From assembly GCA_964482715.1 (NCBI GenBank), contig CAYZYX010000001.1, positions 5,398 through 69,397 of the forward strand: a DNA stretch of 64,000 bases. Direction: 5' to 3'. The stretch comes from an uncultured Clostridia bacterium (GTDB taxonomy: Bacteria > Aerophobota > Aerophobia > Aerophobales > B3-G15). Numbering within the stretch: the stretch's first letter is position 1; every line of letters begins with the position of its first letter. Both the position numbers and the translations under genes were made by a program. This document shows, one piece after another, positions 1-64,000 of the stretch. The notes under the pieces were generated by a model. The model did not search any database and was not told the origin of the DNA. It saw only the letters and a program-made list of their open reading frames with translations.

Positions 1-2
1 TG

Positions 3-1097
3 GAGGAAGCTCATTTTAAACACCCGGAAATCAAGAAAATTTTTAGTGAGTGTTTTAACAACAAAAGATACAGAAAACCATCTGTCACCAGGAAAATTCA
101 AAGGCTGAAGGATAAACTTAAAAAAGAAATCTACAAGTTTATCAGAAATTTTGGAATAGATATTCTTATCCCAGAAAATGCACTTGCCATACCTTTAAAT
201 GTTCCTCTTGGACTTGCCATAACCGAGGTCATAGCTGAAACAGCCATCCCTACCATTGCCCACCATCATGACTTTTACTGGGAAAGAAAGAGATTTTTAG
301 TTAATGGCGTTTGGGATTATATAAATATGGCTTTTCCTCCTCATCTTCCTTCTATTCAACATGTAGTGATTAATTCCTCTGCTGATAATCAGCTAAGCCT
401 CAGAACAGGAATTTCAGCAATGGTAATACCCAACGTGATGGACTTTGATAACCCACCAAAAGTTGACGATTATTCCCGGGATATAAAAGAAGCCCTTGGA
501 ATTGAACCCGACGAACTTTTTATTTTACAACCGACGCGGGTGGTAAAAAGAAAGGGAATTGAGCATTCCATAGAGCTTGTAAAAAGATTAAATATGAAAG
601 CGAAACTCGTTATTTCACATGCCTCGGGCGATGAAGGTTATGAATACGAGCAGAGAGTGAAAGAGTACTCCTCGTTATTGGGTGTTCAGACCCTTTTTAT
701 CTCCGATATTATAAAGCCTAAACGTGGAAAAACAGAAGATGGAAGAAAGATATACACCCCCTGGGATGTTTATGCCCATGCCGATCTTGTAACTTATCCA
801 TCAACTGTTGAAGGATTTGGCAATGCTTTTTTAGAGGCTATCTATTTTAAAAAACCAATTGTGGTTAATACTTACTCCATATATACGATAGATATAAAGC
901 CTAAGGGATTTAAAGTTATTGAGCTTAATGATTATGTTAACTCTGAAGCCGTGGAGCTAACCAGAAGGGTCCTCATGGAGCCCCATCTGGCAAAAGAGAT
1001 AGTTGAACACAATTACAGGCTGGGGAAAAAATACTACTCCTGTTCTGTATTACGGCAAAAACTTAAAGTTCTACTCTCCAGTTACTTTGGTGTATGA
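3..1097 (+). CDS. Glycosyltransferase, GT-B fold, group 1 / GT4-like (5' end cut by window edge)
   Basis: Open frame runs from window position 3 into the listed ORF 327..1097 with no stop. C-terminal EGFGNAFLEA motif is typical of GT4 retaining glycosyltransferases; HHHDFYWER region lies upstream. Confidence 0.6.
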   Translation, partial: EEAHFKHPEIKKIFSECFNNKRYRKPSVTRKIQRLKDKLKKEIYKFIRNFGIDILIPENALAIPLNVPLGLAITEVIAETAIPTIAHHHDFYWERKRFLVNGVWDYINMAFPPHLPSIQHVVINSSADNQLSLRTGISAMVIPNVMDFDNPPKVDDYSRDIKEALGIEPDELFILQPTRVVKRKGIEHSIELVKRLNMKAKLVISHASGDEGYEYEQRVKEYSSLLGVQTLFISDIIKPKRGKTEDGRKIYTPWDVYAHADLVTYPSTVEGFGNAFLEAIYFKKPIVVNTYSIYTIDIKPKGFKVIELNDYVNSEAVELTRRVLMEPHLAKEIVEHNYRLGKKYYSCSVLRQKLKVLLSSYFGV

Positions 1098-1212
1098 GGA
1101 TTAGGCTATCTAAGCGGAGGTGAATTTTCCCCAACATCTCTCCTGGATATATTAAAATCTATATCTTTCAGGAAAAATCCAATATCATCCTTTTGAACCT
1201 GAGAGAATTTTC

Positions 1213-1240
1213 TTGACAGCACATTGTCTGATAGTACAAT
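1213..1240 (+). promoter_or_regulatory. Sigma70-like promoter, TTGACA-16nt-TACAAT, ~85 nt upstream of the Cys-rich secreted protein gene
   Basis: Exact TTGACA at 1213-1218, 16 nt spacer, TACAAT at 1235-1240. AGGAGAAG RBS precedes the ATG at 1325. Confidence 0.5.
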
Positions 1241-1324
1241 GCGGAAGGTTCAGGTAAAAATATTTTAGGAGGTGAAAAAGAGAAATTGTAAAGCTAAGGT
1301 TTAAAAAAATTAGGAGAAGTTATT

Positions 1325-2284
1325 ATGAGTAAAAAGAAAATAAGCATGTTTTGTTTTTTAATTCTCGTTTTAACAGGAGGGGAGGCTTTCGCTCAAGGTA
1401 GTACTAAATTAACTCAGCCAGCCTTAGAGCAAGAGGTGGCAAGATTGAAATGTAATTGTAAAAGTATAAGATCCACAAGGGAATGTAAGAAAAGGACAAT
1501 CAAATACTATATAGATTTACCATCTGAGTGTAAACCTATTGGTATGAGTTTTATAGATGGAACTTGCGGGAGAGCACTATGGGATAGGAATATCTGTACA
1601 GGAGAGGATTTTTCTCAACTTGATGCAGAAGCTCAAAGACGTGCACGTAATAATGACAACATTATCGGTGTAGAAACTGGGATGGTATATAAGGGAAAAG
1701 AGGTAAATAGTACCACCATAAGAATCGAGCGAAGAGGGAATAATAAAAACAAATGGATTCTTGAACTGTCTTCATGCTGCCATACAATTCCAACCTTAAG
1801 AGTTTCTGTTAAATGCCCCGGAAGTAAATATGTTAAAAACATTTATTTTGGACTGTATTATGACGAAAAGAACCGTTTCAGATTATTTGGTAAAGTGGAG
1901 GTGGATGGTAAAAGATTAACATTGGAAAATTATAATTCTTTTTACAAAGACTGTAGTGTTCCTTATTGCTTTTTTAGTGATCGTTCTAATCCAGATTCTT
2001 TGGGTTCAAACGGTGAAATAAAATTATATATGGTTCCAGATGCGAACTGTAAATTTGATATCACCGCTTTTAGGAATGAACTCTACCTGATGATGAAGAA
2101 AAGTGGATGTTACTACAAAAGTACCCATTTGATTCCCAAAAAAGGCATTATGGCAGGGCATATTTTTACCAATAAATGTACACCTCATATTGTAGATTGT
2201 ATAAAGAGATTACTGAAAAAGTATACAGATTGTAAGGAGGTAAAATGGATAGGAAGACAAATTAGGATTTTACCTATACATTAA
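1325..2284 (+). CDS. Hypothetical secreted cysteine-rich protein (orphan, about 22 Cys)
   Basis: N-terminal signal peptide MSKKKISMFCFLILVLTGGEAFA. Many Cys in CxC/CC patterns; no recognisable catalytic motif. Lies in an AT-rich stretch and has a good RBS. Confidence 0.5.
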   Translation: MSKKKISMFCFLILVLTGGEAFAQGSTKLTQPALEQEVARLKCNCKSIRSTRECKKRTIKYYIDLPSECKPIGMSFIDGTCGRALWDRNICTGEDFSQLDAEAQRRARNNDNIIGVETGMVYKGKEVNSTTIRIERRGNNKNKWILELSSCCHTIPTLRVSVKCPGSKYVKNIYFGLYYDEKNRFRLFGKVEVDGKRLTLENYNSFYKDCSVPYCFFSDRSNPDSLGSNGEIKLYMVPDANCKFDITAFRNELYLMMKKSGCYYKSTHLIPKKGIMAGHIFTNKCTPHIVDCIKRLLKKYTDCKEVKWIGRQIRILPIH

Positions 2285-2612
2285 CAAAATAAGGAGTTTT
2301 TACATGATAGGGGTAAACTGCGAAAAAATAGAGGGAAAAAAATAAAGGAATATACCGAGATGATGAGTGAAGCAAGGGAGGAGGCTTTAAAAAGGATGAT
2401 TGAAGAAGCAAAAAAATGGAGGCTGATGCTGTGATAAATGTTAGATTTGCAACTTCCATGATCATGAGTGATGTTGCTGAAATTCTTGCCTGTAGAACGG
2501 CCGTAAAATTTCAAAATGAATGATATACGTTGGAAATATAAGACTCTAATTTCAGATGTGTCATAATTGACAAAGACTGGCTTTTTCTTAAATTTATACT
2601 TACCAGTAGAAA

Positions 2613-3380
2613 ATGATCGATACCCACGCTCATCTAACAGACAGGCGTTTTAATCCTGATCGGGATTCAGTTATTCAAAGGGCGCTACATCAGGGAATAA
2701 CTCTCATAATATGTGTGTGTTCTGATTTTGGCGAACTGGATTTATTTTACAGTTTACTTGAAAAATACAACTTTCTTTATGGAGCAGCAGGAATACACCC
2801 TCACGATGCTTTCTACTGGAAGGATCTGGAACCTAAATTAATAAAAGCTTTAGAACATGAAAAGATTGTTGCGCTGGGAGAAGTTGGTCTTGATTATCAC
2901 TATGAAAACTCGCCGCGTACAGTTCAAAAGGAGGTTTTTAAATTTCAGCTTGAGCTGGCCAAGGAAAAAGGATTTCCGGTGATTATACACTCAAGGGATG
3001 CCATGAAAGATACGTTGGCCATTCTGCGAGGTGAGAAGATTCATAAAGGGGTTATGCATTGTTTTTCTGGAAATGAAGAGGACATGAGAACCTGCCTGGA
3101 ACTTGGTCTTTACATATCCCTTGCTGGAACTGTTACCTTTCCTAAGGCTTTTAATCTTCAGAAAATAGCCAGTAGTGTTCCTCTGGATAAACTTGTGGTT
3201 GAGACAGATTGTCCCTATCTCGCTCCTCAACCGGTAAGGGGGAAAAGGAACGAACCTTCTTTTTTAAAATATGTGATTGAAAAAATAGCCTCTATACGGG
3301 GGCTTGACCAGAGAAAGTTAACTTTAACTACATCTGAAAATGCCAAAAATCTGTTTGGATTAGTGCATAAGCTAAGTTAG
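2613..3380 (+). CDS. tatD: TatD-family metal-dependent deoxyribonuclease/hydrolase
   Basis: N-terminal MIDTHAHL, plus GEVGLDYHY and the HSRDA motif typical of TatD/YcfH hydrolases. Confidence 0.85.
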   Translation: MIDTHAHLTDRRFNPDRDSVIQRALHQGITLIICVCSDFGELDLFYSLLEKYNFLYGAAGIHPHDAFYWKDLEPKLIKALEHEKIVALGEVGLDYHYENSPRTVQKEVFKFQLELAKEKGFPVIIHSRDAMKDTLAILRGEKIHKGVMHCFSGNEEDMRTCLELGLYISLAGTVTFPKAFNLQKIASSVPLDKLVVETDCPYLAPQPVRGKRNEPSFLKYVIEKIASIRGLDQRKLTLTTSENAKNLFGLVHKLS

Positions 3381-3398
3381 GCAAAAAGTCAATTGTAC

Positions 3399-4955
3399 AT
3401 GGTGTTTTACAAAAATATGAATGCGAGAGATATATGTAGATGGATATCCGGGTGGTGCTTGATCTTACCCTGGCTTTTTGTTTTGTCAACCGTCATCTTT
3501 GCCTCTAATGAAGAGGGTAATTTCAAGATAGTAGTATTTGAGTCACCTGCCTGTCCCCATTGCCAGGAGATGATAGGAGAGTATTTTCCAGAGCTTCTTG
3601 AAAAATACCGTTTCTTGCAGATAGTTTATTATGACATTGATCAGCCAAAAAACTACGAGCTATTTCTGGAGATGGAAGCTCAAATTACTACAGAAGAGGA
3701 AAGACCTGATGTTTTTGATTTGCCGGTAGTTATATTTGGTGAAGAGATAATGTACGGTCCGGAGCAGATTAAGGCTCGTTTGGAAAATTTAATTTTACAG
3801 GCTTCCTCTAAAACATATACCGATAAGGAGGAAGAAAAAGTTCCGGATAAAACCCGGGTTACTTCTGAAAAGACTGTACATCTTGCCTATTTTTTTGAAC
3901 CAGGTTGTCGCGAGTGTAACATTTTTGAATATGGATTATCGTACCTCAAGAATAAATACCCTACTCTTGAGGTGGAATATTTCAACCTTGGCGAAAGGAA
4001 AAATCAGGTTCTCGAGGAAGCAATAGGGGAGCTTTACGGTGTTCCACCGGAAAAAAGGCACCTTTCTCCTGCGGTTTTTATCGGGGAATACTATTTTGTG
4101 AGAGAGATAAGTGTGCGAAAATTGGAGGAGATAATAAAAGGTTATCTTTCCACTGGTAGCCCAAAAACCTGGATTAACATTCAGGAAAAGCTGGAAAAAA
4201 TAGAAAAAGGAGAAAAAGCACAGACATATCTGGAAAAACTAAAAATTCCAGCCGTAGCTACCGCTGGTTTAATTGACGGGGTTAATCCCTGCGCCTTTTC
4301 TGTGGTTATTTTTTTAATTACCTATCTTAGTTATCTTAACAAGGAAAGAAAAGAGATTCTGCAGGTAGGTGTATCCTTTGTTGTAGCTGTATTCACCAGT
4401 TATTTTTTAATCGGTTTAGGGCTTTTCGAATTCCTGCACAGAGCAACTTTTTTCCCTTTTCTCAGAAAAGGTATATTTATAGCCGGGGTTTCTTTTACCA
4501 GCTTACTGGGAGTTTTAAGCCTTTTTGACTATTTTAAGATAAGAAAAGGCAATCCGGAAGACATGAGTTTAAAAATACCTTCCCGCTGGAGGAAGATGGT
4601 TAACACGTTTATCGGTCGAAAAATGAGAGGGAAAGAGTTTTTAATACCCATAGCACTGGGGATTGGATTTCTTGTCTCGTCAGTTGAATTCGTCTGTACA
4701 GGTCAGATTTACCTGCCCACCCTTGTTTTTTTGTCCGGGATAAGCTCCTTTAGAAAAGCAATACTTTTCCCTCTTTTTGTATATAACTTATTTTTTATAA
4801 TCCCGCTTCTCGGGATTTTTTTAGCTGTGTATCTTGGAATATCATCGGGACTTTTATCAAGGGTCATTTACCAAAATTTTCCTCGTGCCAAAATTTTAAC
4901 TTCTGCTCTCTTTTTTGCACTGGCAACCATCCTTTTTTATCTTATGGGATGGTAG
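3399..4955 (+). CDS. DsbD/CcdA-family thiol:disulfide transporter fused to two N-terminal thioredoxin-like CxxC domains
   Basis: CPHC (SPACPHCQEM) and CREC (EPGCRECNIF) motifs in the N-terminal half. C-terminal polytopic membrane domain has GVNPCAFSVV and a second Cys in FVCTGQIY, as in CcdA/DsbD. Start codon uncertain (TTG 3393, ATG 3399 or 3417). Confidence 0.7.
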   Translation: MVFYKNMNARDICRWISGWCLILPWLFVLSTVIFASNEEGNFKIVVFESPACPHCQEMIGEYFPELLEKYRFLQIVYYDIDQPKNYELFLEMEAQITTEEERPDVFDLPVVIFGEEIMYGPEQIKARLENLILQASSKTYTDKEEEKVPDKTRVTSEKTVHLAYFFEPGCRECNIFEYGLSYLKNKYPTLEVEYFNLGERKNQVLEEAIGELYGVPPEKRHLSPAVFIGEYYFVREISVRKLEEIIKGYLSTGSPKTWINIQEKLEKIEKGEKAQTYLEKLKIPAVATAGLIDGVNPCAFSVVIFLITYLSYLNKERKEILQVGVSFVVAVFTSYFLIGLGLFEFLHRATFFPFLRKGIFIAGVSFTSLLGVLSLFDYFKIRKGNPEDMSLKIPSRWRKMVNTFIGRKMRGKEFLIPIALGIGFLVSSVEFVCTGQIYLPTLVFLSGISSFRKAILFPLFVYNLFFIIPLLGIFLAVYLGISSGLLSRVIYQNFPRAKILTSALFFALATILFYLMGW

Positions 4956-4986
4956 TGAAACTATCCACTTTTAAGGGAGGTTTAGA

Positions 4987-5508
4987 ATGCGGGGGAACAT
5001 AAAAATTCTGAAGAAAATAGGTGCGCTTTTTCTGTTGACTTTTTTTGTCTCAGGGATAGGGTTTGCTGAAAAGGGAACCAGTCAATCTTCTGCAGGAGAT
5101 GGTTTAAAAATGGCACAACCTGCTGATCTTGTTGTTACTGGAATAGATGTTCCGGATAACATACAGGCAGGTCAGGAAGTTCCTCTTAAAGTTAGATTAG
5201 CCAATTTTGGAGGAGATGATTTTACCCGGAGTATTAGTTTTGCTACTGCTGCTATTGAATTTGATCAAACTTACATGTTATTTAAAATTCGCATGCCCAG
5301 AGCCTCTGAAGAAGTTACCCAAGAGATAAGGTTTATTTTTCCGGTTTCTCAGTGGTACAATCTAACAGTTGTTGCTGATCCTGATAATGCAATAAGAGAA
5401 ACCAACGAAAACAACAATCGCTATTCCAGAAAAATCTGGGTTTCTGGAAAAAGCCTGGCTCCCAAACCAATTAAGAAGAAAAGGTCCAGATGTGGCTGTG
5501 GAAAATAA
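4987..5508 (+). CDS. Secreted CARDB-domain protein
   Basis: Signal peptide, then DLVVTGIDVP...AGQEV and NENNNRYS motifs characteristic of CARDB adhesion-related domains. Confidence 0.55.
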   Translation: MRGNIKILKKIGALFLLTFFVSGIGFAEKGTSQSSAGDGLKMAQPADLVVTGIDVPDNIQAGQEVPLKVRLANFGGDDFTRSISFATAAIEFDQTYMLFKIRMPRASEEVTQEIRFIFPVSQWYNLTVVADPDNAIRETNENNNRYSRKIWVSGKSLAPKPIKKKRSRCGCGK

Positions 5509-5529
5509 TTACTAAGAGGTGGCTCTCGG

Positions 5530-6330
5530 TTGGTACAAGCTAAAACAAAGATTCTTATAAATGAGAGGGTGGCGAAAAATATTTATCGATTGACCTTTGA
5601 GGTTCCATCTTTTTTCCCCCGGCCCGTTCCAGGGCAGTTTGTTCATGTAAGGATAGGAGACGATTTTTTACCGCTCTTGCGCAGACCTTTTAGTATTAGT
5701 GGTTTTACTGAAGGAGATTTAACTATCTTGTACAGGGTTGTAGGTAGGGGAACTGAGATTTTATCCCAATTGGAGAAAAATCAGGAAGTGGATCTACTTG
5801 GACCCCTGGGTCAGGGATTTTTCATTAAAAAGGAAACAAGAGAATATCTCGTTGTAGGGGGAGGAATGGGGATTGCGCCGCTACTTTATCTCTTGCAAAA
5901 GCTGGAATTTATGTCCGAAAAAAAAATTTCCATTAGTCTTTTTGCCGGATTCAAGAGTTTTCAAGAAATGATTATAGGAGAGCAGTTTTATAAGAAAAAT
6001 CCTTTTAAAACATATCTGGCTACAGAAGATGGAAGCTATGGTTACAAAGGACTTATATCTGATGTGGTTACCGATTATATAAAAGGTTTATCCTCCTACC
6101 AGGGGATTGCTATTTATGCCTGTGGCCCCTTACCAATGCTCCGGATCATTGCTGGTCTATCCGTAGAACATGGAATTTTTTGCCAGGTTCTCCTGGAGCA
6201 AATAATTGGCTGTGGAGTAGGGGCTTGCGGAGGGTGTGTAGTGCAAGGTGTTAAGGGTTATTTGCGAGTCTGTAAGGAAGGTCCGGTTTTTAATGCAAGT
6301 GATATAGCCTGGGATAGAGTTTCTTCTTAA
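5530..6330 (+). CDS. pyrK: Dihydroorotate dehydrogenase (type 1B) electron-transfer subunit PyrK
   Basis: FAD/NAD-binding ferredoxin-reductase fold (RPFSI, GGGMGIAPL). C-terminal 2Fe-2S Cys cluster CGVGACGGCVV. TTG start. Confidence 0.8.
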   Translation: MVQAKTKILINERVAKNIYRLTFEVPSFFPRPVPGQFVHVRIGDDFLPLLRRPFSISGFTEGDLTILYRVVGRGTEILSQLEKNQEVDLLGPLGQGFFIKKETREYLVVGGGMGIAPLLYLLQKLEFMSEKKISISLFAGFKSFQEMIIGEQFYKKNPFKTYLATEDGSYGYKGLISDVVTDYIKGLSSYQGIAIYACGPLPMLRIIAGLSVEHGIFCQVLLEQIIGCGVGACGGCVVQGVKGYLRVCKEGPVFNASDIAWDRVSS

Positions 6331-6333
6331 GAA

Positions 6334-7053
6334 ATGAAGGTAAAAATAGGATGCTGTGGTTTTCCGGTGGGAAGAGACAAATACTACAGTAATTTTGGTG
6401 TTGTAGAGATACAGAAGACCTTTTATCAACCCCCCTCCTTAAATACTGTAGAAAGGTGGCGAAAAGAAGCCCCTGAAGATTTTGAATTTACATTAAAAGC
6501 CTGGCAGCTTATAACCCATCCTTCTTCAAGTCCCACCTACCGTAGATTAAGGAAAAAAATTCCGGACGGGCTGAAAGAGAACTACGGTTTTTTCAAACCC
6601 ACCAGGGAAGTTTTTTCTGCCTGGGAAAAGACCAGAAAAATCGCGCTCTCTTTGCGGGCCAGAATGATTGTTTTTCAGTGTCCGGCAAGTTTTAAAGCTA
6701 ATAAAACTAACATCCAAAATTTAAGATGTTTTTTTGAGTGCATAATAAGTGATGAACAATTTGTATTTGTTTGGGAACCGAGAGGAAAATGGGAAAATGG
6801 AATAGTAAAATCCATATGTGAAGAATTCAATCTTGTCCACGGAGTTGACCCCTTTAAACAAAGACCCTTATCTACCCACCAGATCAATTATTTCCGACTT
6901 CACGGAAAAGAAGGCTACCGATATCGATATACCGATCAGGATTTAAATTATCTAAAAGACTGCTGCCAAAAGAGCCCTTTGACCTACGTTATGTTTAATA
7001 ATGTTTTTATGTACGAAGATGCAGGCCGTTTTAAATCCTTAATGCAAATTTGA
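6334..7053 (+). CDS. DUF72 (UPF0759) family protein
   Basis: N-terminal IGCCGF...YY..FGVVEIQKTFY pattern matches the IGTSGW...VE.N.TFY signature of DUF72. 4-nt gap after pyrK suggests co-transcription. Confidence 0.65.
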   Translation: MKVKIGCCGFPVGRDKYYSNFGVVEIQKTFYQPPSLNTVERWRKEAPEDFEFTLKAWQLITHPSSSPTYRRLRKKIPDGLKENYGFFKPTREVFSAWEKTRKIALSLRARMIVFQCPASFKANKTNIQNLRCFFECIISDEQFVFVWEPRGKWENGIVKSICEEFNLVHGVDPFKQRPLSTHQINYFRLHGKEGYRYRYTDQDLNYLKDCCQKSPLTYVMFNNVFMYEDAGRFKSLMQI

Positions 7054-7068
7054 GTATTTTTTTCAGCT

Positions 7069-8391
7069 TTAACCATACTTTTCCGCTTCTTCTCTGGCAA
7101 TTCTACACCATTCTATCACGTTTTCCGGTCTTTTTCCTATAGTGTGGTTATCTTTCATTATAATCTCTACCACACAGCCCCTGGTTATCTCCAGGGCTCT
7201 TCTTATTTGTTTTCTGATAGTGTCTTTATCAATGGTCGGTTTTGCCAGCATAGCAGGGTTTGGCTTCATGGAAAATATGTACTTATCTTCCAGATAGGAG
7301 GCCATCTTTTCAAGGTTAACCCAGGGAGAACAGGAAACACGACGCAGGTTGTGGTGGTTTTTTACTACATGCCAGCGGGCATGTAGAGGTTCACAGCATC
7401 CATAACAGTTAAGCCCAAAGCGATCCAGAATGGACTTTTCATAGGGGAAAATAAATTCTTCATACATTTCAGGTGATACATTTACAGTCTCCTGGCTTTC
7501 CGCAAATCCCCACATGTCGCAGCATCTAACATGACCCTTAAAGTCTTTTTGCGGAAGTTCATCTGTGAACCCGAAACCACCAGAACCCACATAAGTTCCA
7601 TCATTATTCAGACTCAAAAGTCCCTCTCTTTCCAGAAAATCCAGCTTCTGAAGATAGCCTCTTGAGATAATTGACAAAAGCTGCTTAAGTTCATCTGGGT
7701 GCTCGATAAAATCACAGAGGAAGTTTTCAAGACCTCTTAGAGTTACCGCCGGCCAGGTAATTCCAAGTGACCACCACCAGGTGCCTTTCAAGCGAACTTT
7801 AAGAATATCTCCAAATATGTCTTTGGCCAGTTCAAAACATCCTCTTGTTGTTTTCCAGTCTATACAAACTCGCGGTGCATGGATTTTATTTAAATCAGTT
7901 TTGTAATCTTTTATAGGTGGATCCCAGGTATAGGATCCGGACTTGTCGGTTTGCCGATAAACTGGCTTAACGCCCCAATCATCAGGTGAAACAGTATAAG
8001 GAACATCAAAATAAGGTTCTACCGGCTTGTCATCCCCCATTTCTTCTCCCCAGAATATCTCCTTTCTCAGGTCCATCTCCCATCTGCGGGCAATTTTAGT
8101 TTTACACTTCATCTGACGTTCTGTGATTATCTCATTCCAGCCGTTTTCCGGGTCACAGAAGACCAAAGGTCTTGTTTTTTTTAGCATGTTATGATTTTTC
8201 CACAATTTGCGCTTTTCTTTCATGCGAGGAGAGGAAGCTAACATTTTAACCTTTCCAGCAAGTTCTTGCAAGATGAGTCTCTCTTCTCTGGAGATTTCAA
8301 GATCTTGAGGGGTAAATCCCGTGTATATCTTACCTGCTGCTGTTTGATCTAAACCTGTGGATTCACCGTCCCCATAGCTTTTCATAGGCAC
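7069..8391 (-). CDS. Uroporphyrinogen decarboxylase-like (URO-D/MtaA fold) family protein, 440 aa, long N-terminal extension
   Basis: C-terminal half aligns with the URO-D family core (SPEMYEEFIFPYEKSILD...GLNCYGCCEPL...FSMKPNPAML...IIMKD versus SPE.F.EF..PY.K.I......HICGN...LQGN.DP.LL). Paralogous to the ORFs at 19041, 23679 and 44216. Confidence 0.55.
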   Translation of the reverse strand: MPMKSYGDGESTGLDQTAAGKIYTGFTPQDLEISREERLILQELAGKVKMLASSPRMKEKRKLWKNHNMLKKTRPLVFCDPENGWNEIITERQMKCKTKIARRWEMDLRKEIFWGEEMGDDKPVEPYFDVPYTVSPDDWGVKPVYRQTDKSGSYTWDPPIKDYKTDLNKIHAPRVCIDWKTTRGCFELAKDIFGDILKVRLKGTWWWSLGITWPAVTLRGLENFLCDFIEHPDELKQLLSIISRGYLQKLDFLEREGLLSLNNDGTYVGSGGFGFTDELPQKDFKGHVRCCDMWGFAESQETVNVSPEMYEEFIFPYEKSILDRFGLNCYGCCEPLHARWHVVKNHHNLRRVSCSPWVNLEKMASYLEDKYIFSMKPNPAMLAKPTIDKDTIRKQIRRALEITRGCVVEIIMKDNHTIGKRPENVIEWCRIAREEAEKYG

Positions 8392-8407
8392 CTCTTCTCT
8401 TGGTACT

Positions 8408-8435
8408 ATTTTATAAGATGTGTTAAGGGTGTCAA
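8408..8435 (-). promoter_or_regulatory. Sigma70-like promoter on minus strand (TTGACA-16-TAAAAT) upstream of the 440-aa URO-D-like gene
   Basis: Reverse complement of 8430-8435 is TTGACA and of 8408-8413 is TAAAAT; spacer 16 nt. Confidence 0.4.
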
Positions 8436-8558
8436 AAAATATCTTCTTGAGGTCTGGACAGTTTCTTACGATGGGGTTCGGGGGCTTTATTTATCTCGAA
8501 AAAAATGTTCCAGCTCGGCTAACTTTTGCAAGTTGAAGAAATGATCAGCTTGAAAGAT

Positions 8559-8798
8559 TTAGCTGGTGCCGGCAAGTTGACCACAGACACTCTTCACATC
8601 TTTTCCCTTACTTTCTCTAATAGTCACAGGATGAGGAAGGGAAAGACACCAGCCATAAAATCTCTCAATTTCTTTTCTCTCTGAAGGTGAAAATGAAACA
8701 TTCTGGTGGGGGTTTAAAGGTATAAGGTTTATTTTCACCTTAAGCCCTCTGCAAAATTTTCTCAAAGCAAAAAAATCCTCCTTCCGGGTATTAAACAT
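8559..8798 (-). pseudogene. rlmN: Remnant of 23S rRNA/tRNA methyltransferase RlmN (radical SAM): C-terminal ~79 aa only
   Basis: Translation ...VKINLIPLNPHQNVSFSPSERKEIERF...PVTIRESKGKDVKSVCGQLAG matches the conserved RlmN/Cfr C-terminus (VNLIPFNP...R...I.RF......V..R...G.DI.AACGQLAG). No radical-SAM CxxxCxxC N-terminal region is encoded upstream in any frame. Confidence 0.55.
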
Positions 8799-8896
8799 TT
8801 TAATAAGATAAATATTAAAAAAATTTTCTTCCTTGACTATGTTCCACCAGGTGTTAGAATTAATCTGGAATTTATCAAGTTTAAACGGGGTTACTT

Positions 8897-9883
8897 ATGC
8901 CTGCAAACTTGCCTCCTCAGTACTATGAAGCAGAGAGACGCTATCGTCAGGCTCAAAGTTACGAGGAGAAAATAGCTATCCTTCAGGAGATGCTGGCTAT
9001 CATGCCCAAGCATAAGGGGACAGACAAGCTGCAGGCAGAACTTAGAGCCAAAATTTCCAAGTTAAAAAAAACGGCCCAGAAAAAAACTGGTCCCCGCCGA
9101 AAAGGTTTTTCTTACCGGATACCCAGAGAAGGGATTGCCCAGGTAGCCCTGATAGGTCCCCCTAATAGCGGGAAGTCAAGCATTTTAGCCACGTTGACCA
9201 AAACAAAACCAGAAATTGCCGATTATCCCTTCACTACTTACGAACCATCAGTGGGTATGCTTACCTGGGAAAATGTAAAGATTCAGCTGGTTGATACCCC
9301 ACCTATAGCCGAAGAGTTTAAAATACCATGGTTGGGAGAGGTCCTGAGAGGGGCTGATTTGCTTTTAATTGTATTGGACCTGGGAAAAGACGATATTTTA
9401 GACCGGGCAGAGGAAGTCTTAAAAAAACTTGAGGCATTAAAGATAAAACCTGAGGGAGAGCAGATCGAAGAAGAAAAAGGTATGACCTGCAAAAAGATAG
9501 CTCTACTGGCAAATAAAGAAGACCTTCCCGGGGCAAAAGAAAGGCTTCTTATTTTAAGAGAACTCTGGGGATCGGCATTCACCATAATCTCTGCTTCAGT
9601 GAAAATTCCTCACAAAATGGAGAAAATAAAACAGGAAATATATAATCTTCTTGGAGTTATCAGGGTTTACACTAAGGCGCCGGGAGAACCTCCAGATATG
9701 AGTGATCCTGTTGTCCTCAAAAAAGGTAGTTTAGTTATAGATGCAGCAAGGTCTATTCACAAGGATTTTGCCCGAAACTTAAAATTTGCCCGAGTCTGGA
9801 AAAAAGATAAATTCAATGGTCTTAAGGTGGAAAGAGAATATATACTGGAAGAAGGAGACATTGTTGAATTTCATGTTAAATAA
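8897..9883 (+). CDS. Obg/DRG-like GTPase with C-terminal TGS domain
   Basis: G1 motif GPPNSGKSS, G2 region YPFTT, DRG-type N-terminal helical region. C-terminal TGS-like domain (RVYTK...GDIVEF). Confidence 0.75.
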   Translation: MPANLPPQYYEAERRYRQAQSYEEKIAILQEMLAIMPKHKGTDKLQAELRAKISKLKKTAQKKTGPRRKGFSYRIPREGIAQVALIGPPNSGKSSILATLTKTKPEIADYPFTTYEPSVGMLTWENVKIQLVDTPPIAEEFKIPWLGEVLRGADLLLIVLDLGKDDILDRAEEVLKKLEALKIKPEGEQIEEEKGMTCKKIALLANKEDLPGAKERLLILRELWGSAFTIISASVKIPHKMEKIKQEIYNLLGVIRVYTKAPGEPPDMSDPVVLKKGSLVIDAARSIHKDFARNLKFARVWKKDKFNGLKVEREYILEEGDIVEFHVK

Positions 9884-9906
9884 AATAAAAAAAGAAGGAG
9901 ATTTAA

Positions 9907-10362
9907 ATGGAAAAAGAAATGGAAGCGAGACTTTCGAGAGCCTGGAATGAAATAATGGGAAGATCTCAAAGAAAAAGAATTCAGGAGGTGTGGCATAAAG
10001 TTAAAGAGAAAAAAGGACTTTCTCCTGAGGATGATCGGCTGGCAAAAATATTGCTTGAACACAGGGAATATGAAAAAATCTGGGAAGAAATCCCGGCAAA
10101 TCCAGAAAAAGAAACTCAGGGAGTAAATCCCTATCTTCACGTTTCCCTCCATCTTGCCATAGAAAACCAAATTGCTGAGGAAAATCCCCGTCAGGTGAGA
10201 CGTTACCTTTCCAGGAAACTTGCCAGAGGAGTTGATAGACACGAAATTATTCATGAAATTGCGGCAATTTTTTGTGAATCTCTTTTTGATACTTTGAAAT
10301 ACCAGAAGCCCTTTGACCGGATGAGGTATATCCAGAGACTGGAGGAAATGGAGGAACTCTAA
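9907..10362 (+). CDS. Hypothetical protein (possibly DUF1841-like)
   Basis: 151 aa. NPYLHVSLHLAIENQ motif recalled as DUF1841-like; assignment from memory only. Confidence 0.4.
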   Translation: MEKEMEARLSRAWNEIMGRSQRKRIQEVWHKVKEKKGLSPEDDRLAKILLEHREYEKIWEEIPANPEKETQGVNPYLHVSLHLAIENQIAEENPRQVRRYLSRKLARGVDRHEIIHEIAAIFCESLFDTLKYQKPFDRMRYIQRLEEMEEL

Positions 10363-10380
10363 TAAGACGGAGATAACTAT

Positions 10381-11307
10381 TTGGATAACCTAAAAGTGGA
10401 TTTGTCCACTTGTCTGGGGAAAATTAATTTAAAGAATCCTGTCCTTGTGGCCTCTGGCACTTTTGGATTTGGAGAAGAATACCACTCACTGATAGATTTG
10501 AATAAGCTGGGGGGTATTATTACTAAAACTGTTACTTTTAAACCCCTTCCAGGAAACCCTCCTCCTCGTCTGGCTGAAACATCAGCCGGGCTTTTAAATT
10601 CCATTGGTCTTGAGAATCCCGGAGTTGACCGCTTTATCTCGGAGAAATTACCTTTTTTGCAGAAAATCGAAAGCTTTATTGTTGTAAGCATTGGAGGCGA
10701 AAGTGAGGAAGAGTATTGTATGGTTGCGAAGAAACTTTCGCAGGCTCAAGGTATTGATGCTCTGGAGATTAATGTATCCTGTCCCAATGTAAAACAAGGA
10801 GGATACATACTCGGCAAAAGTGCAAAAAATGTCTTTGGCATTGTAAACAAGTTGAAAAATGTTACCTCTCTGCCTTTAATTGTTAAACTTACCCCTGAGG
10901 TAAGTGATATTGTAGAAATTGCTGAAGCTGCTCTCCAGGCAGGTGCAGAGGCTATTTCTTTGATAAATACTCTCCCGGGAATGGCAATTGACGTTAATAC
11001 CTGGCGTCCGAAACTGGGAGGTATCACTGGCGGATTGTCCGGTCCAGCCATAAAGCCTGTTGCTGTAAAGACAGTATGGGAAGTTTATCAGAAATTAAAA
11101 TGTCCCATTGTGGGAATGGGAGGAATAATGAATTTTGAAGATGCTCTTGAGTTTGTACTTGCTGGGGCAAGCGCAATAGCGGTAGGAACAGCCAATTTAA
11201 TTGATCCTCAGATATCCATAGACATCATAGAGAAGCTGGAGAGATATCTCGTTAAACAAAAAATAAAAAAATTTTCCTTTTTGATTGGTAAAGTCAAAAC
11301 AGCATAA
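10381..11307 (+). CDS. pyrD: Dihydroorotate dehydrogenase (type 1B) catalytic subunit PyrD
   Basis: LKNPVLVASGTFGFG N-terminal motif. TIM-barrel DHOD motifs (NVSCPN, GGI...G, AVGTA). Start codon uncertain (TTG 10381 or GTG 10396). Confidence 0.85.
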   Translation: MDNLKVDLSTCLGKINLKNPVLVASGTFGFGEEYHSLIDLNKLGGIITKTVTFKPLPGNPPPRLAETSAGLLNSIGLENPGVDRFISEKLPFLQKIESFIVVSIGGESEEEYCMVAKKLSQAQGIDALEINVSCPNVKQGGYILGKSAKNVFGIVNKLKNVTSLPLIVKLTPEVSDIVEIAEAALQAGAEAISLINTLPGMAIDVNTWRPKLGGITGGLSGPAIKPVAVKTVWEVYQKLKCPIVGMGGIMNFEDALEFVLAGASAIAVGTANLIDPQISIDIIEKLERYLVKQKIKKFSFLIGKVKTA

Positions 11308-11325
11308 GCTGCAGGTAAAGTCATT

Positions 11326-12324
11326 ATGAGTGTCTGGTTAAAATTCATCCTTTGCAGTATCGCTCTTATCTATTCGGGGTATAAACTTTCCTATCTGGGT
11401 GATGTAATTTCGGAAAAAACCAGAATTACTAAAACCTTGATGGGATTTGCAATTTTAGCTGTTGCCACCTCTATGCCCGAGTTTGTTACCAGTTCTGCCT
11501 CCATAGTGGTGGTTAAGGCCCCTGATCTTGCCGCTGGGGATTTATTTGGAACCCTGGTTGTGAATCTGGGAATAATTGCTCTTCTTGACCTGATTGAAGG
11601 AGAAGGTCCCATTATGCTTAAAGCTCACCTTAATCATATCCTTTATGCTGGATGGACAGTAATTATTCTGGCCTTTATTTCTTCCTCTCTTCTTCTTAGA
11701 GTAATAACCGGAAAAACAATTGATTTTTGGAATGTAGGGATGGAAAGCTTTGTTATTATTGTTCTTTTTTTAATAGGTTTGAAAATTATATTCAGTCTGG
11801 AAAAATCTAATCAGAAAGGTAAGTTTAAGACCTCACAAGCTTATAAAAAGGTGAAGTTAAAATCAGCCATCCTGCGATTTGTTTTTTTTATAGGTATGAT
11901 ATTTATTTTAGGAGTATGGCTTTCCAAAATAGGAAAAGAGATAGTCATTTTTATGGGATGGCATGATGCGCTGGTGGGAACCTTATTTTTAGCTGTAGTT
12001 ACTTCCTTTCCGGAATTTATAGTTTCTGTAAGTGCTCTTAAGTTTAATGTGGATATGGCTGTTGGCAATATTCTGGGAAGCAATTTTTTTGATTTAATGA
12101 TTGTTCCTCTATGTGATTTTTTGCTTAGAGAAAATGCCTTTTTATCGGCTGTAAAAATAGAAAATCTTTTTACTATTATGCTTGCTATAATTCTCTCCAC
12201 TATCGTAATAGTAGGTCTTATTTGCCGTTCCAAACGTTCCTTTTTAAAATTGGGATGGGATGCAATAGCTATGGTAGTAGTTCTTTTTGGAGGTGGAATT
12301 TTTTTAACTATCTTACTGAAATAG
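11326..12324 (+). CDS. CaCA-family cation/Ca2+ antiporter (YrbG-like)
   Basis: Two internal alpha-repeats with the GxxxLAxxTSxPEF signature (ATSMPEF and VTSFPEF); about 10 TM segments. Confidence 0.7.
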   Translation: MSVWLKFILCSIALIYSGYKLSYLGDVISEKTRITKTLMGFAILAVATSMPEFVTSSASIVVVKAPDLAAGDLFGTLVVNLGIIALLDLIEGEGPIMLKAHLNHILYAGWTVIILAFISSSLLLRVITGKTIDFWNVGMESFVIIVLFLIGLKIIFSLEKSNQKGKFKTSQAYKKVKLKSAILRFVFFIGMIFILGVWLSKIGKEIVIFMGWHDALVGTLFLAVVTSFPEFIVSVSALKFNVDMAVGNILGSNFFDLMIVPLCDFLLRENAFLSAVKIENLFTIMLAIILSTIVIVGLICRSKRSFLKLGWDAIAMVVVLFGGGIFLTILLK

Positions 12325-12392
12325 ATTTTTCCGGTGTAAACATGAAATCTGTAATTGTCCATAATTTTAAAGAAAGAAATCGATCTGTTATT

Positions 12393-12578
12393 TCAGTTTT
12401 CCATACTCATAGGTGGTTTCATACATGGTGAGAATATTTTCAAGAAGTATCTCTGGTACTTTTTCATTAATTTTTCAATGAGTAAGTTGTAAATCTGTTC
12501 GCAGGCACAAAAATCAATAGGAACTCTATCCGGAAGCCCAAACTGATAAGTTTTTAATACCCTTTCTTCAGGAGTCAT
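12393..12578 (-). pseudogene. N-terminal remnant (61 aa) of a URO-D-like gene at the 3' end of the ABC transporter operon
   Basis: MTPEERVLKTYQFGLPDRVPIDF resembles the URO-D family N-terminus (ERV..AL.G..PDRVP). The frame stops after 61 codons and the downstream sequence encodes the CaCA gene on the opposite strand. The paralogous operon at 28.1-19.0 kb has a full URO-D-like gene at the equivalent position. Confidence 0.4.
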
Positions 12579-12605
12579 TTACCTTTCTATCTCTTAAAGC
12601 TATTT

Positions 12606-13451
12606 CTATTTAATGGCACCAAAGGTTAGACCTTTTATGAGATGTTTAGAGACCATGAAGGTAAAGATTATTGCTGGAATAAACATAATTACCGCCATGG
12701 CACACATTCCTCTCCAGTCCATTACAAACTCCGAGGTAAATTCAAGAAGACCTACAGGCATGGTTTTCGAAGATAAACTCCTGGTCAGAACTGATGCCAG
12801 CTGAAATTCATTCCAGGCCATTAAAAAAGCGAAAATTCCTGAAGCAGAAAGTCCTGGGGCACACAGGGGAAGTTCCACCTTGAGAAAAGCCTGCCATTTA
12901 GTACAACCATCAATTTGAGCAGCATCTTCCAGATCCTTAGGGATCTCTCTAAAGAAGCCATCCATTATCCATATCATAAAGGGTATGTTGTAGGCAATAT
13001 AAACTAAGGATAGACCCTCCAGAGTATCAAGCAGTTTTAATCTTACAAATAACATAAAAAGGGGAAGGCTGAGAGCAATTCCTGGAACAGCTCGGGAAAG
13101 CAGGACAAACAAAAACAGGGTGTCTCTTCCCTCGAAGTCAAATCTGGAAAAAGCAAATCCAGCCAGAGTCCCCAGTACAAGAGCAATTCCAGCACTTCCA
13201 AGGGAAGCAATGAGAGAATTTCTGAGGTAGTCTCTTACCGGGACGGCTTGTTCGCCAACTCCTGGACTGAAAAAGGCTTGTTGATACTTTTCCAGAGTAA
13301 GTTTTTTGGGAATCCAGACCGGAGGATAGGCATTTACCTCTACTTCTGGCCGGACAGAAGTAAAAATAATCCACAGAGCTGGAATAAGCATAAGGATTAA
13401 AAAAAAGTAAGCCAGAAATGAGAATGCGAATTCCTTACCCTTTTTCCTCAA
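12606..13451 (-). CDS. Carbohydrate ABC transporter permease (CUT1, MalG-like)
   Basis: Six TM segments; EAA-like loop AAQIDGCTKWQAFLKVELPL; paralog of 24914..25744. Confidence 0.85.
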   Translation of the reverse strand: MRKKGKEFAFSFLAYFFLILMLIPALWIIFTSVRPEVEVNAYPPVWIPKKLTLEKYQQAFFSPGVGEQAVPVRDYLRNSLIASLGSAGIALVLGTLAGFAFSRFDFEGRDTLFLFVLLSRAVPGIALSLPLFMLFVRLKLLDTLEGLSLVYIAYNIPFMIWIMDGFFREIPKDLEDAAQIDGCTKWQAFLKVELPLCAPGLSASGIFAFLMAWNEFQLASVLTRSLSSKTMPVGLLEFTSEFVMDWRGMCAMAVIMFIPAIIFTFMVSKHLIKGLTFGAIK

Positions 13452-13454
13452 TCC

Positions 13455-14327
13455 CTACCCCCTGGTTTTTAATAGTTGTTTAAAAAGATAATAGGCAAAG
13501 ACCACAGATATTATAACAGTTACATAAGACATAGCACATCCCAGACCAAATTTAGTGTCGATGATTCCCAACCTGTAAACGTAGGTCCAGATAAGCTCCG
13601 TACGGTGAGCTGGACCACCTCCTGTCATTATCTGAACTAAATCAAAAGCAGTTGCAATATCGAGGGATCTTATAGCCATAGCAATATAAATGAAAGGAGA
13701 TAAAAGCGGGAATGTTATGTGCCGAAATTTTTGAAATCCAGAAGCTCCATCTACTTCAGCTGCCTCAAAAGGATCCTTAGGTAGAGCCATCAGTCCAGCT
13801 GTAAGAATGATAATCATAAATGAAGTTCCTCTCCATATTTCAGCAATGAGAATGGAGAGCATGGCAAGGTCTCCTCTTATGAGCCAGAGAATAGGTTTTT
13901 CTATAAGATGAAGAGTATAAAGTAGATTATTTACCATTCCTACTTGATCGTTAAAAAACCATTTAAATTGAAATCCTACCAGTATGGGAGCAAACATCAT
14001 GGGGATCATAAAAAGAGTGCGGAGGATCCGACCCCCTTTTATTTCTCTTGCCAGAAGAAGTGCAATTCCCAGTCCCAAAAAGAGTTCAGTATTTATAGCA
14101 ATAGTGAGAAATATTACCGTGTTTTTCAGAGATTGCCAGAATACAGGATCATGGATCAAAGTTACATAATTCTCTCCACCTGTGAATACCATACTTCCTG
14201 GTGTAAGAAGAGAGTAACCTGTGAAACTGACATATAATGAAAACGCCAGTGGAAAAGCCACTACAAAAAGAATGATAGAGAGAGAAGGTGTTATCAAAAG
14301 GGCTGGGAGATATTTTTCTCTAATCAT
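13455..14327 (-). CDS. Carbohydrate ABC transporter permease (CUT1, MalF-like)
   Basis: EAA loop EAAEVDGASGFQKFRHITFPLL; paralog of 25746..26621. Confidence 0.85.
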   Translation of the reverse strand: MIREKYLPALLITPSLSIILFVVAFPLAFSLYVSFTGYSLLTPGSMVFTGGENYVTLIHDPVFWQSLKNTVIFLTIAINTELFLGLGIALLLAREIKGGRILRTLFMIPMMFAPILVGFQFKWFFNDQVGMVNNLLYTLHLIEKPILWLIRGDLAMLSILIAEIWRGTSFMIIILTAGLMALPKDPFEAAEVDGASGFQKFRHITFPLLSPFIYIAMAIRSLDIATAFDLVQIMTGGGPAHRTELIWTYVYRLGIIDTKFGLGCAMSYVTVIISVVFAYYLFKQLLKTRG

Positions 14328-14391
14328 TTTGACTTTTTACTTCAATTTTAAACCCCCACCGTCGAAACTCAGGTGGTGGGGGTTTACTCTT

Positions 14392-15726
14392 TTAATCGTA
14401 ATATCCTGCTTTTCTCATAAGCTCTTCAGTTTTTCTGGCAGCGTCATCAAGAGCTTTTTTTACCGGTTTTTCACCCAGTATAGCGGCCTGAAGTTCTGGA
14501 TAAAGAATATTGGAAAAAGCTGGCCACTCGGGGATGAGGGGAGGAGTTACGATCTCATCGTTTTCCAGAGCATATTTGTAGGTTTTATAGAAATTGAGCT
14601 TTCGAGAATCCTTGGTTGTTTTAAGGAGAAAATCCCATATAGATTTTCGAACAGCTCCAAATCCGAGTTGAGCTTCAAATTGCTGAGGTTCTTTGGAAGT
14701 AATGAATTTAACAAAGGAAACTGCAGCCTCCTTATTTTTACTTGATTTCAGAACAGAAAAAGTGTGACATCCAGCCCAGTGAACTCTAATTCCCGCATCT
14801 CCCTCAGGCATGAGAGCATATCCAAAAGTCTGTGCCACTTTGGAGCTTTTCGGGTCATCATACCAGGGGTACCACCCACCCCAGTCAAGATGGAAGGCAA
14901 TCTTACCCTGAGCGAAGTTCTTGGCAACATCGTCCCACACATAATTTACTACACCTGGTGGAACAAGACCGTTTTGATAAAGTCGTTTAAAATACTCTAA
15001 AGTCTTTACTCCAATAGGCGAGTTAAATACCGGTTTCCAGTGAGAGTCAAATAATCGCCCACCGTTGGAAAGTAGCATTTCGTAAAATCGACCTGTGAAG
15101 GCTTCCTCCTTTCCTGTAAATTGGGTCCCATAAACTGCGGGAGGATCATTAAGGAATTCGGCTATATCGTAAGCCTGGTCCCAGGTTTCGGGTGGAGTAA
15201 GTTCATATCCGTATTTTTCTTTAAAAACCTTCTTTTTAGCCGGGTCATTAAAGAGATCGGCACGGTAATAAATGTTACTTAAATCGATATGCCTTGGAAG
15301 CTGAATCAGCCGGTCACCTATGTAACACATGTGCAAGGTGCTTGGTAGGAAATCAGCAAGTTCCTCCTGGCTGACGTAAGGTTTAAGATCAAGAAGAACG
15401 CCAAACTTATCGTATTGTGCAGCGAAGCTGGTGTGATTGGTCATCACGTCATAATCAGCGGCTCCCGCTGCAAAATCAATTTTGAACTTTTTATCCAGCT
15501 CGAAATGACTCATCTTGGCTACAATTATTACTTTAGCTCCAGTTTGCTCTTCCCATTGGGGAATGAATTCTTCGTAAAGTTTCTCGTAATTTCCCCCACC
15601 TATTAGAGCTGCCTTAATAGTGACTCCTTCAAAAGGTTTTTTTGCTCCGGCAGGAACCCCAATTAACAGAACTCCCAATCCGATAGCCACGATAAAAAGG
15701 CCAACTCTTTGTACTTTTTTTACCAT
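14392..15726 (-). CDS. Extracellular solute-binding protein family 1 (sugar ABC transporter substrate-binding protein)
   Basis: Signal peptide; size and composition typical of CUT1 SBPs; paralog of 26739..28052. Confidence 0.8.
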   Translation of the reverse strand: MVKKVQRVGLFIVAIGLGVLLIGVPAGAKKPFEGVTIKAALIGGGNYEKLYEEFIPQWEEQTGAKVIIVAKMSHFELDKKFKIDFAAGAADYDVMTNHTSFAAQYDKFGVLLDLKPYVSQEELADFLPSTLHMCYIGDRLIQLPRHIDLSNIYYRADLFNDPAKKKVFKEKYGYELTPPETWDQAYDIAEFLNDPPAVYGTQFTGKEEAFTGRFYEMLLSNGGRLFDSHWKPVFNSPIGVKTLEYFKRLYQNGLVPPGVVNYVWDDVAKNFAQGKIAFHLDWGGWYPWYDDPKSSKVAQTFGYALMPEGDAGIRVHWAGCHTFSVLKSSKNKEAAVSFVKFITSKEPQQFEAQLGFGAVRKSIWDFLLKTTKDSRKLNFYKTYKYALENDEIVTPPLIPEWPAFSNILYPELQAAILGEKPVKKALDDAARKTEELMRKAGYYD

Positions 15727-15859
15727 ATTTCGCCCTCCTTTTAAATTTTTGGAGAGTAACAGGACTTTTTCTCCACTATCACCTCCTTTTAGTGATTCTT
15801 TTATTTTGTGTTTAATGGATGAATCACTATTTGTTGTTTTTGCCTGTCCTGTTTATCTA

Positions 15860-16849
15860 CTAAACGGATACAATCACCGCCCTTCGCCTTCGATAAAAGT
15901 CAAATATAACGAAAAATAGTAAAAAACATCCAATTGCTACTTCTTTCCAAAATGCTGATATGGCCAGAACCACTATGATATTTTCAATTAAATACACACT
16001 AAATCCACCCAGGATCGCACCAAACGGTGATCCCTCACCTCCAGCAAGACTTATTCCTCCAATAAAAGCACCAGCAAGAATGGGTAGTAGGTATGGTGGA
16101 CCTATCAGGACCGATCCTACAGCTAAGTATGAGCCAACGATAACACCAGCAAACGCCTGCAGAAGAGATCCACAGCAGCAAGCGATTATTCTAATTTTTT
16201 TCACATTGATACCTACTTTCCTGGCAACCTCATCGTTTAATCCTGTAGCAAAAAATTGCCACCCTATGGGTCTGAAATAAAAAAAATACACCAGCATCAC
16301 TAAAACTATTAACAGATAAACAGTAACAATTGGAATCGGCCCTAATGCAGCTTTAGCTATAAGAGAATAAGAAGGAGGGAATCCGTAAATAGGGAAAGCC
16401 CTGGTAATTATCCTGGCTATACCAGTAAGGACAAAATTCAGCATTAAGGTAAAAATAAAAACCGGGAGCATGAATCTAAAAGGGGGTGAGAAATAAGTAC
16501 CAAATAAACCCGTTGTTAGACCTATTGCAAAGCCTGTTATTAAAACAATTAATACCGCCAGCCATATCTCAAAACCGTATCTTAAAATAAATACAGCGGC
16601 TAACACATTAGATATACAAATGACTCCTCCAAGAGATAAATCTATTCCTCCAGGAATCAAATAAAGCATTTCCCCCAGGACCATTAATGAAAAGATTGAA
16701 CCCCAGACAACTATAAGTCTTAAGTTAGCCGGGGTGTAAAAAAAGGGATTGATGATAAATATGATAAAAGATAAAATTACTATTAAGATGCATCTGTTAA
16801 CCTCAGTAATGGAAAGATGTTTTGCAAATAAACGGGTTACTTTTTGCAT
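15860..16849 (-). CDS. Monosaccharide ABC transporter permease (CUT2 / BPD_transp_2 family)
   Basis: Polytopic membrane protein resembling RbsC/FrcC-type permeases (Gly-rich TM segments, conserved central loop). Confidence 0.8.
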   Translation of the reverse strand: MQKVTRLFAKHLSITEVNRCILIVILSFIIFIINPFFYTPANLRLIVVWGSIFSLMVLGEMLYLIPGGIDLSLGGVICISNVLAAVFILRYGFEIWLAVLIVLITGFAIGLTTGLFGTYFSPPFRFMLPVFIFTLMLNFVLTGIARIITRAFPIYGFPPSYSLIAKAALGPIPIVTVYLLIVLVMLVYFFYFRPIGWQFFATGLNDEVARKVGINVKKIRIIACCCGSLLQAFAGVIVGSYLAVGSVLIGPPYLLPILAGAFIGGISLAGGEGSPFGAILGGFSVYLIENIIVVLAISAFWKEVAIGCFLLFFVIFDFYRRRRAVIVSV

Positions 16850-16859
16850 GCTTGTCTCT

Positions 16860-17624
16860 CTAATGCAGGTGAATTTTCTCTTTTGCTATTAATTGAGTGA
16901 TTTCATCAATTGTTGTATTTTCTGTCTTTTTATCACAGATTATTTCTCCCCGATCAAGTACTATTACTCTATCTGCAATAGGAAATATGTGACGTACATT
17001 GTGAGTAACAAAGATAATAGACATGGAAGTTTTATCGCGTATTGTCTTTATTCTCCGCAAACATCTATCTACTTCCTTTATTGATAGACCAGTTGTTGGT
17101 TCGTCTAAAAGTAAAACTCTGGTTCCGAAGTAAAATGCCCTTCCAAGAACAACTGCCTGTCTTTCCCCTCCGGAAAGTGACTCTATCAGCTGCTCTGACT
17201 TTTTATTAATGCCAATCTCGTTTAATTTTTCTTCGCTTATTTTTCTCATTTTCTCCTTATCAAGTACACGAATGAAGCCTACTTTTTTTATTATTTCTCT
17301 TCCCAGAAAGAAGTTTTTGTAGATATTCATTTTTTCGACTAAATTCGCAAATTGGTATACAATCTCGATACCTTGATTTCTTGCGTCTGCAGGTGAGGAA
17401 AAATGTACCTCCTTTCCCTCAAGATAAATTTTTCCCTCATCTGGTGGAAATAATCCTACAAGAATATTTAATAAAGTAGATTTTCCCGCACCGTTATCTC
17501 CTACAAGTCCTATAATTTCTTTTTCGTGAGTGGTAAAACTTATATTTTTTAAGGCAAAAATATTGTTGAATTTTTTGGTTATTTTTTCCACTCTTATTAT
17601 TTCCCGCATTGGCTCTGACATCAA
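16860..17624 (-). CDS. ABC transporter ATP-binding protein, single ABC domain (FrcA-like)
   Basis: Walker A GDNGAGKST, signature LSGGERQ, Walker B LLLDEPT, H-loop. Only one ABC domain in 254 aa. Confidence 0.85.
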   Translation of the reverse strand: MMSEPMREIIRVEKITKKFNNIFALKNISFTTHEKEIIGLVGDNGAGKSTLLNILVGLFPPDEGKIYLEGKEVHFSSPADARNQGIEIVYQFANLVEKMNIYKNFFLGREIIKKVGFIRVLDKEKMRKISEEKLNEIGINKKSEQLIESLSGGERQAVVLGRAFYFGTRVLLLDEPTTGLSIKEVDRCLRRIKTIRDKTSMSIIFVTHNVRHIFPIADRVIVLDRGEIICDKKTENTTIDEITQLIAKEKIHLH

Positions 17625-17717
17625 ATTTCTCCCTGTTGGATTTTTTAAAACTTGTGAAAGTCATAGTGCACCTCCTGTAGTTTAATTTTCGATGGAGGTG
17701 CACTATTTTTCTTCTAC

Positions 17718-18782
17718 TTAACCAATGATCTTCCAGACCTCTGGGTATTTCTTCTGATGTTCCTCAATGGTCATAATCCATTCTATTTCAGGCCACTTTT
17801 CCACATCAACCTTTTTGTATGTTAGCCAGCCAAACCCTAACAATAGCTCCTTATCTGCAGGGTATTCTGGCTTATATGTTTTCAATATATCATTCCACTT
17901 TTCCTGGCCACCTTCAACAAGTTTATATAGAATCTCACCACCCAGATAACTGCCATCATACTGTAATAAATCAATTGTAGCGTCTATAGCGCCTGTTTTC
18001 ATATAGGGAACCATCTCACCGATAAGTCCATCAGCCTGAACAACGATCTCATCTATTTTTCCTGCATCTGTGACCGCTTTTCCCAGAGCTGGCCCGGTGT
18101 AATCGTAGTATCCAAGCATCCCCACAAGATCTGGATAAAGTTTTATCGTCTCACTGGCGAGAGACATAGCCTTAGCTGGATCACCTCCATCCAAAACTGG
18201 CTCGACTACCGTGAATCCAGCTGCCTCAACAGCTTTCTTAAAACCTTCAAAACTTGCCACATCTTCCGTGGATGCCATACCACCTGTGTGGTAGCTAATT
18301 TTTCCTGGTGGTGATACTCCTGCAAGCTTAAGCAGTGCTAAAATTCCTTTTCCCAGTGCAACTCCAAGGTTATACGGGTCGTATCCCACAAAAAGAAGCC
18401 TTTTACTATCAGGCGAATCCACACCGTAACCACATAAAACAGGTATTCCTTCATCAATAGCCTCATTTATTACACCAATTGGTGCTGCAGGGTCGTTTGG
18501 GCCTATGAAAATACCGTCTAATCCAGCTGCAATCCAGCTCTCCATTACTCTGACCTGATCCTCAACTGTTAACTCTGGTGGATGATAAATGACTGGCTTG
18601 AAGCTGTAATCAGCAGCAGCATCTCTGAATCCTTCCTCACAAACTATCCACCAGGGCACAGACAACCGGGTAATGTAACCTATTCTATAGGTTTCTTTCT
18701 TTTCCGCAGCGTAGACAAAAGAAAGAGAAAAAATCAATACCAGAAACGCCAGAAGCAAAATTATAACTTTTTTCTTTTTCAT
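17718..18782 (-). CDS. Periplasmic binding protein type I (monosaccharide ABC transporter substrate-binding protein)
   Basis: Signal peptide; RbsB/LsrB-like PBP-I architecture; operon position ahead of the ATPase and permease. Confidence 0.75.
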   Translation of the reverse strand: MKKKKVIILLLAFLVLIFSLSFVYAAEKKETYRIGYITRLSVPWWIVCEEGFRDAAADYSFKPVIYHPPELTVEDQVRVMESWIAAGLDGIFIGPNDPAAPIGVINEAIDEGIPVLCGYGVDSPDSKRLLFVGYDPYNLGVALGKGILALLKLAGVSPPGKISYHTGGMASTEDVASFEGFKKAVEAAGFTVVEPVLDGGDPAKAMSLASETIKLYPDLVGMLGYYDYTGPALGKAVTDAGKIDEIVVQADGLIGEMVPYMKTGAIDATIDLLQYDGSYLGGEILYKLVEGGQEKWNDILKTYKPEYPADKELLLGFGWLTYKKVDVEKWPEIEWIMTIEEHQKKYPEVWKIIG

Positions 18783-19040
18783 AATTTTCTCCTTCTTTTT
18801 TAAGAAAAGCTTTCAAAAGAAAAAATATTTTTCCACCTCTCTCTTTTTTTTTGAAAGTCGGGAAAATGGGCCTATTAGCTCGTGTCTTTTCACCTCCTCT
18901 CCGGCCCTTATTTAACCTTATATTTCAAGGTCCAATTTACTATCTTTGTCAAGCAAACTGAGAACAAGTTTTTTTAAAAAGTTCCTTTTCTTTATACCAG
19001 AAGAAACCTGTTTGTCGAGATTTTTGCAGCCTACACATTC

Positions 19041-20204
19041 CTAAATTGCCTCTTCAAATTCACCCAGATCAAGGGGATATCTACCAAATTCTTTCACCAA
19101 TTGCAGGGCATAAGTATAGTTTTCTGGAGGAACATTGCCGGGGACTGAATGATCGGATTGAAAAATGTATCCTCCTCCCTTAGCAGCATTTAGTTTTCTT
19201 AAAACCTCTCTTTTTATGTCTTCCTTACTTCCATTTGCAAGGACTCTCACATCTATATTCCCTACCCAGGCAAGACGCTTGCCGTATTTTTTCTTTAGCT
19301 CTACCACATCAAATCCTGCTTTTGCCTCTAAAGGATTATATCCATCAATTCCAGCATCAATTAGCATATCCATAATCGCTCTGGAATCTCCACATCCATG
19401 ATAGATTACCTTCATTCCCAGACTATGGAATTCTTCACACATTTTCTTTACATAAGGATAAAAGAGCCTTTCCCACAATTCAGGAGAAAAAAGCATTCCC
19501 CGTGTATAAGCCACGTCACCCCATATGTAAAGTCCAGACAGAGCTCCCCCAGCTGCCTTAACCTGAGCTTTTCCAATTCCGATCATAAATTCAGTAATTC
19601 GGGCGTTAAAGTCTCTTATTAGTTCTGGCTCAAGTGCCAGTTTTTGCAAGGCTTCTACTGATCCGATTATTCTCCAGAGGGTCTCGTAAGGTTCACACAC
19701 GCTTCCAAATATGCAGAAATCATTTTTATACATGTTAACTCTTTCTACAAAACTGGGAATATTTTGAATAAATGAATCTCCCACCCCGTTTATCATATCA
19801 TCACCTCTCTGGTAGTAGCGCCGGGAATCGTAAGGATCATCAAATTTGAATTTTTCTATATCTTCACGTGTCTTGACTGAAAAATCAAGATAAGCTGGCA
19901 TGGGATCGTCAAATTTTTTCTTTACCCTGCATTCCCACCCCGTTTTTACAATAACATAGTCATCTGTCTTTTCAATAATCTGAAAATTTTTTATATGGGG
20001 ATCCATATTGGGATTGATCACGATGTAGTCAAGATCAAACCATCGGTAAGGGTCAGCATTTTCTGTTAAGCGATAGTCTTCTCTCCAGCGTTTCAGAAAA
20101 GCACCCCAGAAAAATTCCCCCGTAGGTACTCTATCCGGTTCCTGATGAGAAAGGGCTTTTATTACTCTTTCTCTTTTTATATCACCTCTTAACATCCTGA
20201 TCAC
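19041..20204 (-). CDS. Uroporphyrinogen decarboxylase-like (URO-D/MtaA fold) family protein
   Basis: N-terminal ...IKALSHQEPDRVPTGEF motif; C-terminal SPELWERLFYPYVKK...IYHGCGDS...DVVELKKKYG..LAWVGNID pattern of the URO-D family. Start overlaps the AOR stop by 23 nt. Confidence 0.7.
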   Translation of the reverse strand: MIRMLRGDIKRERVIKALSHQEPDRVPTGEFFWGAFLKRWREDYRLTENADPYRWFDLDYIVINPNMDPHIKNFQIIEKTDDYVIVKTGWECRVKKKFDDPMPAYLDFSVKTREDIEKFKFDDPYDSRRYYQRGDDMINGVGDSFIQNIPSFVERVNMYKNDFCIFGSVCEPYETLWRIIGSVEALQKLALEPELIRDFNARITEFMIGIGKAQVKAAGGALSGLYIWGDVAYTRGMLFSPELWERLFYPYVKKMCEEFHSLGMKVIYHGCGDSRAIMDMLIDAGIDGYNPLEAKAGFDVVELKKKYGKRLAWVGNIDVRVLANGSKEDIKREVLRKLNAAKGGGYIFQSDHSVPGNVPPENYTYALQLVKEFGRYPLDLGEFEEAI

Positions 20205-22125
20205 CCTGTTTTTTGATTTGTTTTTTATCTGGAAGATATTCTTTTATCCATGCCAGATCAAGTTCCCACAATTTTGCCTCCCGTGGTACCCCTTTTTCAT
20301 CCCAGCCCATCATCTCGTAGTAAAGTCTGCGGGCTTTTTCAAAGTCTTCTTTGTTTAATTTTTGTCCTTTTCGAGGTCCGGTTTGAATAGGCTCAAACAT
20401 TCTTGGAGGTAGTTTGTCATCTTCAGAAGCGAAACCCTCTCTCAGATTGAAAATCTTAAACATGTTTATCCTTCGTTCCCCCAGTTTCATGATCTCCCAT
20501 AAAGAGGTTTCCACACCGGTTACAGCTCTCATTGCCTTTACAAGATGGTTTATTTTCATGTGTCTTACAGGTGCTAAAGCAAAAATACATCCACAGATGA
20601 CCTCTAAGGATGACCAGTAAAGCTGGAGATTATAAAACATTCTAACTTTTTTCTCTGATAGACTCTCCGCTGGAAGTCTTTCATAAATTCCTATGGGACC
20701 TGCTTCATCAATAAACTTCTGGGGAGCCTGAAAGTCAAAATCTGAGTCATGTTCAATTACGGCAAAATCGGGACCTATCGGGGATACCGCATATCCAAGA
20801 CCAAGTGCAGCCTTTGCCCGTGGATCATGAGGAGGAAGCTCTTTTCCTTTGGATTGAACGGCCAGGGATAAACATTTTTCTCCCCATTTTTCAGCTACTC
20901 TACAGGACCCTTCGGCAAGCAAATCACCTATTCCTGTGCGGCTTGCAATAAGCTCTATTACTTGAAGAAAGGTATGAGAGTTTCCAAATCTTAAGTCAAG
21001 ATTATCCACATCTTCTTTTTTAACAGCACCTTTTTCCAGACACTCCATAACAAAAGAGATCGTTCCACCCAGAGAGCAAGGATCAAGACCATAACTGCTA
21101 CAAAGCTCGTATGCTTTGAGTATGGTAAAGGTATCCTTTATTCCACAGTTTGACCCCAGGGCTACTGCTGCCTCAAATTCAGGTGCTCCATATATACCCT
21201 CAAGCGCTATTTCACCCCGGGTCAGAGGTTTAAGCAGATGTTTACATCCGGTAGGGCAGGAAAAACACCCCTGGTTTTTTTTCAAAAAATTTTTATAACC
21301 AGGCGTTCCGGGCATATCCTGCCAGCCTTCAATTACCCCTGTTTGAAAGTTGCAGGTTACAAGTTGACCGTCATCATAGACCATCTTAACGGCACCTGCT
21401 GTTCCGTATTCCCACTGGAGACGTGGAATAATATCTTCCATAAAGTGCTGCCTGTAATCTCTGGCGATCTCATCTATTACCTTTTCTTCTTTTACTGTGA
21501 CTTTTCCATCTCCTTTTACAGCTATTGCTTTAAGGTTTTTGGAACCCATAACGGCTCCCATTCCCATACGAAAGTTATGATAGATAAGGTCATTAACTAT
21601 ATTAGCGTATCTTACCAGTTTTTCTCCTGCTGGTCCAATAAGAGAAATTTTTGCCTGAGGATGAGTCTTTTTCTTTAATTCTTCATAAGCTTGGCCTGTC
21701 TCAAGTCCCCAGATAAATTTGGCGTCATTTATGGAAACCTTTTCATTTTCGATCCAGATATATACAGGGCTTTCAGCCTTGCCCTGCACAATGAGGGCGT
21801 CAAAGCCAGCTTTTTTTAATTCGGCACCCCAGAAACCCTCAACCTGGGATTCACCAATACCCCCGGTTAGGGGAGATTTTGCCATTACCGAGTGTTTAGC
21901 AAACCCGGGGAAAGGACATCCAGTTGCAGGTCCAGTGGCAAATATCAAGAGGTTGTCTGGATGAAAGGGATCAGTTGCTGGAGGCACTTCCTTTAGAAGA
22001 TAATAAACCCCTATGCATGCACCTCCCCACAGGAGACGGTACCATGATGAATCTGGCTGCTCTACCCAGGCTTTTCTGGTTGAAAGGTTTATTCGCAATA
22101 TTTTTCCCTGCCAACCAAAAAGCAT
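20182..22125 (-). CDS. aor: Tungsten-containing aldehyde:ferredoxin oxidoreductase (AOR family)
   Basis: N-terminal MLFGWQGKILRINLSTRK (AOR hallmark M.GW.GKILRV.L). Fe-S Cys cluster GCFSCPTGC; size 647 aa. Confidence 0.85.
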   Translation of the reverse strand: MLFGWQGKILRINLSTRKAWVEQPDSSWYRLLWGGACIGVYYLLKEVPPATDPFHPDNLLIFATGPATGCPFPGFAKHSVMAKSPLTGGIGESQVEGFWGAELKKAGFDALIVQGKAESPVYIWIENEKVSINDAKFIWGLETGQAYEELKKKTHPQAKISLIGPAGEKLVRYANIVNDLIYHNFRMGMGAVMGSKNLKAIAVKGDGKVTVKEEKVIDEIARDYRQHFMEDIIPRLQWEYGTAGAVKMVYDDGQLVTCNFQTGVIEGWQDMPGTPGYKNFLKKNQGCFSCPTGCKHLLKPLTRGEIALEGIYGAPEFEAAVALGSNCGIKDTFTILKAYELCSSYGLDPCSLGGTISFVMECLEKGAVKKEDVDNLDLRFGNSHTFLQVIELIASRTGIGDLLAEGSCRVAEKWGEKCLSLAVQSKGKELPPHDPRAKAALGLGYAVSPIGPDFAVIEHDSDFDFQAPQKFIDEAGPIGIYERLPAESLSEKKVRMFYNLQLYWSSLEVICGCIFALAPVRHMKINHLVKAMRAVTGVETSLWEIMKLGERRINMFKIFNLREGFASEDDKLPPRMFEPIQTGPRKGQKLNKEDFEKARRLYYEMMGWDEKGVPREAKLWELDLAWIKEYLPDKKQIKKQGDQDVKR

Positions 22126-22155
22126 CTTTCTCCTCTTTTATTCTTTTTTACTCTA

Positions 22156-23652
22156 TCATTCTATTTTTTCCCATAGAGGAATCTGGCGCTTTTTTCCATC
22201 CTCACCCAGAACTACTGGTTTAATACCTGCTATTTCGGCAAGATAGGTTAGAGCCTCCACTTTATTTCCGGGAATTGCCATAATATGGTTACAGGGAAAA
22301 ACATTAACAAACTCGTCATAATCGCAGTAGAGTTTAGCATGAACATGAGGCCAGGTTGGATCTGTCTGTTCATTCAGCCTTTTTCTCTCCTCTTGTGGCA
22401 AATCAACCACCTCTCCTCTTACCACAACAAGATAAGGCTTGTCATTCCAGAGTCCAAGTCGTGCAAAGGTGAGTTCTCCTGGACAGGCATCAAAAGAAAC
22501 ACTTGCTCCTCCTGCTTTGAAATAAAGTTCAAGTGCAGGATAGAAAGTTATATGCTTGAAATTATCTTCTGGATTGAAACTACGCTCAGCATAAAAACTG
22601 GAATGGTTCCCGGAATTGCAAAAGTCCCATATATCCTTATCGGGATGGTATAATCGGACGTCCATAAAAAGGACTGGAAGCCCTCCAGAGATGTATTTAA
22701 GAAGTTGCATTGTTAGTGCAGCGTAAGCATCAGCTTCGGTGGCACAAACAGTAGACTCTTTTGGACCATTCCAGTCATAGGGGTCATTTAAAATCATCTC
22801 AGCAACATCGGCAACACAAACATATTCCGTGAGTTCTCTCTGACTTTTTATTCCACAGAAGTCAAATCCTTTTTCTTTGTTAACTTCTTTAACTGCAAGA
22901 TAGAGTCTCAGTTGATTTTTCAAATGTTCGGGGGTTAGCATTTTTCCATCGTATTTAATTCTCTCCCCCAGAAGATCGCTTAGCCATTTAAAACCTTTTT
23001 CTACTTCTTTTTCATCAACTTCTCTCATCACCTCCCGCAACAGGAGCTGGTCGATCTGTCTTACTGTAACTCCGAATGTCTTTATGGTTGGAACGAGATG
23101 AAAATACCCGGTTTCCATACCCATCGAATGTCCACCATAACATCCATAAACCTCATTCTTCATGGTTGTAAAAGCCTGGGATGCTCTTACCCAGTTGAAC
23201 ACCTTTCTGCGAGTTATTTCATCATCCATCTCGCCAATAATTCTATGGGTTCTAAATCCAGCCTGTCTTAAGGCTCCATCAGTGGCTAAAAGTCCTACAT
23301 TTCCGGGGAATTTTCCATTATTGTTGGACAGGGATAAAATGGGAATATCTCTTCCAATACTGTTCAAAAATGGCCATACAAAAAAAGGAAAGTTCCAGAC
23401 ATTGTAACACATAATTATCTGTTTACAATTAGCTCGGGAGAGTTCTTCTCCTACTTTTTGTGCAGATCTCACACTGGTAATGATCTCTGATCCTATCACT
23501 ATTTCAGGCTTTGATTTATCTACATTAACTACGTTTTCCTCAATGATTTTTGCCCACTTTCTTACGACCTCCATATTTAAAGGGTTGTTCTTTATAAAAA
23601 CGTGTTCTCGCTCATCGTTGAGCATAACCAAACCTATTGGTGTCGTCCGCAT
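22156..23652 (-). CDS. L-fucose isomerase (FucI)-like family protein
   Basis: NDPYDWNGPKESTVCATEADAYAALTMQ...LFMDVRLY aligns with the E. coli FucI region [26 protein letters not shown]...VFADVRTY. C-terminal NH-containing segment also conserved. Confidence 0.6.
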   Translation of the reverse strand: MRTTPIGLVMLNDEREHVFIKNNPLNMEVVRKWAKIIEENVVNVDKSKPEIVIGSEIITSVRSAQKVGEELSRANCKQIIMCYNVWNFPFFVWPFLNSIGRDIPILSLSNNNGKFPGNVGLLATDGALRQAGFRTHRIIGEMDDEITRRKVFNWVRASQAFTTMKNEVYGCYGGHSMGMETGYFHLVPTIKTFGVTVRQIDQLLLREVMREVDEKEVEKGFKWLSDLLGERIKYDGKMLTPEHLKNQLRLYLAVKEVNKEKGFDFCGIKSQRELTEYVCVADVAEMILNDPYDWNGPKESTVCATEADAYAALTMQLLKYISGGLPVLFMDVRLYHPDKDIWDFCNSGNHSSFYAERSFNPEDNFKHITFYPALELYFKAGGASVSFDACPGELTFARLGLWNDKPYLVVVRGEVVDLPQEERKRLNEQTDPTWPHVHAKLYCDYDEFVNVFPCNHIMAIPGNKVEALTYLAEIAGIKPVVLGEDGKKRQIPLWEKIE

Positions 23653-23678
23653 CGTTTTACTCCTTTTTAATATTTATT

Positions 23679-24863
23679 TTATTTACTTTTGTTTTTAAGC
23701 GAAGAATTGTAATCCTTTACCAGATCAGAGATTAATCTTACTCTTTCAATATCTCCATTTGCTGGAATTTCATCTGATATACCAAGTATGATTTTTGGAG
23801 CAAAAAGATCAATAAGTTTTTTAGCTGTTTCTATAAGTTTTTCTTCACTCTCCCAGGGAAGAAAATAAACTGCCGGTATTCCATCAAGAAGGATGTACCT
23901 GTCTCCTAAAGCTTCCTTTATCTCCTCTACAGTGACATCACCCTGGGGTTTAGGAGTGAGTGCTTCAAAACCGTCAAATCCGGTTTCGGGCACATAGCGC
24001 AGTATGGACTTTACGTACCCATCCCAGTGAACATCGGTGTATTTACCTGCCTCTTTTAATTCACTGGTTCTTTTCTGCCAGTGTGGCATAAGGTATTTTT
24101 CCAGTAAAGGAGGACTTACAAACTTACTGTCTATATTTTCGGGAAAGTTTACTATTTTAACAGGGCTCTTTTTAATTAGCTCGTATGCTTTATCATCAGC
24201 CTCTTCAGCAACTTTAAAGAATCTTTCCATTCGTTGAGGTTGATCATATAGAGCCAGAATAGTATTTTGATAGCCCATGTAAAAAAGAAAAAGTTGCTGT
24301 AATGGAGCACGCGGAACGTTCATTGCCAGAGGAGCACGATCACCTATTTTTTTCTCCACCTCATCCCAGGCATTCTGATCAAAAACAAATTCCTGTTCCA
24401 GAATCATGTATTCCACAATATCAAGGTCTTCCAGCTTTTTTACCGGAAACTCAACTATACTTGGGACAATGGACAGTTCTGAGATATGCCATTTTCTAAC
24501 AAGTTCTCCCTTCGGGGTTTTCATTATCTCAATTAACATATCATTCTGTATTTGTTGCGTGATTTTTATCGATTTACCGGATTTTATCCGGATCACAGGA
24601 GGAACATTTTGAGGGCAGTAACCACCCCTATCTCTCATTCCCCAATCTGTTAGATTTTCTGGAGATGGACGTGGATAAAGATAAGGACGAGGGGAACAGT
24701 TAAGATCATCGTAGATATCAAGGAGACTCATTCCTTCGTACTTTTCAGGAAGAGTTCCTTTTCTTTTATTTACATCATACCAATTTTCAATTCTGGGTTG
24801 CCAGACGATCTGTCCAGGATCTTTACCCTCAAATACCTTAAGCGCCGCTTCTTTAAAGGTCAT
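23679..24863 (-). CDS. Uroporphyrinogen decarboxylase-like (URO-D/MtaA fold) family protein
   Basis: URO-D family C-terminal pattern (SPPLLEKYLMPHWQK...LDGIPAVYF...ILGISDEIP); paralog of 19041 and 44216. Confidence 0.6.
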   Translation of the reverse strand: MTFKEAALKVFEGKDPGQIVWQPRIENWYDVNKRKGTLPEKYEGMSLLDIYDDLNCSPRPYLYPRPSPENLTDWGMRDRGGYCPQNVPPVIRIKSGKSIKITQQIQNDMLIEIMKTPKGELVRKWHISELSIVPSIVEFPVKKLEDLDIVEYMILEQEFVFDQNAWDEVEKKIGDRAPLAMNVPRAPLQQLFLFYMGYQNTILALYDQPQRMERFFKVAEEADDKAYELIKKSPVKIVNFPENIDSKFVSPPLLEKYLMPHWQKRTSELKEAGKYTDVHWDGYVKSILRYVPETGFDGFEALTPKPQGDVTVEEIKEALGDRYILLDGIPAVYFLPWESEEKLIETAKKLIDLFAPKIILGISDEIPANGDIERVRLISDLVKDYNSSLKNKSK

Positions 24864-24913
24864 ATTGAAGCTCCCTTTATGGTAAATTTTAAATCATTTA
24901 CAATTTAAGGTTT

Positions 24914-25744
24914 TTACTTCATTGCACCAAAAGTAAGTCCTCTTACAATGTGTTTCTGGACGATTAAGGAGAAAATAATTACTGGAAGTATAACAATGGT
25001 AGCACCGGCACATATTCTACCCCAGTATATTTCTCTTTCAGTCATTAAACTGGTTAAAGCTAAAGGGGCAGTTTTGGCTACAATCCTGGTGAAAATCAGT
25101 GCAAATAAGAATTCATTCCAGGCAAAGATAAAACAGAGTATTGCTGTAGCTGCAATGCCAGGTCTTGCCAATGGGAAGACAATTTTCCAGAGTGCTTGCA
25201 TCCGGGAACATCCATCTATCATTGCTGACTCTTCCAATTCTTCTGGTATTTCCATAAAGAAAGCACGCATCATCCATATCGCCAGAGGTAGATTAAAGGT
25301 AGTATAAAGCAGGATCAAAGTGAGGTGATTGTCAATCATACGCAGCTTATCAAAAGCAATGAAAAGTGGAACAGTGACCACTATAGGAGGGACCATCCGG
25401 ATACTCAATATCCAGAAAGATAAATTGGTTCCCCCGGTTTTGAATCTTGCTATACTGTATGCAGCCAGAGAGCCAATGAAAACTACCAAAATGGTATTCA
25501 GGATGGCAATAATAGTGCTATTTATAAGATAATGAGAAAACAGTATTTCTGAAAATATGGTTTTATAACTTTGCAAGGTTGGTTTAAATATCCAGACAGG
25601 AGGTATAGAGAAAGTTTGCACCCGGGTTTTAAGGGAAGTAGAAATTACCCAGAAAATGGGGAATATAAAAAAGAATAAGAATAATGCGATAACTATGTAA
25701 GTAATTACATTGAACCAATTTGTCTTTGATTTAATATGTCTCAT
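24914..25744 (-). CDS. Carbohydrate ABC transporter permease (CUT1, MalG-like)
   Basis: EAA loop ESAMIDGCSRMQALWKIVFPL; paralog of 12606..13451. Confidence 0.85.
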   Translation of the reverse strand: MRHIKSKTNWFNVITYIVIALFLFFFIFPIFWVISTSLKTRVQTFSIPPVWIFKPTLQSYKTIFSEILFSHYLINSTIIAILNTILVVFIGSLAAYSIARFKTGGTNLSFWILSIRMVPPIVVTVPLFIAFDKLRMIDNHLTLILLYTTFNLPLAIWMMRAFFMEIPEELEESAMIDGCSRMQALWKIVFPLARPGIAATAILCFIFAWNEFLFALIFTRIVAKTAPLALTSLMTEREIYWGRICAGATIVILPVIIFSLIVQKHIVRGLTFGAMK

Positions 25745-25745
25745 C

Positions 25746-26621
25746 TTATTCCCCTCTCGCCATCAACTTTAAATAGCCCTGGCTAATTGCGATAATTATG
25801 ATGAGCATAATCAAAGATAGAGCAGCTGTGTATCCCATATCGTAGTGCCGAAACCCGTTTCGATAAACATAAAGACTGAGAGGTTCTGTTGACCTTACCG
25901 GTCCCCCATAGGTGGTTACAAAAATTATGTCAAATATCCTGTAAGCATCAATGGTTCGAAAAAGAAGAGCAATAAGTATTGCAGGTTTTAAAAGAGGGAG
26001 TGTTATAAACCTAAAAGTTTGCCAGGCAGAAGCACCATCTATTTTAGCCGCTTCAAATGGTTCTTCGGGTAGACTTTGAAGACCTGCCAGAAGTACCAGA
26101 ATCATAAAGGGCGTCCACTGCCAGATATCTATTAGCATAATTGCTCCAAGAGCGGTATGAACATCCCCTAACCATGACTGAGAAGGTAGATGAATAACTG
26201 AAAAAAAATAGTTAAGAATACCGACCTTATCGTTAAGGATAAACCTCCAGATTAATCCTACCGCAACTGGAGCCAGCATCATCGGAAGAAGAAATAAAGT
26301 TCTTATGATAGATTTACCCTTTACATCACGGGTAAGAATGAGAGCAAGGAATAAGCCAAGGAAGAATTCTATGGTTACAACAAAAACCAGGAAGCGAAAT
26401 GTTACACTCATGGCAGACCAGAAGAATTCATCTTGAAAAAGACGGGTAAAATGAGATAAACCGACAAACGATTTAGGAATTTGTGGTAGAGATGCTTTCC
26501 ATCGGTGAAAACTTAGATAAATCATAAAACCAAATGGATACAAGGTTAAAATTCCTAATATGGCCACAGCCGGTAAGACCAGAATATAGGCTAAAAATTT
26601 TTCTTCCTTACGACAAACCAT
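25746..26621 (-). CDS. Carbohydrate ABC transporter permease (CUT1, MalF-like)
   Basis: EAA loop EAAKIDGASAWQTFRFITLPLL; paralog of 13455..14327. Confidence 0.85.
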   Translation of the reverse strand: MVCRKEEKFLAYILVLPAVAILGILTLYPFGFMIYLSFHRWKASLPQIPKSFVGLSHFTRLFQDEFFWSAMSVTFRFLVFVVTIEFFLGLFLALILTRDVKGKSIIRTLFLLPMMLAPVAVGLIWRFILNDKVGILNYFFSVIHLPSQSWLGDVHTALGAIMLIDIWQWTPFMILVLLAGLQSLPEEPFEAAKIDGASAWQTFRFITLPLLKPAILIALLFRTIDAYRIFDIIFVTTYGGPVRSTEPLSLYVYRNGFRHYDMGYTAALSLIMLIIIIAISQGYLKLMARGE

Positions 26622-26738
26622 CTTTCTTTTCCTTCCTCATCATAATTTTTGAGCAGTTCAATTTTCTGTTCTATAAAGAGAAAGTAACGCATATTAGAAA
26701 GAAGAGGAGCTATTGAACAGCTCCTCTTCTTTTTTTAA

Positions 26739-28052
26739 TTAATATCTGGGTCTGGGGCCTGTTTTTTCTGGATGATATCCCACTCTCTGCATTGCATCAT
26801 AAACTTCAGCAGCGATTTTGTTGAGCCCCTTTTCAGGATCCATTTTTCCTAAAAGAATGTCATTTAACCCGGTGGCTATTATATGTTGGACTTCCATCCA
26901 GTTGAGAATTCTTGGTCGGCCATAAGAGTTTTCCAGAGCTTTCAGCAAAACAGGAGTCCATGGTTGTTTTTCCACAACTTTGGAGTTGGTCAGTACAGAT
27001 TTTCTTGCTGAAGAACCACCGGCAAGAGCAAATTTCAGAGCCATTTTTTTACCCTGAATAAATTCAATGAATTTCCAGGCAGCTATTTTGTGTCTTGAAT
27101 CAGCAGCTATACCCACACCCCAGCCACCTAAGGACTGGAGTCTCAGCAGAGGTGTTCCTGGAGATAGGTCATAACCAACTTTGCCTACCACTTTTGAGGT
27201 CTCCGGATCCTGTAAAGCAGGAAGAAACGCATGCCACTGGAGCATATAGGCAATTTTTCCCTGTTGCATAGCTGTTTGGACTTCATCATAACCCCAGTTA
27301 AGGATTCCCTCAGGCATGAAGGGAAGCAGATTTTTTAAGGTCTTGATGGCTGCTACCCCAGACTCGGTATTAAAGATTGGACACTTATTTTCATCGAAGT
27401 AGTCTCCCCCGTAATTCCAGAGGAAAGGATGAAAACTGCACATCATGGGATCATCAACTTTGAGCGGAATAGCAAGTCCATAAATATCTCCGGAGGTCAA
27501 TTTTTCTGAGGCGACTCTTAGTTCCTGCCATGTGGTAGGAGGACTTATTCCAGCGTTCTCATAAAGGTCCTTTCTGTAAATTCCGATGTATATATCAAAT
27601 TTATTAGGAAGAGCATAAAGACCTCCTTCCCACTCTCCATAAATCGAAACAACAGGTTTAATCAGATCGTCCATATCAAACTCTGGATCATATACTTCTG
27701 GATTGTTAATGAACTGGTAAAGATCCACTACATGACCACCGGTGGCGTATTCAGCTAACCACTGGTAAGGATATTCAACAACATCATAGGCACCTGTATC
27801 AGCAATAAACTCTGCCATTTGCCTTTCGTGCATAGTGGCGTAAGTCTCCTCAACAATAGTAACCTTGGCTCCATATTTAGCCTCAAATTCGGGGATCAAC
27901 TGTTTGATGGCATCAGTATTGGGATTAATCTGAAAAGAACCAACAATTTTAACTCCTTTGATATTTACCTCAGTCCCACCTGTAAAACAACCTAATAAAA
28001 TTACAAGACAAATTGTGCAAATACTAACTCCTACTTTTAGCCACCCGAACAT
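26739..28052 (-). CDS. Extracellular solute-binding protein family 1 (sugar ABC transporter SBP, probable lipoprotein)
   Basis: Signal peptide with LLGC lipobox; paralog of 14392..15726. Confidence 0.8.
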   Translation of the reverse strand: MFGWLKVGVSICTICLVILLGCFTGGTEVNIKGVKIVGSFQINPNTDAIKQLIPEFEAKYGAKVTIVEETYATMHERQMAEFIADTGAYDVVEYPYQWLAEYATGGHVVDLYQFINNPEVYDPEFDMDDLIKPVVSIYGEWEGGLYALPNKFDIYIGIYRKDLYENAGISPPTTWQELRVASEKLTSGDIYGLAIPLKVDDPMMCSFHPFLWNYGGDYFDENKCPIFNTESGVAAIKTLKNLLPFMPEGILNWGYDEVQTAMQQGKIAYMLQWHAFLPALQDPETSKVVGKVGYDLSPGTPLLRLQSLGGWGVGIAADSRHKIAAWKFIEFIQGKKMALKFALAGGSSARKSVLTNSKVVEKQPWTPVLLKALENSYGRPRILNWMEVQHIIATGLNDILLGKMDPEKGLNKIAAEVYDAMQRVGYHPEKTGPRPRY

Positions 28053-28130
28053 GATTAAACCTCCTGTATTTTTAATCCTTTCTTTTTGAAAACTCTATTT
28101 TTCACCTCCTTTCACTATTGGCCTTTCCCT

Positions 28131-29141
28131 TTATTTTTCCCCACAGGACTTTCTTATTATTAACTTTGGCTTTAAGACTATCTCTTCATGAACAGATCTT
28201 CCTCTATTCGTTTTTTCTATTCTCTGGAGTAGGGCCTGACAGGCTATAGTACCAATGGAATAGCTTGGTTGTCTTACAGCAGTTAATGGTGGTTCGATAA
28301 GAGGTGCCCAGATGGGATCATCAAAACCTACTATGGCTATATCATCGGGTATTTTTACCTTCTTTTCTTTCATAGCAAGAAGTGCTCCTGTTGTCATAGC
28401 CTCATTGGTAACAAAAACAGCTTCAGGAGGGTTTTTCATTCCAAGAAATTCTACCATAGCCTTTTTACTTCCCTCTACCCGAAAGTCACCGTATTTTATA
28501 AGTTCGGGTTTTATCTTTAATTCACTTTCTTCAAGAGCATCAAGGTAGCCTGCAAATCTTTGCTCACTGGTCCATATTCCCTTAATACCATTTATTACTC
28601 CAATTCTCTGATATCCCAATTTGATCAGGTGCTTCACAGCTTCATAAGCCCCCTCTTTATTATCCACAACCACCTGGGTGGTGTCTAATTTGTCGATTTT
28701 TCTGTCTACAAGAACAATTGGCATTCCACTCCGGATGAGCTTTTTTACCAGCGATAAGTTCTTTCCTGTGGCAGATAAAATTATTCCGTCTACCTTTCTT
28801 TTATAAAGTTCCTCCAGGTACCCTTTTTCCTTTTGAGGATCCTCATCAGCATTACATAAGGTAACATGGTATCCACCCTGACTTGCCACATCCTCTATAC
28901 CTCTTACCACTGAGGTGAAAAAGAAGGTAGTAACATCAGAAATTATAACCCCAATACTGTAAGTTTTCTTTGTTTTAAGTCCTCTGGCCAGAACATCTGG
29001 CTGATAGCCAATTTCACGAGCAGCCTTAAGAACCTTTAACCTGTTTTCCTCGCTTACATATCCGTAATTGCCCAGCACCCTGCTGGCTACAGCAACAGAT
29101 ACACCAGCTTTCGTTGCCACATCTTTAAGTGTCTTTCGCAT
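28131..29141 (-). CDS. LacI-family transcriptional regulator
   Basis: N-terminal HTH (TLKDVATKAGVSVAVASRVLGN) followed by a periplasmic-binding-protein-like sugar-binding domain. Confidence 0.9.
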   Translation of the reverse strand: MRKTLKDVATKAGVSVAVASRVLGNYGYVSEENRLKVLKAAREIGYQPDVLARGLKTKKTYSIGVIISDVTTFFFTSVVRGIEDVASQGGYHVTLCNADEDPQKEKGYLEELYKRKVDGIILSATGKNLSLVKKLIRSGMPIVLVDRKIDKLDTTQVVVDNKEGAYEAVKHLIKLGYQRIGVINGIKGIWTSEQRFAGYLDALEESELKIKPELIKYGDFRVEGSKKAMVEFLGMKNPPEAVFVTNEAMTTGALLAMKEKKVKIPDDIAIVGFDDPIWAPLIEPPLTAVRQPSYSIGTIACQALLQRIEKTNRGRSVHEEIVLKPKLIIRKSCGEK

Positions 29142-29181
29142 GATGTTACTATATAGAAGATGAATATGCTAAAATATGTTA

Positions 29182-29210
29182 TCGTTATCTTATATTATCC
29201 CATTCTTTAA
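29182..29210 (-). promoter_or_regulatory. Sigma70-like promoter on minus strand (TTGACA-17-TAATAT) for the LacI-family regulator gene
   Basis: Reverse complement of 29205-29210 is TTGACA and of 29182-29187 is TAATAT; 17 nt spacer. A direct repeat GTTATCGTTATC (29168-29179) sits at the predicted transcript start. Confidence 0.45.
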
Positions 29211-29304
29211 TTTTTGTCAAGTTTATTATTTGACCTTATTGAAAATGGGTTTAAAATTAAGAGGCGCGATATTCAGGGTTTAAAAAATCTTTCGGGAGAG
29301 AAAA

Positions 29305-30114
29305 ATGATTTACAGAATAATTTATTCATTGGTAACCATATTAGCTGCCTGGGCGTTTAAAAGATTTATTATTGATGAGTTAATTGACCGTTCCGCAGAG
29401 AGGATTAAGTTAAAGGAACACGTAACAAAGCCTTTGAAGAAATTTTTTAGTTTTGTTGTGTATATTATTGCTTTTTTTATCCTTCTGGGAATATGGGGTT
29501 TACGTGGAACATTAACGGGGGTTCTTGCTGGCGCTGGTATTGCCGGTATTGTAATTGGTCTTGCTGTCAGAGATATTGTTTCTGATCTTCTGGCCGGAAT
29601 TATTCTCCTTTTTGACCGACCTTTTAAAATAGGAGACGCTGTTGTATTTGGAGATGTTGGAGGAAAAATTCTTGATATTGGTATAAGGTCAGTGAAACTG
29701 AAAACCTGGGATGGTGTTTTTGTAACCATTCCTAACAGTAAAATTTACAGTGGAGTGGTAAAAAATTATACAAAATATGATCGCCGGAGACTGGAAATGG
29801 TAGTCGGTGTAGACTACGACAGTGATTTGAACAAGGTTGAGGAGGCAATAAGGAGAGTTTTAAACCGGGATGACATACCTATACTTAAAGACCCCGAACC
29901 GATTGTTGCTTTGGAAACACTGGGTCCTTCTTCCATTGATTTTAAGGTTCTTTTCTGGTATAGCTACGATGTGGAAATGCCCTGGATTACTTTGAGAGGG
30001 AAACTGATGCAAGCAATAGTTGAGGAATTCAGAAAAAATGGAATAACCATTCCCTTTCCACAGATTACCATTTCTTCAAGAGAGGGGTCTTTTCCCTGGC
30101 TAAAAGGTGAATAA
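29305..30114 (+). CDS. Small-conductance mechanosensitive channel (MscS family)
   Basis: Three TM segments plus the MscS beta-domain motif FDRPFKIGDAVVFGDVGGKILDIGIRSVKLKTWDGVFVTIPNSKI. Confidence 0.85.
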   Translation: MIYRIIYSLVTILAAWAFKRFIIDELIDRSAERIKLKEHVTKPLKKFFSFVVYIIAFFILLGIWGLRGTLTGVLAGAGIAGIVIGLAVRDIVSDLLAGIILLFDRPFKIGDAVVFGDVGGKILDIGIRSVKLKTWDGVFVTIPNSKIYSGVVKNYTKYDRRRLEMVVGVDYDSDLNKVEEAIRRVLNRDDIPILKDPEPIVALETLGPSSIDFKVLFWYSYDVEMPWITLRGKLMQAIVEEFRKNGITIPFPQITISSREGSFPWLKGE

Positions 30115-30222
30115 TTTATCTATAATAGTTGGAGAAAGTAGCGCGGTTGACAGAGTGAGTTTTTAAGTTATTTTTTAGACCATAATGTTTTCCTCGCCAG
30201 GAGATGTTTGTTAAATTAGAGG

Positions 30223-30780
30223 ATGATAAAATTAAGATATCCAAAACCGGCGAAACTTGTAATAGGAATGATAGCCGGTGAGGAGCATTTTTTTTACAAG
30301 GTCATGGACGAAGTGGTTAGAGAGTATGGAGAGATTGATTTTGAAAGTAAGGTGTTACCCTTTCATTACACCAACTATTATACTAAAGAGATGGGAGAGG
30401 ACTTAAAAAGAAAATTTGTAAGTTTCAGGGGGCTGATTTCTCCTGAAAAGATCATTCAGGTAAAACTTTTTACTAACAGGCTGGAGGAAAAATTTTTATG
30501 GCCTGGCTCTGCAAGAAGAAGGATAAACATAGATCCCGGGTATCTTACCCTGTCAAAGTTAGTTTTAGCTACCACTAAGAATTTTTCTCATCGAATATAT
30601 CTTGGACATGGAATTTATGCTGAAGTAACTCTCAGATATGTTAAAAACAAGGGTTTTCAACCCTGGGAGTGGACCTATCCTGACTACAGAAGTCCTGAGT
30701 ACTTAGAAATATTTAATCAACTCAGAGACGGCTATAAAAAACAGCTTGAGGAAGGAGATTATGAGAGAAACTACAATTAA
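30223..30780 (+). CDS. Hypothetical protein, possibly DUF4416 family
   Basis: 185 aa soluble protein; INIDPGYL and EWTYPDY segments recalled as DUF4416-like; not verified. The 3' end overlaps the iorB start by 20 nt. Confidence 0.35.
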   Translation: MIKLRYPKPAKLVIGMIAGEEHFFYKVMDEVVREYGEIDFESKVLPFHYTNYYTKEMGEDLKRKFVSFRGLISPEKIIQVKLFTNRLEEKFLWPGSARRRINIDPGYLTLSKLVLATTKNFSHRIYLGHGIYAEVTLRYVKNKGFQPWEWTYPDYRSPEYLEIFNQLRDGYKKQLEEGDYERNYN

Positions 30781-31381
30781 CATTGTCGTTGCTGGAGTTG
30801 GAGGACAGGGTATCCTTTTAACTTCGAATATTTTAGCTCAAGTTGCCTTTGAGCACGGATACGAGGTCAAAAAATCAGAGGTTCATGGAATGGCTCAAAG
30901 AGGTGGAAGCGTTGTATCTGAAGTCAGATTCGGAAGGAAAGTCTATTCTCCTCTTATAAAAAAAGGTGAAGCTGACTTTTTATTAGGAATGGAGAAGCTG
31001 GAAACTTTGCGATTTATTCCCTATCTTAAACCGGAGGGATTAATTATAGTTAACAATTTAGAAATACCTCCTCTGGGAGTTACGCTGGGAGAGGAAAAGT
31101 ATCCGGATAATATCTATACTCTACTTAAAAAAAGAACTTCCCGGATTATAAAGGTTAACGCTTTACAGATAGCAAGCAAGGTAGGCAATTTAAAAACAAT
31201 GAATGTGGTTTTGCTTGGTGTTTTATCCTGCTTCCTTCCCTTTTCTCCTTCTGCCTGGAAAAAAGTGATAGAAAGAAGGGTTCCAGCAAAGAGTTTAGAT
31301 GACAATCTTAAAGCTTTTGAACAGGGTAGAGCCTGTGGAGAAAAATACCGGGAAGTTATCTTGACGAGCCCCAATAAATGA
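30761..31381 (+). CDS. iorB: Indolepyruvate/2-oxoacid:ferredoxin oxidoreductase beta/gamma-type subunit (IorB-like)
   Basis: INIVVAGVGGQGILLTSNILAQVAFEHGYEVKKSEVHGMAQRGGSVVSEVRFG matches the IorB/POR-gamma consensus. GGAG RBS before the ATG at 30761. No iorA adjacent. Confidence 0.7.
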   Translation: MRETTINIVVAGVGGQGILLTSNILAQVAFEHGYEVKKSEVHGMAQRGGSVVSEVRFGRKVYSPLIKKGEADFLLGMEKLETLRFIPYLKPEGLIIVNNLEIPPLGVTLGEEKYPDNIYTLLKKRTSRIIKVNALQIASKVGNLKTMNVVLLGVLSCFLPFSPSAWKKVIERRVPAKSLDDNLKAFEQGRACGEKYREVILTSPNK

Positions 31382-31428
31382 AATATACTTAAACCCAAGG
31401 AAAATTACAAAAATTAAAGGACAGAAAA

Positions 31429-32349
31429 ATGAAAATATTTGTTGATACGGCTAAGCTTGATGAGATTAAGGAGGCTTGTAGTTGGGGAATTGTAGATGGA
31501 GTGACCACCAATCCCTCTCTTATAAAAAGAGCAGTTGATACATTAAAGGAGCGAGGAGAAAAAATAGATATGGCAGCGTACATTAAGGAAATATGCAGAA
31601 CTGCCGGGGAAAGTCGTCCTGTAAGTCTGGAAGTTATAAGTTTGACCTGGGAAAAAATGATAAAAGAAGCTCACATACTTTACGAAAAATTTAACCCGAT
31701 AGCTGGGAACGTAGTAATAAAGATTCCAATAAATACCTTTACACAGGGTTGTTCTCATACAAACTATGAGGGACTGAAGGCTATAAAAAAGTTAAGCCAG
31801 GACGGAATCCCGGTGAATTGCACTTTAATAATGACTCCGGAGCAGGCTCTTCTTGCTGCCAAAGCAGGTGCAAAATATGCCAGTCCTTTTGCAGGCAGGG
31901 TGGATGATTACATTCGTAAAAATTTAGGGATTAATTTTAGCAAAGGTGATTATTTTGACTATGAATTGATGGAAGAGATACGGTATCAGGCTCTGGAAGA
32001 GAGTCTTGAAGATTGGATAAACGAGGAAGAGGAGGTGGACAGGATCTACCAGCAAGAAGAAGTGAAAAAGTGGGCCAATCTGGGTAAAGACAACGGTATA
32101 TCAAGTGGAGTAGAACTTGTGGCTGAAATAGTTCATATCTATCATAACTACGGAATAAAAACGGAGATAATCGCATCCAGCATGCGAAATGCCCGGCAGG
32201 TACGAGAAGTAGCTCAAGTGGGGACTCATATAGCCACAATTCCCTTTTCTGTTATTGAAGAAATGATGCAACATCCTAAAACTGAGGAAGGGATAAAACT
32301 TTTTACTCGAGATGTTGTTCCTGAATACAAAGAGATTTTTGAGAAATGA
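31429..32349 (+). CDS. tal: Transaldolase / fructose-6-phosphate aldolase family (short-Tal type) with a large internal insertion
   Basis: [30 protein letters not shown]-terminus; SPFAGRVDD and IASSMRN catalytic-region motifs. Length 306 aa versus ~215 aa for the short Tal type. Confidence 0.75.
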
Positions 32350-34391
32350 AAACTAATGGCAAGTTTGAACTTATAACTCACCTCAAACCCAGGGGAGACC
32401 AGCCTAAAGCTATAAAAAAGTTAACAGAAGGCATTCTTAAAGGTTATAGAGAGCAAACTCTGGTGGGTGTTACCGGGAGTGGAAAAACCTTTACCATGGC
32501 CAATGTTATTCAAAATGTACAGAAGCCAACCCTGATTATTTCTCATAATAAGACCTTAGCTGCCCAGCTTTTCAGTGAATTTTCCTCCTTATTTCCCAAA
32601 AATCGTGTAGAGTACTTCGTTTCCTATTATGATTACTATCAACCTGAAGCTTACATCCCTCAAACAGACACCTATATTGAAAAAGATGCTTCCATAAATG
32701 AGAAAATTGATATGCTGAGGCATTCAGCTACCAGAAGTCTTCTTGAGCGAAGAGATACAATTGTAGTAGCCAGTGTAAGCTGTATCTATGGATTGGGAAA
32801 TCCCAGGGATTACAAGAGAATGCTTTTACATCTCCGGGTTGGGGAGGAGATACCAAGACGCAAGATCCTCAGAAAACTGGTAGAGATACAGTATGAGCGT
32901 AATGATGTTGATTTTTCTCGTGGAAAGTTCAGGGTGAGGGGAGATGTTGTTGAGGTATTCCCTGCCTATGAGGAGGAAGCCATAAGGATTGAACTGTGGG
33001 GAGATGAAGTGGAGGCTATCTCTCTTTTTGATCCAGTGAGTGGAAAAACCAAAGAGAAAGTTGATGAGATATACATTTATCCTGCTACCCATTATCTTGC
33101 TCCTCCGGATAGAATAGCTTATGCTCTTGATGCTATTGAAAAAGAACTAAAACAGAGATTAAGAGAACTTAAAAGTCAGGGTAAACTTTTAGAAGCAGAG
33201 AGGCTGGAGATGAGGACCAGGTATGATCTGGAAATGATAAGGGAAGTGGGTTACTGCACAGGTATAGAGAACTATTCCCGTTATTTTGATGGGAGAGCTC
33301 CCGGAGAACGTCCTGCCTGTCTGATTGACTACTTTCCTGAAGACTATCTTATGTTTATAGATGAATCTCATCAAACTATCCCTCAATTGCAGGCGATGTA
33401 CAATGGTGACAGGTCCCGCAAAGATAATCTGGTAAAATACGGTTTTCGCTTACCTTCAGCATATGACAATCGACCTTTAAAATTCTCCGAATTTGAGAGC
33501 CTGATCAGTCAGGTAATATATGTCTCAGCCACTCCTTCACAATACGAGTTAAGCAGAAGTTCTCAAGTTGTGGAACAGATAATTCGCCCCACCGGTCTTG
33601 TGGATCCTAAAATAAGAGTGAAGCCCGGAACCAACCCAATTGATGACCTTTTGGGAGAAATTAAAAAGCGAGTAGCAAAAGGACAAAGGACCCTGGTGAC
33701 AACTCTGACTAAAAGAATGGCTGAAGATTTAACGGAGTACCTTGATGATTTGGGGGTCAGAGTGAGATATTTGCATTCAGAGATTGAAACCATAGAAAGA
33801 TCTAAAATTTTAAGAGAGCTGAGAGAAGGAGAGTTCGATGTTCTGGTAGGAATAAATCTTCTAAGAGAAGGACTTGATCTTCCCGAAGTTTCCCTGGTGG
33901 CTATTCTGGATGCAGACAAAGAAGGTTTTCTCCGTTCGGAGACTTCTATAATTCAAACTGCAGGAAGAGCTGCCCGGAATGTGGATGGGGAAGTTATCCT
34001 TTATGCCAATCAGATAACATCTTCCATGAAAAGGGCTATAGAAGAAACCGAAAGAAGAAGAAGGATTCAAATTGAGTATAATAAAAAACACAATATAACG
34101 CCACAAACTATTCAAAAGTCAATTCTTGCTGACATTGAAACTTATACCAGTGAAAAATACGAAAAACTGGCTCTTCATGAGAGAGAAATCAAATATACTC
34201 CATCCATTGAGGAAATTCCGGGCATGATCAGGGTTTTAGAGCGAAAGATGAAAAAGGTGGCTGAAGATTTAGATTTTGAGTCAGCAGCAAAATACAGAGA
34301 CAAAATAAAAGAGTTAAAAGCCATTTTGAAAAAGAATCTTGAAAAAAGCACTTCTCCCGGGAAAGAAGTTCCTCAATATATCAAAAGCTAA
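32346..34391 (+). CDS. uvrB: Excinuclease ABC subunit B
   Basis: [17 protein letters not shown], Walker [10 protein letters not shown], helicase motifs, C-terminal UVR domain; 4-nt ATGA overlap with tal. Confidence 0.95.
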
Positions 34392-34418
34392 GTTAAACAT
34401 CAAAATAAGGAGGATTAG

Positions 34419-34892
34419 ATGACACTCGGATTTGCCTTAGCTTTGTTAGGAGCTGGATTGGCGGTAGGTTTAGCAGGTATTGGTTCAAGTATAGGTATAG
34501 GTTATGCTGGACAGGCTTCTACCGGGGCTATGACCGAAGATCCAGAGAATTTTGGTAGATATCTTATTCTTACAGCTTTGCCAGGGACACAGGGAATATA
34601 CGGTTTTATTGCTGCCTTTCTTTTAATTATAAAAATAAATCTTCTAACTGGAACTTTGCCTTCTCTAACTGTAGCTCAGGGACTTAATCTTTTATTTGCC
34701 GCCTTACCTATTGCTGTTCTTGGTTTTATTTCAGCTATTCATCAAGGAAAGGTTTGTGCATCGGGAGTTGGACTTACGGTTAAAAGACCAGCCGATTCCA
34801 TGAAAGCTATGGTTTTAGCCGTTTTCGTCGAATTCTATGCTGTGCTGGGGCTTCTTATCACTATTTTCCTGATAAATGGTATCCAGATTTAG
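34419..34892 (+). CDS. ntpK: V-type ATP synthase proteolipid subunit K
   Basis: Double-hairpin proteolipid closely matching Enterococcus hirae NtpK as recalled (PENFGRYLILTALPGTQGIYGF, LPIAVLGFISAIHQGKV, VEFYAVLG). Confidence 0.85.
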   Translation: MTLGFALALLGAGLAVGLAGIGSSIGIGYAGQASTGAMTEDPENFGRYLILTALPGTQGIYGFIAAFLLIIKINLLTGTLPSLTVAQGLNLLFAALPIAVLGFISAIHQGKVCASGVGLTVKRPADSMKAMVLAVFVEFYAVLGLLITIFLINGIQI

Positions 34893-34923
34893 ATAGGTCA
34901 AAATAAGTAGAAAGGGTAAAAAC

Positions 34924-35520
34924 ATGGGTCTGGATGAGATAATAAAAAGTATAGACATAAAAGTAAATGAGGAACTGGAAAAGATAAAAAGGCAGACGGA
35001 AGAGGAAACAAAAAAGATTCTAACCGAGGCTAAGGAGAAAGCCGGGCAGAATAAAGAAAAACTCCTTTTCAGAGGGAAAAAAAACCTTGAAGATCAGATG
35101 AAAAGAAAACTGATTCAGACAAGAATAGAGGAGAATAAAGATACTTTAAAGTTAAAAAGAAAATTAATAGATGAGATGTTTGAGGAGGCCTTTAAGAGAT
35201 TTCAGAATCTGGATAAAAGGGAGTATCTTTCCCTGATGAAAGAGGCTCTCCTGAACAATCTCTCTCCAGAGGAAGAAGATGTGATACTTATTTCTCCTCA
35301 CGATGAAAAAATGATTGACAAAGAGTTTATAAGGGAACTGGAAAGATCTCTCCCCGAAAAGAAGGTAAAACTCAGGTTTTTACCTCAGCTTGATGAAAAA
35401 GAGAGAGGTTTTGTTGTGAGAAAGAGGAATATGGAAATAAACTGTACCCTTTCTGCTCTGTTTGCTGCAATGAAAGATAAAATTGAAATTGACGTAGCTC
35501 GCCAACTTTTTGGACAATGA
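34924..35520 (+). CDS. ntpE: V-type ATP synthase subunit E
   Basis: 198 aa, highly charged N-terminal coiled coil (LDEIIKSI...EELEKIKRQTEEE), C-terminal globular part; immediately follows ntpK. Confidence 0.7.
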   Translation: MGLDEIIKSIDIKVNEELEKIKRQTEEETKKILTEAKEKAGQNKEKLLFRGKKNLEDQMKRKLIQTRIEENKDTLKLKRKLIDEMFEEAFKRFQNLDKREYLSLMKEALLNNLSPEEEDVILISPHDEKMIDKEFIRELERSLPEKKVKLRFLPQLDEKERGFVVRKRNMEINCTLSALFAAMKDKIEIDVARQLFGQ

Positions 35521-35599
35521 TAATTTTGTGGGACGCGAATTTGGAGTAAAAACTCCCCGGCAAAAGTTCAACCCCTGGGGGTCTCAGGTTAAAAATATC

Positions 35600-36763
35600 A
35601 TGAAGAGAGTTGTTCAATTTGGTGCCGGAAATATCGGAAGGGGTTTTTTAGGTCAGCTTTTCTACGAGTCGGGTTATGAAATAGTTTTTATAGACGTGGT
35701 TCCTGAGCTTATTGATGCATTAAACAGAAAGGGTTCCTATCACTTAAGGATAGTAGGGGACAATCCGCGAGATTTAACTATAAGGAATATCAGGGCAATC
35801 AATGCTCGGGAGAGGGAGGAGGTAGTCCGGGAAATTGTCTCTTCTAATTTGATAGCCACCGCAGTGGGGGCGAGGAACCTTCCTTCTGTAGCTGATCTGG
35901 TGGCAGAAGGAATGATGAGAAGAGCCGAAAAAGGTCTAATTGAGCCTGTTAACATAATCATATGTGAAAATATGCCTGAAGCCAGCAAGGTCTTTTTTGG
36001 ATATTTAAGGGAAAAAGTTAATTCCCGTTATACGGATTATCTTAAAAGTCATCTTGGACTGGTCGAAACCGTAATTAGCAGGATGGTCCCGGTTTTGCCT
36101 GAAGAGATTAGAAAAAAGGATCCTTCTTTTATTATGGCCGAAGAATACAGTCTTCTACCGGTGGACAAAAAAGGCTTTAAGGGTGAAATTCCCAAAATTA
36201 AAGGAATGATACCCTGTGAAAATATAGTTGCCTATGAAGAACAGAAGTTATTCACTCACAATACGGGACATGCCATCTGTGCTTATCTTGGTTACCAGAA
36301 AAGTTACCGTTACATATGGGAGGCGATTCAGGATAGGAAGATAAGAGAAGTGGTGGAAGCGGCTTTGATGGAGACAGCGCAGGCTCTCGTGGAAAAACAT
36401 AATTTTGAGTGGGAGGAGCAGAAAAATCTAATACAGGATTTACTTCATAGATTTAACAATAAGGCCCTGGGAGATACTGTGGTGAGGGTGGGTAGAGACC
36501 CTATTCGAAAACTTGGTTCCAGAGACAGACTTGTTGGTGCGGCCAGGTTAGTGGAGAGTTTTGGCATTACTCCCTATAATGTATGCAGAGGAATAGCAGC
36601 GGCTATTTTTTTTGATTATCCACAAGATGAGGAAGCGGTGAAACTTACACAGATGAGAAAACAGAGAGGAGTCAATGTAGTTTTAAGATATATCTGTCAT
36701 ATAAACCCTGAAGGAAAACTCGGTCAAATTATCAAAGAGCACATTTGGAGAGGATTTATATGA
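35600..36763 (+). CDS. mtlD: Mannitol-1-phosphate 5-dehydrogenase / polyol dehydrogenase family
   Basis: N-terminal Rossmann motif VVQFGAGNIGRGFLGQLF; mannitol dehydrogenase family C-terminal domain. Start moved to the ATG at 35600; the track ORF begins earlier at 35510. Confidence 0.75.
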   Translation: MKRVVQFGAGNIGRGFLGQLFYESGYEIVFIDVVPELIDALNRKGSYHLRIVGDNPRDLTIRNIRAINAREREEVVREIVSSNLIATAVGARNLPSVADLVAEGMMRRAEKGLIEPVNIIICENMPEASKVFFGYLREKVNSRYTDYLKSHLGLVETVISRMVPVLPEEIRKKDPSFIMAEEYSLLPVDKKGFKGEIPKIKGMIPCENIVAYEEQKLFTHNTGHAICAYLGYQKSYRYIWEAIQDRKIREVVEAALMETAQALVEKHNFEWEEQKNLIQDLLHRFNNKALGDTVVRVGRDPIRKLGSRDRLVGAARLVESFGITPYNVCRGIAAAIFFDYPQDEEAVKLTQMRKQRGVNVVLRYICHINPEGKLGQIIKEHIWRGFI

Positions 36764-36779
36764 GGAGGTTAATAAAAAG

Positions 36780-37826
36780 ATGAAAGCAGCTGTACTTAAC
36801 GATATAGAAAGTCTGGAAATAAAAGATATACCTGTACCTTCTCCTTCTGAATATGAAATTGTCATTAAAGTTAAAGCCTGCACGATATGTGGCACTGATA
36901 TACGACTTTTTCATCATGGACACAAACATTTAAGATTTCCTCGTGTTCCCGGCCATGAACTCTCAGGAGAAATAGTTGAGGTAGGAAGTAAGGTAAAAAA
37001 CTACCATGTCGGGCAGAAAGTAGCTGTTGCCCCAGCTATTCCTTGTGGAAGTTGCTATTACTGTCGTCGGGGAATGCAGAGCATGTGTTTAAATCTGCAA
37101 GCCATAGGTTATCACTATAATGGTGGATTTGCCGAATATATGCTTGTTCCTGAAAATGCTGTAAGAAATGGGTGTGTAAATCCTTTGCCTCCAAATCTTT
37201 CTTTTGAAGAGGCAGCCCTTGCTGAGCCTTTAGCCTGTGCCATTAACGGGCAGGAACTTTCTCGCATTCATCTGGGAGATACGGTGGTGGTTATTGGAGC
37301 AGGACCTTTAGGGTGTATGCATATTCAACTTGCCCGGGCTAATGGTGCAACAAAGATTATCTTAATTGAACTTGTCCAATCCAGAATTGATTTTGCTATA
37401 GAACGGGTCAGACCAGATGTGGTGATTAATCCTTCAACCGAAGACGTTGTAGCCAGGATAAAGGAGGAAACAAATCAAAGAGGTGCTGATAAAATAATAG
37501 TTGCCTGTCCCAGTCCTAAGGCCCAGGAAGATTCTCTAAAAATAGTTGCTCCCCGGGGTATTGTTAATTTCTTTGGTGGACTTCCCAAGGATAAACCTTT
37601 CATAAATTTTGATTCTAATCTTGTCCACTATGGTGAATTTTATGTGGTTGGAACCCATGGGTCTGCACCTTACCATAACGAACTTGCCTTAGATTTAATT
37701 TCCAGTGGAAAAGTCAAAGTAAAAGAGTTAATTACTCATCGCTTCCCTCTGGGTAGATTCGAAGAAGCTCTTAAACTTGCCGAAAGCAGAGAAGCCATGA
37801 AAGTGGTTGTTCTGCCTGAACTTTAA
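36780..37826 (+). CDS. Zinc-dependent medium-chain alcohol/polyol dehydrogenase (threonine/sorbitol dehydrogenase-like)
   Basis: Catalytic-zinc motif GHELSGEIVEVG, structural-zinc Cys cluster CGSCYYCRRG, NAD-binding GAGPLG. Confidence 0.85.
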   Translation: MKAAVLNDIESLEIKDIPVPSPSEYEIVIKVKACTICGTDIRLFHHGHKHLRFPRVPGHELSGEIVEVGSKVKNYHVGQKVAVAPAIPCGSCYYCRRGMQSMCLNLQAIGYHYNGGFAEYMLVPENAVRNGCVNPLPPNLSFEEAALAEPLACAINGQELSRIHLGDTVVVIGAGPLGCMHIQLARANGATKIILIELVQSRIDFAIERVRPDVVINPSTEDVVARIKEETNQRGADKIIVACPSPKAQEDSLKIVAPRGIVNFFGGLPKDKPFINFDSNLVHYGEFYVVGTHGSAPYHNELALDLISSGKVKVKELITHRFPLGRFEEALKLAESREAMKVVVLPEL

Positions 37827-37857
37827 TTTAAAGTGTTCTTTACAGGGAGGAGTGGTG

Positions 37858-38910
37858 ATGCAAAGAAGACCTGTAGTTGGTATCAGCATGGGCGATCCCA
37901 CCGGAGTTGGCCCTGAGATAATTGCAGAGGCTTTAAGTCGGTATGAGATTTATGAAATTTGCAGACCCTTGGTGGTGGGAGATGCCAGGGTAATAGAGAA
38001 AGCCTGCAGGCTAACTGGATTAAATCTTAATATTAACTTGTGTAAAGAGATTGAACATGCTAAATTTACCTGTGGAAATGTAGATGTTCTGGATCTTAGA
38101 AATGCTGATTTACAAGATTTAACCTGCAAAAGAGCAACAAGGTCAGCTGGAAAAGCTGCTCTTGAATATATCAATAAGGTCATTGAACTTGCCCTGACGA
38201 AACGAATTGAGGCTACTGTAACCTGTCCCATTCATAAAAAGGCTATTAGTATGGCTGGTTGTCCCTATCCAGGTCATACCGAGATATTTGCCCGGCAATG
38301 TGGGGTAAAAGACTGGGCTATGATGCTTGTTGCAGGTGAATTTAGAATAATCCACGTTACCTTTCATGTCGCTTTACGGGAGGTGCCCTTTTTTATAACA
38401 AAGGAAAAAATTTTAAAAGTCTTAAGACTTACGCATGATACCATGCTGGATCTTGGTCTGAAGAACCCCAAAATTGCGGTTTCGGGACTTAATCCTCATG
38501 CGGGTGAAGAAGGTCTTTTTGGAGATGAGGAGATAAAGGAGATAGATCCAGCAGTAAAGCAAGCAAAAAGAGAAGGTATAAATGTTGAGGGACCTTTTCC
38601 TCCAGATACAATTTTTGTAAAGTTAAAAAATGGCAGTTATGATGTTGCTGTTGCCATGTATCACGATCAGGGGCATATACCCTTTAAGTTCCTGTTCTTT
38701 AAGTCAGAAAAATCTGGCACTCTATCAGTTAGAGGAGTAAATGTTACTCTTGGGCTTCCCATTATCAGGACCTCCGTTGATCACGGAGTAGCCCATGATA
38801 TAGCCTGGGAAGGAAAGGCAAGCCCTGACAGCTTAATCGAAGCTATAAAATTAGCCGTTCAACTGGCTATAAATAAAAAACAAAGAAACTCTTCGCTTCT
38901 CTTAAGATAG
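37858..38910 (+). CDS. pdxA: PdxA-family NAD-dependent dehydrogenase (4-hydroxythreonine-4-phosphate / 4-phospho-sugar-acid dehydrogenase)
   Basis: N-terminal VVGISMGDPTGVGPEI, HTE motif, PFPPDT, YHDQGHIP. All are characteristic of PdxA/PdxA2. Confidence 0.8.
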   Translation: MQRRPVVGISMGDPTGVGPEIIAEALSRYEIYEICRPLVVGDARVIEKACRLTGLNLNINLCKEIEHAKFTCGNVDVLDLRNADLQDLTCKRATRSAGKAALEYINKVIELALTKRIEATVTCPIHKKAISMAGCPYPGHTEIFARQCGVKDWAMMLVAGEFRIIHVTFHVALREVPFFITKEKILKVLRLTHDTMLDLGLKNPKIAVSGLNPHAGEEGLFGDEEIKEIDPAVKQAKREGINVEGPFPPDTIFVKLKNGSYDVAVAMYHDQGHIPFKFLFFKSEKSGTLSVRGVNVTLGLPIIRTSVDHGVAHDIAWEGKASPDSLIEAIKLAVQLAINKKQRNSSLLLR

Positions 38911-39873
38911 CTCCCTTGTCTTCATTTCCAGTTTGTTTTCCTGGATAAACTTTAAAGCCTCATCTTTGGTAAAAACACCGGTAGTACAACCTATGGCTGT
39001 AACCGCAGATGCTCCCATGGCACTTGCAAATTGCAAAGTTTTCTCCAGATTCCACCCTTGAAGTATTCCAAATATAAAACCGGCATCAAAAGCATCGCCT
39101 CCACCAGAAGGATCAACAATGTCCACTTTATATACCTTGGAACGAATGACTTTATCCTTAGTTCTAATGAGCGCTCCTTCTCGACCCATGGTTATAACTA
39201 CAACCATTTCGGGATTGTATTTTAAGAACACCTCTGCCTGAGACTCAGGGTCTTCTTTGCCGGTTAAAATTCGTGCCTCATCCTGATTGGGCAGAAAATA
39301 GTCTGTGTAAGAAAAGGCCTCCTTGCACTGGTTTATTAAGTCAGGATCTGGCCCGGGAACCACGACATCGAGAAAAGTTGAAATATTTTTTTCTTTGGCC
39401 AGCTTAAACAGCTTGATTAAAGAGGCTTGATTAAGCCGGGGAAGTACAAGGTATCCTCCAACATAGAGGGCTTTTGCCTGGCAGACGTAATTGAGATCAA
39501 TATCATCCAGTCCAAAGTCTGCGTTAGCTCCAAAATTATGTATAAATCTTCTATCTTCATCAGCGGTTAAAAGGATTATAGTCTTAGAAGTGGCCTTCTC
39601 TTTAGAGCGTGACACAGTGGATATATCCACTCCGTTTTCTTTAAGATAGTTAATCACAAAATCCCCAAAGATATCATTGCCAACTTTGCCTATGACCCCT
39701 GCCTTTAGCCCGATCTTACTTAAAGACACAGCTGTATTACTGGCACATCCTCCTGTTGCAAGGTATATTTCTTTAACTGATATTAGCTCACCTGGATCAG
39801 GGAGCTTGGGGAGGATATCAGAAAGTATGTCAGTTACAAGAATTCCTACACAAGCAACATCAATCTTTCCCAT
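38902..39873 (-). CDS. PfkB-family carbohydrate kinase (ribokinase/KDG-kinase-like)
   Basis: N-terminal GxG region, NxxE, C-terminal DPSGGGDAFDAGF anion-hole motif. Confidence 0.85.
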   Translation of the reverse strand: MGKIDVACVGILVTDILSDILPKLPDPGELISVKEIYLATGGCASNTAVSLSKIGLKAGVIGKVGNDIFGDFVINYLKENGVDISTVSRSKEKATSKTIILLTADEDRRFIHNFGANADFGLDDIDLNYVCQAKALYVGGYLVLPRLNQASLIKLFKLAKEKNISTFLDVVVPGPDPDLINQCKEAFSYTDYFLPNQDEARILTGKEDPESQAEVFLKYNPEMVVVITMGREGALIRTKDKVIRSKVYKVDIVDPSGGGDAFDAGFIFGILQGWNLEKTLQFASAMGASAVTAIGCTTGVFTKDEALKFIQENKLEMKTRELS

Positions 39874-40028
39874 AGGTCACCTCTTTAATCTGGATAAAAT
39901 TTTTTCCTAATAGTTTGCCAAAAAATTGCCATTCGTCAAGTAAATTTGGATTTTTGTCAATTAAATTTTAAAAGCACTAAGCTACCTTTGTCGAAAAGCA
40001 AAAGTGCCCCAATTTCAGCATAGAAAAG

Positions 40029-40057
40029 TTGACTTATAACTCGCAATGGAATAGAAT
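40029..40057 (+). promoter_or_regulatory. Sigma70-like promoter TTGACT-17-TAGAAT upstream of the first DUF4139 paralog
   Basis: TTGACT 40029-40034, 17 nt spacer, TAGAAT 40052-40057. GAGGAGG RBS 6 nt before the GTG start at 40075. Confidence 0.45.
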
Positions 40058-40074
40058 AAAGCTGAGGAGGAAAA

Positions 40075-41310
40075 GTGCACAAGTGGATGACAATGTTTCT
40101 TTGTGGGGGACTTATTTGGATACATGCAAGCTCTCTTCCAGGATTTACTTCTATCAATGTATCTACTCTTCCTGAGCCCTATTCTACTGTTCTCACCATT
40201 TACGAGAGGGGAGATTTTACTTTAGTTCAAGAACGCTACTTGATTAATTTAAAAGAAGGGGTAAATACCTTGCAGTTTGATTGGTCTGGGACCCTGATTG
40301 ATCTCTCCTCAGTTGAACTAAAATTCCTCCTGCATCCTGACAGAGTTAATCTTGAGGAAATAATTTTACCTGTCCGTGGAGAAAAACTTTTACTCTGGAA
40401 AATCCAGGCAGAAGAACCTGTAAGAGAATTAATTGAAGTTTCCTATTTTACCCGGGGAATTTCCTGGCAGGCAGATTATGATCTCGCGATTAATGAGCAA
40501 AGAAGCCGGGTTTTAAAATTTCAGGGCTGGGTCAGGATAAAAAATCAAAGCGGTAGGGACTTCTTAAAATCCAGGATTATGCTTATCACCGGTGAACCGC
40601 ATTTACTGGGACGGAAAAAGGAAAAACCCCTGAAAGCGGCACTTAGAATGAGAACAAAGATAGAAGCCGAGGCTTTGCCCCCTCCTATCAGCAAAGAGGC
40701 TGTGTCTGAGTATTACCTCTATCAAATTGAAGGTGAAAATGATCTTAGAACCGGTCAGGAGTCCACCTTTTCACTATTTAGAGTAGAGAATATCCTGCTT
40801 CTGGTGACATATCGATTCAATAGCTCGCAAAACGGTTTATTTCCTGTAATCTTGTGTAAATTTAAAAATACGCAAAAGTTCTCTTTACCACCGGGTGTTG
40901 TGCGAGGATGGTTATGTATCAATGGGAAAAAAGAAGAATATCTGGGTGAAGCCAGTATAGATTTTATACCTCCTGATGAAGATATCAAATTGAGTTTGGG
41001 AAAAGAAAGCAGATTAAAGCTGACCAGAAAAAAGACCTCCTTTACCCGTGAGGACCCACAGTTTAGCAAGAGAAACGATTTAGTTCAGTATTTCGAAAGA
41101 GAAGAGTATACTCTAAAAATTACAAATTTCTCGAATCAGGAAGTCAAAATTGAAATTAGAGAACAGATACCTGGAGAATGGGAATTTATCACCTCAACGG
41201 TTCCTTTGCATCGGAGGGAAGCAAATGCTCTTGAGTTCAGGTTAACTCTACCTGAAAGAGGCGAGGGAGAAGTTATTTACCAGATAAGAAAAATAGTAAG
41301 GCTGAGGTAA
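40075..41310 (+). CDS. Secreted DUF4139/DUF4140-like (MuiA-like) family protein
   Basis: Signal peptide. Internal ISWQADYDL segment and C-terminal ...IPGEWEFI...LEFRLTLPERGEGEVIYQI resemble the DUF4139 C-terminal pattern. Paralogous to the next ORF. Confidence 0.5.
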   Translation: MHKWMTMFLCGGLIWIHASSLPGFTSINVSTLPEPYSTVLTIYERGDFTLVQERYLINLKEGVNTLQFDWSGTLIDLSSVELKFLLHPDRVNLEEIILPVRGEKLLLWKIQAEEPVRELIEVSYFTRGISWQADYDLAINEQRSRVLKFQGWVRIKNQSGRDFLKSRIMLITGEPHLLGRKKEKPLKAALRMRTKIEAEALPPPISKEAVSEYYLYQIEGENDLRTGQESTFSLFRVENILLLVTYRFNSSQNGLFPVILCKFKNTQKFSLPPGVVRGWLCINGKKEEYLGEASIDFIPPDEDIKLSLGKESRLKLTRKKTSFTREDPQFSKRNDLVQYFEREEYTLKITNFSNQEVKIEIREQIPGEWEFITSTVPLHRREANALEFRLTLPERGEGEVIYQIRKIVRLR

Positions 41311-41314
41311 TAAA

Positions 41315-42439
41315 GTGAAGCCATGTTTTAAATTTTCTGGATTAACCTTCTGGTTTATTCTTTTGCTGAATTTTGTTTTTCCTAATTTTGGTTACGGTGG
41401 GGTTAGCCTTTTAACTTCGCCCGAACAGATAAATATAAAGTTACTGGAAAATCAGAAAGCTCTAATAACCGAAACAAGATATTTAGATCTAAAAGAAGGA
41501 ATAAATGAGGTCTATTTGAAGTACCCTGGAATGAGAGTTATTCCTGATTGTTTTTCTATAAATTTTGTTGAAACTCCGGAAAAAATAAGATTTATCCGCA
41601 GTTCAGTTTCTCTTAAAGACCCTTTCAGTTGTAGCTGGATATTCTATTCTCAGGTAGAGGGAAAGAGACTCACAGAGATTTCTTACCTGGTGGAAGGTTT
41701 GGTTAGAAGCTATTCTTACATCGGTGAAATAGATAAAGAGGGAGATTTAATTTTATTAAGAGGCTCTCTTTTACTCGATAACCAAACAGGAGCTAATTTT
41801 CGAGGAGTTACCCTGATTGGAGAAAAACAGGGCAGGTGGAACATTGATCTTGATTCGGGACAAAAAAAGAAGTTACCACTCTTTGACGGTCTTTCTTTTT
41901 CTTTGCAAAAGGCCTACCTTGTAGATAGGGAAAATTACGGTAACCGGGTTATTTTTAAATACAGATTTATTAATGAAAGTCAGAATATCCTGTCACCCGG
42001 GAAAATCAGGGTTTATCAGAGAGAACCAGAGAGATTGACTTTTTTGGGTGAAGATGAAATCGGGATCGTAAACCCCGGAGAAAGAATAGAAATAGTAGTT
42101 GGAACTGTCCGGGATATAAGGGTGGAGAGGAAAATGGTTGAATTTTCACGCATTAATTTGAGAAGGGACGATACCGGACATCTGGAGGTTTACGATACCC
42201 GGGAAAAATATGAAATATATTTAAAAAACAGAAAAAAAGAAAAGGTAAGGATAGTAGTTCGGGAATACATTCCTGATAGCTGGGAAATGATAAATTCTGA
42301 ACCAGCCGGATACGTAAAAGAAGACGCTCATCATATAAGATTTGAAATCGATCTTGAACCAGGGGAAGAGAAGAAAATTAGCTATCAGATCTACCGTAGA
42401 AATCTACTCCCTGGAGAACCGGTGAAGCCCCTTTTGTAA
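41315..42439 (+). CDS. Secreted DUF4139/DUF4140-like family protein (tandem paralog)
   Basis: Signal peptide; shared segments with 40075..41310 (YLDLKEGINEVYL, EISYLVEG, IPDSWEMI...IRFEIDLEPGEEKKISYQI). Confidence 0.5.
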   Translation: MKPCFKFSGLTFWFILLLNFVFPNFGYGGVSLLTSPEQINIKLLENQKALITETRYLDLKEGINEVYLKYPGMRVIPDCFSINFVETPEKIRFIRSSVSLKDPFSCSWIFYSQVEGKRLTEISYLVEGLVRSYSYIGEIDKEGDLILLRGSLLLDNQTGANFRGVTLIGEKQGRWNIDLDSGQKKKLPLFDGLSFSLQKAYLVDRENYGNRVIFKYRFINESQNILSPGKIRVYQREPERLTFLGEDEIGIVNPGERIEIVVGTVRDIRVERKMVEFSRINLRRDDTGHLEVYDTREKYEIYLKNRKKEKVRIVVREYIPDSWEMINSEPAGYVKEDAHHIRFEIDLEPGEEKKISYQIYRRNLLPGEPVKPLL

Positions 42440-42460
42440 CCTCTTAGCCTTAAATTAACG

Positions 42461-43111
42461 ATGAGAGAAATTTATCTGGCCTATCTTGATATAGTAAGGG
42501 ATTTTCGCAGATATTTGGAACAGAAAATGGAAAAATCTCCCTCTTTGTCACTTGAAAAGCTTTACCATAAAACCAAAAATTGTCAGGCGTGTCCGCTCTG
42601 GCGCTCGAGGACAAATCTTGTTTTTGGAAGAGGGAATCCACAGGCTCCTTTAATGTTTATAGGGGAAGCTCCGGGTAAGGAAGAAGACTTACAGGGAAAG
42701 CCTTTTGTAGGAGCTGCCGGGAAGCTTCTCGAAGAATGTCTGGAAAAGGTAAATATTCCGCAAGATAAGATGTACATTGCTAATATCCTCAAGTGTAGAC
42801 CTCCAGGAAACAGAGATCCAAAACCCGAGGAAATCAGTGCCTGTTTCCCTTATCTGAAACAGCAGATTGAGATTATAAAACCTCGTATCATCTGCACTCT
42901 TGGGAAGTTCTCCACCCAGACCCTTTTAAATACCAGCCAGGGGATAACCCGTTTACATGGGAAAACCTTTAAAGTGGAACAGGGAATCTTAATTCCCACA
43001 TACCATCCAGCAGCCTGTATCTATAAACCATTCTGGAAGGAGGAATTTTTAAAAGACCTGGAAAAGGTGAGAGAGGAACTTGAAAAATTAACCTCTATTA
43101 CCTCAGGCTAA
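42461..43111 (+). CDS. Uracil-DNA glycosylase family 4 (4Fe-4S UDG)
   Basis: CQACPLW, GEAPGKEEDLQGKPFVGAAGKLL motif, HPA; typical UdgA. Confidence 0.85.
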   Translation: MREIYLAYLDIVRDFRRYLEQKMEKSPSLSLEKLYHKTKNCQACPLWRSRTNLVFGRGNPQAPLMFIGEAPGKEEDLQGKPFVGAAGKLLEECLEKVNIPQDKMYIANILKCRPPGNRDPKPEEISACFPYLKQQIEIIKPRIICTLGKFSTQTLLNTSQGITRLHGKTFKVEQGILIPTYHPAACIYKPFWKEEFLKDLEKVREELEKLTSITSG

Positions 43112-43113
43112 AT

Positions 43114-44073
43114 CTATTGCTCACTCTCCTGCATGAGTTTTGATACCTCTTCCAGAGTGGGTGCTCCCTCCATGGGTCCTTTTTTAGTGACACTTAAGGC
43201 TCCCACAGCATTGGCAAATTTTGCCACCCGGGATAGTTCCCATCCTTTTAGAAGGCCTACCAGAAACCCGGCGTCAAAGCAATCTCCTGCTCCTGTCGGA
43301 TCTACTTCTTTCACCTCAAAAGAGGGCGCCTCTATCCTACCATCAAGAGTAAAAACAGTGGAGCCTTTTTTCCCCTGTTTTAGGGCCACAATACGGGGAC
43401 CGTATTTTAAAAGTTCTTCACAGGCAGAGAAAACATCCTTTATCCCGGTCAGCATAACAGCTTCCTCTCCACTTGGCATTATCACTTCACTTACCGCAAG
43501 AACAGGCTGGCAAATTTTCCTTATCTCTTCAATACTTAAAAGCTCTGGTCTGAGATTAGGGTCAAAACTTATCTTTCCACCCAGGTCTCTTGCCATTTCT
43601 ATTGCTTGTTCGCAGACTTTTTGACACTCTTTATTTATGGAAAGACTTGAACCCATTATGTGCAGGTATTTAACATCTGAGAAGTAATCCCGGTTAAATT
43701 GGTCAAGGTTTATTTTTCCTGAAGCGGCCCGGGGAAGATGATAGATGAATTTACGAGACCCATCAGCGAAGTAAGCAACAAAAGCAACTCCTGTAGTGAA
43801 CCCCTTAAGCATCCTGACACAACCTGTATCCACCCCATCTTTTTCCAGTCTATCAAGAATTAACCTGCCAAAATCATCATGACCCACTGTTCCAATAATA
43901 CCACTTTTTTCTCCGAGTCTTGCCACGGCATCGGCAAAAATAGCTGGTGCCCCACTGGGAAAAGGACCCACAAAAGTTCCGGGCCTATTAAGAGGTTCGT
44001 CTATTTTCTCTCTCATAATTTCTACCAGAAGCTCCCCAATTGTGACTATATTTGGGCTCATTTTACCCTCCAA
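43114..44073 (-). CDS. PfkB-family carbohydrate kinase
   Basis: DPTGAGDCFDAGFLVG motif; ribokinase-like fold. Confidence 0.85.
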   Translation of the reverse strand: MEGKMSPNIVTIGELLVEIMREKIDEPLNRPGTFVGPFPSGAPAIFADAVARLGEKSGIIGTVGHDDFGRLILDRLEKDGVDTGCVRMLKGFTTGVAFVAYFADGSRKFIYHLPRAASGKINLDQFNRDYFSDVKYLHIMGSSLSINKECQKVCEQAIEMARDLGGKISFDPNLRPELLSIEEIRKICQPVLAVSEVIMPSGEEAVMLTGIKDVFSACEELLKYGPRIVALKQGKKGSTVFTLDGRIEAPSFEVKEVDPTGAGDCFDAGFLVGLLKGWELSRVAKFANAVGALSVTKKGPMEGAPTLEEVSKLMQESEQ

Positions 44074-44215
44074 TAAGAAAAATTCAATAAGAAGAAAATG
44101 TCTTTAATACTTTATAATCTTTTCAGGATTGGTCAAGAAGACCAGGAAAATTATCACTGTTATTAACTTTTGATAGAAATTCTGTTATAATATTGGAAAA
44201 ATGATTGTGTGAGGA

Positions 44216-45439
44216 ATGAGTAAAATGAATATTGCCACAACTTCCAGAGAGAAGATGCTTGCGGTACTGGAAAATAAACAGATAGATTACATCCCTTGCT
44301 CTTTTATGATTTTTAGTGCCCTCGAAGAAAAATGTAAGGATCAGTTTGAGTTTGTAGAAAAACAGTTAAAATTGGGTCTGGATGCGAAAGTTGAGCTACC
44401 CGAGCTCCCCTTTCGTTTCCATTCAGAGGTGAAGGTAAAAGAGTGGAAAGAAAAAACAGAAAGTGGAGACCTTCTCCATAAAGAATATCAAACACCCGCT
44501 GGAAAGCTTACCTGTGTGGTAAGAAAAACAGAAGACTGGCCTTATGGTGACCGTGTTCCTCTGTTTAATGATTATCTTACACCTCGTTGCAAGAAGTTTC
44601 TCGTAGAAGGAAAAAGCGATCTCGAGCCACTGCGATATCTTTTTAATCCCCCAACAAAAGAAGATATTTCGCTCTTTCGTCAACAGGCAAAAGTTCTTAA
44701 AGATTTTGCCAGTCAAAAAGGTCTCCTGGTTTCAGGTGGATGGAGATTTTCTTTTGCCTCAGAAAAGGGAATAGATAGAGACGGTGGTACTATGGGAGCG
44801 GATGCCCTTTTCTGGCTTTGTGGAGTGGAAAATGCAATTTTGCTTGCCATGGAAGAGCCAGAAACTATAATGGAGCTTCTTCAGATAATTTCTGAGTGGA
44901 ACATGAAAAGAATGCAGGTTTACCTTGAAGAAGGAGTAGATCTTCTCATCAGGCGTGCCTGGTATGAAAGCACGGATCTCTGGTCTCCTTTTCTTTTTCG
45001 CAAATTTTTCTTTCCTGTTCTTAAAGAAGAAATAAAACTCGTGCATCAAGCAGGGGCAAAATTTGGCTATATAATGACAAGTGGAGTGATGCCCTTATTA
45101 GATGATTTTCTAAAGTTAGGTATTGATGTGCTCATTGGAATTGATCCTCTGGAGGGGAAAGGAACGGATCTTAGAATTATTAAGGATAAATTGGATGGGA
45201 AGGTCTGTCTCTGGGGAGGAGTAAATGGATTTTTAACTGTTGAAAGAGGCGAGGAAAAAGAAGTAAAAGAGGCAGTTGAGGAAGCTATTTCTATTCTTGG
45301 ACCTCGAGGTTTTATTCTTTCTCCGGTGGACAGTGTCACCGATAATTCCTCCAGGACATGGAATAATGTAAAGGTAATGATTGAAACCTGGCAAAGGAAG
45401 GTAAAAGAATTAGCAAGAACCTCCAGGAAAGAACTATAG
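44216..45439 (+). CDS. Uroporphyrinogen decarboxylase-like (URO-D/MtaA fold) family protein
   Basis: URO-D family C-terminal pattern (SPFLFRKFFFPVLKEE...GYIMTSG...DVLIGIDPLEG...LWGGVNG...GFILSPVDS); paralog of 19041 and 23679. Confidence 0.65.
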   Translation: MSKMNIATTSREKMLAVLENKQIDYIPCSFMIFSALEEKCKDQFEFVEKQLKLGLDAKVELPELPFRFHSEVKVKEWKEKTESGDLLHKEYQTPAGKLTCVVRKTEDWPYGDRVPLFNDYLTPRCKKFLVEGKSDLEPLRYLFNPPTKEDISLFRQQAKVLKDFASQKGLLVSGGWRFSFASEKGIDRDGGTMGADALFWLCGVENAILLAMEEPETIMELLQIISEWNMKRMQVYLEEGVDLLIRRAWYESTDLWSPFLFRKFFFPVLKEEIKLVHQAGAKFGYIMTSGVMPLLDDFLKLGIDVLIGIDPLEGKGTDLRIIKDKLDGKVCLWGGVNGFLTVERGEEKEVKEAVEEAISILGPRGFILSPVDSVTDNSSRTWNNVKVMIETWQRKVKELARTSRKEL

Positions 45440-45490
45440 AAATCTTTTTCCACGAAAAACCGCATTCTTTTTCAAAATCGTAAGGTAAAA

Positions 45491-46669
45491 ATGAACAAAA
45501 GAATTCTCACCTTTCTCTGTTTTATGGTTTTTGTTCTGGTGGCTTTTAATTACATGTCTCTTCCACGGACTATTTACGATATTGGTCTTCACTATGGTTG
45601 GAGTGGAAGTCAGAAGGGAGATCTTCTTTCAGCAGGAAGTATAGGATTTATTTTTGCAGCACTTGTTAGTGGCTACCTTTCGGAGCTTTTTGGTAAAAAA
45701 CAGGTTCTGGTTTTTGGTCTTCTCTTTTCACTGGTGGGAAATATTGCTTTTGGCTATCTTCCCGAGATCGGACTGAGTGAACATTTTTCTTTTTATTTTT
45801 TTCTTCTCTTTAATTTTTTGATCGGTGCAGGTGGAGGAATTATTGAGGGCTTAACCAATGCTCTTCTCATGCATCTCCATCCAGAAAAAAGCTCTTTTTA
45901 TCTAAATCTGGCTCACGCTTTCTTTGCCTTAGGAGCAATAATCTCTCCTCTTATGGCAGGGTGGCTCATTTTGATTTCAGGCTGGCAGATGATTTTTTAT
46001 CTCAATGCTGCAATATCCTTTTTTCTTCTAATAGGACTATTTTTTCAGAGTTGTCCTCCTTTTCGCAGTGACGAGAAAATGGAATTTAAAACGCTTTTAG
46101 CTCTTGCCAAAAACAGGGTATTTCTGCTGTTAAATTTATCCATTGTTTTCTATGTAGCTACAGAAACAGGTCTTGTAGCCTGGATGGTCGAATATGTCAG
46201 GACTCATCCTGGTTTTAAATTGTCACAGTTTCAATCAGGTGTTTTTCTCACCTATTTCTGGATAGCGATGCTTATTGGAAGATCTATTTATGGATGGTGG
46301 GTAGAAAAGACCTCATCCAGATTTGCCCTTGCTGTATCCTCTGTGGGAGGAATGATCAGTATAAGTTTATTTTTGTTTGCAAAAAGTCCCCAGTTGGCCA
46401 GTGTCCTCATTTTTGTCTGTGGAGGATTTCTCTCGGGGATGTTTGCCACTATTTTTTCTGTAGGAGGGGAAAGGTTTCCTCATTATTTAGGAGTTATAAG
46501 TGGCAGTATGGCAGCATCTGTTGGTATTGGAGGAATAATTTCTCCCAACGTTATTGGCAGACTCTCTGACATTCCAGGAGCGGGAATTACCGCCGGTCTT
46601 GCCACCTGTGTTGTATATCTTTTAGGAGTGTTCGTTGTGGTCATGACCGTTTTCAAGAGCTCTCGGTGA
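45491..46669 (+). CDS. MFS transporter
   Basis: 12 predicted TM segments in two 6-TM halves; GR-containing loop motifs. Confidence 0.8.
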   Translation: MNKRILTFLCFMVFVLVAFNYMSLPRTIYDIGLHYGWSGSQKGDLLSAGSIGFIFAALVSGYLSELFGKKQVLVFGLLFSLVGNIAFGYLPEIGLSEHFSFYFFLLFNFLIGAGGGIIEGLTNALLMHLHPEKSSFYLNLAHAFFALGAIISPLMAGWLILISGWQMIFYLNAAISFFLLIGLFFQSCPPFRSDEKMEFKTLLALAKNRVFLLLNLSIVFYVATETGLVAWMVEYVRTHPGFKLSQFQSGVFLTYFWIAMLIGRSIYGWWVEKTSSRFALAVSSVGGMISISLFLFAKSPQLASVLIFVCGGFLSGMFATIFSVGGERFPHYLGVISGSMAASVGIGGIISPNVIGRLSDIPGAGITAGLATCVVYLLGVFVVVMTVFKSSR

Positions 46670-46711
46670 GAATTAATTACAGGTAAATCTGGACTGAGGT
46701 GCAGAATAATT

Positions 46712-48940
46712 CTAAGCGAAATATTTGGAAAAGGCGGTTTCCCAGATGTTGAAACATCTGTCCAGATTCTGGGAGATGATCTTCTTACCTTTTACCCTGA
46801 TAATGAACTTTTGCCCCTTAACCTCCCCCAGAACCCTAAAGCTGACCTTTTCTTTTTCTGTTATTTTTGCCAGCCAGGATAATTTTTCCCGGGGGCAGGA
46901 TACCAGGATGCAGGATTGAGTTTCTCCAAAAAGTAAGAGATCTTCTCTTTTCTCATCGTCTATGTTTATTATCACACCTTTTGGTTCTTCTTTATTTAAT
47001 ACACAGCACTCAAAAAGAGAAATGGCCAGTCCTCCCTCAGATAAGTCGTGAGCGGAGTTGATTACCCCTTCCCTTATTAACCTGAGACATACTTCCTGCA
47101 CAGCTTTTTCTTTAGCAAGATCCACTGCGGGGGGTTTTCCTTTCTTCAGATGGTGTATCCAGTAAAGATATTCACTTCCACCGAACTTTTGATCTGGCTC
47201 CCCCAGTAAAATAATCAGGTCACCGTCGGTTTTAAACCAGGGAGTGCAAAGATAATCCGTGTTTTCAATCAATCCCAGCATACCCACCACAGGAGTTGGG
47301 TTCACCGCACCTTCTGGATTTTCATTGTAAAAACTAACATTTCCACCGGTTACCGGGGTTTCAAGAAATCTGCAGGCCTCGGTCATTCCCTCCACACATC
47401 TGACAAATTGCCAGAAAATCTCTGGATTGGTAGGGGTCCCAAAATTAAGACAATTAGTGATAGCAAGAGGTTTTGCTCCCACGCAGACCACATTTCGTGC
47501 AGCTTCAGCCACAGCAGTTTTTCCTCCCTCGTAGGGGTCAAGGTAGCAGTAACGCCCATTTCCATCACAACTTAGTGCCAGAGCTTTTTTTGTTCCCTTT
47601 ATCCTGATGACAGCACTATCTGAGCCAGGGAGAAGAATGGTATTTATTCTTACCATATGGTCATATTGTTGCCATATCCAGGCTTTACTCGCTATATTTG
47701 GAGAGCTTAAAAGTTCTAAGAAGGTATCATTCAAATCCCCGGGAAGGGGCAAAGAGGATGAATCAAAACCGGTAACTTCTCTGATATATCCCGGCTCTTT
47801 TTTTTCTCGTTTGTAAACAGGCGCTTCGTGGGTCAAAGCTTTAACAGGAATCTCTGCCACAATTTTTTCTTTATCTTTAACTCTGAAAATGCCGTCTCCA
47901 GTAACCTTTCCTATAGGAACAGCATGCAAATCCCATTTTTCAAATATTTTCCTTGCTTTTTCTTCCTCCCCTTTTTTTATTATAATAAGCATCCTCTCCT
48001 GAGATTCTGAAAGCATTACCTCATAGGGACTCATTCCTTCCTCTCTTCTTGGGACACGAGATATATCTATTTCTACTCCAGAACCCCCTCGAGATGCGGT
48101 CTCTGCAGTGGAAGAGGTCAAACCCGCTGCTCCCATATCCTGCATTCCTACCACTATTTTGCTTTTCACAAGTTCCAGGGTTGCCTCAAGCAGGAGTTTT
48201 TCCATGAAAGGGTCCCCTATTTGTACAGCAGGCCTATCTTCGTGAGATCTGTCAGTAAGCTCCCTGGATGCGAAACTTGCGCCTCCCAGGCCATCTCTTC
48301 CGGTCGAAGCACCCACATAAAAAATGGTATTTCCCTCACCTTGTGCCCGAGCTTTAACAATTTCCTCCTTTTTGACAATACCAACACATAAGACATTAAC
48401 CAGTGGATTTCCCCGGTAAGATTCATCAAAAAAGGTTTCTCCACCCATGGTAGGAATGCCAATACAATTACCATAGAAAGCTATTCCCCCAACCACTCCT
48501 CTCAAAAGATAACAGGACCTGGGGTTACTCAGGGAACCAAAACGAAGAGAATCAAGGAGGGCAACAGGACGGGCCCCCATGGTAAAAATATCCCGTATTA
48601 TTCCTCCCACTCCTGTAGCTGCACCCTGAAAGGGCTCCACAGCAGATGGATGATTGTGGGATTCCATTTTAAAAACTACGGCAAGATCTTCTCCTATATC
48701 AACCACTCCCGCATTTTCCTCTCCTGCTTTCACTAAAATTTTGGGGCCTGAAGTGGGGAATTTTTTGAGGATGGGTTTTGAACTTTTATAACTGCAATGT
48801 TCGCTCCACATGACAGAGAAAATACCCAGTTCAGTAAGATTGGGCTGTCTGCCAAGTATTTTTTTTATTCTCTGGTATTCTTCTTCTGTTAATCCATGAG
48901 CTTTTATCAGTTCTAAATCTCTTTTTTTTGGCTCTTTCAT
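46712..48940 (-). CDS. purL: Phosphoribosylformylglycinamidine synthase subunit PurL
   Basis: 742 aa, AIR-synthase-related duplicated domains, N-terminal ...[18 protein letters not shown]. Confidence 0.95.
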
Positions 48941-49635
48941 TTTTTACTCTCGCAAAATCTGACTATAGATTCAAAAATAAGTCTTCCGTCTTCTGAACCA
49001 AGAATTGGTTCTGCACAGCGCTCAGGATGGGGCATCATGCCAAGAATATTTCTCTCTTTATTGCATATTCCAGCAATTGCCTCAATAGAACCATTAGGAT
49101 TGTCCTCATCGGTAATTTTACCCTCCTTGTTACAATATCTAAATACTATTTGATTGTTAGCCTTTAACTGACGGAGACTCTCTGGATCCACATAATAGTT
49201 TCCATCAAAGTGAGCAACTGGAATCCGAAGGACCTGGCCTTTTCTGCACATCCGGGTGAAGGGAGTTTCTGTATTTTCAACTTTTACATAGACATACCGG
49301 CATACAAACAGGAGATTTCTGTTTTTTTTCATAGCCCCTGGAAGAAGGCCCGCTTCCAGCAAAATCTGAAAACCATTACATATCCCTATAACAAGTCCTC
49401 CTTTTTGAGCAAATCTTATAACTTCCTGCATGATGGGACTGAATCTGGCAATAGCTCCAGGACGAAGATAATCACCGTAGGAAAACCCTCCCGGTAAAAT
49501 TAGACAATCATAACCGGTAGCTTTTTTTTCTTTATGCCATACAAAATCAACCTTTTTACCCAAAACCTCCCTTATTACCCAGTAACAATCCTGGTCACAA
49601 TTGGAGCCGGGAAAAACTATTACCCCGAATTTCAC
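48937..49635 (-). CDS. purQ: Phosphoribosylformylglycinamidine synthase subunit PurQ (glutaminase)
   Basis: Class I GATase with GICNGFQ and the HPE catalytic His. Confidence 0.9.
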
Positions 49636-49883
49636 TGCATCTCCTCAACTTTATATTCAAAATTTTCAATTACCGGGTTAACGAGAATTTTTTTACACAT
49701 GTCCTCAATTTGATGTCTCAGTTTTTCTTCATCTTTAAGATTTAAATTTAGTTCCAGATATTTTCCAGTTCGAACCCTCTCTACTCCAGAATAACCAAGG
49801 GAATCAAGAGCATGCTTAATGGTTGCTCCCTGAGGGTCAGCCACTCCTTCTTTTAAAGTAATGTAAATTTTAACTTTAAACAT
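49632..49883 (-). CDS. purS: Phosphoribosylformylglycinamidine synthase subunit PurS
   Basis: 83 aa; VADPQGATI motif; position upstream of purQ-purL. Confidence 0.85.
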
Positions 49884-49886
49884 CTA

Positions 49887-51437
49887 TTACTCCCATTCAA
49901 TAGTACTTGGTGGTTTGGAACTTATGTCATAAACCACTCGATTTACTCCTTTTACTTCATTGATAATTCGGCGTGAAATTCTGTCCAGAAGCCCATAGGG
50001 AAGCCTTGCCCAATCAGCAGTCATACCATCCCGACTGGTGACTGCTCTCAAGACAATTGTGTATTCATACGTTCTTTTATCACCCATAACCCCTACACTC
50101 CTAACTGGCAAAAGCACAGCGAATGATTGCCATATCCGGGATATTTCCTCGTAGGAACTCATTTCTTCATTAACAATATGGTCAGCCTGACGAAGAATAT
50201 GCAATCTGCGAGGGGTAATTTCCCCCACAATTCTCACTGCAAGCCCTGGTCCCGGGAAAGGTTGGCGGTTTACAATTCTCTCGGGGAGACCAAGTTCTCT
50301 TCCCACCATTCTTACTTCATCTTTAAACAGGTCACGTAGAGGCTCCAGGAGCTTCAATTTCATGGTTTGAGGAAGTCCCCCAACGTTGTGGTGTGATTTT
50401 ATGGTAGCTGATGGTCCCCCTTTGGCTGAGCGTGATTCAATAACATCAGGATACAGGGTCCCCTGAGCTAAAAAATCAATTTTTCCCAATCTTCTTGCCT
50501 CTTCGGTGAAAATTTCTATGAATTTTTCACCAATGATTTTTCTTTTTCTTTCAGGATCTTTTACCCCTTTCAGTGCCTGCAAAAACCTCTTTTCTGCATT
50601 TACATAATTTAAATTAAGATGAAAGTGATCTCTGAAGGTATCAAGCACATCCTCCACTTCTCCTTCTCTTAGAAGACCGTTGTTAACAAAGATACAGGTT
50701 AACCTATCTCCAATAGCCCTGTGGACAAGCATCGCCGTAACCGAAGAGTCCACTCCTCCCGAAAGAGCACAGATTACCCTGCCTTTTCCTACTTTTTTCC
50801 TGATTTTCTCTACTGTATAGTCGATAAAAGAACTCATGGTCCAGCTACCGGATAATCGGCAAATTCTGAAAAGGAAATTTTGAATAATTTCTTTTCCCTG
50901 AGGAGTGTGTGCCACTTCAGGATGAAACTGAACTCCGTAAAGTTTACCTTTCTTTTCCCTTACAGCAGCATAAAGACAGTTCTCCGTTGAGGCCAGTGTT
51001 TCAAAATTTTGGGGAAGTTTTACCACTTCATCTCCATGGCTCATCCAGACCATAATTTTATCGGGAAGCCGGTAAAAAAGGTCCTGGTGATTTTTGATTT
51101 CAAGCTCACTTGCTCCATATTCCCTTTTTTTACTGGGGACAACTTTGCCTCCCAGGATATGAACCATGGCTTGCATACCATAACAGATACCAAGGACCGG
51201 TATGCCCAGCTTGAAAAGTTCAGGATTGGGAAGAGGTGCACCTTCTTCAAACACACTTGCAGGCCCCCCGGACAGAACAATAGCTCGAGGATTTAAACTT
51301 TTTATTTGAGAAATTGAAGTGTGGCAGGGAAGTAGTTGACAGTAAACGCGCATCTCTCTTATTCTTCTCAGGATAAGCTGATTATACTGAGAACCAAAAT
51401 CAAGTATAACTACTGTTTCACCATAAGGTTTAGGCAT
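49887..51437 (-). CDS. guaA: GMP synthase (glutamine-hydrolysing)
   Basis: N-terminal GATase, ATP-PPase SGGVDSS motif, C-terminal dimerisation domain ending ...PPSTIEWE. Confidence 0.95.
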
Positions 51438-51441
51438 TTTT

Positions 51442-52062
51442 TTATTTTACCATGTCCTTAAATTTCTTCAGTATAGCTAATCCTGTGCTCTGGGATTTTT
51501 CCGGGTGAAATTGGCAGGCAAATATATTTTCTTTCCATATGCTGGAAGCAAACTCTACTCCATATTCGGTTGTGGTGGCCACAACATTTTCCTCTGGAAC
51601 AACATAGTATGAATGGACAAAGTATAAATAAGCTCCCCGGGGTGTATCCTCGAGCAAGAGAGCTTTTTTTAAGATCTTTATGCTATTCCATCCCATATGC
51701 GGAATTTTGAGTCCCCGGATTTTTGGAAAATGGACAACTTTTCCCCTTACGATATTTAGACCCGGAGTCATACCAAATTCCTCACTTTGAGTAAATAAAA
51801 TCTGCATACCCAAACATATCCCCAGAAAGGGTTTTCCGGAGAAAATAAACTCCTTAATAGGTTCAACTAAGCCCAATTTTTTCAGGTTAATTATGCAATC
51901 TCTGAAAGAGCCCACTCCCGGCAAAACAAGTCCTCTTGCTCTTTCAATCAGCGTGGAGGAATTTCCCACTGTAACATCAGCTCCAACTTTTTTTAAAGCC
52001 CTTTCCACACTACCGAGATTACCAAGTCCGTAGTCAACTATTACTATTTTTGAGGCTCCCAT
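51442..52062 (-). CDS. hisH: Imidazole glycerol phosphate synthase glutaminase subunit HisH-like
   Basis: Class I GATase triad context (GICLGMQ, HPE); HisH-like length and N-terminus ([13 protein letters not shown]). Confidence 0.75.
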
Positions 52063-52065
52063 TTC

Positions 52066-52794
52066 CTATCCTGTCTTATCCTGACTTTTTTGCTTACCCT
52101 GACAGGCCCTGACACATATACCACAGATGTAATGAGGAATATTCCATTCTTTTCTGAACTTTTTAAGCTGCTCAAAACAGGCAAGATGATCAAAATTTTC
52201 TTTCTTCTCTTTAATTGCCCCTGCCGGACATATATTAAGACATTTTGTGCAATTGCCACAGTCTTGAAGAAGTGGTTTATCAACCAGAAGAGGTATATCG
52301 GTTAAGACGGTTACCAATCTTACTCTTGCTCCCCATTCAGGAGTGACAAGAAGGTTGTTTCTTCCAATCCATCCCAGCCCTGCCATAGAGGCTACCAATT
52401 TGTGAGAAAGATGTGCCCGTTGATTTTCCCAATCAACAACCTGAGAGGCAGGTATGGGAAGAGCTTTATAACCAAGCTGACCAATGAAGCCAGACAGTAA
52501 AAGAGCGATTCTATCAAGTAAGTAGTTAACCTGACGGTAGTGATGAAGGTAGAGCTTAGTGGGATGGTCCACTATTGTGTCGATCACTTTATCGGAGAGT
52601 CTCACCCCTATGGAAATAGCAAAAGTAAGGTCAGCAATTTCCTGAGGGAAGATTTCTGTGAGAGAATGATCCAGATTATCACAGCGGGTGACTCCGAAAA
52701 GAGAAGCACCTTCAGATAGTGCCAGCTCTTTTAATCTTTTGTAATTTTCTTGTTCCATGAGTCCTACAATAAGGTTAAGATAAGATCTACACAT
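52066..52794 (-). CDS. QueG-like epoxyqueuosine reductase family protein (short form, lacks C-terminal domain)
   Basis: GLGWIGRNNLLVTPEWGARVRLVTVLTDIPL and the ferredoxin motif CGNCTKCLNICPAGAI match the QueG core; a second Cys cluster CGICVRAC. Only 242 aa. Confidence 0.5.
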   Translation of the reverse strand: MCRSYLNLIVGLMEQENYKRLKELALSEGASLFGVTRCDNLDHSLTEIFPQEIADLTFAISIGVRLSDKVIDTIVDHPTKLYLHHYRQVNYLLDRIALLLSGFIGQLGYKALPIPASQVVDWENQRAHLSHKLVASMAGLGWIGRNNLLVTPEWGARVRLVTVLTDIPLLVDKPLLQDCGNCTKCLNICPAGAIKEKKENFDHLACFEQLKKFRKEWNIPHYICGICVRACQGKQKSQDKTG

Positions 52795-52898
52795 TATATT
52801 AAGATGAGTGGATAAGTCAAACCAACCCCGAAAATTAAAAGTTGCAACATCAAAATGAAATGGTATAATAGTAGCCAGTTTTAAAAAAGGAGTAATAA

Positions 52899-54770
52899 AT
52901 GTTTTTGCAAAATCTAAGAAAGAGCGTAAAGCCGGTAGTGTGGATAATAGCTATAGGGTTTGTGGTCTCCCTGTTTTTCACCTATGGAAGGTTCACCTCT
53001 CGAGGTGGGGGAGAAAAGCCCTTACTTGAGGTTAACGGGGAAAAAATCTCCTATCTGGATTTTCTTCAGGCTTACCGATCTGCCTACGAAAGTGTAGTGC
53101 GGAATACGGGAGAAAGTCTGTCTCCTGAGATGGAAGCCTATCTTAGAAGTCAGATCCTTTCTGATCTTTTGAGCAACAGGCTTTTGTACCATGAAGCTAA
53201 AAGAGCCAAAATAAAGGTGAGCGATGAAGAAGTGGCCGATCAAATGGCAAAAATTATGAAAAATTTTGGTTCCCGGGAGAATTTTTTGAGATATCTTCAA
53301 TATCAGGGGATCAAGTACGCTGATTTTGAAGAAGAAGTACGAAGGCAGATAGCTATTTCCCGTTTAACTCAAATGATAAAAGACAGTGTAGTACTCACAG
53401 ATGAAGAGGTTAAAAGTTACTGGATAGCAGAAAATGAAAGTTTAGATCTTGCCTATCTTTTTTTAGACCCTGAAAAATACGCCTCTGACATAAAGGTAGA
53501 TGCCGGGGAAGCCAAAAAATTTTATGAAGATAATAAGGAAGACTTTAGAGTACCAGAAAAAGTAAAAGTAACATATGTACTTATCTCGCCTGAAGAGTTT
53601 GAGAAGGAGGTTAAAATAACCGAAGAAGAAATAAAAAACTATTATGAACAGCACCCGGATGAATTCAAAGTGGAAGAAAAGAGAAGGGCAAGTCATATTC
53701 TGATAAGTGTTCCCCTGGATGCCACCGAGGAGCAGAAAGAGAAAGCTCGAAAAAAATTGCAGGAGATAAAAGAAAAACTGCAGAAAGAAGATGATTTTTC
53801 TAAGCTGGCCAGAGAATATTCGGATGACAAAGCTTCAGCACAAAAGGGGGGAGACTTAGGATTCTTTGCCTATTCTGATATGACCCCGGAGTTCAGTAAG
53901 GCAGTATTTTCCATGAAAAAAACAGGCGAGATAAGTGATATTGTAGAAACCCCCTATGGATTTCATCTGATAAAACTGACCGGTATTGAGCCTGCTCGCA
54001 AGAAAAGCCTTAAAGAGGTGAAAAATGATATCCAGCAGATATTACTTGAACAAAAAACCGGGGATCTTGCTCTTGAGGAAATAAAAAAAGTGAGGGATCA
54101 AATTGAGAAGGGAAAGTTAACCTTTGAGAAATACGCCAGAGAACATCCGGAAAGAGTAAAATTTCCTTCACCCTTTTCCCGTTATGAGAAAATTGAGGGG
54201 CTATCCTGGAATTCCCAGCTTAATAAGATTGCCTTTTCTCTTGATCCGGGAAAATTAAGTTCCATCTTGAAAGTGGCTGAGGGCTACTTAATCATGATGG
54301 TGGAGGAGAAAAAACCTTCCTATATTCCACCCTGGGATGAAGTGAAAGAAGAAGCGATGGATAAACTGGCCAGAGAAAAGGCCAAAAAAATTACAGCTCA
54401 GAGAGCTCAGGATATCCTTAAAGAGATTAAAGAGAACAAGAAAAAGCTTTCCGATTTTGCTCAGGAATGGGAGTATCAGGTTTTAAATTCTATAACAAGA
54501 AGTCAGTGGTTAAAGGGTATTACAGGAGAAGATAGAGAAAAATTTATCAGGGTGGCCTTTTCCCTCACTGAAGGAGAGGTGAGTAATCCTGTTTTTCTCT
54601 CTCAGGGTTACTACATTATCCAGGTCTTTAAGAGACAGATTCCTCTGGAAAAATTTGAGCAAGAAAAACAGGAGTTTCGAAAGAAACTCCTGGCAAGAAA
54701 ACAAGAAGAAGCTCTCTCCACCTGGTTTAGAGAAGTAAGGGAAAAGGCAAAGATTGTGGACAATACTTCT

Positions 54771-54794
<24 letters not shown>
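52899..54794 (+). CDS. ppiD: Periplasmic chaperone / peptidyl-prolyl isomerase PpiD (SurA-like, parvulin domain)
   Basis: N-terminal TM anchor, SurA-like chaperone region, parvulin rotamase motif (ASHILI...GGDLGFF...GFHLIKL). Confidence 0.75.
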
Positions 54795-57283
<2,489 letters not shown>

Positions 57284-57505
57284 CTTAACCTCTTTACTTT
57301 TTCTATTTTTTTGCAAATTATAAGATTATAGGTAAAACAAAAAGGGTCAAGGGGTATCACTCTGAGAAGAAGAGGGAACCTGTAAGAGGAGATATAAGTA
57401 AAAATATCCAATATCAGGTATCATCAAGAAGGAAGCTGAGGAGCCATCACCCTTGACACTATTTTGTAGTGTGGTAGTCTTAGGGTATCCACAAGGAAAG
57501 GTAAA

Positions 57506-59212
57506 ATGGCAAAAGTAACAAGGATGAGTCTCAGAGAAGTTTTGCTTCGAGAGAGATTTATCACTGAGGAAGATTTAAAGAAGGCGGAGCGGTATCAAAA
57601 GCAAAATGGCGTAAGTCTGGCTGATGCCCTCATAAAGATGGGTGTTATCAATGAAGAGCAGCTTGTTATTGGACTTGCCAAACAACTTGGGATCCCACAT
57701 GTAAAACTCAGCAATTACAAACTCGATCCTGAAGTTATGGAAACTATCCCTGAGGAAATTATCCGTAAAGAAAAAATAATTCCTCTGGCAAAATCGGGAA
57801 ATATTTTAACCATCGCTACAGCCGACCCTTTAAATGTTTTGCTTATTGACGCTCTAAGAGCCAGAACAGGTTACAATATTCAGACAATAGTTGCTACCCC
57901 CACTGAGATTGAGAAAGTGATCGCCGATTATTTTTCTACCAAGGCTGAAAAAAGTATCAGCAGTCTTATTGAACAATCGGGTGATAATCTGACAGTTCTG
58001 GAAGGGGAAGAAACAGTAAATCTTGACGCACTCCTGCAGGAAGCAGAGCAAGCGCCAATTATAAAAATGGTCAATATGCTTCTTTCTCGAGGCATAAGGG
58101 AGAGGGCAAGTGATATTCATTTAGAGCCTTTTGAAGATAAAGTACGAGTCCGATATAGAATTGATGGTATTTTATATCCTGCAATGAACCTGCCCAAGAG
58201 AGTCCAAAATGCCATAGTTTCCCGTATAAAGATTCTTTCCGAGATGGACATTGCCGAACGTCGTCTTCCTCAGGATGGAAGATTCAGAGTGAGGGCTTAC
58301 AATCGAGATATTGATTTTAGAGTTTCCACAATTCCTACACGATTTGGAGAAAAAGTTGTTTTAAGACTTCTGGATAAAGCCCAACTTATGGGTTTAACCA
58401 TAGATAAACTGGGATTAGAAGAAGACGTTTTGAAAAAGTATCAGAGGGCTATAAAGCAGCCCTACGGGATGATCATTCTTACCGGTCCCACAAGCTGTGG
58501 TAAATCCACATCATTACATGCAGCTATAAGGGCCCTTAATACACCTGATAAAAATATATTAACTATTGAAGATCCAGTAGAATATGAACAGGAAGGGATA
58601 AATCAGGTTCAGGTGAATGAGGAAATCGGCTTGACCTTCTCTCGTGCTTTAAGAGCCTTCCTCCGCCAGGACCCGGACATAATAATGCTGGGTGAGATGA
58701 GGGATCTGGAAACCGCTGATATTGGAGTTAAGGCAGCCCTTACCGGTCATCTGGTTCTTACCACTTTGCACACCAATGATGCTCCCGGTGCAATAACGAG
58801 GCTTTTAAACATGGGAGTTGAGCCTTTCCTTGTTGCCGGCTCTCTCATTTTTGTTGGAGCCCAGCGTCTCATGCGCAGGATTTGCAAGGAATGTGCTGAG
58901 GCCTATACACCCCCTCCAGAGCTTTTAGAGCAACTTGAGGTGGACAAAGACCCTAAGTCTCTCACCTTCTACCGGGCAGTAGGTTGTGAGGCCTGTAACA
59001 ATACAGGTTATCGAGGGAGAATGGCTGTAATGGAGGCTTTAGAGGTGGATGAGGTAATAAGGGACTTGATAATAAAGAGAGCCTCCGATGTGGAGATAAG
59101 AAGAGTGGCTATAGAAAGAGGAATGGTCCCCTTAAGGAAGAATGCCCTGGCCAAGATTTTAAAAGGAGAGAGCACAGTTGAAGAATTGGGAAGAATAACA
59201 GGGACCATTTAA
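57506..59212 (+). CDS. pilB: Type IV pilus assembly ATPase PilB (GspE family)
   Basis: N-terminal T2SSE_N domain, Walker A GPTSCGKST, Asp/His boxes, tetra-Cys zinc motif CKEC...CEAC. Confidence 0.9.
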   Translation: MAKVTRMSLREVLLRERFITEEDLKKAERYQKQNGVSLADALIKMGVINEEQLVIGLAKQLGIPHVKLSNYKLDPEVMETIPEEIIRKEKIIPLAKSGNILTIATADPLNVLLIDALRARTGYNIQTIVATPTEIEKVIADYFSTKAEKSISSLIEQSGDNLTVLEGEETVNLDALLQEAEQAPIIKMVNMLLSRGIRERASDIHLEPFEDKVRVRYRIDGILYPAMNLPKRVQNAIVSRIKILSEMDIAERRLPQDGRFRVRAYNRDIDFRVSTIPTRFGEKVVLRLLDKAQLMGLTIDKLGLEEDVLKKYQRAIKQPYGMIILTGPTSCGKSTSLHAAIRALNTPDKNILTIEDPVEYEQEGINQVQVNEEIGLTFSRALRAFLRQDPDIIMLGEMRDLETADIGVKAALTGHLVLTTLHTNDAPGAITRLLNMGVEPFLVAGSLIFVGAQRLMRRICKECAEAYTPPPELLEQLEVDKDPKSLTFYRAVGCEACNNTGYRGRMAVMEALEVDEVIRDLIIKRASDVEIRRVAIERGMVPLRKNALAKILKGESTVEELGRITGTI

Positions 59213-59228
59213 AAGAGGGTGTTGGTAA

Positions 59229-60458
59229 ATGCCCACTTACAGTTACATAGCTCTGGACCCATCGGGTAAAAAGATCAAAGGGGAAGTGGAAGCGGAGGAT
59301 GAAAGAGATGTTGTTTCTCAACTTCGTCCTCGCCGGTTTACGATTATTTCCGTAAAAAGGAAATCAAAAGTTAGTGAGCTGGGTGGAAAGGAGCTTTCGC
59401 AGCTTTCCATTTTTTCTCCTCGAATAAAGGGGAGAGATATTATTATTGCTTTCCGACAAATGGCCACTCTTATCAATGCTGGACTTCCCATTGTTCAGTG
59501 TCTTGACATACTTATCCATCAGACGCCAAATCCTACGTTAAAAAAGGTTTTCATTCAAATTAAAGCTGATGTGGAAGCAGGAGTTTCTCTATCGGAAGCT
59601 CTGGCTAAAACCAAAAAGTTTCCTCCTCTCACCTATAACCTTATAAAAGCTGGTGAGACAGGGGGGGTGCTTGATGATCTCTTGCTCCGGCTGGCAAGTT
59701 ATCTTGAAGAGGCAGAAAGTATCAAGGAGAGAGTAAAGTCAGCCTTGAGGTATCCTCTTTTTGTTTTGTTTATGGCTGGAGGGCTGACCCTGGCATTACT
59801 TTTTTATGTTTTACCCAGAATGGAAGAGCTATTCCGGGAGGCATTTAAAGCGGATCTTCCTGCTTTTACTGCATTCATTCTTAATTTTTCCCGTTTATTG
59901 AGAGAAAAATTTTACATTGTTCCTGTAATTCTTGGCATTGTCCTGCTTGTTTACTTTATAATGAAAAAAACAGAAAAAGGTGCCTATCTGATAGATAGCT
60001 TAAAATTAAAAATACCTGTTCTGGGAAAACTTTTTCACCGGATTGCCCTATCAAGATTTACCCGCACCCTGGCTACTTTGACTGATAGTGGTGTTCCTAT
60101 ACTTGATGCTCTGGAGCTTACCGGGAAGGCGTCCGGAAATAAGGTCATTGAAAAGGCCACTGAAGAGGCGAGACAGGCATTGAGAGAAGGGGAAACCATT
60201 GCGGCACCCTTAAGGAAATATCCCATTTTTCCACCCCTTACCATAAGCATGATATCTGTTGGAGAAAGGACAGGGGCGCTTGATGATATGCTCAACAAGA
60301 TAGCTGATCTTTATGAGGATGAAGTCAAGAGGATGGTTGACTCTCTGACCAGTTTACTGGAACCTCTACTTATTGCATTCATGGGAGCTTCGGTGGGGAT
60401 AGTAGTAGTGGCAATGTACCTTCCCTATTTTACCATGTTTCAGCATATAGGTGGATAG
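59229..60458 (+). CDS. pilC: Type IV pilus inner-membrane platform protein PilC (GspF family)
   Basis: Two GspF repeats, three TM segments, conserved ...LLEPLLI... C-terminus. Confidence 0.85.
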   Translation: MPTYSYIALDPSGKKIKGEVEAEDERDVVSQLRPRRFTIISVKRKSKVSELGGKELSQLSIFSPRIKGRDIIIAFRQMATLINAGLPIVQCLDILIHQTPNPTLKKVFIQIKADVEAGVSLSEALAKTKKFPPLTYNLIKAGETGGVLDDLLLRLASYLEEAESIKERVKSALRYPLFVLFMAGGLTLALLFYVLPRMEELFREAFKADLPAFTAFILNFSRLLREKFYIVPVILGIVLLVYFIMKKTEKGAYLIDSLKLKIPVLGKLFHRIALSRFTRTLATLTDSGVPILDALELTGKASGNKVIEKATEEARQALREGETIAAPLRKYPIFPPLTISMISVGERTGALDDMLNKIADLYEDEVKRMVDSLTSLLEPLLIAFMGASVGIVVVAMYLPYFTMFQHIGG

Positions 60459-60468
60459 GAATCTATAG

Positions 60469-62817
60469 GTGGAAAAGAGAACCATAGAGTCCGGGTATTC
60501 TCCGGTCCTGTCTTTTATCCTTCGTTTTGGTCTTTTTGAGCTTCTCTTTCTTACCCCCCTTATCTTTTATGGTTGGGCAACCACTTTTTCCATGACCAAA
60601 GAAACCTTTGCAGAAATTTCATGTCTGGTACTTTTCTGCGGGATTATGATTAAGATAACAAAAAGGGAAATTGATTTGTCACTTGGCCTTTTTAGTTTGC
60701 CGGTAGCTATATTTGGCCTCTGGCTTTTGGCTTCTGTCAACTGGAGCCAGTCTTTATATCTTTCTCTTCAGAGACTGGGAGTGTGGGGGTCTTTTTTTCT
60801 TGTTTATTTTCTTTCCCGATGGGTGGCTGACGATGAAAAATGGGTTTTTTTACTTTTAACGGGAGCCCTTCTATCGGGCTTTCTGGCAGCGGCATACAGT
60901 ATCTGTCAGTTTTACGGGGTTGAACTTCCAATCTGGAGGCAAATTACTGGAAGGATGCGCATTTTTTCTACCTTTGGAAATCCAAATTATCTTGCCAGCT
61001 ATCTGGCAGGTGCAATTCCACTTTTAATATATTTTTTTCTTTATCACAAAAGATGGAGGATTTTTTACCTTGTGGCAATTGGCACTTTATATACAGGTCT
61101 TCTCATTACCTACACTCGAGGAGCCTGGGTAGCACTATTTCTCTCGGTGATACTGACCATTTTTTTGATTTTAATTTTTCAGGGGAAAAGTTTCTTTTCT
61201 CTTCATAAAATACCTCTTATTTTACTTTTAATCCTTGTTTTTTCTTTAACTTTTGTGTTTTCTATTCCCAATCCTCTAAATTTAAAGAAAAAAAGTGTTA
61301 TAGAGAGGGGAGCTTCGGTGCTTGAATTCACCTCATCGGCAACACAGCGTCTTTTGATCTGGCAGGTGGCAGTTCAGCTTATTAAAGAAAGACCTCTTTT
61401 TGGTTGGGGGATAGGCACATTTGGTCTTCATTATCCTGAGGCCCAGGGAGAATTTCTTTCCAGAGCTGGAAATAAAAATTATATTCCCCAGGCTAACAGG
61501 TCAATTCATGCTCATAATGATTATCTGGAGATCTGGGTGGAGACCGGGATAGTTGGAATTTTGCTCCTTTTGTGGGTGATAGGAAATTTTTATCGAAAAA
61601 TTTTTCTTTGTTTAAAGAAAACCACATCAGCCTCATTCTCAGCTTTTTTGATATTTATCACTGCCAGTATTAGCTGTTTTTTAATCCATGCTACAGTCAG
61701 CTTTCCCTTTCACATTGTGCAAAATGGGATGTTTTTCTGGCTTCTCATGGCCATATCGGGAAAAAAGATTGAAGAAAACTTGGGTTTGGATCAACACGAT
61801 CTTTTGAGATGGTGCAAGGGAAAGGAAGGCAAACCGGTTAGTTATCGGTTTAAAAAAGGATGGTTTTTACTTGGACTGGTTATAGTTTTTTCTTTTTATC
61901 TCGGTTTGTGGCGAATAAGAATATTTACATCTGATCTTCATGTAAAGCAGGCCGAGCTTTTAATGGATGCCGGGTTTTACCTGCCAGCTAAAGAGCAGCT
62001 TCTGGAGGCGGTAAAAATAAATCCCTATAATGCTCAAGCTTATGCTTATCTGACCAGAGCTTATATTTATCTTGGTAATTACCGTGAATTAATTGATATC
62101 TTTCCCGGGGCTTTAAAAGGCTGGAACACCCCCAATATTTATAATAATAAAGCCTTTGCTCTACTGAAGCTGGGGAAAATTAAGGAGGCAAGGGAAATTT
62201 TAGAGAGAGGTATATATCTTTATCCCAACTTTGCTCCTGGTTACATCAACCTGGGTTATATTTCTTTGCTTGAGGCTGAGGAGAAATTGAAAAAAAAGAA
62301 TTTTCCTGGAGCATTGGAAAATCTGGATAGGTCTTTACTGTCTTATGCTCAGGCAAAGATCTGGCAAAAAAATTTTGCTATTCCAGAGAGGCTATCATAC
62401 GACTTTTCAATGTGGAAAAGAGAAAAAGGATATATAGAGAAAAACGTCCAGATAAAGGAAATTTCACCTACCTTCCCTTTTTATGTTAAAGATAAAAGCT
62501 TTGTTTTTTTGCTTCCCCCGGTTGCCTGGCCGGAGGAATCTTTTCTGGTTAATGTGCTTGTTTTTGATAAAAAATCTGAAAGAAATCACATCCTCGAGCT
62601 AAAATTAGAGATTTCAAAAAAAGAAGGGGAGATTAAGTATCAAAGAAAAATTAACCTTCCGCAATTTTCTGAGAACCCTGTTATTGTTAGATTTATTTTT
62701 GAAAAGGGGCTTCCTGAGGGAAGCTACTATGCCCGGGTTAAATTACTTGAAAATGGAAAGGAGGTTGAGGGTAAGCAGTTAAATTTCAGCATAGCTCAAT
62801 TCCCGCTCCCAGAGTGA
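60469..62817 (+). CDS. O-antigen ligase family (Wzy_C) membrane protein with C-terminal TPR domain; candidate pilin O-oligosaccharyltransferase (PglL/TfpO-like)
   Basis: About 12 TM segments. Wzy_C signature motifs YTRGAWVAL and HAHNDYLEIWVETG (the H-N-x-Y-L-E periplasmic loop). C-terminal ~300 aa with TPR-like repeats. Sits between pilC and the pilin gene. Confidence 0.75.
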   Translation: MEKRTIESGYSPVLSFILRFGLFELLFLTPLIFYGWATTFSMTKETFAEISCLVLFCGIMIKITKREIDLSLGLFSLPVAIFGLWLLASVNWSQSLYLSLQRLGVWGSFFLVYFLSRWVADDEKWVFLLLTGALLSGFLAAAYSICQFYGVELPIWRQITGRMRIFSTFGNPNYLASYLAGAIPLLIYFFLYHKRWRIFYLVAIGTLYTGLLITYTRGAWVALFLSVILTIFLILIFQGKSFFSLHKIPLILLLILVFSLTFVFSIPNPLNLKKKSVIERGASVLEFTSSATQRLLIWQVAVQLIKERPLFGWGIGTFGLHYPEAQGEFLSRAGNKNYIPQANRSIHAHNDYLEIWVETGIVGILLLLWVIGNFYRKIFLCLKKTTSASFSAFLIFITASISCFLIHATVSFPFHIVQNGMFFWLLMAISGKKIEENLGLDQHDLLRWCKGKEGKPVSYRFKKGWFLLGLVIVFSFYLGLWRIRIFTSDLHVKQAELLMDAGFYLPAKEQLLEAVKINPYNAQAYAYLTRAYIYLGNYRELIDIFPGALKGWNTPNIYNNKAFALLKLGKIKEAREILERGIYLYPNFAPGYINLGYISLLEAEEKLKKKNFPGALENLDRSLLSYAQAKIWQKNFAIPERLSYDFSMWKREKGYIEKNVQIKEISPTFPFYVKDKSFVFLLPPVAWPEESFLVNVLVFDKKSERNHILELKLEISKKEGEIKYQRKINLPQFSENPVIVRFIFEKGLPEGSYYARVKLLENGKEVEGKQLNFSIAQFPLPE

Positions 62818-62835
62818 GTTTCCCAGAATAGGAGG

Positions 62836-62863
62836 TTGACAGTATTTTTTTATTTTTTACAAT
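62836..62863 (+). promoter_or_regulatory. Sigma70-like promoter TTGACA-16-TACAAT driving the riboswitch-pilin transcript
   Basis: TTGACA 62836-62841, 16 nt AT-rich spacer, TACAAT 62858-62863. Confidence 0.5.
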
Positions 62864-62884
62864 ATAATGGTTTTACAATCCGGT

Positions 62885-62980
62885 AAAGTGGAGCCGAAAG
62901 GGCACACTATCCGAAAGGATAGGTCGCAAAGGCACAGGCCCCTCAGGGGTAGCTGGCCTGCCGAAGCTCTTTGGCATAGA
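62885..62980 (+). promoter_or_regulatory. Putative c-di-GMP-I (GEMM) riboswitch aptamer in the pilin 5' leader
   Basis: AGGGCACACUAUCCGAAAGGAUAGGUCGCAAAGGCACAGGCC aligns with the Vibrio Vc2 aptamer GGGCAAACCAUUCGAAAGAGUGGGACGCAAAGCCUCCGGCC as recalled from memory. That gives a perfect 6-bp P2 helix capped by a GAAA tetraloop, the conserved ACGCAAAG junction, and a long P3 hairpin (GGCA-GGCC...GGCC-TGCC). Confidence 0.6.
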
Positions 62981-62981
62981 A

Positions 62982-63012
62982 GACCCATTCTTTCGGATGG
63001 GTCTTTTTATTT
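62982..63012 (+). terminator. Intrinsic terminator forming the riboswitch expression platform
   Basis: GACCCAT-TCTTTCGG-ATGGGTC hairpin followed by TTTTTATTT. Confidence 0.65.
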
Positions 63013-63081
63013 GGATATATAAAACTTAAAGACAGAAAAAATATCGGCCGATAAAAATAAAAGAAGAGGAGGTGAAAAAAT

Positions 63082-63651
63082 ATGGAGAGGATGATGAGAA
63101 AAGTTTGGTCCAGGAAGAAGGGATTTACCCTGATCGAACTTTTGATCGTGGTCGCCATCATAGGCATATTGGCGGGTATTGCCATTCCCAACTTCCTGGG
63201 CGCAAGGACGAAGGCAAGGGTATCAAGGGCATTTTCGGACATGGAAGCAATAGCTACAGCAGAGGAGATGTACATGATGGATGAAGATCATTATGCTGAC
63301 CAGATTACCACTCTGATTAATGATGACTATCTTAAGAACATTCCCAATTGTCCATTTGGTGATGGTGATTATTCTTTATTTACAAGTCCAGACACAAGTC
63401 CCACCATGTTTGTGATTTTGTGTGATGGACCTCATTCACCAACAGGAGGAGCGGCATCTAATGCAAGTGTTGAATGGGATCCCCGAATACGTGGTGCAAT
63501 TGGTGGATGGAATGGAGCAACCGATGAGGCATACTACGGGATCAGTTTAACTGGTACTACTCAAGCTGACGGTTCAGAAACCGACTGGTTCACCCCTACT
63601 GAGACTGAGGGTGCAGCAGACGATGGTATTTTAGGTTATGGAGGCGGATAA
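63082..63651 (+). CDS. pilA: Type IVa pilin (prepilin with N-terminal cleavage/methylation domain)
   Basis: Leader MERMMRKVWSRKKG then FTLIELLIVVAIIGILAGIAIPNF (Gly-1, Phe+1, Glu+5). GAGGAGG RBS. C-terminal third rich in Ser/Thr/Gly/Asp. Confidence 0.85.
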   Translation: MERMMRKVWSRKKGFTLIELLIVVAIIGILAGIAIPNFLGARTKARVSRAFSDMEAIATAEEMYMMDEDHYADQITTLINDDYLKNIPNCPFGDGDYSLFTSPDTSPTMFVILCDGPHSPTGGAASNASVEWDPRIRGAIGGWNGATDEAYYGISLTGTTQADGSETDWFTPTETEGAADDGILGYGGG

Positions 63652-63711
63652 ATCTTTTATGACCACATGGGCATATTTCCGTGTGTCCACATCTCTCCTG
63701 CTTCACTTAAA

Positions 63712-63749
63712 GGTAGGGAGGTTTTTCTCCCTACCTTTTTATTTTTCAA
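63712..63749 (+). terminator. Intrinsic terminator downstream of the pilin gene
   Basis: GGTAGGGAG-GTTTTT-CTCCCTACC hairpin followed by TTTTTATTTTT. Confidence 0.7.
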
Positions 63750-63880
63750 TAAGCCTCCTTTCCACAGCCTCACAAAAATTCTGCTTGACAAGATAGGTGG
63801 ATTAAGATAATTTTATAATTAAGAAAGGATATAAAGAATCTTCATTTTAGATTAAAAATGAGGAAAAGGAGGTGAAAAGA

Positions 63881-64000
63881 ATGATAAAAAAGATAGGACT
63901 CTTACTCTTAGCAGTAATTTTGGGTGTTGCCCTTTTTTCTGGACTGGCAATACCCCAGCAGAAGGAAAAGCCGGTAGAGATATACTTTTTCTGTGGAGGT
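63881..64000 (+). CDS. Hypothetical secreted protein (3' end cut by window edge)
   Basis: AAAGGAGGTG RBS, ATG at 63881, signal-peptide-like MIKKIGLLLLAVILGVALFSGLA; open to the window end. Confidence 0.35.
   Translation, partial: MIKKIGLLLLAVILGVALFSGLAIPQQKEKPVEIYFFCGG

Follow-up and report, generated by a model that had tools for sequence, protein, structure and literature searches.

The window, a 64,000-nucleotide stretch of a Candidatus Aerophobetes genome, contains four intact genes and one decayed gene of the UroD fold. They fall into no fewer than five old and distinct UroD-superfamily clades, which we call U387, U394, U407, U440 and the HSCG type, the last being the decayed one. The relatives of each clade number in the thousands, are spread over many phyla and likewise adjoin carbohydrate genes. 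This placement in carbohydrate loci recurs across hundreds of unrelated genomes, so the carbohydrate link proposed in an earlier note on this DNA is real; we found no published function for these clades in the literature searched. We favor, with a probability of roughly 0.4, the reading that the paralogs remove O-methyl groups from methylated sugars, such as methylated fucose or rhamnose, which would free the sugar for ordinary catabolism.

Results

Every open reading frame named in the earlier note is present where the note placed it. The count of five full-length genes, however, becomes four, because the divergent 440-residue copy is the gene at 7069–8391 itself, counted twice. The Pfam model PF01208 (URO-D; gathering score 23.9 bits) recovers three of them above the gathering score, U387 at 94.7 bits, U407 at 55.3 bits and U394 at 28.3 bits, but leaves U440 without a Pfam match. 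Pairwise identity among the four is 20–27% or undetectable. The genes are thus members of ancient clades, not products of a recent local expansion.

U440 (7069–8391, minus strand; 440 residues, with the recorded product beginning at 8385) belongs to a family of about 2179 representatives that lacks a Pfam model, and its sequence has no match in Pfam, NCBIfam or the PDB. The best 24 Foldseek matches of its AlphaFold (AF2) model (pLDDT 92) all have the URO-D/MtaA fold (E down to 2e-6, probability 1.0). A profile–profile alignment with the U387 family is colinear through the active-site motifs, at a probability of only 5.8%. The predicted structure, proposed earlier as a check, therefore places the protein in the fold as a remote member recognizable by structure rather than by sequence. 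Within its own family, a YGCCE motif, E105, D121 and Q300 are invariant. The idea that each paralog is wired to sugar genes holds for U387, U394, U407 and the remnant but not for U440, which in the window adjoins genes for a DUF72 protein, a GTPase and subunits of DHODH and is in no sugar operon. Relatives of U440 do adjoin other URO-D types in three loci (L101, L091 and L081).

U394 and U387 lie, as had been described, in a LacI-headed sugar ABC operon: a 15-gene array on the minus strand that begins at 29141, contains three sugar ABC systems and ends with the remnant at 12393, neighboring genes being spaced by −23 to 258 nt. The LacI-family regulator (28131–29141; Pfam LacI and Peripla_BP_1/3) is preceded by a best promoter-like site at 29220–29192 whose score is not above that of shuffled sequences. 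A CUT1-type sugar ABC set, A (24914–28052; SBP_bac_1 at 26739–28052, permeases at 25746–26621 and 24914–25744; Pfam), has generic sugar-binding proteins as its relatives in the PDB. After U394 comes a 498-residue protein of the L-fucose/L-arabinose isomerase family (22156–23652; Pfam Fucose_iso_N1/N2/C), whose cluster members carry the name fucose isomerase, Aerophobetes. The adjacent aldehyde:ferredoxin oxidoreductase (AOR family; 20182–22125; Pfam AFOR_N and AFOR_C) presumably oxidizes lactaldehyde or a similar aldehyde, and its adjacency to the isomerase is kept in L001, L002 and L006. U387 is followed by a ribose/rhamnose-type ABC set (15860–18782; Peripla_BP_4 at 17718–18782, 254-residue ATPase at 16860–17624, BPD_transp_2 permease at 15860–16849; Pfam), which also adjoins U387 and U394 orthologs that travel together in L096/L097. 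A second CUT1-type set, B (12606–15726; Pfam), is a distant paralog of set A (blastp identity of 27% for the binding protein and 38–40% for the permeases). On a closely related contig, L007, kinase and class II aldolase genes lie just past the point that corresponds to position 1 of the window.

The remnant (12393–12578, minus strand; 61 residues) had been described as closing the paralogous transporter operon. It is indeed the last gene of the array and proves to be an internally deleted fifth paralog. By tblastn and frame comparison with the related contig L002 (10312–11299), where the intact gene comes after the same permease pair, its residues 1–42 share 74% identity with the 5′ end of that gene and its 3′ end matches the 3′ end, the middle ~0.9 kb being deleted. 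The intact HSCG type is found together with U387 in 19 of 59 loci.

U394 (23679–24863, minus strand; 394 residues) has a His279-x-Asp281 ... Glu300 ... Asp364 site, and its HWDG motif aligns with HICG of 4ay7; hhalign relates it to the U387 family at 95%. We regard it as a candidate sugar O-demethylase of the methyltransferase I type. In 6 of 74 U394-family loci, a U394-like gene, a corrinoid protein gene (PF02310 plus PF02607) and a second URO-D gene follow one another in that order; the corrinoid protein is absent from the other 68. The U394-like proteins of these triads are 38–42% identical to U394 and keep all family motifs, and the second URO-D protein is nearest, among the window paralogs, to U387 (26% identity over 392 residues). 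Carbohydrate genes accompany two of the six triads, and the neighbors of the other four (LarA-like, SDR, APC permease) are not clearly carbohydrate genes. A GH38 α-mannosidase gene overlaps the triad end in L170 and stands directly upstream of a U394-like gene in four more loci that have no corrinoid gene (e.g. L127 and L132). In L100, another triad locus, a U394-like gene is joined by two additional URO-D genes and by genes for a corrinoid protein, the activator RACo and a homocysteine S-methyltransferase, and on the sugar side by two ROK proteins (kinases), a lyxose-isomerase-like gene and a carbohydrate esterase of the SASA type; the locus includes a classical MtaA-like gene (HVCG...GCEC).

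U387 (19041–20204, minus strand; 387 residues) carries His269-x-Cys271 ... Glu293 ... Asp351-His352 and belongs to a mutarotase-linked clade. Because its relatives are 384 residues long, translation probably begins at the ATG at position 20195. A RhaM-family mutarotase stands beside the U387 type in 44 of 80 loci, against 1 of 80 for U394, and one such protein was identified as an L-fucose mutarotase (PDB 7byw, E 8e-39). GH29 fucosidase genes occur in 11 of the 80 U387 loci, which further hold RhaT, rhamnose-type ABC, GH95-like and FucI genes, and in Neomoorella glycerini the ortholog sits between FucI and a class II aldolase in a microcompartment locus. Orthologs abound in Acidobacteriota and Planctomycetota, many of which, judging by taxon names, we take to be aerobes. 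The best structural matches are HemE and MtaA, followed by MetE, a cobalamin-independent member of the superfamily; the sequence match of U387 to CdmB (9rui) is weak (E 8e-4).

U407 (44216–45439, plus strand; true start probably at 44225) has lost the His-x-Cys motif and has GYIMTSG in its place. An identical protein of 404 residues is on record, and orthologs lie directly after GH4 genes. The pairing noted earlier is present: U407 is followed by an MFS transporter gene (45491–46669, plus strand; Pfam MFS_1, Sugar_tr) and faces a divergent gene for a PfkB sugar kinase (43114–44073, minus strand; Pfam PfkB), which is tagatose-kinase-like and scores 336 bits against NCBIfam NF049991, below the cut-off of 420.

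By Pfam and tblastn, no corrinoid protein, corrinoid activator (RACo), cobamide or heme-pathway gene occurs anywhere in the 64 kb, in agreement with the earlier note as to corrinoid proteins and the heme pathway, and no corrinoid protein was found in L001–L015 or in L178, a locus with six paralogs in 18 kb. The note took this to mean that methyl transfer of the MtaA type does not fit. Methyl transfer cannot, however, be dismissed from the lack of a corrinoid gene in the window: relatives of U394 occur in corrinoid triads, and at the zinc-ligand position of MtaA, which the note had named for comparison, U387 keeps His-x-Cys and U394 keeps His-x-Asp.

Discussion

The window proteins resemble several known systems without belonging to any of them. 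The methylcobamide:coenzyme M methyltransferases MtaA, MtbA and MtsA (4ay7) are soluble members of the same superfamily, but the window proteins score 57.9, 31.9 and 31.4 bits, far below the family cut-offs (235), and of the MtaA ligands the third Cys is replaced in U387, both Cys are replaced in U394 and the motif is lost in U407. Moreover, no corrinoid protein adjoins them, and they come from a sugar-fermenting bacterium, where they accompany sugar transport rather than methanogenesis. OdmB, VdmB, MtvB and MtoB, which are corrinoid-dependent O-demethylase methyltransferase I enzymes of anaerobes, and the chloromethane enzyme CdmB (9rui), all also of this superfamily, occur as many substrate-specific paralogs, and the U394 relatives share with such O-demethylase systems the URO-D/corrinoid protein/URO-D triad. 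In the zinc site of methyltransferase I enzymes and CdmB, carboxylates replace Cys, or zinc is absent (PMC10418091, PMC13222342). The substrates known for them, however, are methyl halides or the methyl ethers of aryl compounds rather than sugars, and in the known systems a corrinoid protein, usually with an activator, adjoins the methyltransferase, as it does not in the window and most related loci. MetE is a double barrel, whereas U387 is a single one; sequence similarity to MetE is undetectable, and the window has no folate or homocysteine context.

If the paralogs are sugar O-demethylases, the ABC systems would import a methylated 6-deoxyhexose or related sugar. The His/Asp/Glu/Asp metal site of U394 would then bind the methoxy oxygen and transfer the methyl to a Co(I) corrinoid, as O-demethylase methyltransferase I enzymes do, and U387, with the HSCG type in relatives, would handle methyl-fucose or methyl-rhamnose or else relay the methyl group. 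The freed sugar would proceed through the FucI-like isomerase, a kinase and a class II aldolase, and the resulting lactaldehyde would be oxidized by AOR. In this organism, the corrinoid carrier and activator would be encoded elsewhere in the genome, or free cobamide would be used. We counted in favor of O-demethylation the triads, those tied to sugar genes, the link between U387 and U394 and the fucose/rhamnose neighbors. We also counted the multiplicity of paralogs, many of which adjoin different transporters and glycosidases, since numerous substrate-specific paralogs are the known pattern of methyltransferase I families. Against it we counted the missing corrinoid genes in the window and most loci, as the carrier gene is normally found next to the methyltransferase gene in the corrinoid systems that are known; the presumed aerobes among the hosts, in which Co(I) chemistry would be unusual; the chemistry itself, an alkyl methyl ether being harder for Co(I) to cleave than the aryl ethers of known O-demethylases; the loss of the motif in U407; and the neighbors of four of the six triads, which are not clearly carbohydrate genes.

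The main rival reading is that the enzymes convert sugars without a corrinoid, a new catalytic use of the fold that we consider somewhat less probable than O-demethylation. With the conserved metal site serving as a Lewis acid on a free sugar, they might carry out aldose–ketose isomerization or epimerization of L-rhamnose or L-fucose, in place of RhaA/FucI or alongside them, or else remove a sugar substituent in the cobalamin-independent manner of MetE. A corrinoid protein occurs in 0 of 80 U387-family loci and none in the window; U387 directly adjoins mutarotases and transporters, the usual spot of the first enzyme to act on a free sugar, and occurs in lineages taken as aerobic; U407 stands between transporter and kinase, like a sugar-converting step; the U394 ligands resemble those of Mn/Co sugar isomerases and epimerases; and MetE is the next structural match after HemE and MtaA. 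But we know of no UroD superfamily member that isomerizes or epimerizes sugars, the operon here already encodes a FucI-family isomerase, as does that of Moorella, sugar isomerases do not typically have a Cys ligand such as that of U387 and the HSCG type, and the genuine corrinoid triads include the U394 type. The activities listed for the superfamily are decarboxylase, methionine synthase, epoxide-CoM transferase and corrinoid methyltransferases (PMC10418091). It is improbable that the proteins are methyltransferases, corrinoid-dependent or thiol-directed, that act on small non-sugar methyl compounds (for example methanol from pectin, methylthiols, methoxylated aromatics) and stand in sugar operons because of co-regulation with polysaccharide breakdown. 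The best NCBIfam matches, far below cut-off, are to MtaA/MtbA/CmuA models, and the four triads with non-carbohydrate neighbors and the MtaA-like gene in L100 point the same way. The close and specific pairing of U387 with mutarotases is, however, difficult to account for unless the substrate is a 6-deoxyhexose. In addition, permease and isomerase genes flank the genes at distances of 26–50 nt, and most loci lack a corrinoid gene.

Decarboxylation of a sugar acid, the example offered in the earlier note, seems very improbable. It draws on the name of the fold, HemE being a cofactor-free decarboxylase with the same barrel; yet HemE chemistry needs the pyrrole ring as an electron sink, the HemE N-terminal signature is absent, uronate and aldonate genes are not enriched in our neighbor censuses, and the conserved site is a metal site of the MtaA/MetE type, which HemE lacks. 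That any of these proteins is a true HemE for tetrapyrrole synthesis, as the Pfam family name and fold might suggest, is for practical purposes refuted, as the note had held: U387 scores 25.7 bits against the hemE model TIGR01464 (cut-off 303) and the other three have no match, PROSITE-type HemE signatures are absent, the window has no tetrapyrrole context, and four divergent copies placed in sugar operons would not be expected of HemE.

Sugar O-demethylation would have a functional analogue in the P450 6-O-methyl-D-galactose demethylase of marine bacteria, described as part of a polysaccharide-utilization locus in which demethylation enables catabolism of the sugar (PMC6292453, PMC9400963). 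That enzyme has an unrelated fold, needs O2 and releases formaldehyde, whereas the route that we propose would not be oxidative and would run in anoxic sediment.

Results

Three of the URO-D-like genes of the window exceed the PF01208 URO-D gathering score of 23.9 bits in a Pfam profile search: U387 (19041-20204, minus strand; 94.7 bits), U407 (44216-45439, plus strand; 55.3 bits), and U394 (23679-24863, minus strand; 28.3 bits). Among the members modelled, the closest structure is a (beta/alpha)8 barrel of the URO-D type. An open reading frame is present at every coordinate that an earlier note on this DNA had named, and the family assignment made there holds by this profile for these three genes; U440 (7069-8391, minus strand) and a 61-residue remnant (12393-12578, minus strand) fall below the gathering score. 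The five full-length copies counted in that note are four intact ones, because its “divergent 440-aa copy” is the gene at 7069-8391. The four are 20–27% identical at best in pairwise comparison and are therefore old paralogs. Judged by the start position in relatives, the true start of U387 probably lies three codons 3′ of the GTG; with the GTG start, an exact sequence look-up returned no match.

U440 has no match in Pfam, NCBIfam, or PDB sequences. A full HMMER search gives it a family of its own, with about 2179 representatives, in which Glu-105, Asp-121, Gln-300, and the G-C-C within YGCCE are invariant. The profiles of this family and of the U387 family are colinear (YGCC over YHGC, KDNHT over SDHS), but hhalign reaches a probability of only 5.8%, so that the case for homology depends on predicted structure. 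AlphaFold models the protein with confidence (pLDDT 92), and the 24 best Foldseek matches of this model in the PDB are without exception MtaA-like or HemE structures. On this predicted structure we accept U440 as a remote member of the URO-D fold. The proposal that it is wired to sugar genes does not survive, as in the window it stands alone among non-sugar genes (DUF72, a GTPase, and two separated dihydroorotate dehydrogenase subunit genes). Elsewhere, a U440-like gene lies 82 nt 3′ of a U394-like gene (contig L101), and two loci (L091 and L081) have both U440-like and U387-like genes. The two genes of dihydroorotate dehydrogenase B, for the electron-transfer subunit (DHODB_Fe-S_bind; 5530-6330, plus strand) and the catalytic subunit (DHO_dh; 10381-11307, plus strand), are 4 kb apart, with DUF72, U440 on the opposite strand, an MMR_HSR1/TGS GTPase, and DUF1841 between them; a related contig, L007, keeps the same split arrangement.

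The remnant is better understood from a related contig, L002, in which a URO-D gene of a fifth type, marked by the motif HSCG, comes after the same permease pair. The 61-residue frame is 74% identical to the first 42 residues of this gene, its 3′ end also matches the 3′ end of the gene, and about 0.9 kb of the middle is absent. On this alignment, the URO-D remnant recognized earlier is a pseudogene made by internal deletion.

Fifteen genes, all on the minus strand, occupy the stretch between 29141 and 12393, and the gaps separating them measure −23 to 258 nt. The array starts with LacI, a CUT1 ABC set, U394, a 498-residue FucI-family isomerase, an aldehyde:ferredoxin oxidoreductase (AOR), and U387, and continues with a Peripla_BP_4/BPD_transp_2 ABC set with a 254-residue ATPase, a second CUT1 set, and the remnant. 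A promoter and terminator scan of the array did no better than shuffles, so that the operon boundaries are drawn from gene spacing. U407 has an MFS gene downstream and is divergent from a tagatose-kinase-like PfkB gene. This gene order agrees with the earlier description of U394 and U387 in a LacI-led sugar transporter operon and of U407 with an MFS transporter and a divergent PfkB kinase. Cluster names for the isomerase mark the organism as Candidatus Aerophobetes. In the related contig L007, genes for an FGGY kinase and a class II aldolase stand just beyond what is position 1 of the window. Compared with PDB sequences, the three binding proteins have only generic sugar-binding relatives (maltose/trehalose, sorbitol, sulfoquinovosyl-glycerol, and ribose types), which offer no clue to the ligand. 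With all genes of the 64-kb window annotated, no corrinoid protein, corrinoid activator, heme-pathway gene, or tetrapyrrole enzyme is found, as had been stated for corrinoid proteins and the heme pathway, and tblastn of the window with corrinoid and activator proteins from other loci found nothing.

The AOR-family gene (20182-22125, minus strand) lies inside the sugar-uptake operon between the FucI-like isomerase and U387, whose start its end overlaps by 23 nt, and the order isomerase–AOR–U387 is kept in three related contigs (L001, L002, and L006). Enzymes of this family are normally tungsten-dependent; here the AOR probably replaces a lactaldehyde dehydrogenase. A role in detoxifying formaldehyde from oxidative demethylation was not adopted, as an oxygenase is lacking and the oxidation of lactaldehyde would account for the place beside the isomerase. 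The ATPase of the ribose-type transporter (16860-17624, minus strand) is a single 254-residue domain, whereas in L003 and L085 the counterparts are two-domain fusions of 504–507 residues; the transporter has one permease gene, compared with two in L096 and L097. In the second CUT1 transporter, the 64-nt gap from the binding-protein gene to the first permease gene holds a strong 15-bp hairpin with eight G-C pairs (14349-14386), the longest stem of the terminator scan, which may determine how much binding-protein transcript there is relative to permease transcript.

Against the hemE equivalog model TIGR01464 (cut-off 303), U387 scores 25.7 bits, and U394, U407, and U440 have no match. The N-terminal signature of HemE, P-x-W-x-M-R-Q-A-G-R in its PROSITE pattern, holds catalytic arginine residues; in a regular-expression search of the four proteins with the two HemE/UROD signatures, both were absent. 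U387 has an invariant YHGCG at a position where HemE is without metal ligands. A HemE role is thus rejected on the model score, the absent signature, and the lack of tetrapyrrole context in the window, in keeping with the earlier judgment that the canonical role does not fit. The decarboxylation of a sugar acid, which had been suggested in its place, is not supported either, and we reject it along with HemE on the HemE model, the signature search, and the neighbor censuses described below.

For the MtaA/CmuA-type corrinoid methyltransferases, scores against the NCBIfam model TIGR01463 (cut-off 235 bits) are 57.9 for U387, 31.9 for U394, and 31.4 for U407, with no match for U440. Relative to the His-x-Cys...Cys zinc site of MtaA and CmuA, and with ligands assigned from alignments rather than coordinates, U387 would present His269-x-Cys271 with Asp351/His352 in the third position, U394 His279-x-Asp281 and Asp364, and U440 Cys332-Cys333-Glu334; U407 appears to have lost the motif, and its family has no metal motif of the U387/U394 kind. 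Invariant in the U387 family are His269, Cys271, Glu293, Asp351-His352-Ser353, Cys170, and Glu174, and in the U394 family His279, Asp281, Glu300, Asp327, and Ser363-Asp364, the His/Asp/Glu/Asp set being unchanged in 42 sequences. The two families align over their full length in hhalign (95% probability), HWD over HGC, and the HWDG of the U394 profile aligns with HICG of PDB entry 4ay7. S-Methyltransferases of the UroD superfamily use His-Cys-Cys, and in the O-methyltransferases one or both cysteines are replaced by carboxylates or lost (Kountz and Balskus, PMC10418091). By this rule, U394, with His/Asp/Glu/Asp, looks like an oxygen-directed enzyme, and U387 would be intermediate; the carboxylates of U394 and the lost motif of U407 are what the rule describes for methyltransferase I of O-demethylases.

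The U387 family is very large and tightly conserved, with more than 5800 matches at 52–58% identity across phyla. With each species represented by one genome, carriers were counted in at least 578 species, from Planctomycetota, Acidobacteriota, Hydrogenedentota, Spirochaetota, Verrucomicrobiota, and Ignavibacteriota to Clostridia, Anaerolineae, and one member of Bathyarchaeia. By far the commonest partner, from ORF clustering and a Pfam census, is an L-rhamnose mutarotase (PF05336), in most cases encoded on the same strand and no more than 60 nt away. Neighbor ORFs in GC-rich loci were called simply as the longest ones, and a tblastn census was used against that bias; it found a RhaM-family gene in 44 of 80 U387 loci versus 1 of 80 U394-family loci. 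In Planctomycetota, an L-fucose mutarotase (PDB 7byw, E = 8e-39) is on the other side of U387. Further partners are GH29 fucosidase (11/80), RhaT (7/80), FucI (5/80), rhamnose-type ABC transporters, GH95-like and GH63-like hydrolases, and Amidohydro_2. In Neomoorella glycerini (L003, CP046244), the ortholog sits between FucI and a class II aldolase in a microcompartment locus. This fucose/rhamnose locus has three URO-D genes, and because the organism is cultured, their function could be tested. Of 59 loci, 19 contain along with U387 a second URO-D gene, of the HSCG type, in many cases immediately upstream of it. Five loci gave “long” U387 matches of 1.6–1.8 kb; an inserted domain or intein was rejected as their cause because a second URO-D paralog lies directly upstream. 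The cognate corrinoid gene that an MtaA/CmuA-type enzyme would have nearby is missing from the window and, by tblastn, from all U387-family loci (0/80).

A word-index search found 2673 relatives of U394, at least 536 are present in metagenome contigs, and in Atribacterota such genes recur in CUT1 operons controlled by LacI or ROK. The 127 nearest neighbors of U394-type genes include SBP_bac_1, BPD_transp_2, GH38, ROK, and B12-binding domains, about five each, the last of these unexpected. In 6 of 74 U394-family loci, the order is a U394-like gene, a corrinoid protein (PF02310 and PF02607), and a second URO-D gene, whose closest paralog in the window is U387. The U394-like proteins of these triads are 38–42% identical to U394 and keep WQPRI..WY, H-x-D-G, E-x3-P-x-P-x-G-[DN]-V, L-x-D-G-I-P, and G-[IV]-S-D. 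The full O-demethylase set of corrinoid protein, second methyltransferase, and ATP-dependent activator (RACo) accompanies a U394-like gene only in L100, which has in order ROK, a SASA carbohydrate esterase, a URO-D gene, the U394-like gene, a homocysteine S-methyltransferase domain protein, the corrinoid protein, an MtaA-like URO-D gene, a second ROK, the RACo activator, and a lyxose-isomerase-like gene; the other five triad loci are without activator. In one triad locus (L170), a GH38 alpha-mannosidase overlaps the triad end by 33 nt, and four more loci, which have no corrinoid gene, carry GH38 directly upstream of their U394-like gene (e.g. L127 and L132). A U387 ortholog (50%) and a U394 ortholog (62%) occur together in L096, which, like L097, shares the Peripla_BP_4 transporter of the window.

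U407 orthologs lie directly 3′ of a GH4 glycosidase in one other contig from Aerophobetes and in an unrelated contig of 114 kb, where GH38, GH172, and an FGGY kinase are encoded as well. The locus L178, from another lineage, packs six URO-D genes into 18 kb together with GH20, GH35, SIS, ROK, and an aldo-keto-reductase/Fe-S fusion, and has no corrinoid protein. Such a fusion of an aldo-keto reductase to a 4Fe-4S dicluster domain (369–380 residues) recurs directly beside URO-D paralogs of two clades (L103:3214-4323, L105, L108, L178:8750-9892, and L179), again without a corrinoid protein; between the two groups of loci, the copies share 52% identity. The fusion could serve the neighboring URO-D enzymes as a redox partner.

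Discussion

A carbohydrate link of these URO-D clades is beyond reasonable doubt, and the partners of U387 point to L-fucose and L-rhamnose as its sugars. In the simplest reading, O-methyl sugars would be demethylated, with different paralogs serving different sugars, and we put the probability of such demethylation at about 0.4. In the known chemistry of the UroD superfamily, its members except HemE transfer methyl or alkyl groups to or from a heteroatom at a zinc site (PMC10418091). The zinc-type site appears to be retained in U387 and U394, and the U394 clade demonstrably forms corrinoid triads, two of whose loci also contain carbohydrate genes. The estimate is no higher because corrinoid genes are absent from the window, from most related loci, and from all U387 loci, and because U387 is common in Acidobacteriota and Planctomycetota, taken as largely aerobic. 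In known corrinoid systems the carrier gene is usually adjacent, and alkyl methyl ethers are harder to cleave than aryl ones; a pattern of many paralogs is familiar from O-demethylase families.

The main rival, a conversion of sugars that is independent of corrinoid, would be the more novel outcome, and we consider it somewhat less likely than demethylation. It draws its strength from the U387 clade, whose 80 loci compared are all free of corrinoid genes and which is spread over at least 578 species, including lineages taken as aerobic. Sugar isomerases, with their typical metal ligand sets, served as a comparison. It is possible, though less likely than not, that U387, with its frequent HSCG tandem partner, acts without corrinoid on L-fucose and L-rhamnose or their methyl ethers. 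Were this true, the fold would have acquired a new reaction, that of a cobalamin-independent sugar ether demethylase or a 6-deoxyhexose isomerase/epimerase, and an unrecognized step would exist in one of the commonest sugar pathways of soil and sediment bacteria. What probability demethylation and the corrinoid-independent conversion leave goes to minor alternatives and to the unknown. Literature searches pairing the URO-D family with sugar-use, methylated-sugar, or phylum terms found no paper on these proteins, and a search on Aerophobetes and corrinoids gave no relevant match.

Polysaccharides of plants, algae, and microbes commonly contain methylated sugars, among them 2-O-methyl-fucose and 2-O-methyl-xylose of pectin, 4-O-methyl-glucuronate of xylan, 3-O-methyl-rhamnose, and 3-O-methyl-mannose. 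We know of no account of how anoxic sediment and gut microbes handle their methyl groups, and the literature searched yielded a single kind of sugar demethylase, an O2-dependent P450. If the URO-D paralogs are demethylases, they would explain many “uroporphyrinogen decarboxylase family” genes in Aerophobetes, Atribacterota, Planctomycetota, Acidobacteriota, Hydrogenedentota, and others, and would tie polysaccharide breakdown to C1 metabolism; this hypothesis also makes the choice of assay substrates clear. Should they instead work without corrinoid, their chemistry would be new for a well-studied fold. In both cases, their automatic annotation as heme enzymes is wrong and inflates the tetrapyrrole synthesis predicted for uncultivated lineages.

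Other genes of the window

The segment 35510-39873 encodes a mannitol dehydrogenase family protein, a Zn-alcohol dehydrogenase, a PdxA-family dehydrogenase, and a convergent PfkB kinase and looks like a sugar-alcohol or sugar-acid cluster. The PdxA-family protein scores 356 bits with TIGR00557 pdxA (above the 290 cut-off), 376 bits with the NCBIfam model PRK03743 (below the 470 cut-off), and 303 bits with the D-threonate-4-phosphate dehydrogenase model (below cut-off). Relatives of it and of the Zn-alcohol dehydrogenase are also near U394-like genes in L098, L110, and L160. Between uvrB and the mannitol dehydrogenase gene are just two V-type ATPase genes (34419-35520, plus strand), for proteolipid c (157 residues) and subunit E; the remaining subunits are not nearby. 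Two adjacent DUF4139 paralogs of 411 and 374 residues (40075-42439, plus strand) lie upstream of a uracil-DNA glycosylase gene. Finally, a 319-residue ORF with no Pfam or NCBIfam match (1325-2284, plus strand) and a 520-residue ORF with only a short thioredoxin-like match (3393-4955, plus strand) adjoin the gene of a CARDB-domain protein, and both are kept in L007.

What the first reader, a model, noticed from the sequence alone, without database searches (positions are those of the whole stretch)
19041..29141. LacI-regulated operon combining sugar ABC transporter, two URO-D-like proteins, a FucI-like isomerase and a tungsten AOR: candidate non-canonical sugar catabolic route
Same-strand, tightly spaced genes: lacI, SBP, two permeases, URO-D-like, FucI-like isomerase, aldehyde:ferredoxin oxidoreductase, URO-D-like (overlaps AOR by 23 nt). 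A ketol-isomerase plus a ferredoxin-linked aldehyde oxidoreductase without kinase or aldolase in the operon suggests an unconventional pathway. One option is oxidation of an aldose or lactaldehyde-type intermediate to the acid, followed by URO-D-like decarboxylation. AOR genes embedded in sugar transporter operons are uncommon.
Basis: inference. Interest (0 to 1): 0.7.

Follow-up and report, generated by a model that had tools for sequence, protein, structure and literature searches.

The report
Fucose-type sugar operon with tungsten enzyme
An uncultured sediment bacterium (probably Aerophobetes) has a real sugar-uptake operon that joins a fucose-type isomerase to a ferredoxin-linked aldehyde oxidoreductase and two enzymes of unknown function, and the same combination recurs in other uncultured anaerobes, so it looks like an undescribed variant of deoxy-sugar breakdown.

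Summary
Eight same-strand, tightly spaced genes (29141-19041, minus strand) encode LacI, a CUT1 binding protein, two permeases, URO-D-like A, a 498-aa FucI-family isomerase, an AOR-family oxidoreductase and URO-D-like B, which overlaps AOR by 23 nt.

The grouping is not chance:
- FucI-like and AOR are neighbours in every close relative found.
- In a second AOR subclade (about 47% identical), an ABC transporter is followed by AOR, then zero or two URO-D-like genes, then a canonical FucI (66% identical to E. coli FucI).

Elsewhere the 498-aa isomerase sits beside FucK orthologues, PfkB kinases and, in one locus, a class II aldolase and a GH29 fucosidase. I therefore read it as a genuine fucose-type isomerase; its Mn ligands are intact.

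The URO-D-like proteins are not HemE-type decarboxylases. They belong to an uncharacterised, carbohydrate-locus-associated branch closer to MtaA-type methyltransferases. They carry an H-x-C/D metal motif and are present or absent between orthologous operons.

My best reading is a fucose-type deoxy-sugar operon. AOR oxidises the released aldehyde (L-lactaldehyde) with ferredoxin, and the URO-D-like enzymes are optional sugar-tailoring steps. No kinase or aldolase is in the operon, so a kinase-independent route remains open.

The parts
29174..29190 (-). Candidate operator, AGATAACGATAACATAT, immediately downstream of the -10 box of the lacI promoter (-35 at 29220-29215, -10 at 29197-29192)
   Evidence: The promoter-like site is. 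The block ATAACGATAACA is invariant in the lacI upstream regions of the window, L168, L087, L089 and L091, while the flanks diverge. It occurs only once in the window and, among all fetched loci, only in the four relatives whose lacI upstream region was captured. It is a tandem GATAAC repeat rather than a clean LacI palindrome, so its operator role is inferred.
28131..29141 (-). LacI-family transcription regulator (336 aa), first gene of the unit
   Evidence: Pfam LacI HTH plus Peripla_BP_1/3/4. Below every NCBIfam equivalog cut-off, so the effector is unknown. Orthologues are 75-77% identical in L089 and L168 and 46% identical in the distant L174 operon.
26739..28052 (-). CUT1-type extracellular sugar-binding protein (437 aa)
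   Evidence: Pfam SBP_bac_1 and SBP_bac_8. The best solved relatives are sugar-binding proteins, including trehalose/maltose binders; 5iai gives E = 8e-49. The ligand cannot be assigned.
26698..26732 (-). 16-bp perfect hairpin directly after the binding-protein stop codon (candidate partial terminator or mRNA stabiliser)
   Evidence: RNA fold gives -25 kcal/mol, z = -4.74, with 0 of 200 shuffles folding as well. The sequence is shown.
25746..26621 (-). ABC permease 1 (291 aa)
   Evidence: Pfam BPD_transp_1. UgpA/GlcT-like.
24914..25744 (-). ABC permease 2 (276 aa)
   Evidence: Pfam BPD_transp_1. GlcU/MalG-like.
23679..24863 (-). URO-D-like protein A ('UA', 394 aa): a divergent member of the URO-D/MT2 fold with an invariant H279-W-D281-G motif plus E300 and S363-D364
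22156..23652 (-). 498-aa FucI-family aldose-ketose isomerase
   Evidence: Three FucI Pfam domains. E306, D331 and H456 align with the E. coli FucI Mn ligands E337, D361 and H528 and are invariant in 32 family members. The family is 70-86% identical across many phyla. In other loci it sits beside FucK orthologues or PfkB kinases.
20182..22125 (-). AOR-family tungsto- or molybdopterin aldehyde:ferredoxin oxidoreductase (647 aa)
   Evidence: AFOR_N and AFOR_C. Best solved relatives are AOR proper (9mqx, 1aor; E about 1e-110), ahead of FOR, WOR5 and BamB. The C-x2-C-x3-C motif, the fourth Cys, and the equivalents of Glu313 and His448 are aligned.
19041..20204 (-). URO-D-like protein B ('UB', 387 aa), overlapping AOR by 23 nt. 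It carries an MT2/MetE-like metal motif: H269-G-C271-G, E293, H352
   Evidence: Pfam URO-D at 95 bits; NCBIfam MtaA/CmuA-type hits at 1e-15 to 1e-19 against hemE at 5e-6. A profile of 30 UB-type proteins hits MtaA 4ay7 at E = 2e-19 against URO-D at >= 4e-13, with H-x-C-G aligned to MtaA's H-I-C-G.
15860..18782 (-). Second transporter, CUT2-like: Peripla_BP_4 binding protein (17718-18782), single-domain ABC ATPase (16860-17624) and BPD_transp_2 permease (15860-16849). It lies 258 nt downstream of UB and is probably a separate transcript in the same sugar island
   Evidence: Pfam. Synteny is kept in L003, L004 and L085; in L003 the UB orthologue (87% identical) follows this transporter instead of AOR.
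12606..15726 (-). Third transporter, CUT1: binding protein (14392-15726) and two permeases (13455-14327, 12606-13451)
   Evidence: Pfam. Syntenic in L003 and L004. A bidirectional terminator-like hairpin lies at 14349-14386.

Best explanation
This is an operon, probably repressed by its own LacI-family regulator, for uptake and breakdown of an L-fucose-type 6-deoxy sugar (or D-arabinose-type sugar) in an uncultured, ferredoxin-based anaerobe, probably Candidatus Aerophobetes.

Proposed steps:
1. The CUT1 ABC transporter imports the sugar. (Shown: the gene families. Inferred: the ligand.)
2. The 498-aa FucI-family enzyme converts the aldose to its ketose, L-fuculose. (Shown: intact Mn site and FucK partners in other lineages. 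Inferred: the substrate.)
3. A kinase and an aldolase encoded outside the operon cleave the ketose to DHAP plus a short hydroxy-aldehyde. (Inferred; not seen in the window.)
4. The AOR-family enzyme oxidises that aldehyde, most likely L-lactaldehyde to L-lactate, or glycolaldehyde, and hands the electrons to ferredoxin. In this role it replaces the NAD-dependent AldA or FucO of the textbook pathway. (Inferred from context and from a published AOR-family activity.)
5. The two URO-D-like proteins are not uroporphyrinogen-type decarboxylases. They belong to a large uncharacterised branch of the URO-D/MtaA fold found in carbohydrate loci, and they keep the metal-ligand positions of MtaA and MetE. 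I read them as optional sugar-tailoring enzymes acting before the isomerase. Their most plausible job is removing a substituent such as an O-methyl group from a modified deoxy-sugar. (Inferred, weakly.)
For: The gene set and operon layout are.

Organism: FucI-like cluster members are named Candidatus Aerophobetes.

The FucI-like and AOR genes are adjacent in every close relative:
- L001, L002, L003
- L085, L087, L089, L091, L092
- L168

There is an independent second lineage:
- L174 reads LacI-GntR-CUT2 ABC-AOR-URO-D-URO-D-FucI, with gaps of 6-28 nt. Its AOR is 47% identical and its LacI 46% identical to the window's, and its FucI is 66% identical to E. coli FucI.
- L172 (named Humimicrobiaceae, Atribacterota) is the orthologous operon without the URO-D genes.
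- L173 has AOR beside a URO-D gene and CUT1 permeases.

The 498-aa isomerase looks like a true fucose-type isomerase:
- The Mn ligands are conserved.
- Eleven of 80 loci carry a FucK orthologue (35-42% identical to E. coli FucK), immediately beside it in most; others have PfkB.
- L122 and L125 add a class II aldolase, a GH29 fucosidase and a distant AOR with a ferredoxin-like protein.

There is a lactate/lactaldehyde flavour in the Chloroflexi relatives. AOR-ThiS-CUT2 ABC lies next to Lar_N, glyoxalase, SDR, Zn-ADH and a GntR/FCD regulator.

Published precedent:
- E. limosum WOR1, an AOR-family enzyme, is among its most active with lactaldehyde (PMC11725836).
- AORs have been proposed from genomes to detoxify lactaldehyde from rhamnose degradation (PMC9324843).

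The URO-D-like proteins appear optional and carbohydrate-linked:
- They are absent from L089, L091 and L172.
- In 78 UA loci a UB-type paralogue is adjacent in 22 and a sugar ABC gene in 15. GH38, GH29, ROK and PMI genes are nearby.

Against: - No FucK, FucA or FucU homologue lies in the 64-kb window or in any locus that carries this AOR clade. Yet FucK is the commonest partner of the same isomerase elsewhere. AOR therefore looks like a replacement for the kinase rather than an addition to it. That fits a self-contained route better than a last-step role.
- The only locus with the full FucI/FucK/FucA set and an AOR uses a distant AOR (31% identical).
- No substrate of this AOR clade has been measured.
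- The binding protein's nearest solved relatives are generic sugar and trehalose/maltose binders, none of them a recognised fucose binder.
- On the tailoring idea: corrinoid proteins are next to UA or UB in only 2 of 78 loci, and none is in the window. No cobalamin riboswitch is present. Cleaving an alkyl methyl ether is chemically demanding.
- The conserved promoter element is not a typical LacI palindrome.
Confidence: 0.4

Rival explanations
1. A kinase- and aldolase-independent route. The isomerase and AOR are directly coupled. One version has the aldose form of the sugar oxidised by AOR to the aldonic acid, or an imported aldonate reduced to the aldose and then isomerised. The other version has a URO-D-like metal enzyme cleaving the unphosphorylated ketose to an aldehyde that AOR oxidises.
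For: - AOR sits where FucK or PfkB sits in other lineages, and none of the roughly ten AOR-clade loci contains a kinase or aldolase.
- A minimal unit LacI-FucI-URO-D-AOR exists in L168 and L087.
- GntR/FCD-type regulators, which typically sense carboxylates, accompany the AOR in L170, L172 and L174.
- A LarA-family gene is adjacent in the Chloroflexi loci. From my own knowledge, some LarA members epimerise sugar acids.
- UA carries a His/Asp/Glu/Asp set that would suit a Lewis-acid metal.
Against: - No AOR-family enzyme is known to act on cyclic aldoses or aldonates (my own knowledge).
- If AOR oxidised the imported aldose directly, the isomerase would be unnecessary.
- The URO-D-like genes are absent from orthologous operons (L089, L091, L172), so they cannot be an obligatory C-C cleaving step.
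- No dehydratase or KDG-type aldolase for an aldonate is nearby.
Confidence: 0.25
2. The URO-D-like pair is a methyl-transfer system, corrinoid- or zinc-dependent. It strips O-methyl (or S-methyl) groups from modified deoxy-sugars, so the operon is specialised for methylated fucose-type sugars. FucI and AOR then handle the demethylated sugar.
For: - The UB-type profile matches MtaA best, and the H-x-C-G motif aligns with MtaA's zinc ligands. The spacing H-x-C, then E 22 residues after the Cys, then H 59 residues after the E, resembles the MetE zinc site (the MetE numbering is from my own knowledge).
- L020 (WOR-3) reads SASA esterase-UB-UA-homocysteine S-methyltransferase domain-corrinoid protein-UB-ROK. 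L008 (Hadarchaeota, UA 49% identical) reads corrinoid protein-UA-UB-UB.
- Their optional presence fits a pre-processing role.
- UA loci are enriched in fucosidase, mannosidase, PMI and ROK genes.
- The lineage has corrinoid machinery: L089 carries B12 protein-MttB-MttB-RACo.
Against: - A corrinoid protein is adjacent in only 2 of 78 UA loci and absent from the window. The one next to FucI-AOR in L001 and L089 belongs to an MttB system.
- The third zinc-ligand Cys of MtaA is a His here, and UA has Asp in place of Cys.
- All NCBIfam methyltransferase scores are far below their cut-offs.
- My literature searches found no anaerobic sugar O-demethylase; the only carbohydrate demethylase they returned is a cytochrome P450.
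Confidence: 0.3
3. One reading: AOR oxidises a sugar or lactaldehyde-type aldehyde to an acid, and the URO-D-like proteins then decarboxylate that acid.
For: - Both proteins pass the Pfam URO-D threshold.
- UA's fold is as close to URO-D as to MtaA.
- UB is translationally coupled to AOR in the window through the 23-nt overlap.
Against: - The hemE equivalog score is 25.7 against a cut-off of 303.
- The H-x-C/D metal motif is absent from true URO-D at that position.
- The AOR-UB overlap is not conserved. In L003 the UB orthologue follows a transporter, and in L168 the URO-D gene precedes AOR.
- None of the 80 UA loci from the genome scan has an AOR next to UA, and orthologous AOR operons exist without URO-D genes.
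- URO-D chemistry depends on a pyrrole ring, which sugars lack (my own knowledge).
Confidence: 0.06
4. There is no common pathway. The genes are a chance mosaic of a sugar transporter operon, a general detoxifying AOR and unrelated URO-D paralogues.
For: - Gene order is shuffled between relatives.
- One 50%-identical AOR (L165) sits among amidohydrolase and peptidase genes.
Against: The same four families recur with different order and with a non-orthologous isomerase in at least two further lineages. In L174 the gaps are 6-28 nt. A conserved promoter element is shared by the close relatives.
Confidence: 0.04

Closest known systems
E. coli fuc regulon (fucPIKUR and fucAO): L-fucose and D-arabinose catabolism through L-fuculose-1-phosphate to DHAP plus L-lactaldehyde
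   Same: It has a sugar transporter, a FucI-family isomerase with the same three Mn ligands, and a dedicated enzyme for the aldehyde end product. In other lineages the same 498-aa isomerase sits beside FucK orthologues, a class II aldolase and a fucosidase.
   Different: - ABC uptake replaces the FucP symporter, and a LacI-type regulator replaces the DeoR-type FucR.
- The isomerase is about 24% identical to E. coli FucI and 93 residues shorter.
- No kinase, aldolase or mutarotase is in the operon.
- The aldehyde enzyme would be a ferredoxin-linked pterin enzyme rather than NAD-linked AldA or FucO.
- Two URO-D-like genes have no counterpart.
Pyrococcus furiosus AOR and Eubacterium limosum WOR1 (tungsten aldehyde:ferredoxin oxidoreductases)
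   Same: The two-domain AFOR architecture, the [4Fe-4S] cysteine motif, and the Glu and His at the active site are shared. WOR1 oxidises lactaldehyde well (PMC11725836).
   Different: - It scores far below the NCBIfam AOR equivalog cut-off and has an insertion of about 15 residues next to the catalytic His.
- The gene is embedded in sugar-transporter operons with an isomerase, whereas the characterised enzymes are stand-alone broad-range detoxifiers or amino-acid-related.
- WOR1 is a bifurcating multi-subunit enzyme; no partner subunits are encoded here.
MtaA/MtbA/MtsA-type (MT2) methylcobamide:thiol methyltransferases and O-demethylase MT-I enzymes of the URO-D fold
   Different: - Scores are far below the family cut-offs.
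- The third zinc Cys is replaced by His or Asn, and UA has H-W-D-G.
- No corrinoid protein is nearby in the window or in 76 of 78 loci.
- The genomic context is carbohydrate uptake and glycoside hydrolases, not C1 metabolism.
Uroporphyrinogen decarboxylase (HemE)
   Different: - The hemE equivalog score is 25.7 against 303, with 13-14% identity in the structural alignment.
- There is an extra beta-rich insertion at about residues 90-140 of UA.
- A metal motif is present that HemE lacks.
- No haem-synthesis neighbours are present; the neighbours are sugar genes.

Membership tests
L-fucose isomerase family (FucI) | The three Pfam FucI domains (N1, N2, C) above the gathering score | tested here: met
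   129, 48.5 and 92.4 bits against cut-offs of 28, 22.3 and 29.3.
L-fucose isomerase family (FucI) | Mn2+ ligands Glu337, Asp361 and His528 (E. coli numbering) | tested here: met
   A MAFFT alignment with E. coli FucI (taken from NC_000913.3) pairs them with E306, D331 and H456, each invariant in 32 of 32 family members. E337 and D361 are also paired in the HMMER alignment to 1fui.
L-fucose isomerase family (FucI) | Score above the NCBIfam equivalog cut-off for L-fucose isomerase | tested here: not met
   PRK10991 scores 116.5 against 775, and TIGR01089 scores 101 against 850. The protein has 498 aa against 591 and is about 24% identical. It is a separate subfamily, not an equivalog.
L-fucose isomerase family (FucI) | Genomic partnership with fuculokinase, fuculose-phosphate aldolase or fucosidase | tested here: inconclusive
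   This is met for the subfamily elsewhere: FucK orthologues in 11 of 80 loci, plus a class II aldolase and GH29 in L122 and L125. It is not met in the window or its close relatives.
L-fucose isomerase family (FucI) | Isomerase activity on L-fucose or D-arabinose | not testable with these tools
   This needs an enzyme assay.
AOR family (tungsto-/molybdopterin aldehyde:ferredoxin oxidoreductases) | AFOR_N and AFOR_C domains | tested here: met
   249 and 350 bits. Solved AORs match at E about 1e-110 over the full length.
AOR family (tungsto-/molybdopterin aldehyde:ferredoxin oxidoreductases) | [4Fe-4S] ligands C-x2-C-x3-C plus a distal Cys, and the active-site Glu313 and His448 (P. furiosus numbering, recalled from memory) | tested here: met
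   CFSCPTGC aligns with CYACPIGC, C(G)CIF with GLCLF, PEFE with PEYE, and the His is aligned. The residue numbering is from memory; the alignment is the tool result.
AOR family (tungsto-/molybdopterin aldehyde:ferredoxin oxidoreductases) | Equivalog-level identity with a characterised subfamily (AOR, GAPOR) | tested here: not met
   PRK09849 scores 226.8 against 868, and GAPOR scores 40.7 against 1300. It is closest to AOR proper, but it forms its own clade: 64-76% identity within the clade, then a drop to about 51%.
AOR family (tungsto-/molybdopterin aldehyde:ferredoxin oxidoreductases) | Tungsten (versus molybdenum) content and the physiological substrate | not testable with these tools
   No tungstate transporter and no Moco/Tuco riboswitch is in the window. 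The metal cannot be read from the sequence.
Uroporphyrinogen decarboxylase (HemE) | Pfam URO-D above the gathering score and the URO-D fold | tested here: met
Uroporphyrinogen decarboxylase (HemE) | hemE equivalog score and a haem-biosynthesis context | tested here: not met
   For UB, TIGR01464 scores 25.7 against 302.95; UA has no hit. The neighbours are sugar transporters and glycoside hydrolases in the window and in the 78 related loci.
MT2 / MtaA-CmuA corrinoid methyltransferases | Family model score above the cut-off | tested here: not met
   TIGR01463 gives UB 57.9 and UA 31.9 against 235.4. NF004889 gives UB 68.6 against 244.
MT2 / MtaA-CmuA corrinoid methyltransferases | Zinc motif H-x-C ... 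C | tested here: inconclusive
   UB has H269-G-C271-G aligned on MtaA's H-I-C-G, but the distal Cys is His352. UA has H279-W-D281-G. Among 40 UB-type proteins the central position is Cys in 25 and Asp in 15.
MT2 / MtaA-CmuA corrinoid methyltransferases | A cognate corrinoid protein encoded nearby | tested here: not met
   tblastn with the L001 corrinoid protein finds nothing in the window. It is adjacent in 2 of 78 UA loci, L008 and L020.
LacI-family repressor-controlled operon | An N-terminal LacI HTH and a periplasmic-binding-protein-like effector domain | tested here: met
   Pfam PF00356 plus PF00532 and PF13377.
LacI-family repressor-controlled operon | A palindromic operator at the regulated promoter | tested here: inconclusive
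   A conserved 17-nt element overlaps the transcription start region in five orthologous loci. It is a direct GATAAC repeat with only one good LacI-type half-site. Binding was not tested.
CUT1 carbohydrate ABC importer | One SBP_bac_1 binding protein plus two BPD_transp_1 permeases, with the ATPase encoded elsewhere | tested here: met
   No ATPase gene lies between 24914 and 28052.

The most novel reading that the evidence does not exclude
The operon is one instance of a widespread, undescribed module of subsurface anaerobes. In it a dedicated clade of AOR enzymes and a new carbohydrate-specific branch of the URO-D/MtaA fold process deoxy-sugars without the textbook kinase/aldolase pair. Either the URO-D-like metal enzymes are the first anaerobic sugar O-demethylases (methyl ether to a corrinoid or thiol acceptor), or they and AOR together form a phosphorylation-independent fucose route that yields reduced ferredoxin.
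Probability: 0.3. Interest if true: 0.8.

Novelty: new variant of a known kind. Interest (0 to 1): 0.62.

Why it matters
Fucose and other deoxy or methylated sugars make up a large share of algal and bacterial polysaccharides buried in sediments. The lineages that carry this module (Aerophobetes, Atribacterota, Chloroflexi, Hadarchaeota, Bathyarchaeia and others) are abundant there and mostly uncultured.

If AOR takes over the aldehyde step, deoxy-sugar fermentation in these organisms feeds low-potential electrons straight to ferredoxin, and so to hydrogen. That would also make the pathway depend on tungsten or molybdenum.

The URO-D-like family is routinely labelled 'uroporphyrinogen decarboxylase family protein'. 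That label is almost certainly misleading here. The family sits next to sugar transporters and glycoside hydrolases in many phyla, and no member has been studied. That makes it a concrete target for enzyme discovery.

Tried and rejected
- Exact look-up of the window AOR found no record, so the source contig could not be retrieved. The organism was inferred only from names in the FucI-like cluster.
- I first took the corrinoid protein next to FucI-AOR-SBP in L001 as support for methyltransferase function of the URO-D-like proteins. The longer orthologous locus L089 showed that it belongs to a B12-MttB-MttB-RACo system, so I withdrew that argument.
- My first naive gene caller masked the B12 gene behind a longer antisense ORF. 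I redid it giving priority to ORFs with hits.
- I first concluded that the URO-D genes were mere accessories and that the FucI-AOR pairing was confined to one narrow clade. Sampling more distant AOR homologues (L172-L174) overturned the second point and softened the first.
- Rfam found no cobalamin or Moco/Tuco riboswitch.
- The candidate operator does not occur near the PfkB genes or the other transporters in the window, nor in L174.
- Literature searches for this gene combination, for Aerophobetes with AOR or fucose, and for URO-D in glycan loci returned nothing relevant. The Bathyarchaeia MtgB system is unrelated to this family.
- The afdb50 fold library was unavailable.
- PDB relatives of the two binding proteins did not reveal the ligand.

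Full report
**Observation**

The minus strand between 29141 and 19041 carries eight ORFs whose limits match the finding exactly. Pfam assigns them as follows:
- a LacI-family regulator;
- an SBP_bac_1 binding protein;
- two BPD_transp_1 permeases;
- a weak URO-D hit (28 bits, called UA here);
- a protein with all three FucI domains;
- a full-length AOR-family protein;
- a second, stronger URO-D hit (95 bits, called UB here).

Gaps between genes are 78, 117, 1, 50, 26 and 30 nt, and AOR and UB overlap by 23 nt. A sigma-70-like promoter precedes lacI. The scan found no clear intrinsic terminator on this strand inside the cluster. The only strong structure is a 16-bp hairpin right after the binding-protein stop codon (-25 kcal/mol, z = -4.7). 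It looks like the partial attenuator often found after binding-protein genes.

Downstream on the same strand are a CUT2-like transporter (18782-15860) and a second CUT1 transporter (15726-12606). The whole stretch 12.6-29.1 kb is therefore a sugar-uptake island. Proteins in the same 90% cluster as the isomerase are named Candidatus Aerophobetes.

**Regulation**

The 17-nt element AGATAACGATAACATAT lies just downstream of the -10 box of the lacI promoter. Its core ATAACGATAACA is invariant in the lacI upstream regions of four orthologous loci, while the flanks diverge. It occurs once in the window. Among all fetched loci it occurs only in those relatives. This fits a repressor site, and it fits lacI being transcribed together with the operon. 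However, the element is a direct repeat rather than a LacI palindrome, so 'LacI-regulated' remains an inference.

**The isomerase**

The 498-aa protein is only about 24% identical to E. coli FucI. Even so, the three Mn ligands of FucI (E337, D361, H528) align with E306, D331 and H456, which are invariant in all 32 family members examined.

The family is unusually conserved, at 70-86% identity across Actinobacteria, Chloroflexi, Firmicutes, Latescibacterota, Poribacteria and Bathyarchaeota.

In 80 metagenomic loci:
- the most frequent same-strand partners are sugar kinases;
- orthologues of E. coli FucK (35-42% identical) occur in 11 loci, and PfkB kinases in at least six;
- L122 and L125 also hold a class II aldolase and a GH29 alpha-L-fucosidase;
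- other neighbours include a GH106 rhamnosidase-like protein, GH2 enzymes and DHDPS-family proteins.

I conclude that this is a genuine fucose-type aldose-ketose isomerase. It is a new subfamily rather than a FucI equivalog, because its NCBIfam score is far below the cut-off.

**The AOR**

The best solved relatives are AOR proper (E about 1e-110), ahead of FOR, WOR5 and BamB. The cluster cysteines and the active-site Glu and His align.

Homologues fall into a small close clade (64-76% identical) followed by a drop to about 51%. Every close-clade context has the FucI-like gene next to AOR: L001-L004, L085, L087, L089, L091, L092 and L168.

Six more distant contexts were sampled:
- L174 reads LacI-GntR-CUT2 ABC-AOR-URO-D-URO-D-FucI with 6-28 nt gaps. 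Its FucI is 66% identical to E. coli FucI and its LacI is 46% identical to the window's.
- L172 (Humimicrobiaceae, Atribacterota) is the orthologous operon with AOR directly followed by FucI and no URO-D genes.
- L173 (Actinobacteria) has AOR beside a URO-D gene and CUT1 permeases.
- The Chloroflexi loci read AOR-ThiS-CUT2 ABC next to Lar_N, glyoxalase, SDR, Zn-ADH and GntR/FCD genes.
- L171 has AOR followed by an SBP-like protein and two permeases.
- Only L165 is in a non-sugar context.

The association of this AOR group with sugar ABC transporters, FucI-family isomerases of two non-orthologous types, and URO-D-like genes is therefore recurrent. It is not an accident of one genome.

**The URO-D-like proteins**

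Neither is a HemE equivalog: hemE scores 25.7 against a cut-off of 303 for UB, and UA has no hit.

UA:
- It has no sequence match in the PDB.
- Its family keeps an invariant H-W-D-G motif plus E300 and S363-D364.

UB:
- It has H269-G-C271-G, E293 and H352.
- A profile of 30 UB-type proteins matches MtaA best (2e-19, against 4e-13 or weaker for URO-D). The H-x-C-G aligns on MtaA's zinc-ligand motif, but a His sits where MtaA has its distal Cys.

Family size and context:
- The UA family comprises 146 clusters (50% identity) at E <= 1e-30 and at least 566 matched stretches in GTDB species genomes.
- In 78 loci a UB-type paralogue is adjacent in 22 and within five genes in 32. A sugar ABC gene is adjacent in 15.
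- GH38, GH29, a GH36-like protein, ROK, PMI and GFO/MocA genes recur nearby.
- A corrinoid protein is adjacent in only two loci. One is L020 (WOR-3), which reads SASA esterase-UB-UA-homocysteine S-methyltransferase domain-B12 protein-UB-ROK. The other is L008 (Hadarchaeota).

No corrinoid protein is in the window, and no cobalamin riboswitch. The B12 protein next to FucI-AOR in L001 and L089 belongs to an MttB-MttB-RACo system.

The URO-D genes come and go between orthologous operons:
- Window, L085 and L003: UA-FucI-AOR, with UB after AOR in the window and L085 but after the CUT2 transporter in L003.
- L168 and L087: LacI-FucI-UB'-AOR.
- L089 and L091: LacI-SBP-P-P-FucI-AOR with none. Here the binding protein is 80% and the regulator 77% identical to the window's.
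- The same polymorphism separates L174 from L172.

A third URO-D paralogue, followed by an MFS transporter, lies at 44216-46669.

**Interpretation**

Three readings follow from the facts above.
- The link to canonical FucI, FucK, FucA and fucosidase genes makes a fucose-type (or D-arabinose-type) substrate the most economical reading.
- The natural job for a ferredoxin-linked aldehyde oxidoreductase in that pathway is oxidation of L-lactaldehyde or glycolaldehyde. An AOR-family enzyme with high lactaldehyde activity is published (PMC11725836). The idea has also been raised from genomes (PMC9324843).
- The Lar_N, glyoxalase and GntR/FCD neighbours in Chloroflexi fit lactate chemistry.

The weak point is the missing kinase and aldolase. 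No FucK or FucA homologue is in the window or in any locus with this AOR group. AOR occupies the position that the kinase holds elsewhere. This is why I rate the lactaldehyde model at only 0.4 and keep a kinase-independent route at 0.25.

The optional presence of the URO-D-like genes argues that they act on a subset of substrates before the core steps. It does not suggest a role as an obligatory downstream step. Together with their MtaA-like metal motif and the two corrinoid-linked operons, this makes O-demethylation of modified sugars the most attractive specific guess (0.3 as a sub-claim; it is compatible with the best explanation, so the confidences are not meant to sum to 1). The evidence for it is thin.

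**Comparison and novelty**

The nearest known system is the E. coli fuc regulon. It shares the isomerase chemistry and a dedicated aldehyde enzyme. The operon studied here differs in transport, in its regulator, in lacking kinase and aldolase, in using a pterin/ferredoxin enzyme, and in having the URO-D-like genes.

I found no paper describing this gene combination or the carbohydrate-linked URO-D branch.

I classify it as a new variant of a known kind. There is a real chance (about 0.3) that new enzymology is hidden in it.

Noticed in passing
window 43114-46669: A third URO-D-like paralogue (44216-45439, + strand, 407 aa, Pfam URO-D at 55 bits) is followed by an MFS transporter (45491-46669) and preceded by a divergent PfkB kinase (43114-44073, - strand). 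The window thus holds three URO-D-like genes, each next to a transporter.
   Followed up: partly
window 35510-39873: A cluster of a mannitol-dehydrogenase-family protein, a Zn-ADH, a PdxA-like dehydrogenase and a convergent PfkB kinase (38902-39873). This PfkB is 37% identical to the PfkB that follows the FucI-like gene in L100. The operon's operator-like element is not nearby.
   Followed up: partly
window 62892-62966: A c-di-GMP-I (GGC variant) riboswitch above the Rfam gathering score (62.3 against 59 bits), about 115 nt upstream of the ORF at 63082-63651.
   Followed up: no
L089 12067-16440; L001 13611-14255: In the 84%-identical relatives, the second CUT1 binding protein is followed by a corrinoid protein, two MttB-family methyltransferases and a RACo-like activator, where the window has two permeases. 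This suggests a binding-protein-linked quaternary-amine-type demethylation system in the same lineage.
   Followed up: partly
L020 5464-12613 (candidate division WOR-3): The operon reads SASA-type esterase, UB, UA, homocysteine S-methyltransferase domain (PF02574), B12-binding protein, UB-like, ROK kinase. It looks like a split MetH-like methyl-transfer system placed in a sugar context.
   Followed up: partly
A2; L085-L164: The 498-aa FucI-like protein is 70-86% identical across distant bacterial phyla and Bathyarchaeota. That is unusually high for a catabolic enzyme and suggests strong constraint or frequent horizontal transfer.
   Followed up: no
L122 4724-13462; L125 2536-11273: A near-complete fucose locus (FucI-like, FucK orthologue, class II aldolase, GH29 fucosidase) is flanked by a distant AOR (31% identical to the window's) with a 4Fe-4S ferredoxin-like protein and by a second AOR fragment. 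This looks like an independent pairing of AOR-family genes with fucose genes.
   Followed up: partly
window 16860-17624; L003 5558-6319: The CUT2-like transporter has a single-domain ABC ATPase of about 254 aa instead of the usual fused double-domain ATPase of about 500 aa. The same layout, followed by UA-UB, is seen in L009 and L010.
   Followed up: no
L014 6339-7628 and five related loci: A 424-462-aa protein with no Pfam match lies directly downstream of UA in four of six loci. A similar uncharacterised protein of about 418 aa follows the FucI-like gene in L095-L099.
   Followed up: no
window 34419-35520: Two V-type ATPase subunit genes (proteolipid c and subunit E) stand alone after uvrB, without the other subunits nearby.
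   Followed up: no

Follow-up and report, generated by a model that had tools for sequence, protein, structure and literature searches.

We analyzed a 64-kb window (the whole stretch of DNA under study, 64,000 nucleotides) and identified what is most likely a minimal type IV filament module of pilB, pilC and a pilin gene, into which a gene for a 782-aa enzyme with a Wzy_C/WaaL fold is inserted. The enzyme belongs to an uncharacterised subfamily and probably O-glycosylates the pilin. In the reading that we favour (probability roughly 0.55), it would be a protein O-oligosaccharyltransferase acting on the pilin, with TPR and beta-sandwich domains outside the cytoplasm and with pilin supply gated by a riboswitch. 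Arrangements of this type are well known, and the locus is a new variant and not a new kind of system.

A Wzy_C enzyme gene within a type IV filament module

The module comprises four open reading frames, followed by a terminator:

57506-59212, + strand: pilB, 568 aa; extension ATPase of the type IV filament; MshEN domain at the N-terminus, predicted to bind c-di-GMP
59229-60458, + strand: pilC, 409 aa; platform protein; begins 16 nt downstream of pilB
60469-62817, + strand: 782-aa Wzy_C/WaaL-fold protein, GTG start, 10 nt after pilC
63082-63651, + strand: prepilin, 189 aa; likely major subunit
63709-63748, + strand: terminator 3' of the pilin gene; 13-bp stem with 6 GC pairs, then a T-run

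All four reading frames, which have strong HMM support, were present as the initial annotation had described them, as were the motifs YTRGAW and HNDYLE in the 782-aa protein and the pilin strings that it quoted. Analysis of PilB with Pfam revealed T2SSE (E = 5.5e-133) and MshEN (E = 6.2e-22) domains; the protein scored 642 bits against the TIGR02538 PilB model, slightly below the cutoff of 676, and 38.8 bits against the NF053729 c-di-GMP motif model (cutoff 38), with two 24-residue motifs located at residues 8-31 and 37-60. PilC contained two T2SSF repeats (Pfam, E = 1.3e-66) and matched the NCBIfam PilC/GspF models with E values of 1e-107 to 1e-114. The enzyme gene is tightly packed with both.

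PilB, PilC and the prepilin were the type IV pilus (T4aP) parts identified in the window; no PilM-Q, PilT or PilD genes were detected within its 64 kb, and in relatives PilD comes after the pilin. No LPS genes were found in the window either, the neighbours of the enzyme gene being pilB, pilC and the pilin gene. We also examined the window for undecaprenyl-linked glycan biosynthesis genes, which the initial annotation had proposed to look for nearby. No glycan-assembly, flippase, initiating-transferase or und-PP-glycan genes were present within the 64 kb, apart from a single GT4 fragment (327-1097).

The prepilin carries an N_methyl domain (Pfam, E = 1.6e-10) with the sequence KKGFTLIELL. Its AF2 model (pLDDT 83) gave T. 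thermophilus PilA4, gonococcal pilin and GspG/EpsG as best fold matches. The pilin had been said to end in a Ser/Thr/Gly-rich tail offering acceptor sites; however, its C-terminus is a conserved DGILGYGGG strand, and the Ser/Thr-rich stretches are variable, poorly conserved internal loops that map to a hairpin turn and low-confidence loops of the model. The enrichment was mild: Ser and Thr together made up a fraction of 0.15 of the mature pilin and of 0.20 of the C-terminal half, compared with 0.10 in the long open reading frames of the window.

Domain architecture, catalytic residues and predicted topology

The 782-aa protein matched Wzy_C (PF04932) with 87.1 bits (gathering cutoff 31.7; E = 1.4e-24), and a profile of its membrane core matched only WaaL (7TPG) among PDB structures (E = 1.5e-11), in agreement with the family assignment originally made. 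The AF2 model of the protein (pLDDT 87, pTM 0.84) revealed four parts, in which a WaaL-like core of 12 helices is followed by a 13th transmembrane helix, then a TPR domain and last a beta-sandwich:

61087-61572, + strand: Wzy_C catalytic region, residues 207-368, with R217, R294 and H349-N350
61849-61917, + strand: 13th transmembrane helix, about residues 461-483, preceded by a basic low-confidence linker
61978-62427, + strand: TPR domain, residues 504-653
62446-62793, + strand: C-terminal beta-sandwich, residues 660-775

YTRGAW occupies residues 215-220 and HNDYLE residues 349-354, and R217, R294 and H349 aligned to R191, R265 and H313 of CmWaaL (7TPG). The corresponding residues of E. coli WaaL (R215, R288 and H338) are important for function, and PglL retains each of them (PMC3643930), as R224, R298 and H349; the superfamily core is characterised by these two Arg and one His on periplasmic loops. 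Among 40 family members with 22-53% identity, H349 and N350 were conserved in all 40, R294 in 39 and R217 in 31, and a PxxGxGxG motif and the sequence SFPFH were invariant or nearly so. One subclade, in which the synteny is retained, lacks the R217 equivalent. The near-invariance of the catalytic motifs across these sequences argues for retained catalysis.

Under an N-in, C-out model, the short loops contained 13 Lys and Arg residues inside compared with 3 outside. This charge bias, together with homology, predicts that the signature loop faces the periplasm, as had been proposed, and the same bias would place both this His-containing loop and the TPR tail in an extracytoplasmic position. The 13th helix (Kyte-Doolittle peak of 1.87 at residues 465-483; helix 461-500 in the AF2 model) follows a linker with seven Lys or Arg residues (439-464) and would put the TPR domain and the beta-sandwich outside the cytoplasm. 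Pfam matches to TPR_17, TPR_8, TPR_2 and TPR_1 covered residues 512-600; the region forms helical repeats in the model, and its Foldseek and HMM matches were consensus TPR proteins and the TPR domain of OGT. The beta-sandwich was modelled as eight strands, with mean pLDDT values over 10-residue blocks of mostly 72-93, and had no Pfam match over residues 660-775.

These features are compatible with the following mechanism for the proposed oligosaccharyltransferase. The donor would be a pre-assembled glycan on undecaprenyl-pyrophosphate, used on the outer side of the cytoplasmic membrane, where R217 and R294 would hold the pyrophosphate and H349 would be located at the active site. Prior to assembly, the pilin in its membrane-anchored form would receive the glycan on a side-chain hydroxyl, and the TPR domain and beta-sandwich, outside the cytoplasm, probably dock the folded pilin such that an internal loop is offered to the active site.

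Recurrent pilin adjacency of homologs

The best evidence linking the enzyme to the pilin is comparative. Homologs of the Wzy_C-TPR gene were located beside a pilin gene at 26-54% identity and in three gene orders, in genomes that, where named, were Aerophobetes or Atribacterota. The order pilB-pilC-Wzy_C-TPR was found in 12 related loci (L041 included). The pilin gene lies 3' of the enzyme gene in the window, L002, L003 and L041 and directly upstream of it in L018, L020 and L039; in L040 it is divergent, inside a full PilMNOPQ/PilSR/PilBC cluster. Loci L013 and L014 contain pilB, pilC and the enzyme gene with no pilin gene immediately downstream. The homolog in the Atribacterota-type loci L004/L005 has 931 aa, and genes nearby code for a Thr/Ser-rich Sec-secreted protein and for large adhesin-like proteins rather than for a pilin. 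Recurrent adjacency suggests that the fibre subunit is the selected partner. The same argument has been used to identify the PglL, TfpO and TfpM enzymes (PMC3643930, PMC9829042), and 21 of 31 PglL homologs adjoin pilin genes (PMC3643930).

Taken together, the initial proposal of pilin-linked O-glycosylation held in part: the Wzy_C/WaaL fold, the predicted periplasmic loop and the recurrent pilin adjacency are in its favour, while the lack of und-PP-glycan genes in the window and the weak acceptor stretches are not. Glycosylation of the pilin by this enzyme, as read from sequence, is putative.

Comparison with known O-oligosaccharyltransferases and ligases

PglL and PglS of Neisseria and Acinetobacter resemble the 782-aa protein in their Wzy_C core, their Arg/Arg/His residues and a gene that often lies beside a pilin gene (PMC3643930, PMC2943079, PMC9829042). 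In both, the C-terminal periplasmic region is larger; for PglL it has been described as a TPR motif (PMC2943079), and for PglS a role in recognising internal sequons has been proposed (PMC9829042). In contrast, the protein described here is larger (782 aa compared with 520-620 aa), has an additional beta-sandwich, is encoded between pilC and the pilin gene, and belongs to uncultivated Aerophobetes-like bacteria, not Proteobacteria. The label "PglL-like" did not survive a Pfam scan, which gave no match to PglL_A (PF15864) at E <= 0.1. Wzy_C_2 (PF11846) matched with 17.6 bits, below the cutoff of 28.5, at residues 491-587 overlapping the TPR region, and some homologs have weak precomputed PF11846 matches.

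TfpO (PilO) and TfpM are also Wzy_C enzymes encoded next to their cognate pilin gene, to which they are dedicated (PMC9829042). However, TfpM has about 425 aa (TfpO is of similar size) and no large C-terminal domain, and both are encoded immediately downstream of pilA and modify a C-terminal Ser or Thr of the pilin. Membership of this class was rejected because of the length of the enzyme (782 aa), the position of its gene on the 5' side of the pilin gene, and the GYGGG terminus of the pilin. TfpW, the group IV pilin arabinosyltransferase of Pseudomonas aeruginosa, is polytopic, has a large periplasmic C-terminal TPR domain, is encoded beside pilA and glycosylates pilin (bioRxiv 10.1101/2020.04.19.049825), but it belongs to the ArnT/Emb-like GT-C enzymes, carries a DDX motif and uses polyprenyl-phosphate-arabinose as donor, and is not a Wzy_C protein. 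This class was likewise rejected; the core is Wzy_C/WaaL-like, the periplasmic TPR tail is the only common feature, and the resemblance is one of convergent architecture.

Among the S-layer enzymes of Paenibacillus and Geobacillus (WsfB/WsaB), WsfB combines Wzy_C with a C-terminal TPR motif, and the TPR of WsaB is on a separate protein, WsaA; their substrate is likewise an abundant surface-array protein, namely the S-layer protein and not pilin (PMC2943079), and their genes lie within S-layer glycan clusters with sugar-biosynthesis genes. A TPR tail on such an enzyme had been called unusual; PglL and WsfB were already described with one (PMC2943079), TfpW has one in the periplasm (bioRxiv 10.1101/2020.04.19.049825), and dozens of homologs have the same Wzy_C and TPR architecture. 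WaaL (7TPG/7TPJ), the only solved homolog, shares the 12-helix core with the model but lacks the 13th helix, the TPR domain and the beta-sandwich; it uses lipid A-core as acceptor and is encoded in LPS core clusters. Assignment as WaaL by the RfaL equivalog PRK15487 was rejected at 37.9 bits (cutoff 277), with no LPS locus in the window, and the IctB family (TIGR00947) at 83.3 bits (cutoff 366.4), though the alignment was near full length (residues 70-432).

In the literature found, O-linking oligosaccharyltransferase classes have been characterised only in Proteobacteria (PglL, PglS, TfpO and TfpM) or as Firmicutes S-layer systems. It is conceivable, though we hold the idea as tentative and give it less than even odds, that the enzyme is the first representative of a fifth class of O-oligosaccharyltransferases for fibre subunits. 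Such a class would be defined by a WaaL-like core, the 13th helix and an extracytoplasmic TPR domain that selects the folded subunit, here with an added beta-sandwich. It would have homologs in Aerophobetes, Atribacterota and other uncultivated lineages, and would travel with genes for fibre subunits gated by a c-di-GMP riboswitch (both type IV pilins and the Atribacterota-type Sec-secreted Thr/Ser-rich subunit). If confirmed, the known phylogenetic range of pilin glycosylation would widen to uncultivated anaerobes, and the enzyme would provide both a structurally distinct tool for glycoengineering with a built-in substrate-docking domain and a natural case for testing how acceptor specificity is set by C-terminal periplasmic domains.

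Alternative functions of the enzyme

We also considered whether the pilin might be merely the most abundant or neighbouring of many periplasmic or surface substrates of a general PglL-type O-oligosaccharyltransferase. Neisseria PglL is such a general enzyme and has a C-terminal TPR motif (PMC3643930, PMC2943079), and the loci lacking an adjacent pilin (L013 and L014) or with Sec-secreted and adhesin-like neighbours (L004/L005) fit this explanation. We regard it as unlikely, given the absence of a PglL_A match and the recurrence of pilin adjacency in three gene orders at 26-54% identity. WaaL ligases and O-oligosaccharyltransferases are indistinguishable from sequence and use the same catalytic residues (PMC3643930), and a WaaL-type ligase or other Wzy_C enzyme could have a lipid or polysaccharide acceptor (LPS core, surface glycolipid or exopolysaccharide), with pilus co-expression reflecting co-regulation of surface structures. 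The sole solved relative is WaaL and the best curated family matches were IctB (near full length) and RfaL; however, these scores were far below the family cutoffs (83 versus 366 bits and 38 versus 277 bits), the gene lies outside any LPS or polysaccharide locus, and the protein-binding type of TPR ectodomain and the repeated pilin adjacency would be left unexplained. The odds of a ligase role appear low.

A non-catalytic, mainly structural role in pilus biogenesis is very improbable. The TPR domain would then act like PilF/PilW/Tgl, with the Wzy_C core as membrane anchor, and this region did match the PilW/PilF (E = 2.2e-6) and Tgl (1e-3) models weakly, as well as PilF structures; co-packing of the gene with pilB and pilC and the loss of the R217 equivalent in one subclade also fit. 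In contrast, H349/N350, R294, PxxGxGxG and SFPFH show little or no variation among the 40 sequences, the TPR similarity is generic, and L040 has a separate TPR protein next to its secretin genes.

A predicted c-di-GMP-I-type riboswitch in the leader of the pilin gene

In the 264-bp gap 5' of the pilin gene, a promoter-like site is followed by an aptamer of the c-di-GMP-I type and then by a terminator hairpin, elements that had escaped the initial annotation:

62836-62863, + strand: sigma-70-like promoter for the pilin transcript, TTGACA-16-TACAAT, by consensus match
62892-62966, + strand: c-di-GMP-I-type (GEMM) riboswitch aptamer, Rfam RF03167
62978-63013, + strand: intrinsic terminator hairpin (13 bp; RNAfold) with U-tract; riboswitch expression platform

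The candidate promoter, identified by consensus match, agreed at 11 of 12 positions and was the best site in the region. The aptamer belongs to class I (GEMM) and scored 62.3 bits against RF03167 (gathering score 59; E = 2.5e-12; clan CL00126, RF01051/RF03167), this GGC-variant model being the best match; no ligand for the variant was found in the literature searched. L002, L003, L018, L020 and L004 each have a homologous aptamer upstream of their fibre-subunit gene, and L011 has one in the equivalent place, where the contig ends; L012 and L016 have a c-di-GMP-I match upstream of the Wzy_C-TPR gene itself. Aptamers of the sister loci scored 47-87 bits against RF01051 (gathering score 35), and the P1b helix covaries in the alignment. 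An equivalent layout of aptamer then terminator was present in L002, L003 and L011. An alternative antiterminator pairing was predicted, the alternative pairings differing among loci, and thermodynamic folding tentatively suggests an OFF switch. The C. difficile pilA1 riboswitch is a class II ON switch, whereas the aptamer here is of class I (GEMM) and the switch tentatively OFF. In pilA1, as here, a cyclic-di-GMP-type aptamer is located in the 5' leader of a major pilin gene and is coupled to a terminator (PMC6200980, PMC6366702).

With its own promoter, riboswitch and terminator, subunit supply would respond to a cyclic dinucleotide. The conserved pairing of c-di-GMP riboswitch and fibre-subunit gene, together with the MshEN-bearing PilB, predicts that cyclic dinucleotides control the pili of these little-known phyla at two levels.

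Organization of the pilus gene cluster

Enumeration of ORFs in all six frames of the 52-64 kb region of the window revealed four genes in one shared direction, exactly where the initial annotation had placed them. Family scans concurred with its assignment of their products to PilB, PilC, a Wzy_C/TPR membrane protein (X) and a pilin.

57506-59212, pilB: 568 aa; T2SSE (E=5.5e-133) and MshEN
59229-60458, pilC: 409 aa; T2SSF (E=1.3e-66)
60469-62817, X: 782 aa, GTG start; Wzy_C at residues 207-368 (HMM match of 87 bits, cutoff 31.7) and TPR repeats at residues 512-600
63082-63651, prepilin: 189 aa; N-terminal methylation motif, KKGFTLIELL

The intergenic gaps were 16 nt (pilB-pilC), 10 nt (pilC-X) and 264 nt (X-prepilin), and X carried the motifs YTRGAW (from residue 215) and HNDYLE (from residue 349). 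The gene order, domain matches and motifs of the cluster could not be accounted for by chance. No PilT or PilM-Q genes were detected within the 64-kb window and the pilin also resembled GspG; the system may therefore be a T2SS-like pseudopilus and not a retractile pilus. Unlike in related loci, PilD was not seen 3' of the pilin gene (63652-64000). A strong terminator was located downstream of the pilin gene (63709-63738), followed by an ORF from 63882 with a signal-peptide-like N-terminus that leaves the window.

Linkage of X to pilin genes

An exact-sequence look-up did not recover X of the window, and in database comparisons it was represented by P0001, its public copy on an ENA metagenome contig, which differs at two residues (L225F and S241R). 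Relatives of 34-54% identity were mostly from MAGs labelled Candidatus Aerophobetes, and remoter relatives were from Atribacterota; on this basis the window was assigned to an Aerophobetes-like bacterium that is uncultivated. The order pilB-pilC-X was kept in 12 related loci (11 loci and L041; X 36-54% identical), and in the contigs extending past X (L002, L003 and L041) a prepilin was found downstream, followed by PilD, the prepilin peptidase. In two Atribacterota MAG loci (L018 and L020) and a metagenome locus (L039), X was 28-31% identical, approximately 675 aa long and directly preceded by a prepilin; PilD was present downstream of X in L018 and L039, with minor pilins in L039. At a further locus, L040, X was 26% identical and divergent from the prepilin gene within a complete cluster containing PilM, PilO and secretin genes (with unannotated ORFs between), PilS and PilR, and PilC and PilB. 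Since the pairing recurs across three gene orders, the link proposed in the initial annotation is reasonably well supported, with the pilin gene as the constant partner of X. The exceptions were L013 and L014, where pilB-pilC-X was present but no pilin was located directly downstream. Wzy_C oligosaccharyltransferases adjoining pilin genes are well established. Adjacency led to the identification of PglL homologs, with 21 of 31 adjoining pilin genes (PMC3643930), and TfpM was identified by the same reasoning (PMC9829042).

At L001, L006, L008, L009, L010, L011, L015 and L017, many contigs ended within or just past the Wzy_C-TPR gene, or within the pilin gene. Most pilin homologs were on contigs of ~1 kb, and the pilin had diverged much further (44-58% identity) than PilB (66-83%). 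Together these observations suggest that the pilin is hypervariable at strain level, breaking assemblies.

A different arrangement was observed in the Atribacterota-type loci L004 and L005. In L004 (7109-19332) a c-di-GMP-I aptamer preceded a Sec-secreted, Thr/Ser-rich protein of 198 aa, a 520-aa protein and a 931-aa Wzy_C-TPR homolog of X. In loci of this type the 520-aa protein had weak Ig-like-domain Pfam matches only, and CLIPPER / CarboxypepD_reg giant proteins followed the 931-aa homolog. L012 and L016, examined for the aptamer and Wzy_C-TPR gene only, looked similar, with an aptamer upstream of the X homolog. The L004-type locus may encode a non-pilin fibre served by the enzyme family of X.

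Structure and conservation of X

An AlphaFold2 model of X, built with 40 homologs as input, was confident (pLDDT 87, pTM 0.84) and contained the following parts.

Residues 12-438: 12 membrane helices
Residues 439-460: basic, disordered linker
13th helix: long, hydrophobic core at residues 465-483
Residues 504-653: TPR solenoid
Residues 660-775: beta-sandwich of eight strands, no Pfam match

A Foldseek search of the full model against the PDB returned TPR proteins only and was uninformative for the membrane core. When the membrane core alone was used as a profile, the sole solved structure matched was the WaaL ligase 7TPG (E=1.5e-11), with R217, R294 and H349 of X paired with R191, R265 and H313. 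The equivalent E. coli WaaL residues, R215, R288 and H338, are reportedly of functional importance (PMC3643930). Conservation was scored over 40 family members of 22-53% identity.

H349 and N350: 40/40
PxxGxGxG (309-316): invariant
S411, F412 and P413: invariant
R294 and F414: 39/40 each
H415: 38/40
R217: 31/40

In one subclade (P0016, P0017, P0019-P0022, P0025, P0026 and P0035; loci L041 and L014), 'TNI-GG' replaced 'TxTRGAW' around the R217 column of alignment A1. These proteins therefore lack the first conserved Arg of WaaL/PglL; R294 and H349 are retained, as is the order pilB-pilC-X-pilin-pilD in L041.

The topology model tested had 13 helices, an internal N-terminus and an external C-terminus. 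The short loops contained 13 Lys+Arg on the cytoplasmic side versus 3 on the external side, and this pattern agreed with the topology of WaaL, both termini of which are reportedly cytoplasmic. On the basis of the charge bias and this agreement, the HNDYLE loop is predicted to lie on the periplasmic side, as expected for the enzyme proposed in the initial annotation. The extra helix would place the TPR domain and beta-sandwich outside the cytoplasm.

The TPR fusion had been called unusual, a description that did not hold: Wzy_C and TPR occurred together in most of the best 60 database matches, C-terminal TPR motifs have been described in PglL and the S-layer enzyme WsfB (PMC2943079), and a periplasmic TPR domain is also present in TfpW, an unrelated glycosyltransferase acting on pilin (bioRxiv 10.1101/2020.04.19.049825). 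A larger periplasmic C-terminal domain in PglS has been proposed to read internal sequons (PMC9829042).

Proposed function of X

We favor a role for X as a pilin-directed oligosaccharyltransferase, with a probability of roughly 0.55. PilB, PilC and X would be translated from a single tightly packed operon, and X would accept a glycan linked to und-PP at the membrane's outer leaflet. The ectodomain of X (TPR and beta-sandwich) would bind the membrane-anchored pilin at its globular head, and the glycan would be moved onto a hydroxyl side chain of an exposed pilin loop before PilB/PilC extract the pilin into the filament. Pilin supply would be governed separately by a riboswitch. In this scheme the genes, their domains, the conserved residues, the gene neighbourhood and the aptamer are shown, and the topology, donor, acceptor, TPR function and sign of the switch are inferred.

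The Wzy_C core named in the initial annotation was confirmed, but its PglL-like label was not: PglL_A had no match in a Pfam scan of X, and Wzy_C_2 scored 17.6 bits (cutoff 28.5) and overlapped the TPR region. Judged by these markers, X would not belong to the PglL family. PglL keeps all three WaaL residues, as R224, R298 and H349 (PMC3643930). We regard a general PglL-like enzyme as unlikely. A WaaL-, polymerase- or IctB-like activity with an acceptor other than protein appears slightly less probable still; WaaL was the structural match of the core, and the curated families nearest to X were IctB (83 versus 366 bits) and RfaL (38 versus 277 bits). Beside the conserved core residues, a scaffold without catalysis is highly improbable. 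By sequence markers, X falls outside all four described classes. As an oligosaccharyltransferase, X would be new in its beta-sandwich added to a TPR tail, its gene position between pilC and pilin, and its source in uncultivated phyla. No description of X was found in the literature searched.

Candidate acceptor and donor

The proposal that a Ser/Thr-rich pilin tail offers acceptor sites found little support. Ser+Thr content was 0.15 in the mature pilin versus 0.10 in the long ORFs of the window (0.11-0.16 in orthologous pilins), an enrichment too mild to count as evidence. The segment TGTTQADGSETD was an insertion without counterpart in orthologs, and the pilin ended in a conserved strand, DGILGYGGG (GYGSG in several orthologs), which excludes a TfpO/TfpM-style C-terminal Ser/Thr acceptor. 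'TS-x-GD' near the C-terminus, shared by most of the family, was rejected as an acceptor because the pilin of the window has 'AD-DG' instead. The turn TSPDTSPT, which joins strands 98-102 and 109-114 in the pilin model (pLDDT 83), is the strongest acceptor candidate; its conservation, as TSP-x-T-[ST]-PTM, is limited to the nearest pilins. The predicted fold was similar to Thermus PilA4, gonococcal pilin and GspG.

A search of the 64-kb window for und-PP-glycan genes yielded a single GT4 fragment (327-1097). An initiating transferase, a flippase and a glycan cluster were all absent, and the remainder comprised housekeeping and sugar-catabolism genes.

A c-di-GMP-I-type aptamer in the pilin leader

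The 264-bp spacer 5' of the pilin gene contained three elements (62836-63013) that were overlooked in the initial annotation.

62836-62863: promoter-like site, near-consensus TTGACA-16-TACAAT
62892-62966: c-di-GMP-I-type aptamer, best match Rfam RF03167 (62.3 bits, gathering score 59, E=2.5e-12)
62978-63013: terminator hairpin with 13-bp stem and U-tract

Homologous aptamers preceded the fibre-subunit gene in L002, L003, L018 and L020, and one was found at the contig end in L011, where this gene would come next. The aptamer-then-terminator layout recurred in L002 and L003, where it preceded the pilin gene, and in L011, where it lay at the end of the contig. Before the pilin gene of Atribacterota loci, tandem c-di-GMP-I aptamers were observed in L020 (192-278 and 453-538), and L018 had an aptamer (8216-8311) and a second aptamer-like stretch (near 8460-8560). 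Alignment of nine aptamers revealed covariation in the P1b stem and CGCAAAG in 9/9, versus CGCGAAG in the RF03167 consensus; a definition of the 'GGC' variant was not found in the literature searched. Because of this shared motif, and because near-identical sister aptamers fall under canonical RF01051, the ligand is probably c-di-GMP and the 'GGC variant' label is tentative.

An ON switch was rejected, as the aptamer, including its P1 stem, did not overlap the terminator. When the nascent leader RNA was folded, cut before the terminator 3' arm, the 5' arm paired back into the aptamer, via GAAAGGAUAGGUC in the window. In each of the four loci folded, this pairing exceeded the stability of the lone aptamer by 4-7 kcal/mol, which suggests, on thermodynamic grounds, an OFF switch. 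Cyclic-di-GMP control of a pilin leader has been described for C. difficile pilA1 (PMC6200980, PMC6366702).

PilB contained two tandem 24-residue MshEN-type motifs (residues 8-31 and 37-60; 57527-57685) and its score for the NCBIfam c-di-GMP-binding motif, 38.8 bits, barely reached the cutoff of 38 bits. With these motifs and the leader aptamer, c-di-GMP may control the pilus at two levels, ATPase and pilin mRNA.

Two further gene pairs had no apparent relation to the pilus module: neighbouring DUF4139 proteins of 411 and 374 aa (40075-42439), and a 520-aa protein, whose sole match was weak and thioredoxin-like, beside a 173-aa CARDB-domain protein (3393-5508).

Follow-up and report, generated by a model that had tools for sequence, protein, structure and literature searches.

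Judged from its sequence, the leader of a type IV prepilin gene in the 64,000-nucleotide stretch of DNA analysed here (the window) carries a class I (GEMM-I) c-di-GMP riboswitch with a canonical pocket. It is an ordinary representative of an RNA family that is already well known. The element is very probably functional as a c-di-GMP-I riboswitch. It likely acts through the intrinsic terminator at 62978-63012, and if it does, its anatomy makes an OFF switch the probable design. The complete reading favoured on balance is that of a class I c-di-GMP riboswitch in a monocistronic major-pilin leader, which would act on the intrinsic terminator to switch the gene off. A c-di-GMP riboswitch before the pilin gene had been proposed in a sequence-only reading of this DNA. 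That proposal is borne out by an aptamer scoring above the Rfam threshold, a terminator and a prepilin gene in succession. The features of the locus are collected in Table 1.

Table 1. Positions of genes, transcription signals and RNA elements around the pilin leader (numbered from the first nucleotide of the window).
Feature	Position	Strand	Basis
PilB-type ATPase, T2SSE and MshEN domains	57506-59212		Pfam
PilC (T2SSF)	59229-60458		Pfam
O-antigen-ligase-like membrane protein with TPR repeats (Wzy_C), glycosyltransferase-like	60469-62817		Pfam
Sigma-70-type promoter: -35 TTGACA 62836-62841, 16-nt spacer, -10 TACAAT 62858-62863	62836-62863	+	11/12 consensus matches
Complete c-di-GMP-I aptamer including P1, 81 nt	62890-62970	+	Rfam match 62892-62966 and covariance model R1
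P1; A62964 and A62965 bulged	62890-62896 with 62962-62970	+	Read from sequence
J1/2 junction AAAGG; G62901 is the Vc2 G20 equivalent	62897-62901	+	Alignment to Rfam models
P2: closing pairs G62902-C62927 and C62903-G62926, then 3x3 internal loop, then 6-bp stem	62902-62927	+	Rfam match, pair counts
Vc2 C44 equivalent, interhelical pair partner (within P2)	62925	+	
Vc2 A47 equivalent; G in the RF03167 'GGC' consensus	62928	+	Consensus lines
P3; bulges A62934 and A62951/G62952	62930-62959 (62930-62942 with 62946-62959)	+	Rfam match, pair counts
Vc2 G83 equivalent (within P3)	62952	+	
Vc2 C92 equivalent	62961	+	Rfam alignments; 9 nt past the G83 equivalent, as in Vc2
Intrinsic terminator: core stem 62982-62990 with 62995-63003 (9 bp, 5 G-C), loop UUUC 62991-62994	62978-63012	+	Folding
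Downstream strand of the proposed anti-terminator	62982-63000	+	Folds of truncated transcripts
Ribosome-binding site GAGGAGGUG, ATG 7 nt downstream	63066-63074	+	Read from sequence
Type IV prepilin gene, 189 aa, N-terminal methylation motif	63082-63651	+	Pfam N_methyl, E = 1.6e-10
Terminator ending the pilin transcription unit, 13-bp stem then T-rich tail	63709-63738	+	Terminator scan

Reading the forward strand through 62400-64000, the order of elements is the end of a 782-aa open reading frame (ORF), the promoter, a G+C-rich segment coinciding with the aptamer (62890-62970), a hairpin with a U tract, an A-rich spacer, the ribosome-binding site (RBS) and the ATG of the pilin gene. The TTGACA-16-TACAAT promoter noted earlier is present as described and is the top-ranked promoter-like site of this region in a promoter scan; promoter-like sites there are no commoner than in shuffled sequences. 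Transcription would start at about position 62870. The TTGACA...TACAAT/TAATAAT arrangement was also found in the orthologous leaders L161, L163, L165 and L175, and GGAGGTGA at the RBS is kept in every orthologous leader. The prepilin has 6396 homologues, of which those annotated are prepilin or T2SS-G-like.

The gene encoding the Wzy_C/TPR protein ends 19 nt before the -35 element, and a second terminator follows the pilin gene. The riboswitch-controlled transcript thus carries the pilin gene alone and is, on this sequence arrangement, monocistronic. Pilin glycosylation had also been suggested to be under c-di-GMP control. This part of the earlier reading is not upheld, since the glycosyltransferase-like Wzy_C/TPR gene ends upstream of the riboswitch promoter. 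The gene order pilC, Wzy_C gene, aptamer and pilin recurs in the relatives L165, L167 and L171. The host is probably an uncultured Aerophobetes-like bacterium: the tRNA-guanine transglycosylase encoded on its contig shares 61-74% identity with proteins named Candidatus Aerophobetes, and the next named matches (Firmicutes and one Nitrospirota) reach no more than 60%. Two other forms of leader control were considered and set aside. A 51-aa ORF at 62867-63022 could have encoded a leader peptide, but it is open in the window alone and relatives have stops in all three frames, which places the conservation of the leader at the RNA level. Translational control was set aside on inspection, as the RBS lies about 55 nt past the terminator and the aptamer has no visible anti-RBS sequence.

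The whole window was scanned on both strands with Rfam cmscan at curated gathering thresholds. The sole match lies at 62892-62966 on the + strand and belongs to clan CL00126, in which the top model is RF03167 ("c-di-GMP-I-GGC"; 62.3 bits against a threshold of 59, E = 2.5e-12). The Rfam check proposed for the candidate therefore came out above the gathering threshold, with RF03167 rather than RF01051 as the best model. A further family of this clan, with a lower score, likewise exceeded the threshold set for it. For RF01051 (threshold 35), the displayed scores are those of the orthologous leaders L171 (56.9 bits) and L172 (57.4 bits); the clan-level score of the window comes from RF03167. The c-di-GMP-II (class II) model gave no gathering-level match anywhere in the 64 kb. 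A match to a serC-leader model (13.8 bits, E = 0.23) was dismissed as a chance resemblance of the P2 hairpin.

The anatomy of the element agrees with this assignment. The core that had been compared with the Vc2 GEMM aptamer, GGGCACAC-UAUCC-GAAA-GGAUAG-GUCGCAAAG-GCACAGGCC, was found at 62900-62940 with its GAAA-capped P2. The element had been estimated at about 95 nt, and the aptamer with P1 is 81 nt long. The junction had been read as ACGCAAAG, and the sequence is in fact UCGCAAAG. The element folds into P1, P2 and P3, retains the bases that contact the ligand and is conserved with compensatory changes upstream of pilin orthologues. The 6-bp stem of P2 is made by 62907-62912 with 62917-62922 and is closed by the tetraloop at 62913-62916. 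The whole leader folds with a z-score of -4.5 relative to dinucleotide shuffles.

The spacing between key residues equals that in Vc2: 27 nt from G20 to A47 (also in Vc1), 3 nt from C44 to A47 and 9 nt from G83 to C92, where C44 and G83 are Vc2 residue numbers. The equivalents of C44 and G83 (C62925 and G62952) are both present and invariant, and the interhelical pair between them is predicted from the sequence. The ligand contacts in Vc2 are G20, A47 and C92 (PMC4744006; PMC5888326). G20 offers its Hoogsteen face to one of the two ligand guanines. The spacing from G20 to A47 in Vc2 and Vc1 and the universally conserved interhelical C-G pair between P2 and P3, in which C44 takes part, are described in PMC4744006. 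C92 binds the other guanine by Watson-Crick pairing (PMC5888326).

The distal part of the aptamer departs from the common form. P3 had been described as long, but it is short compared with the canonical family. A GAAA loop caps P2, but P3 has no 11-nt GAAA receptor; the P2 loop itself is GUGA in L167 and GAUAA in L172. When L171 and L172 are aligned to RF01051, gaps stand in the CUAA and uAu columns of the receptor. Docking of a GNRA tetraloop into an 11-nt receptor in P3 is frequent but not universal in the c-di-GMP-I family.

The aptamer is followed, as had been noted, by an intrinsic terminator located before the pilin gene. Its 9-bp core stem can be extended to 13 bp (62978-62990 with 62995-63007), and the hairpin has a predicted minimum free energy of about -17.5 kcal/mol. 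The U tract (U5-A-U3, 63004-63012) starts inside the 3' arm of the 13-bp stem. A simple terminator pattern scanner did not list this hairpin (62978-63012), probably owing to the ability of the stem to run on into the U tract. An equivalent self-contained terminator was found 10-20 nt past P1 in 6/6 leader lineages. No nucleotide of P1 or P3 belongs to the terminator.

The terminator does have a partner elsewhere in the leader. In the window, 62987-63000 can pair with the P2 hairpin at 62907-62920 (14 bp), and 62982-62985 with the GGUC at 62922-62925 (4 bp). This P2-invading helix is the minimum-free-energy structure of window transcripts ending at 62996-63000, where it beats the best P2-retaining structure by 5.9 kcal/mol. 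The anti-terminator is also the minimum-free-energy structure in L172 for transcripts ending inside the terminator. To assess the complementarity, the terminator 5' arm plus loop was paired with the P2 region as a bimolecular duplex and compared with 500 shuffles per lineage. Duplex energies were -20.0 kcal/mol in the window, -16.7 in L165, -14.8 in L171, -20.6 in L172 and -15.5 in L175, with 0/500 shuffles as good in each of these. In L167 the energy was -11.8 kcal/mol and 56/500 shuffles were as good. The complementarity thus exceeds all 500 shuffles in 5/6 lineages and is no better than chance in L167; the six lineages share ancestry, and the resemblance does not amount to six independent observations.

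Sequence changes in individual lineages bear on this pairing. In L172 the P2 loop reads GAUAA in place of GAAA and the terminator loop UUAUU in place of UUUC, with complementarity kept; the P2 3' half and the 3' arm of the terminator share an exact repeat of 11 nt (AUAAGAAUAGG). L175 has exchanged its lower terminator stem altogether and retains the P2-complementary top (CAUUCUUUCGG). In truncated-transcript folds of L165 and L171, the terminator 5' arm takes other partners, including in L165 a hairpin between the P1 3' strand and GAAAGAGC, a point against the P2-invading helix as the exact anti-terminator. The P1 3' strand was considered as a universal anti-terminator and rejected: its pairing is good in L165 (GCUCUUUC/GAAAGAGC), L171 and L175 and amounts to just 4 bp in the window. 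In those three lineages, contact of the P1 3' strand with the foot of the terminator 5' arm is possibly a second one that would obey the same OFF logic.

These features suggest the following mechanism. When no ligand is present, the nascent terminator 5' arm and loop would invade P2. A long anti-terminator would result, in which the invading strand is paired with the tetraloop and 3' strand of P2 and with the neighbouring GGUC. RNA polymerase would then read through into the pilin gene. When c-di-GMP is bound, P1, P2 and P3 would be locked together and P2 protected from invasion. The terminator would then form, transcription would stop at about 63008-63012, and high c-di-GMP would lead to less pilin synthesis. 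That the anti-terminator is specifically the P2-invasion helix is proposed tentatively. P2 is a stable local hairpin and the first to form, and its invasion needs strand displacement.

The opposite direction is unlikely but deserves serious weight. The same c-di-GMP-I riboswitch would then be an ON switch, in which c-di-GMP favours read-through and pili are made at high c-di-GMP, as with pilA1 of Clostridioides difficile. Type IV pili are commonly promoted by c-di-GMP. The PilB encoded upstream carries an MshEN-type domain, and in domains of this type c-di-GMP binding activates pilus ATPases. The c-di-GMP-binding motif of this MshEN domain is, however, not conserved, as its opening Arg and Gly are absent, and a regular-expression search of the ORFs in the 64-kb window found no GGDEF or EAL motifs. 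The window therefore offers no independent support for c-di-GMP metabolism. An ON switch would also fit the full-length minimum-free-energy structures, all of which contain the terminator even though no ligand is modelled. Among class I riboswitches, Bc2 of Bacillus thuringiensis is an ON switch, and the regulatory sign cannot be extrapolated from one species to another (PMC6366702).

What argues against an ON switch is the layout of the leader. With a self-contained terminator that has no nucleotides in common with P1 or P3, the ligand-bound fold can sequester neither arm and so cannot block termination, which speaks against an ON design built on overlap with the terminator. The alternative partners of the terminator 5' arm (the P2 3' half, the P1 3' strand and J2/3) are all segments that ligand binding locks in place, and this points to OFF logic. 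The direction is read from thermodynamic folding, in which tertiary and ligand energies are not included. The seven of seven class I riboswitches shown to be functional in C. difficile are termination-type OFF switches (PMC6366702). The sequence-only reading had left the direction of regulation open; the anatomy favours repression by c-di-GMP, opposite in sign to C. difficile pilA1.

The element has been retained across relatives. Contigs of the closest pilin homologues were taken and their leaders scanned with Rfam. The same aptamer precedes the pilin gene in L161 and L163 (whose leaders are near-identical to that of the window), L165, L166, L167, L171 and L172, and RF03167 scored 61.7-67.1 bits in five orthologous leaders. 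A covariance model, R1, was built from these leader sequences, the window among them. R1 scores 62884-62974 at 102.7 bits, the window itself being one of the training sequences, and adds L175 at 92.8 bits. It has no other match in the window and none among the 160 unrelated pilin loci listed. Those loci come from pilin-based genome and metagenome scans; among the 160 listed, only L001 is a full-length relative and none has the aptamer. These scans were swamped by the generic prepilin N-terminus. In total, six leader lineages from metagenomes (the window, L165, L167, L171, L172 and L175) carry the aptamer and terminator before pilin orthologues.

Base pairing was counted on a seven-sequence alignment, A2. 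The proposed structure has 93.1% of cells paired, compared with 32-46% after the partners are shifted by 1-3 columns. Pairing is 100% in both P2 and P3 and 77.8% in P1, the row of L166 being misaligned. Seven pairs have changed on both sides, two in P2 and five in P3, a count reached by 4/500 shuffles. The columns of G62901, C62925, A62928, G62952 and C62961 are invariant in A2.

On this record it is very improbable that the aptamer is in decay, with the hairpin serving simply as a constitutive attenuator or ending read-through transcripts from the upstream pilB-pilC-Wzy_C genes. In favour of this rival, C. difficile has 16 predicted c-di-GMP riboswitches, five of them non-functional (PMC6366702), and with Rfam and R1 the element is absent from the pilin relatives L001, L162, L169 and L170. 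Against this, no ligand-contacting base varies among lineages with pilins just 49-57% identical, compensatory changes maintain the helices, aptamer and terminator stay together in six lineages, and a strong promoter stands between the upstream genes and the aptamer.

The identity of the ligand is addressed by the pocket. The GGC variant was reportedly defined by Weinberg et al. in 2017, and its name is said to denote the bases at positions 20, 47 and 92. This meaning agrees with the printed consensus lines, whose cores differ at a single position (ACGCAAAg in RF01051, ACGCGAAg in RF03167). All orthologous copies read CGCAAAG and so have A at the A47 position, as does the window. A further difference between the two models concerns the distal part of P3: in place of the short hairpin of RF03167, RF01051 has a CUAAg...cuAuG segment, the 11-nt GAAA-tetraloop receptor. 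When the stretch was trimmed to 62897-62962, RF03167 was again the top Rfam model. It outscores RF01051 because P3 is short and lacks the receptor. The diagnostic base, A62928, is A, which gives the window aptamer a canonical pocket.

Membership in the c-di-GMP-I-GGC family (RF03167), with an altered pocket and perhaps another ligand, is accordingly highly improbable. RF03167 is the best Rfam model in the window, and likewise at five orthologous loci, but the diagnostic position is A rather than G in the window and all orthologues, two orthologues score highest with RF01051, and what is held in common with RF03167 is only the short receptor-less P3, an architectural trait. The RF03167 model thus passes its threshold on canonical-pocket aptamers, and the base at the A47 position should be checked before an altered ligand is inferred. 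The c-AMP-GMP (GEMM-Ib) variants reportedly carry A at position 20 (Kellenberger 2015; Nelson 2015). The chance that the ligand is 3',3'-cGAMP (c-AMP-GMP, GEMM-Ib type) rather than c-di-GMP is equally slight: c-AMP-GMP-sensing GEMM-I variants are rare and concealed among c-di-GMP-I matches (PMC7266159), but position 20 is G62901, invariant in all lineages and not A, and the C92 equivalent is kept.

The favoured reading, a class I OFF switch, can be set beside known systems. With RF01051 and Vc2 of Vibrio cholerae, the element shares the three-helix junction, the P2 GAAA tetraloop, the G20/A47/C92 contacts, the C44-G83 pair, the identical spacing and a 5'-UTR position before a motility or surface gene. 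It differs from the RF01051 consensus in its short P3, which is without the 11-nt receptor, and in its junction (UCGC rather than ACGC). Neither class I riboswitch of V. cholerae controls termination (PMC6366702), whereas the window aptamer precedes an intrinsic terminator. RF03167 has the same short receptor-less P3 and a near-identical core, but its consensus has G where Vc2 has A47, and the window and its orthologues have A.

In C. difficile, Cd1 (Cdi-1-3) and its fellow class I riboswitches likewise consist of an aptamer followed by an intrinsic terminator and control a motility organelle; c-di-GMP raises termination in them, which makes them OFF switches (PMC6366702), as is proposed here. 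Cd1 differs in that it controls the flagellar flgB operon rather than a pilin, and its OFF function has been demonstrated, whereas that of the window element is inferred. Cdi-2-4 (C. difficile pilA1) is also a c-di-GMP riboswitch in a major type IV pilin leader that acts via transcription termination (PMC6366702). Its aptamer, in contrast, is class II with an unrelated fold, and it is an ON switch, whereas the window carries class I and would be OFF. By analogy, the functionally closest systems are the Cd1-type class I OFF switches, and by controlled gene the parallel is the class II Cdi-2-4/pilA1. The expression platform may, with some reservation, be called unusual. Its terminator would be a near-complement of P2 (stem, tetraloop and flanking GGUC) and not of the P1 3' strand, c-di-GMP would gate the invasion of P2, and class I OFF control of a major pilin would be exercised in Candidatus Aerophobetes by a receptor-less short-P3 subtype that Rfam files under the GGC variant.

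The element adds one more case, from an uncultured lineage, to a riboswitch class that has been studied thoroughly. Its expression platform appears slightly unusual in mimicking P2, and an OFF mechanism is plausible for it. If this reading is true, the major pilin would be under class I OFF control, with a sign contrary to that of C. difficile pilA1 and another class of aptamer. The compact pair of aptamer and terminator, about 145 nt in length, is testable. The finding brings an uncultured, experimentally unexplored candidate phylum (Aerophobetes-like) into the range of c-di-GMP signalling and of type IV pilus control at the level of RNA, and it predicts that pilin supply there would respond directly to c-di-GMP.

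The Rfam model for the GGC variant of class I c-di-GMP riboswitches (RF03167) is matched above its gathering score by aptamers that keep A at the position of A47 (Vc2 numbering). These include the window aptamer (62892-62966) and those of five loci carrying homologues of the window pilin (L161, L163, L165, L166 and L167). They pass because their P3 helix is short and lacks the receptor, and a match to RF03167 alone is therefore no sign of an altered binding pocket. An altered pocket should not be read from such matches by themselves.

The P2 internal loop in these leaders shows covariation of a non-Watson-Crick kind between window positions 62905 and 62924 (columns 22 and 42 of A2, the alignment of the window aptamer with its orthologous leaders). 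In the window, L163, L171 and L175, GGCA[C]AC lies opposite GG[U]CGC; in L165, L166, L167 and L172, GGCA[A]AC lies opposite GG[G]CGC. At this position of the Rfam consensus, A faces A. The pattern in the alignment suggests that 62905 and 62924 form a constrained non-canonical pair.

Comparison of L165 with L166 showed that the pilin gene and its leader are identical from the aptamer on. Upstream, from within the 5' strand of P1, similarity is lost completely; P1 is retained in L166 with a different 5' strand. The upstream genes also differ, with a Wzy_C gene in one locus and other pilin-like genes in the second. Judging from these sequences, a recombination breakpoint appears to lie at the aptamer edge (about 2800-2830).

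Coordinates of the neighboring genes are given in the table. The Wzy_C protein (O-antigen-ligase-like, about 780 aa, with TPR repeats) is a candidate pilin O-glycosyltransferase. Its gene holds a conserved position between pilC and the pilin gene in all four loci listed, and the riboswitch promoter lies downstream of it. MshEN, found in the PilB-type ATPase, is a known c-di-GMP-binding module. In this protein the Arg and the Gly at the start of the module's conserved c-di-GMP-binding motif are replaced (SLREVLL..., SLADALI...), which makes c-di-GMP control of the pilus at the protein level uncertain. In L169 (1455-2948) and L170 (952-2445), a PAS-GAF-HD domain protein, perhaps a c-di-GMP phosphodiesterase of the HD-GYP type or some other signaling protein, is encoded after a pilin paralogue that has no riboswitch. 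A regex search of the ORFs in window 1-64000 found no GGDEF or EAL signature motif, and an Rfam scan of the 64 kb at gathering thresholds found no RNA family besides the riboswitch, tRNA included.

Coordinates of genes and reading frames around the riboswitch
Feature	Locus	Coordinates	Remark
PilB-type ATPase	window	57506-59212	Pfam MshEN domain
Wzy_C/TPR protein	window	60469-62817	
Wzy_C/TPR protein	L165	351-2711	
Wzy_C/TPR protein	L171	1-1753	
Wzy_C/TPR protein	L167	1-1096	
Small ORF overlapping riboswitch	window	62867-63022	
Small ORF overlapping riboswitch	L171	1761-1919	52-aa gene call in public record

The small ORFs overlapping the riboswitch are probably artifacts of gene calling; their reading frame is not conserved between the sequences.

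Two copies of the motif TTTTACAAT are present in the window (62855-62863 and 62871-62879), and there is a perfect TATAAT (62863-68) that overlaps with the -10 region, so the transcription start is ambiguous by a few nucleotides. In L172, 315 nt separate the aptamer from the pilin ATG (about 1700-2000), and a promoter-like TTGACA...TATGTAAT site is present 3' of the terminator. This site would allow part of pilin transcription to bypass the riboswitch.
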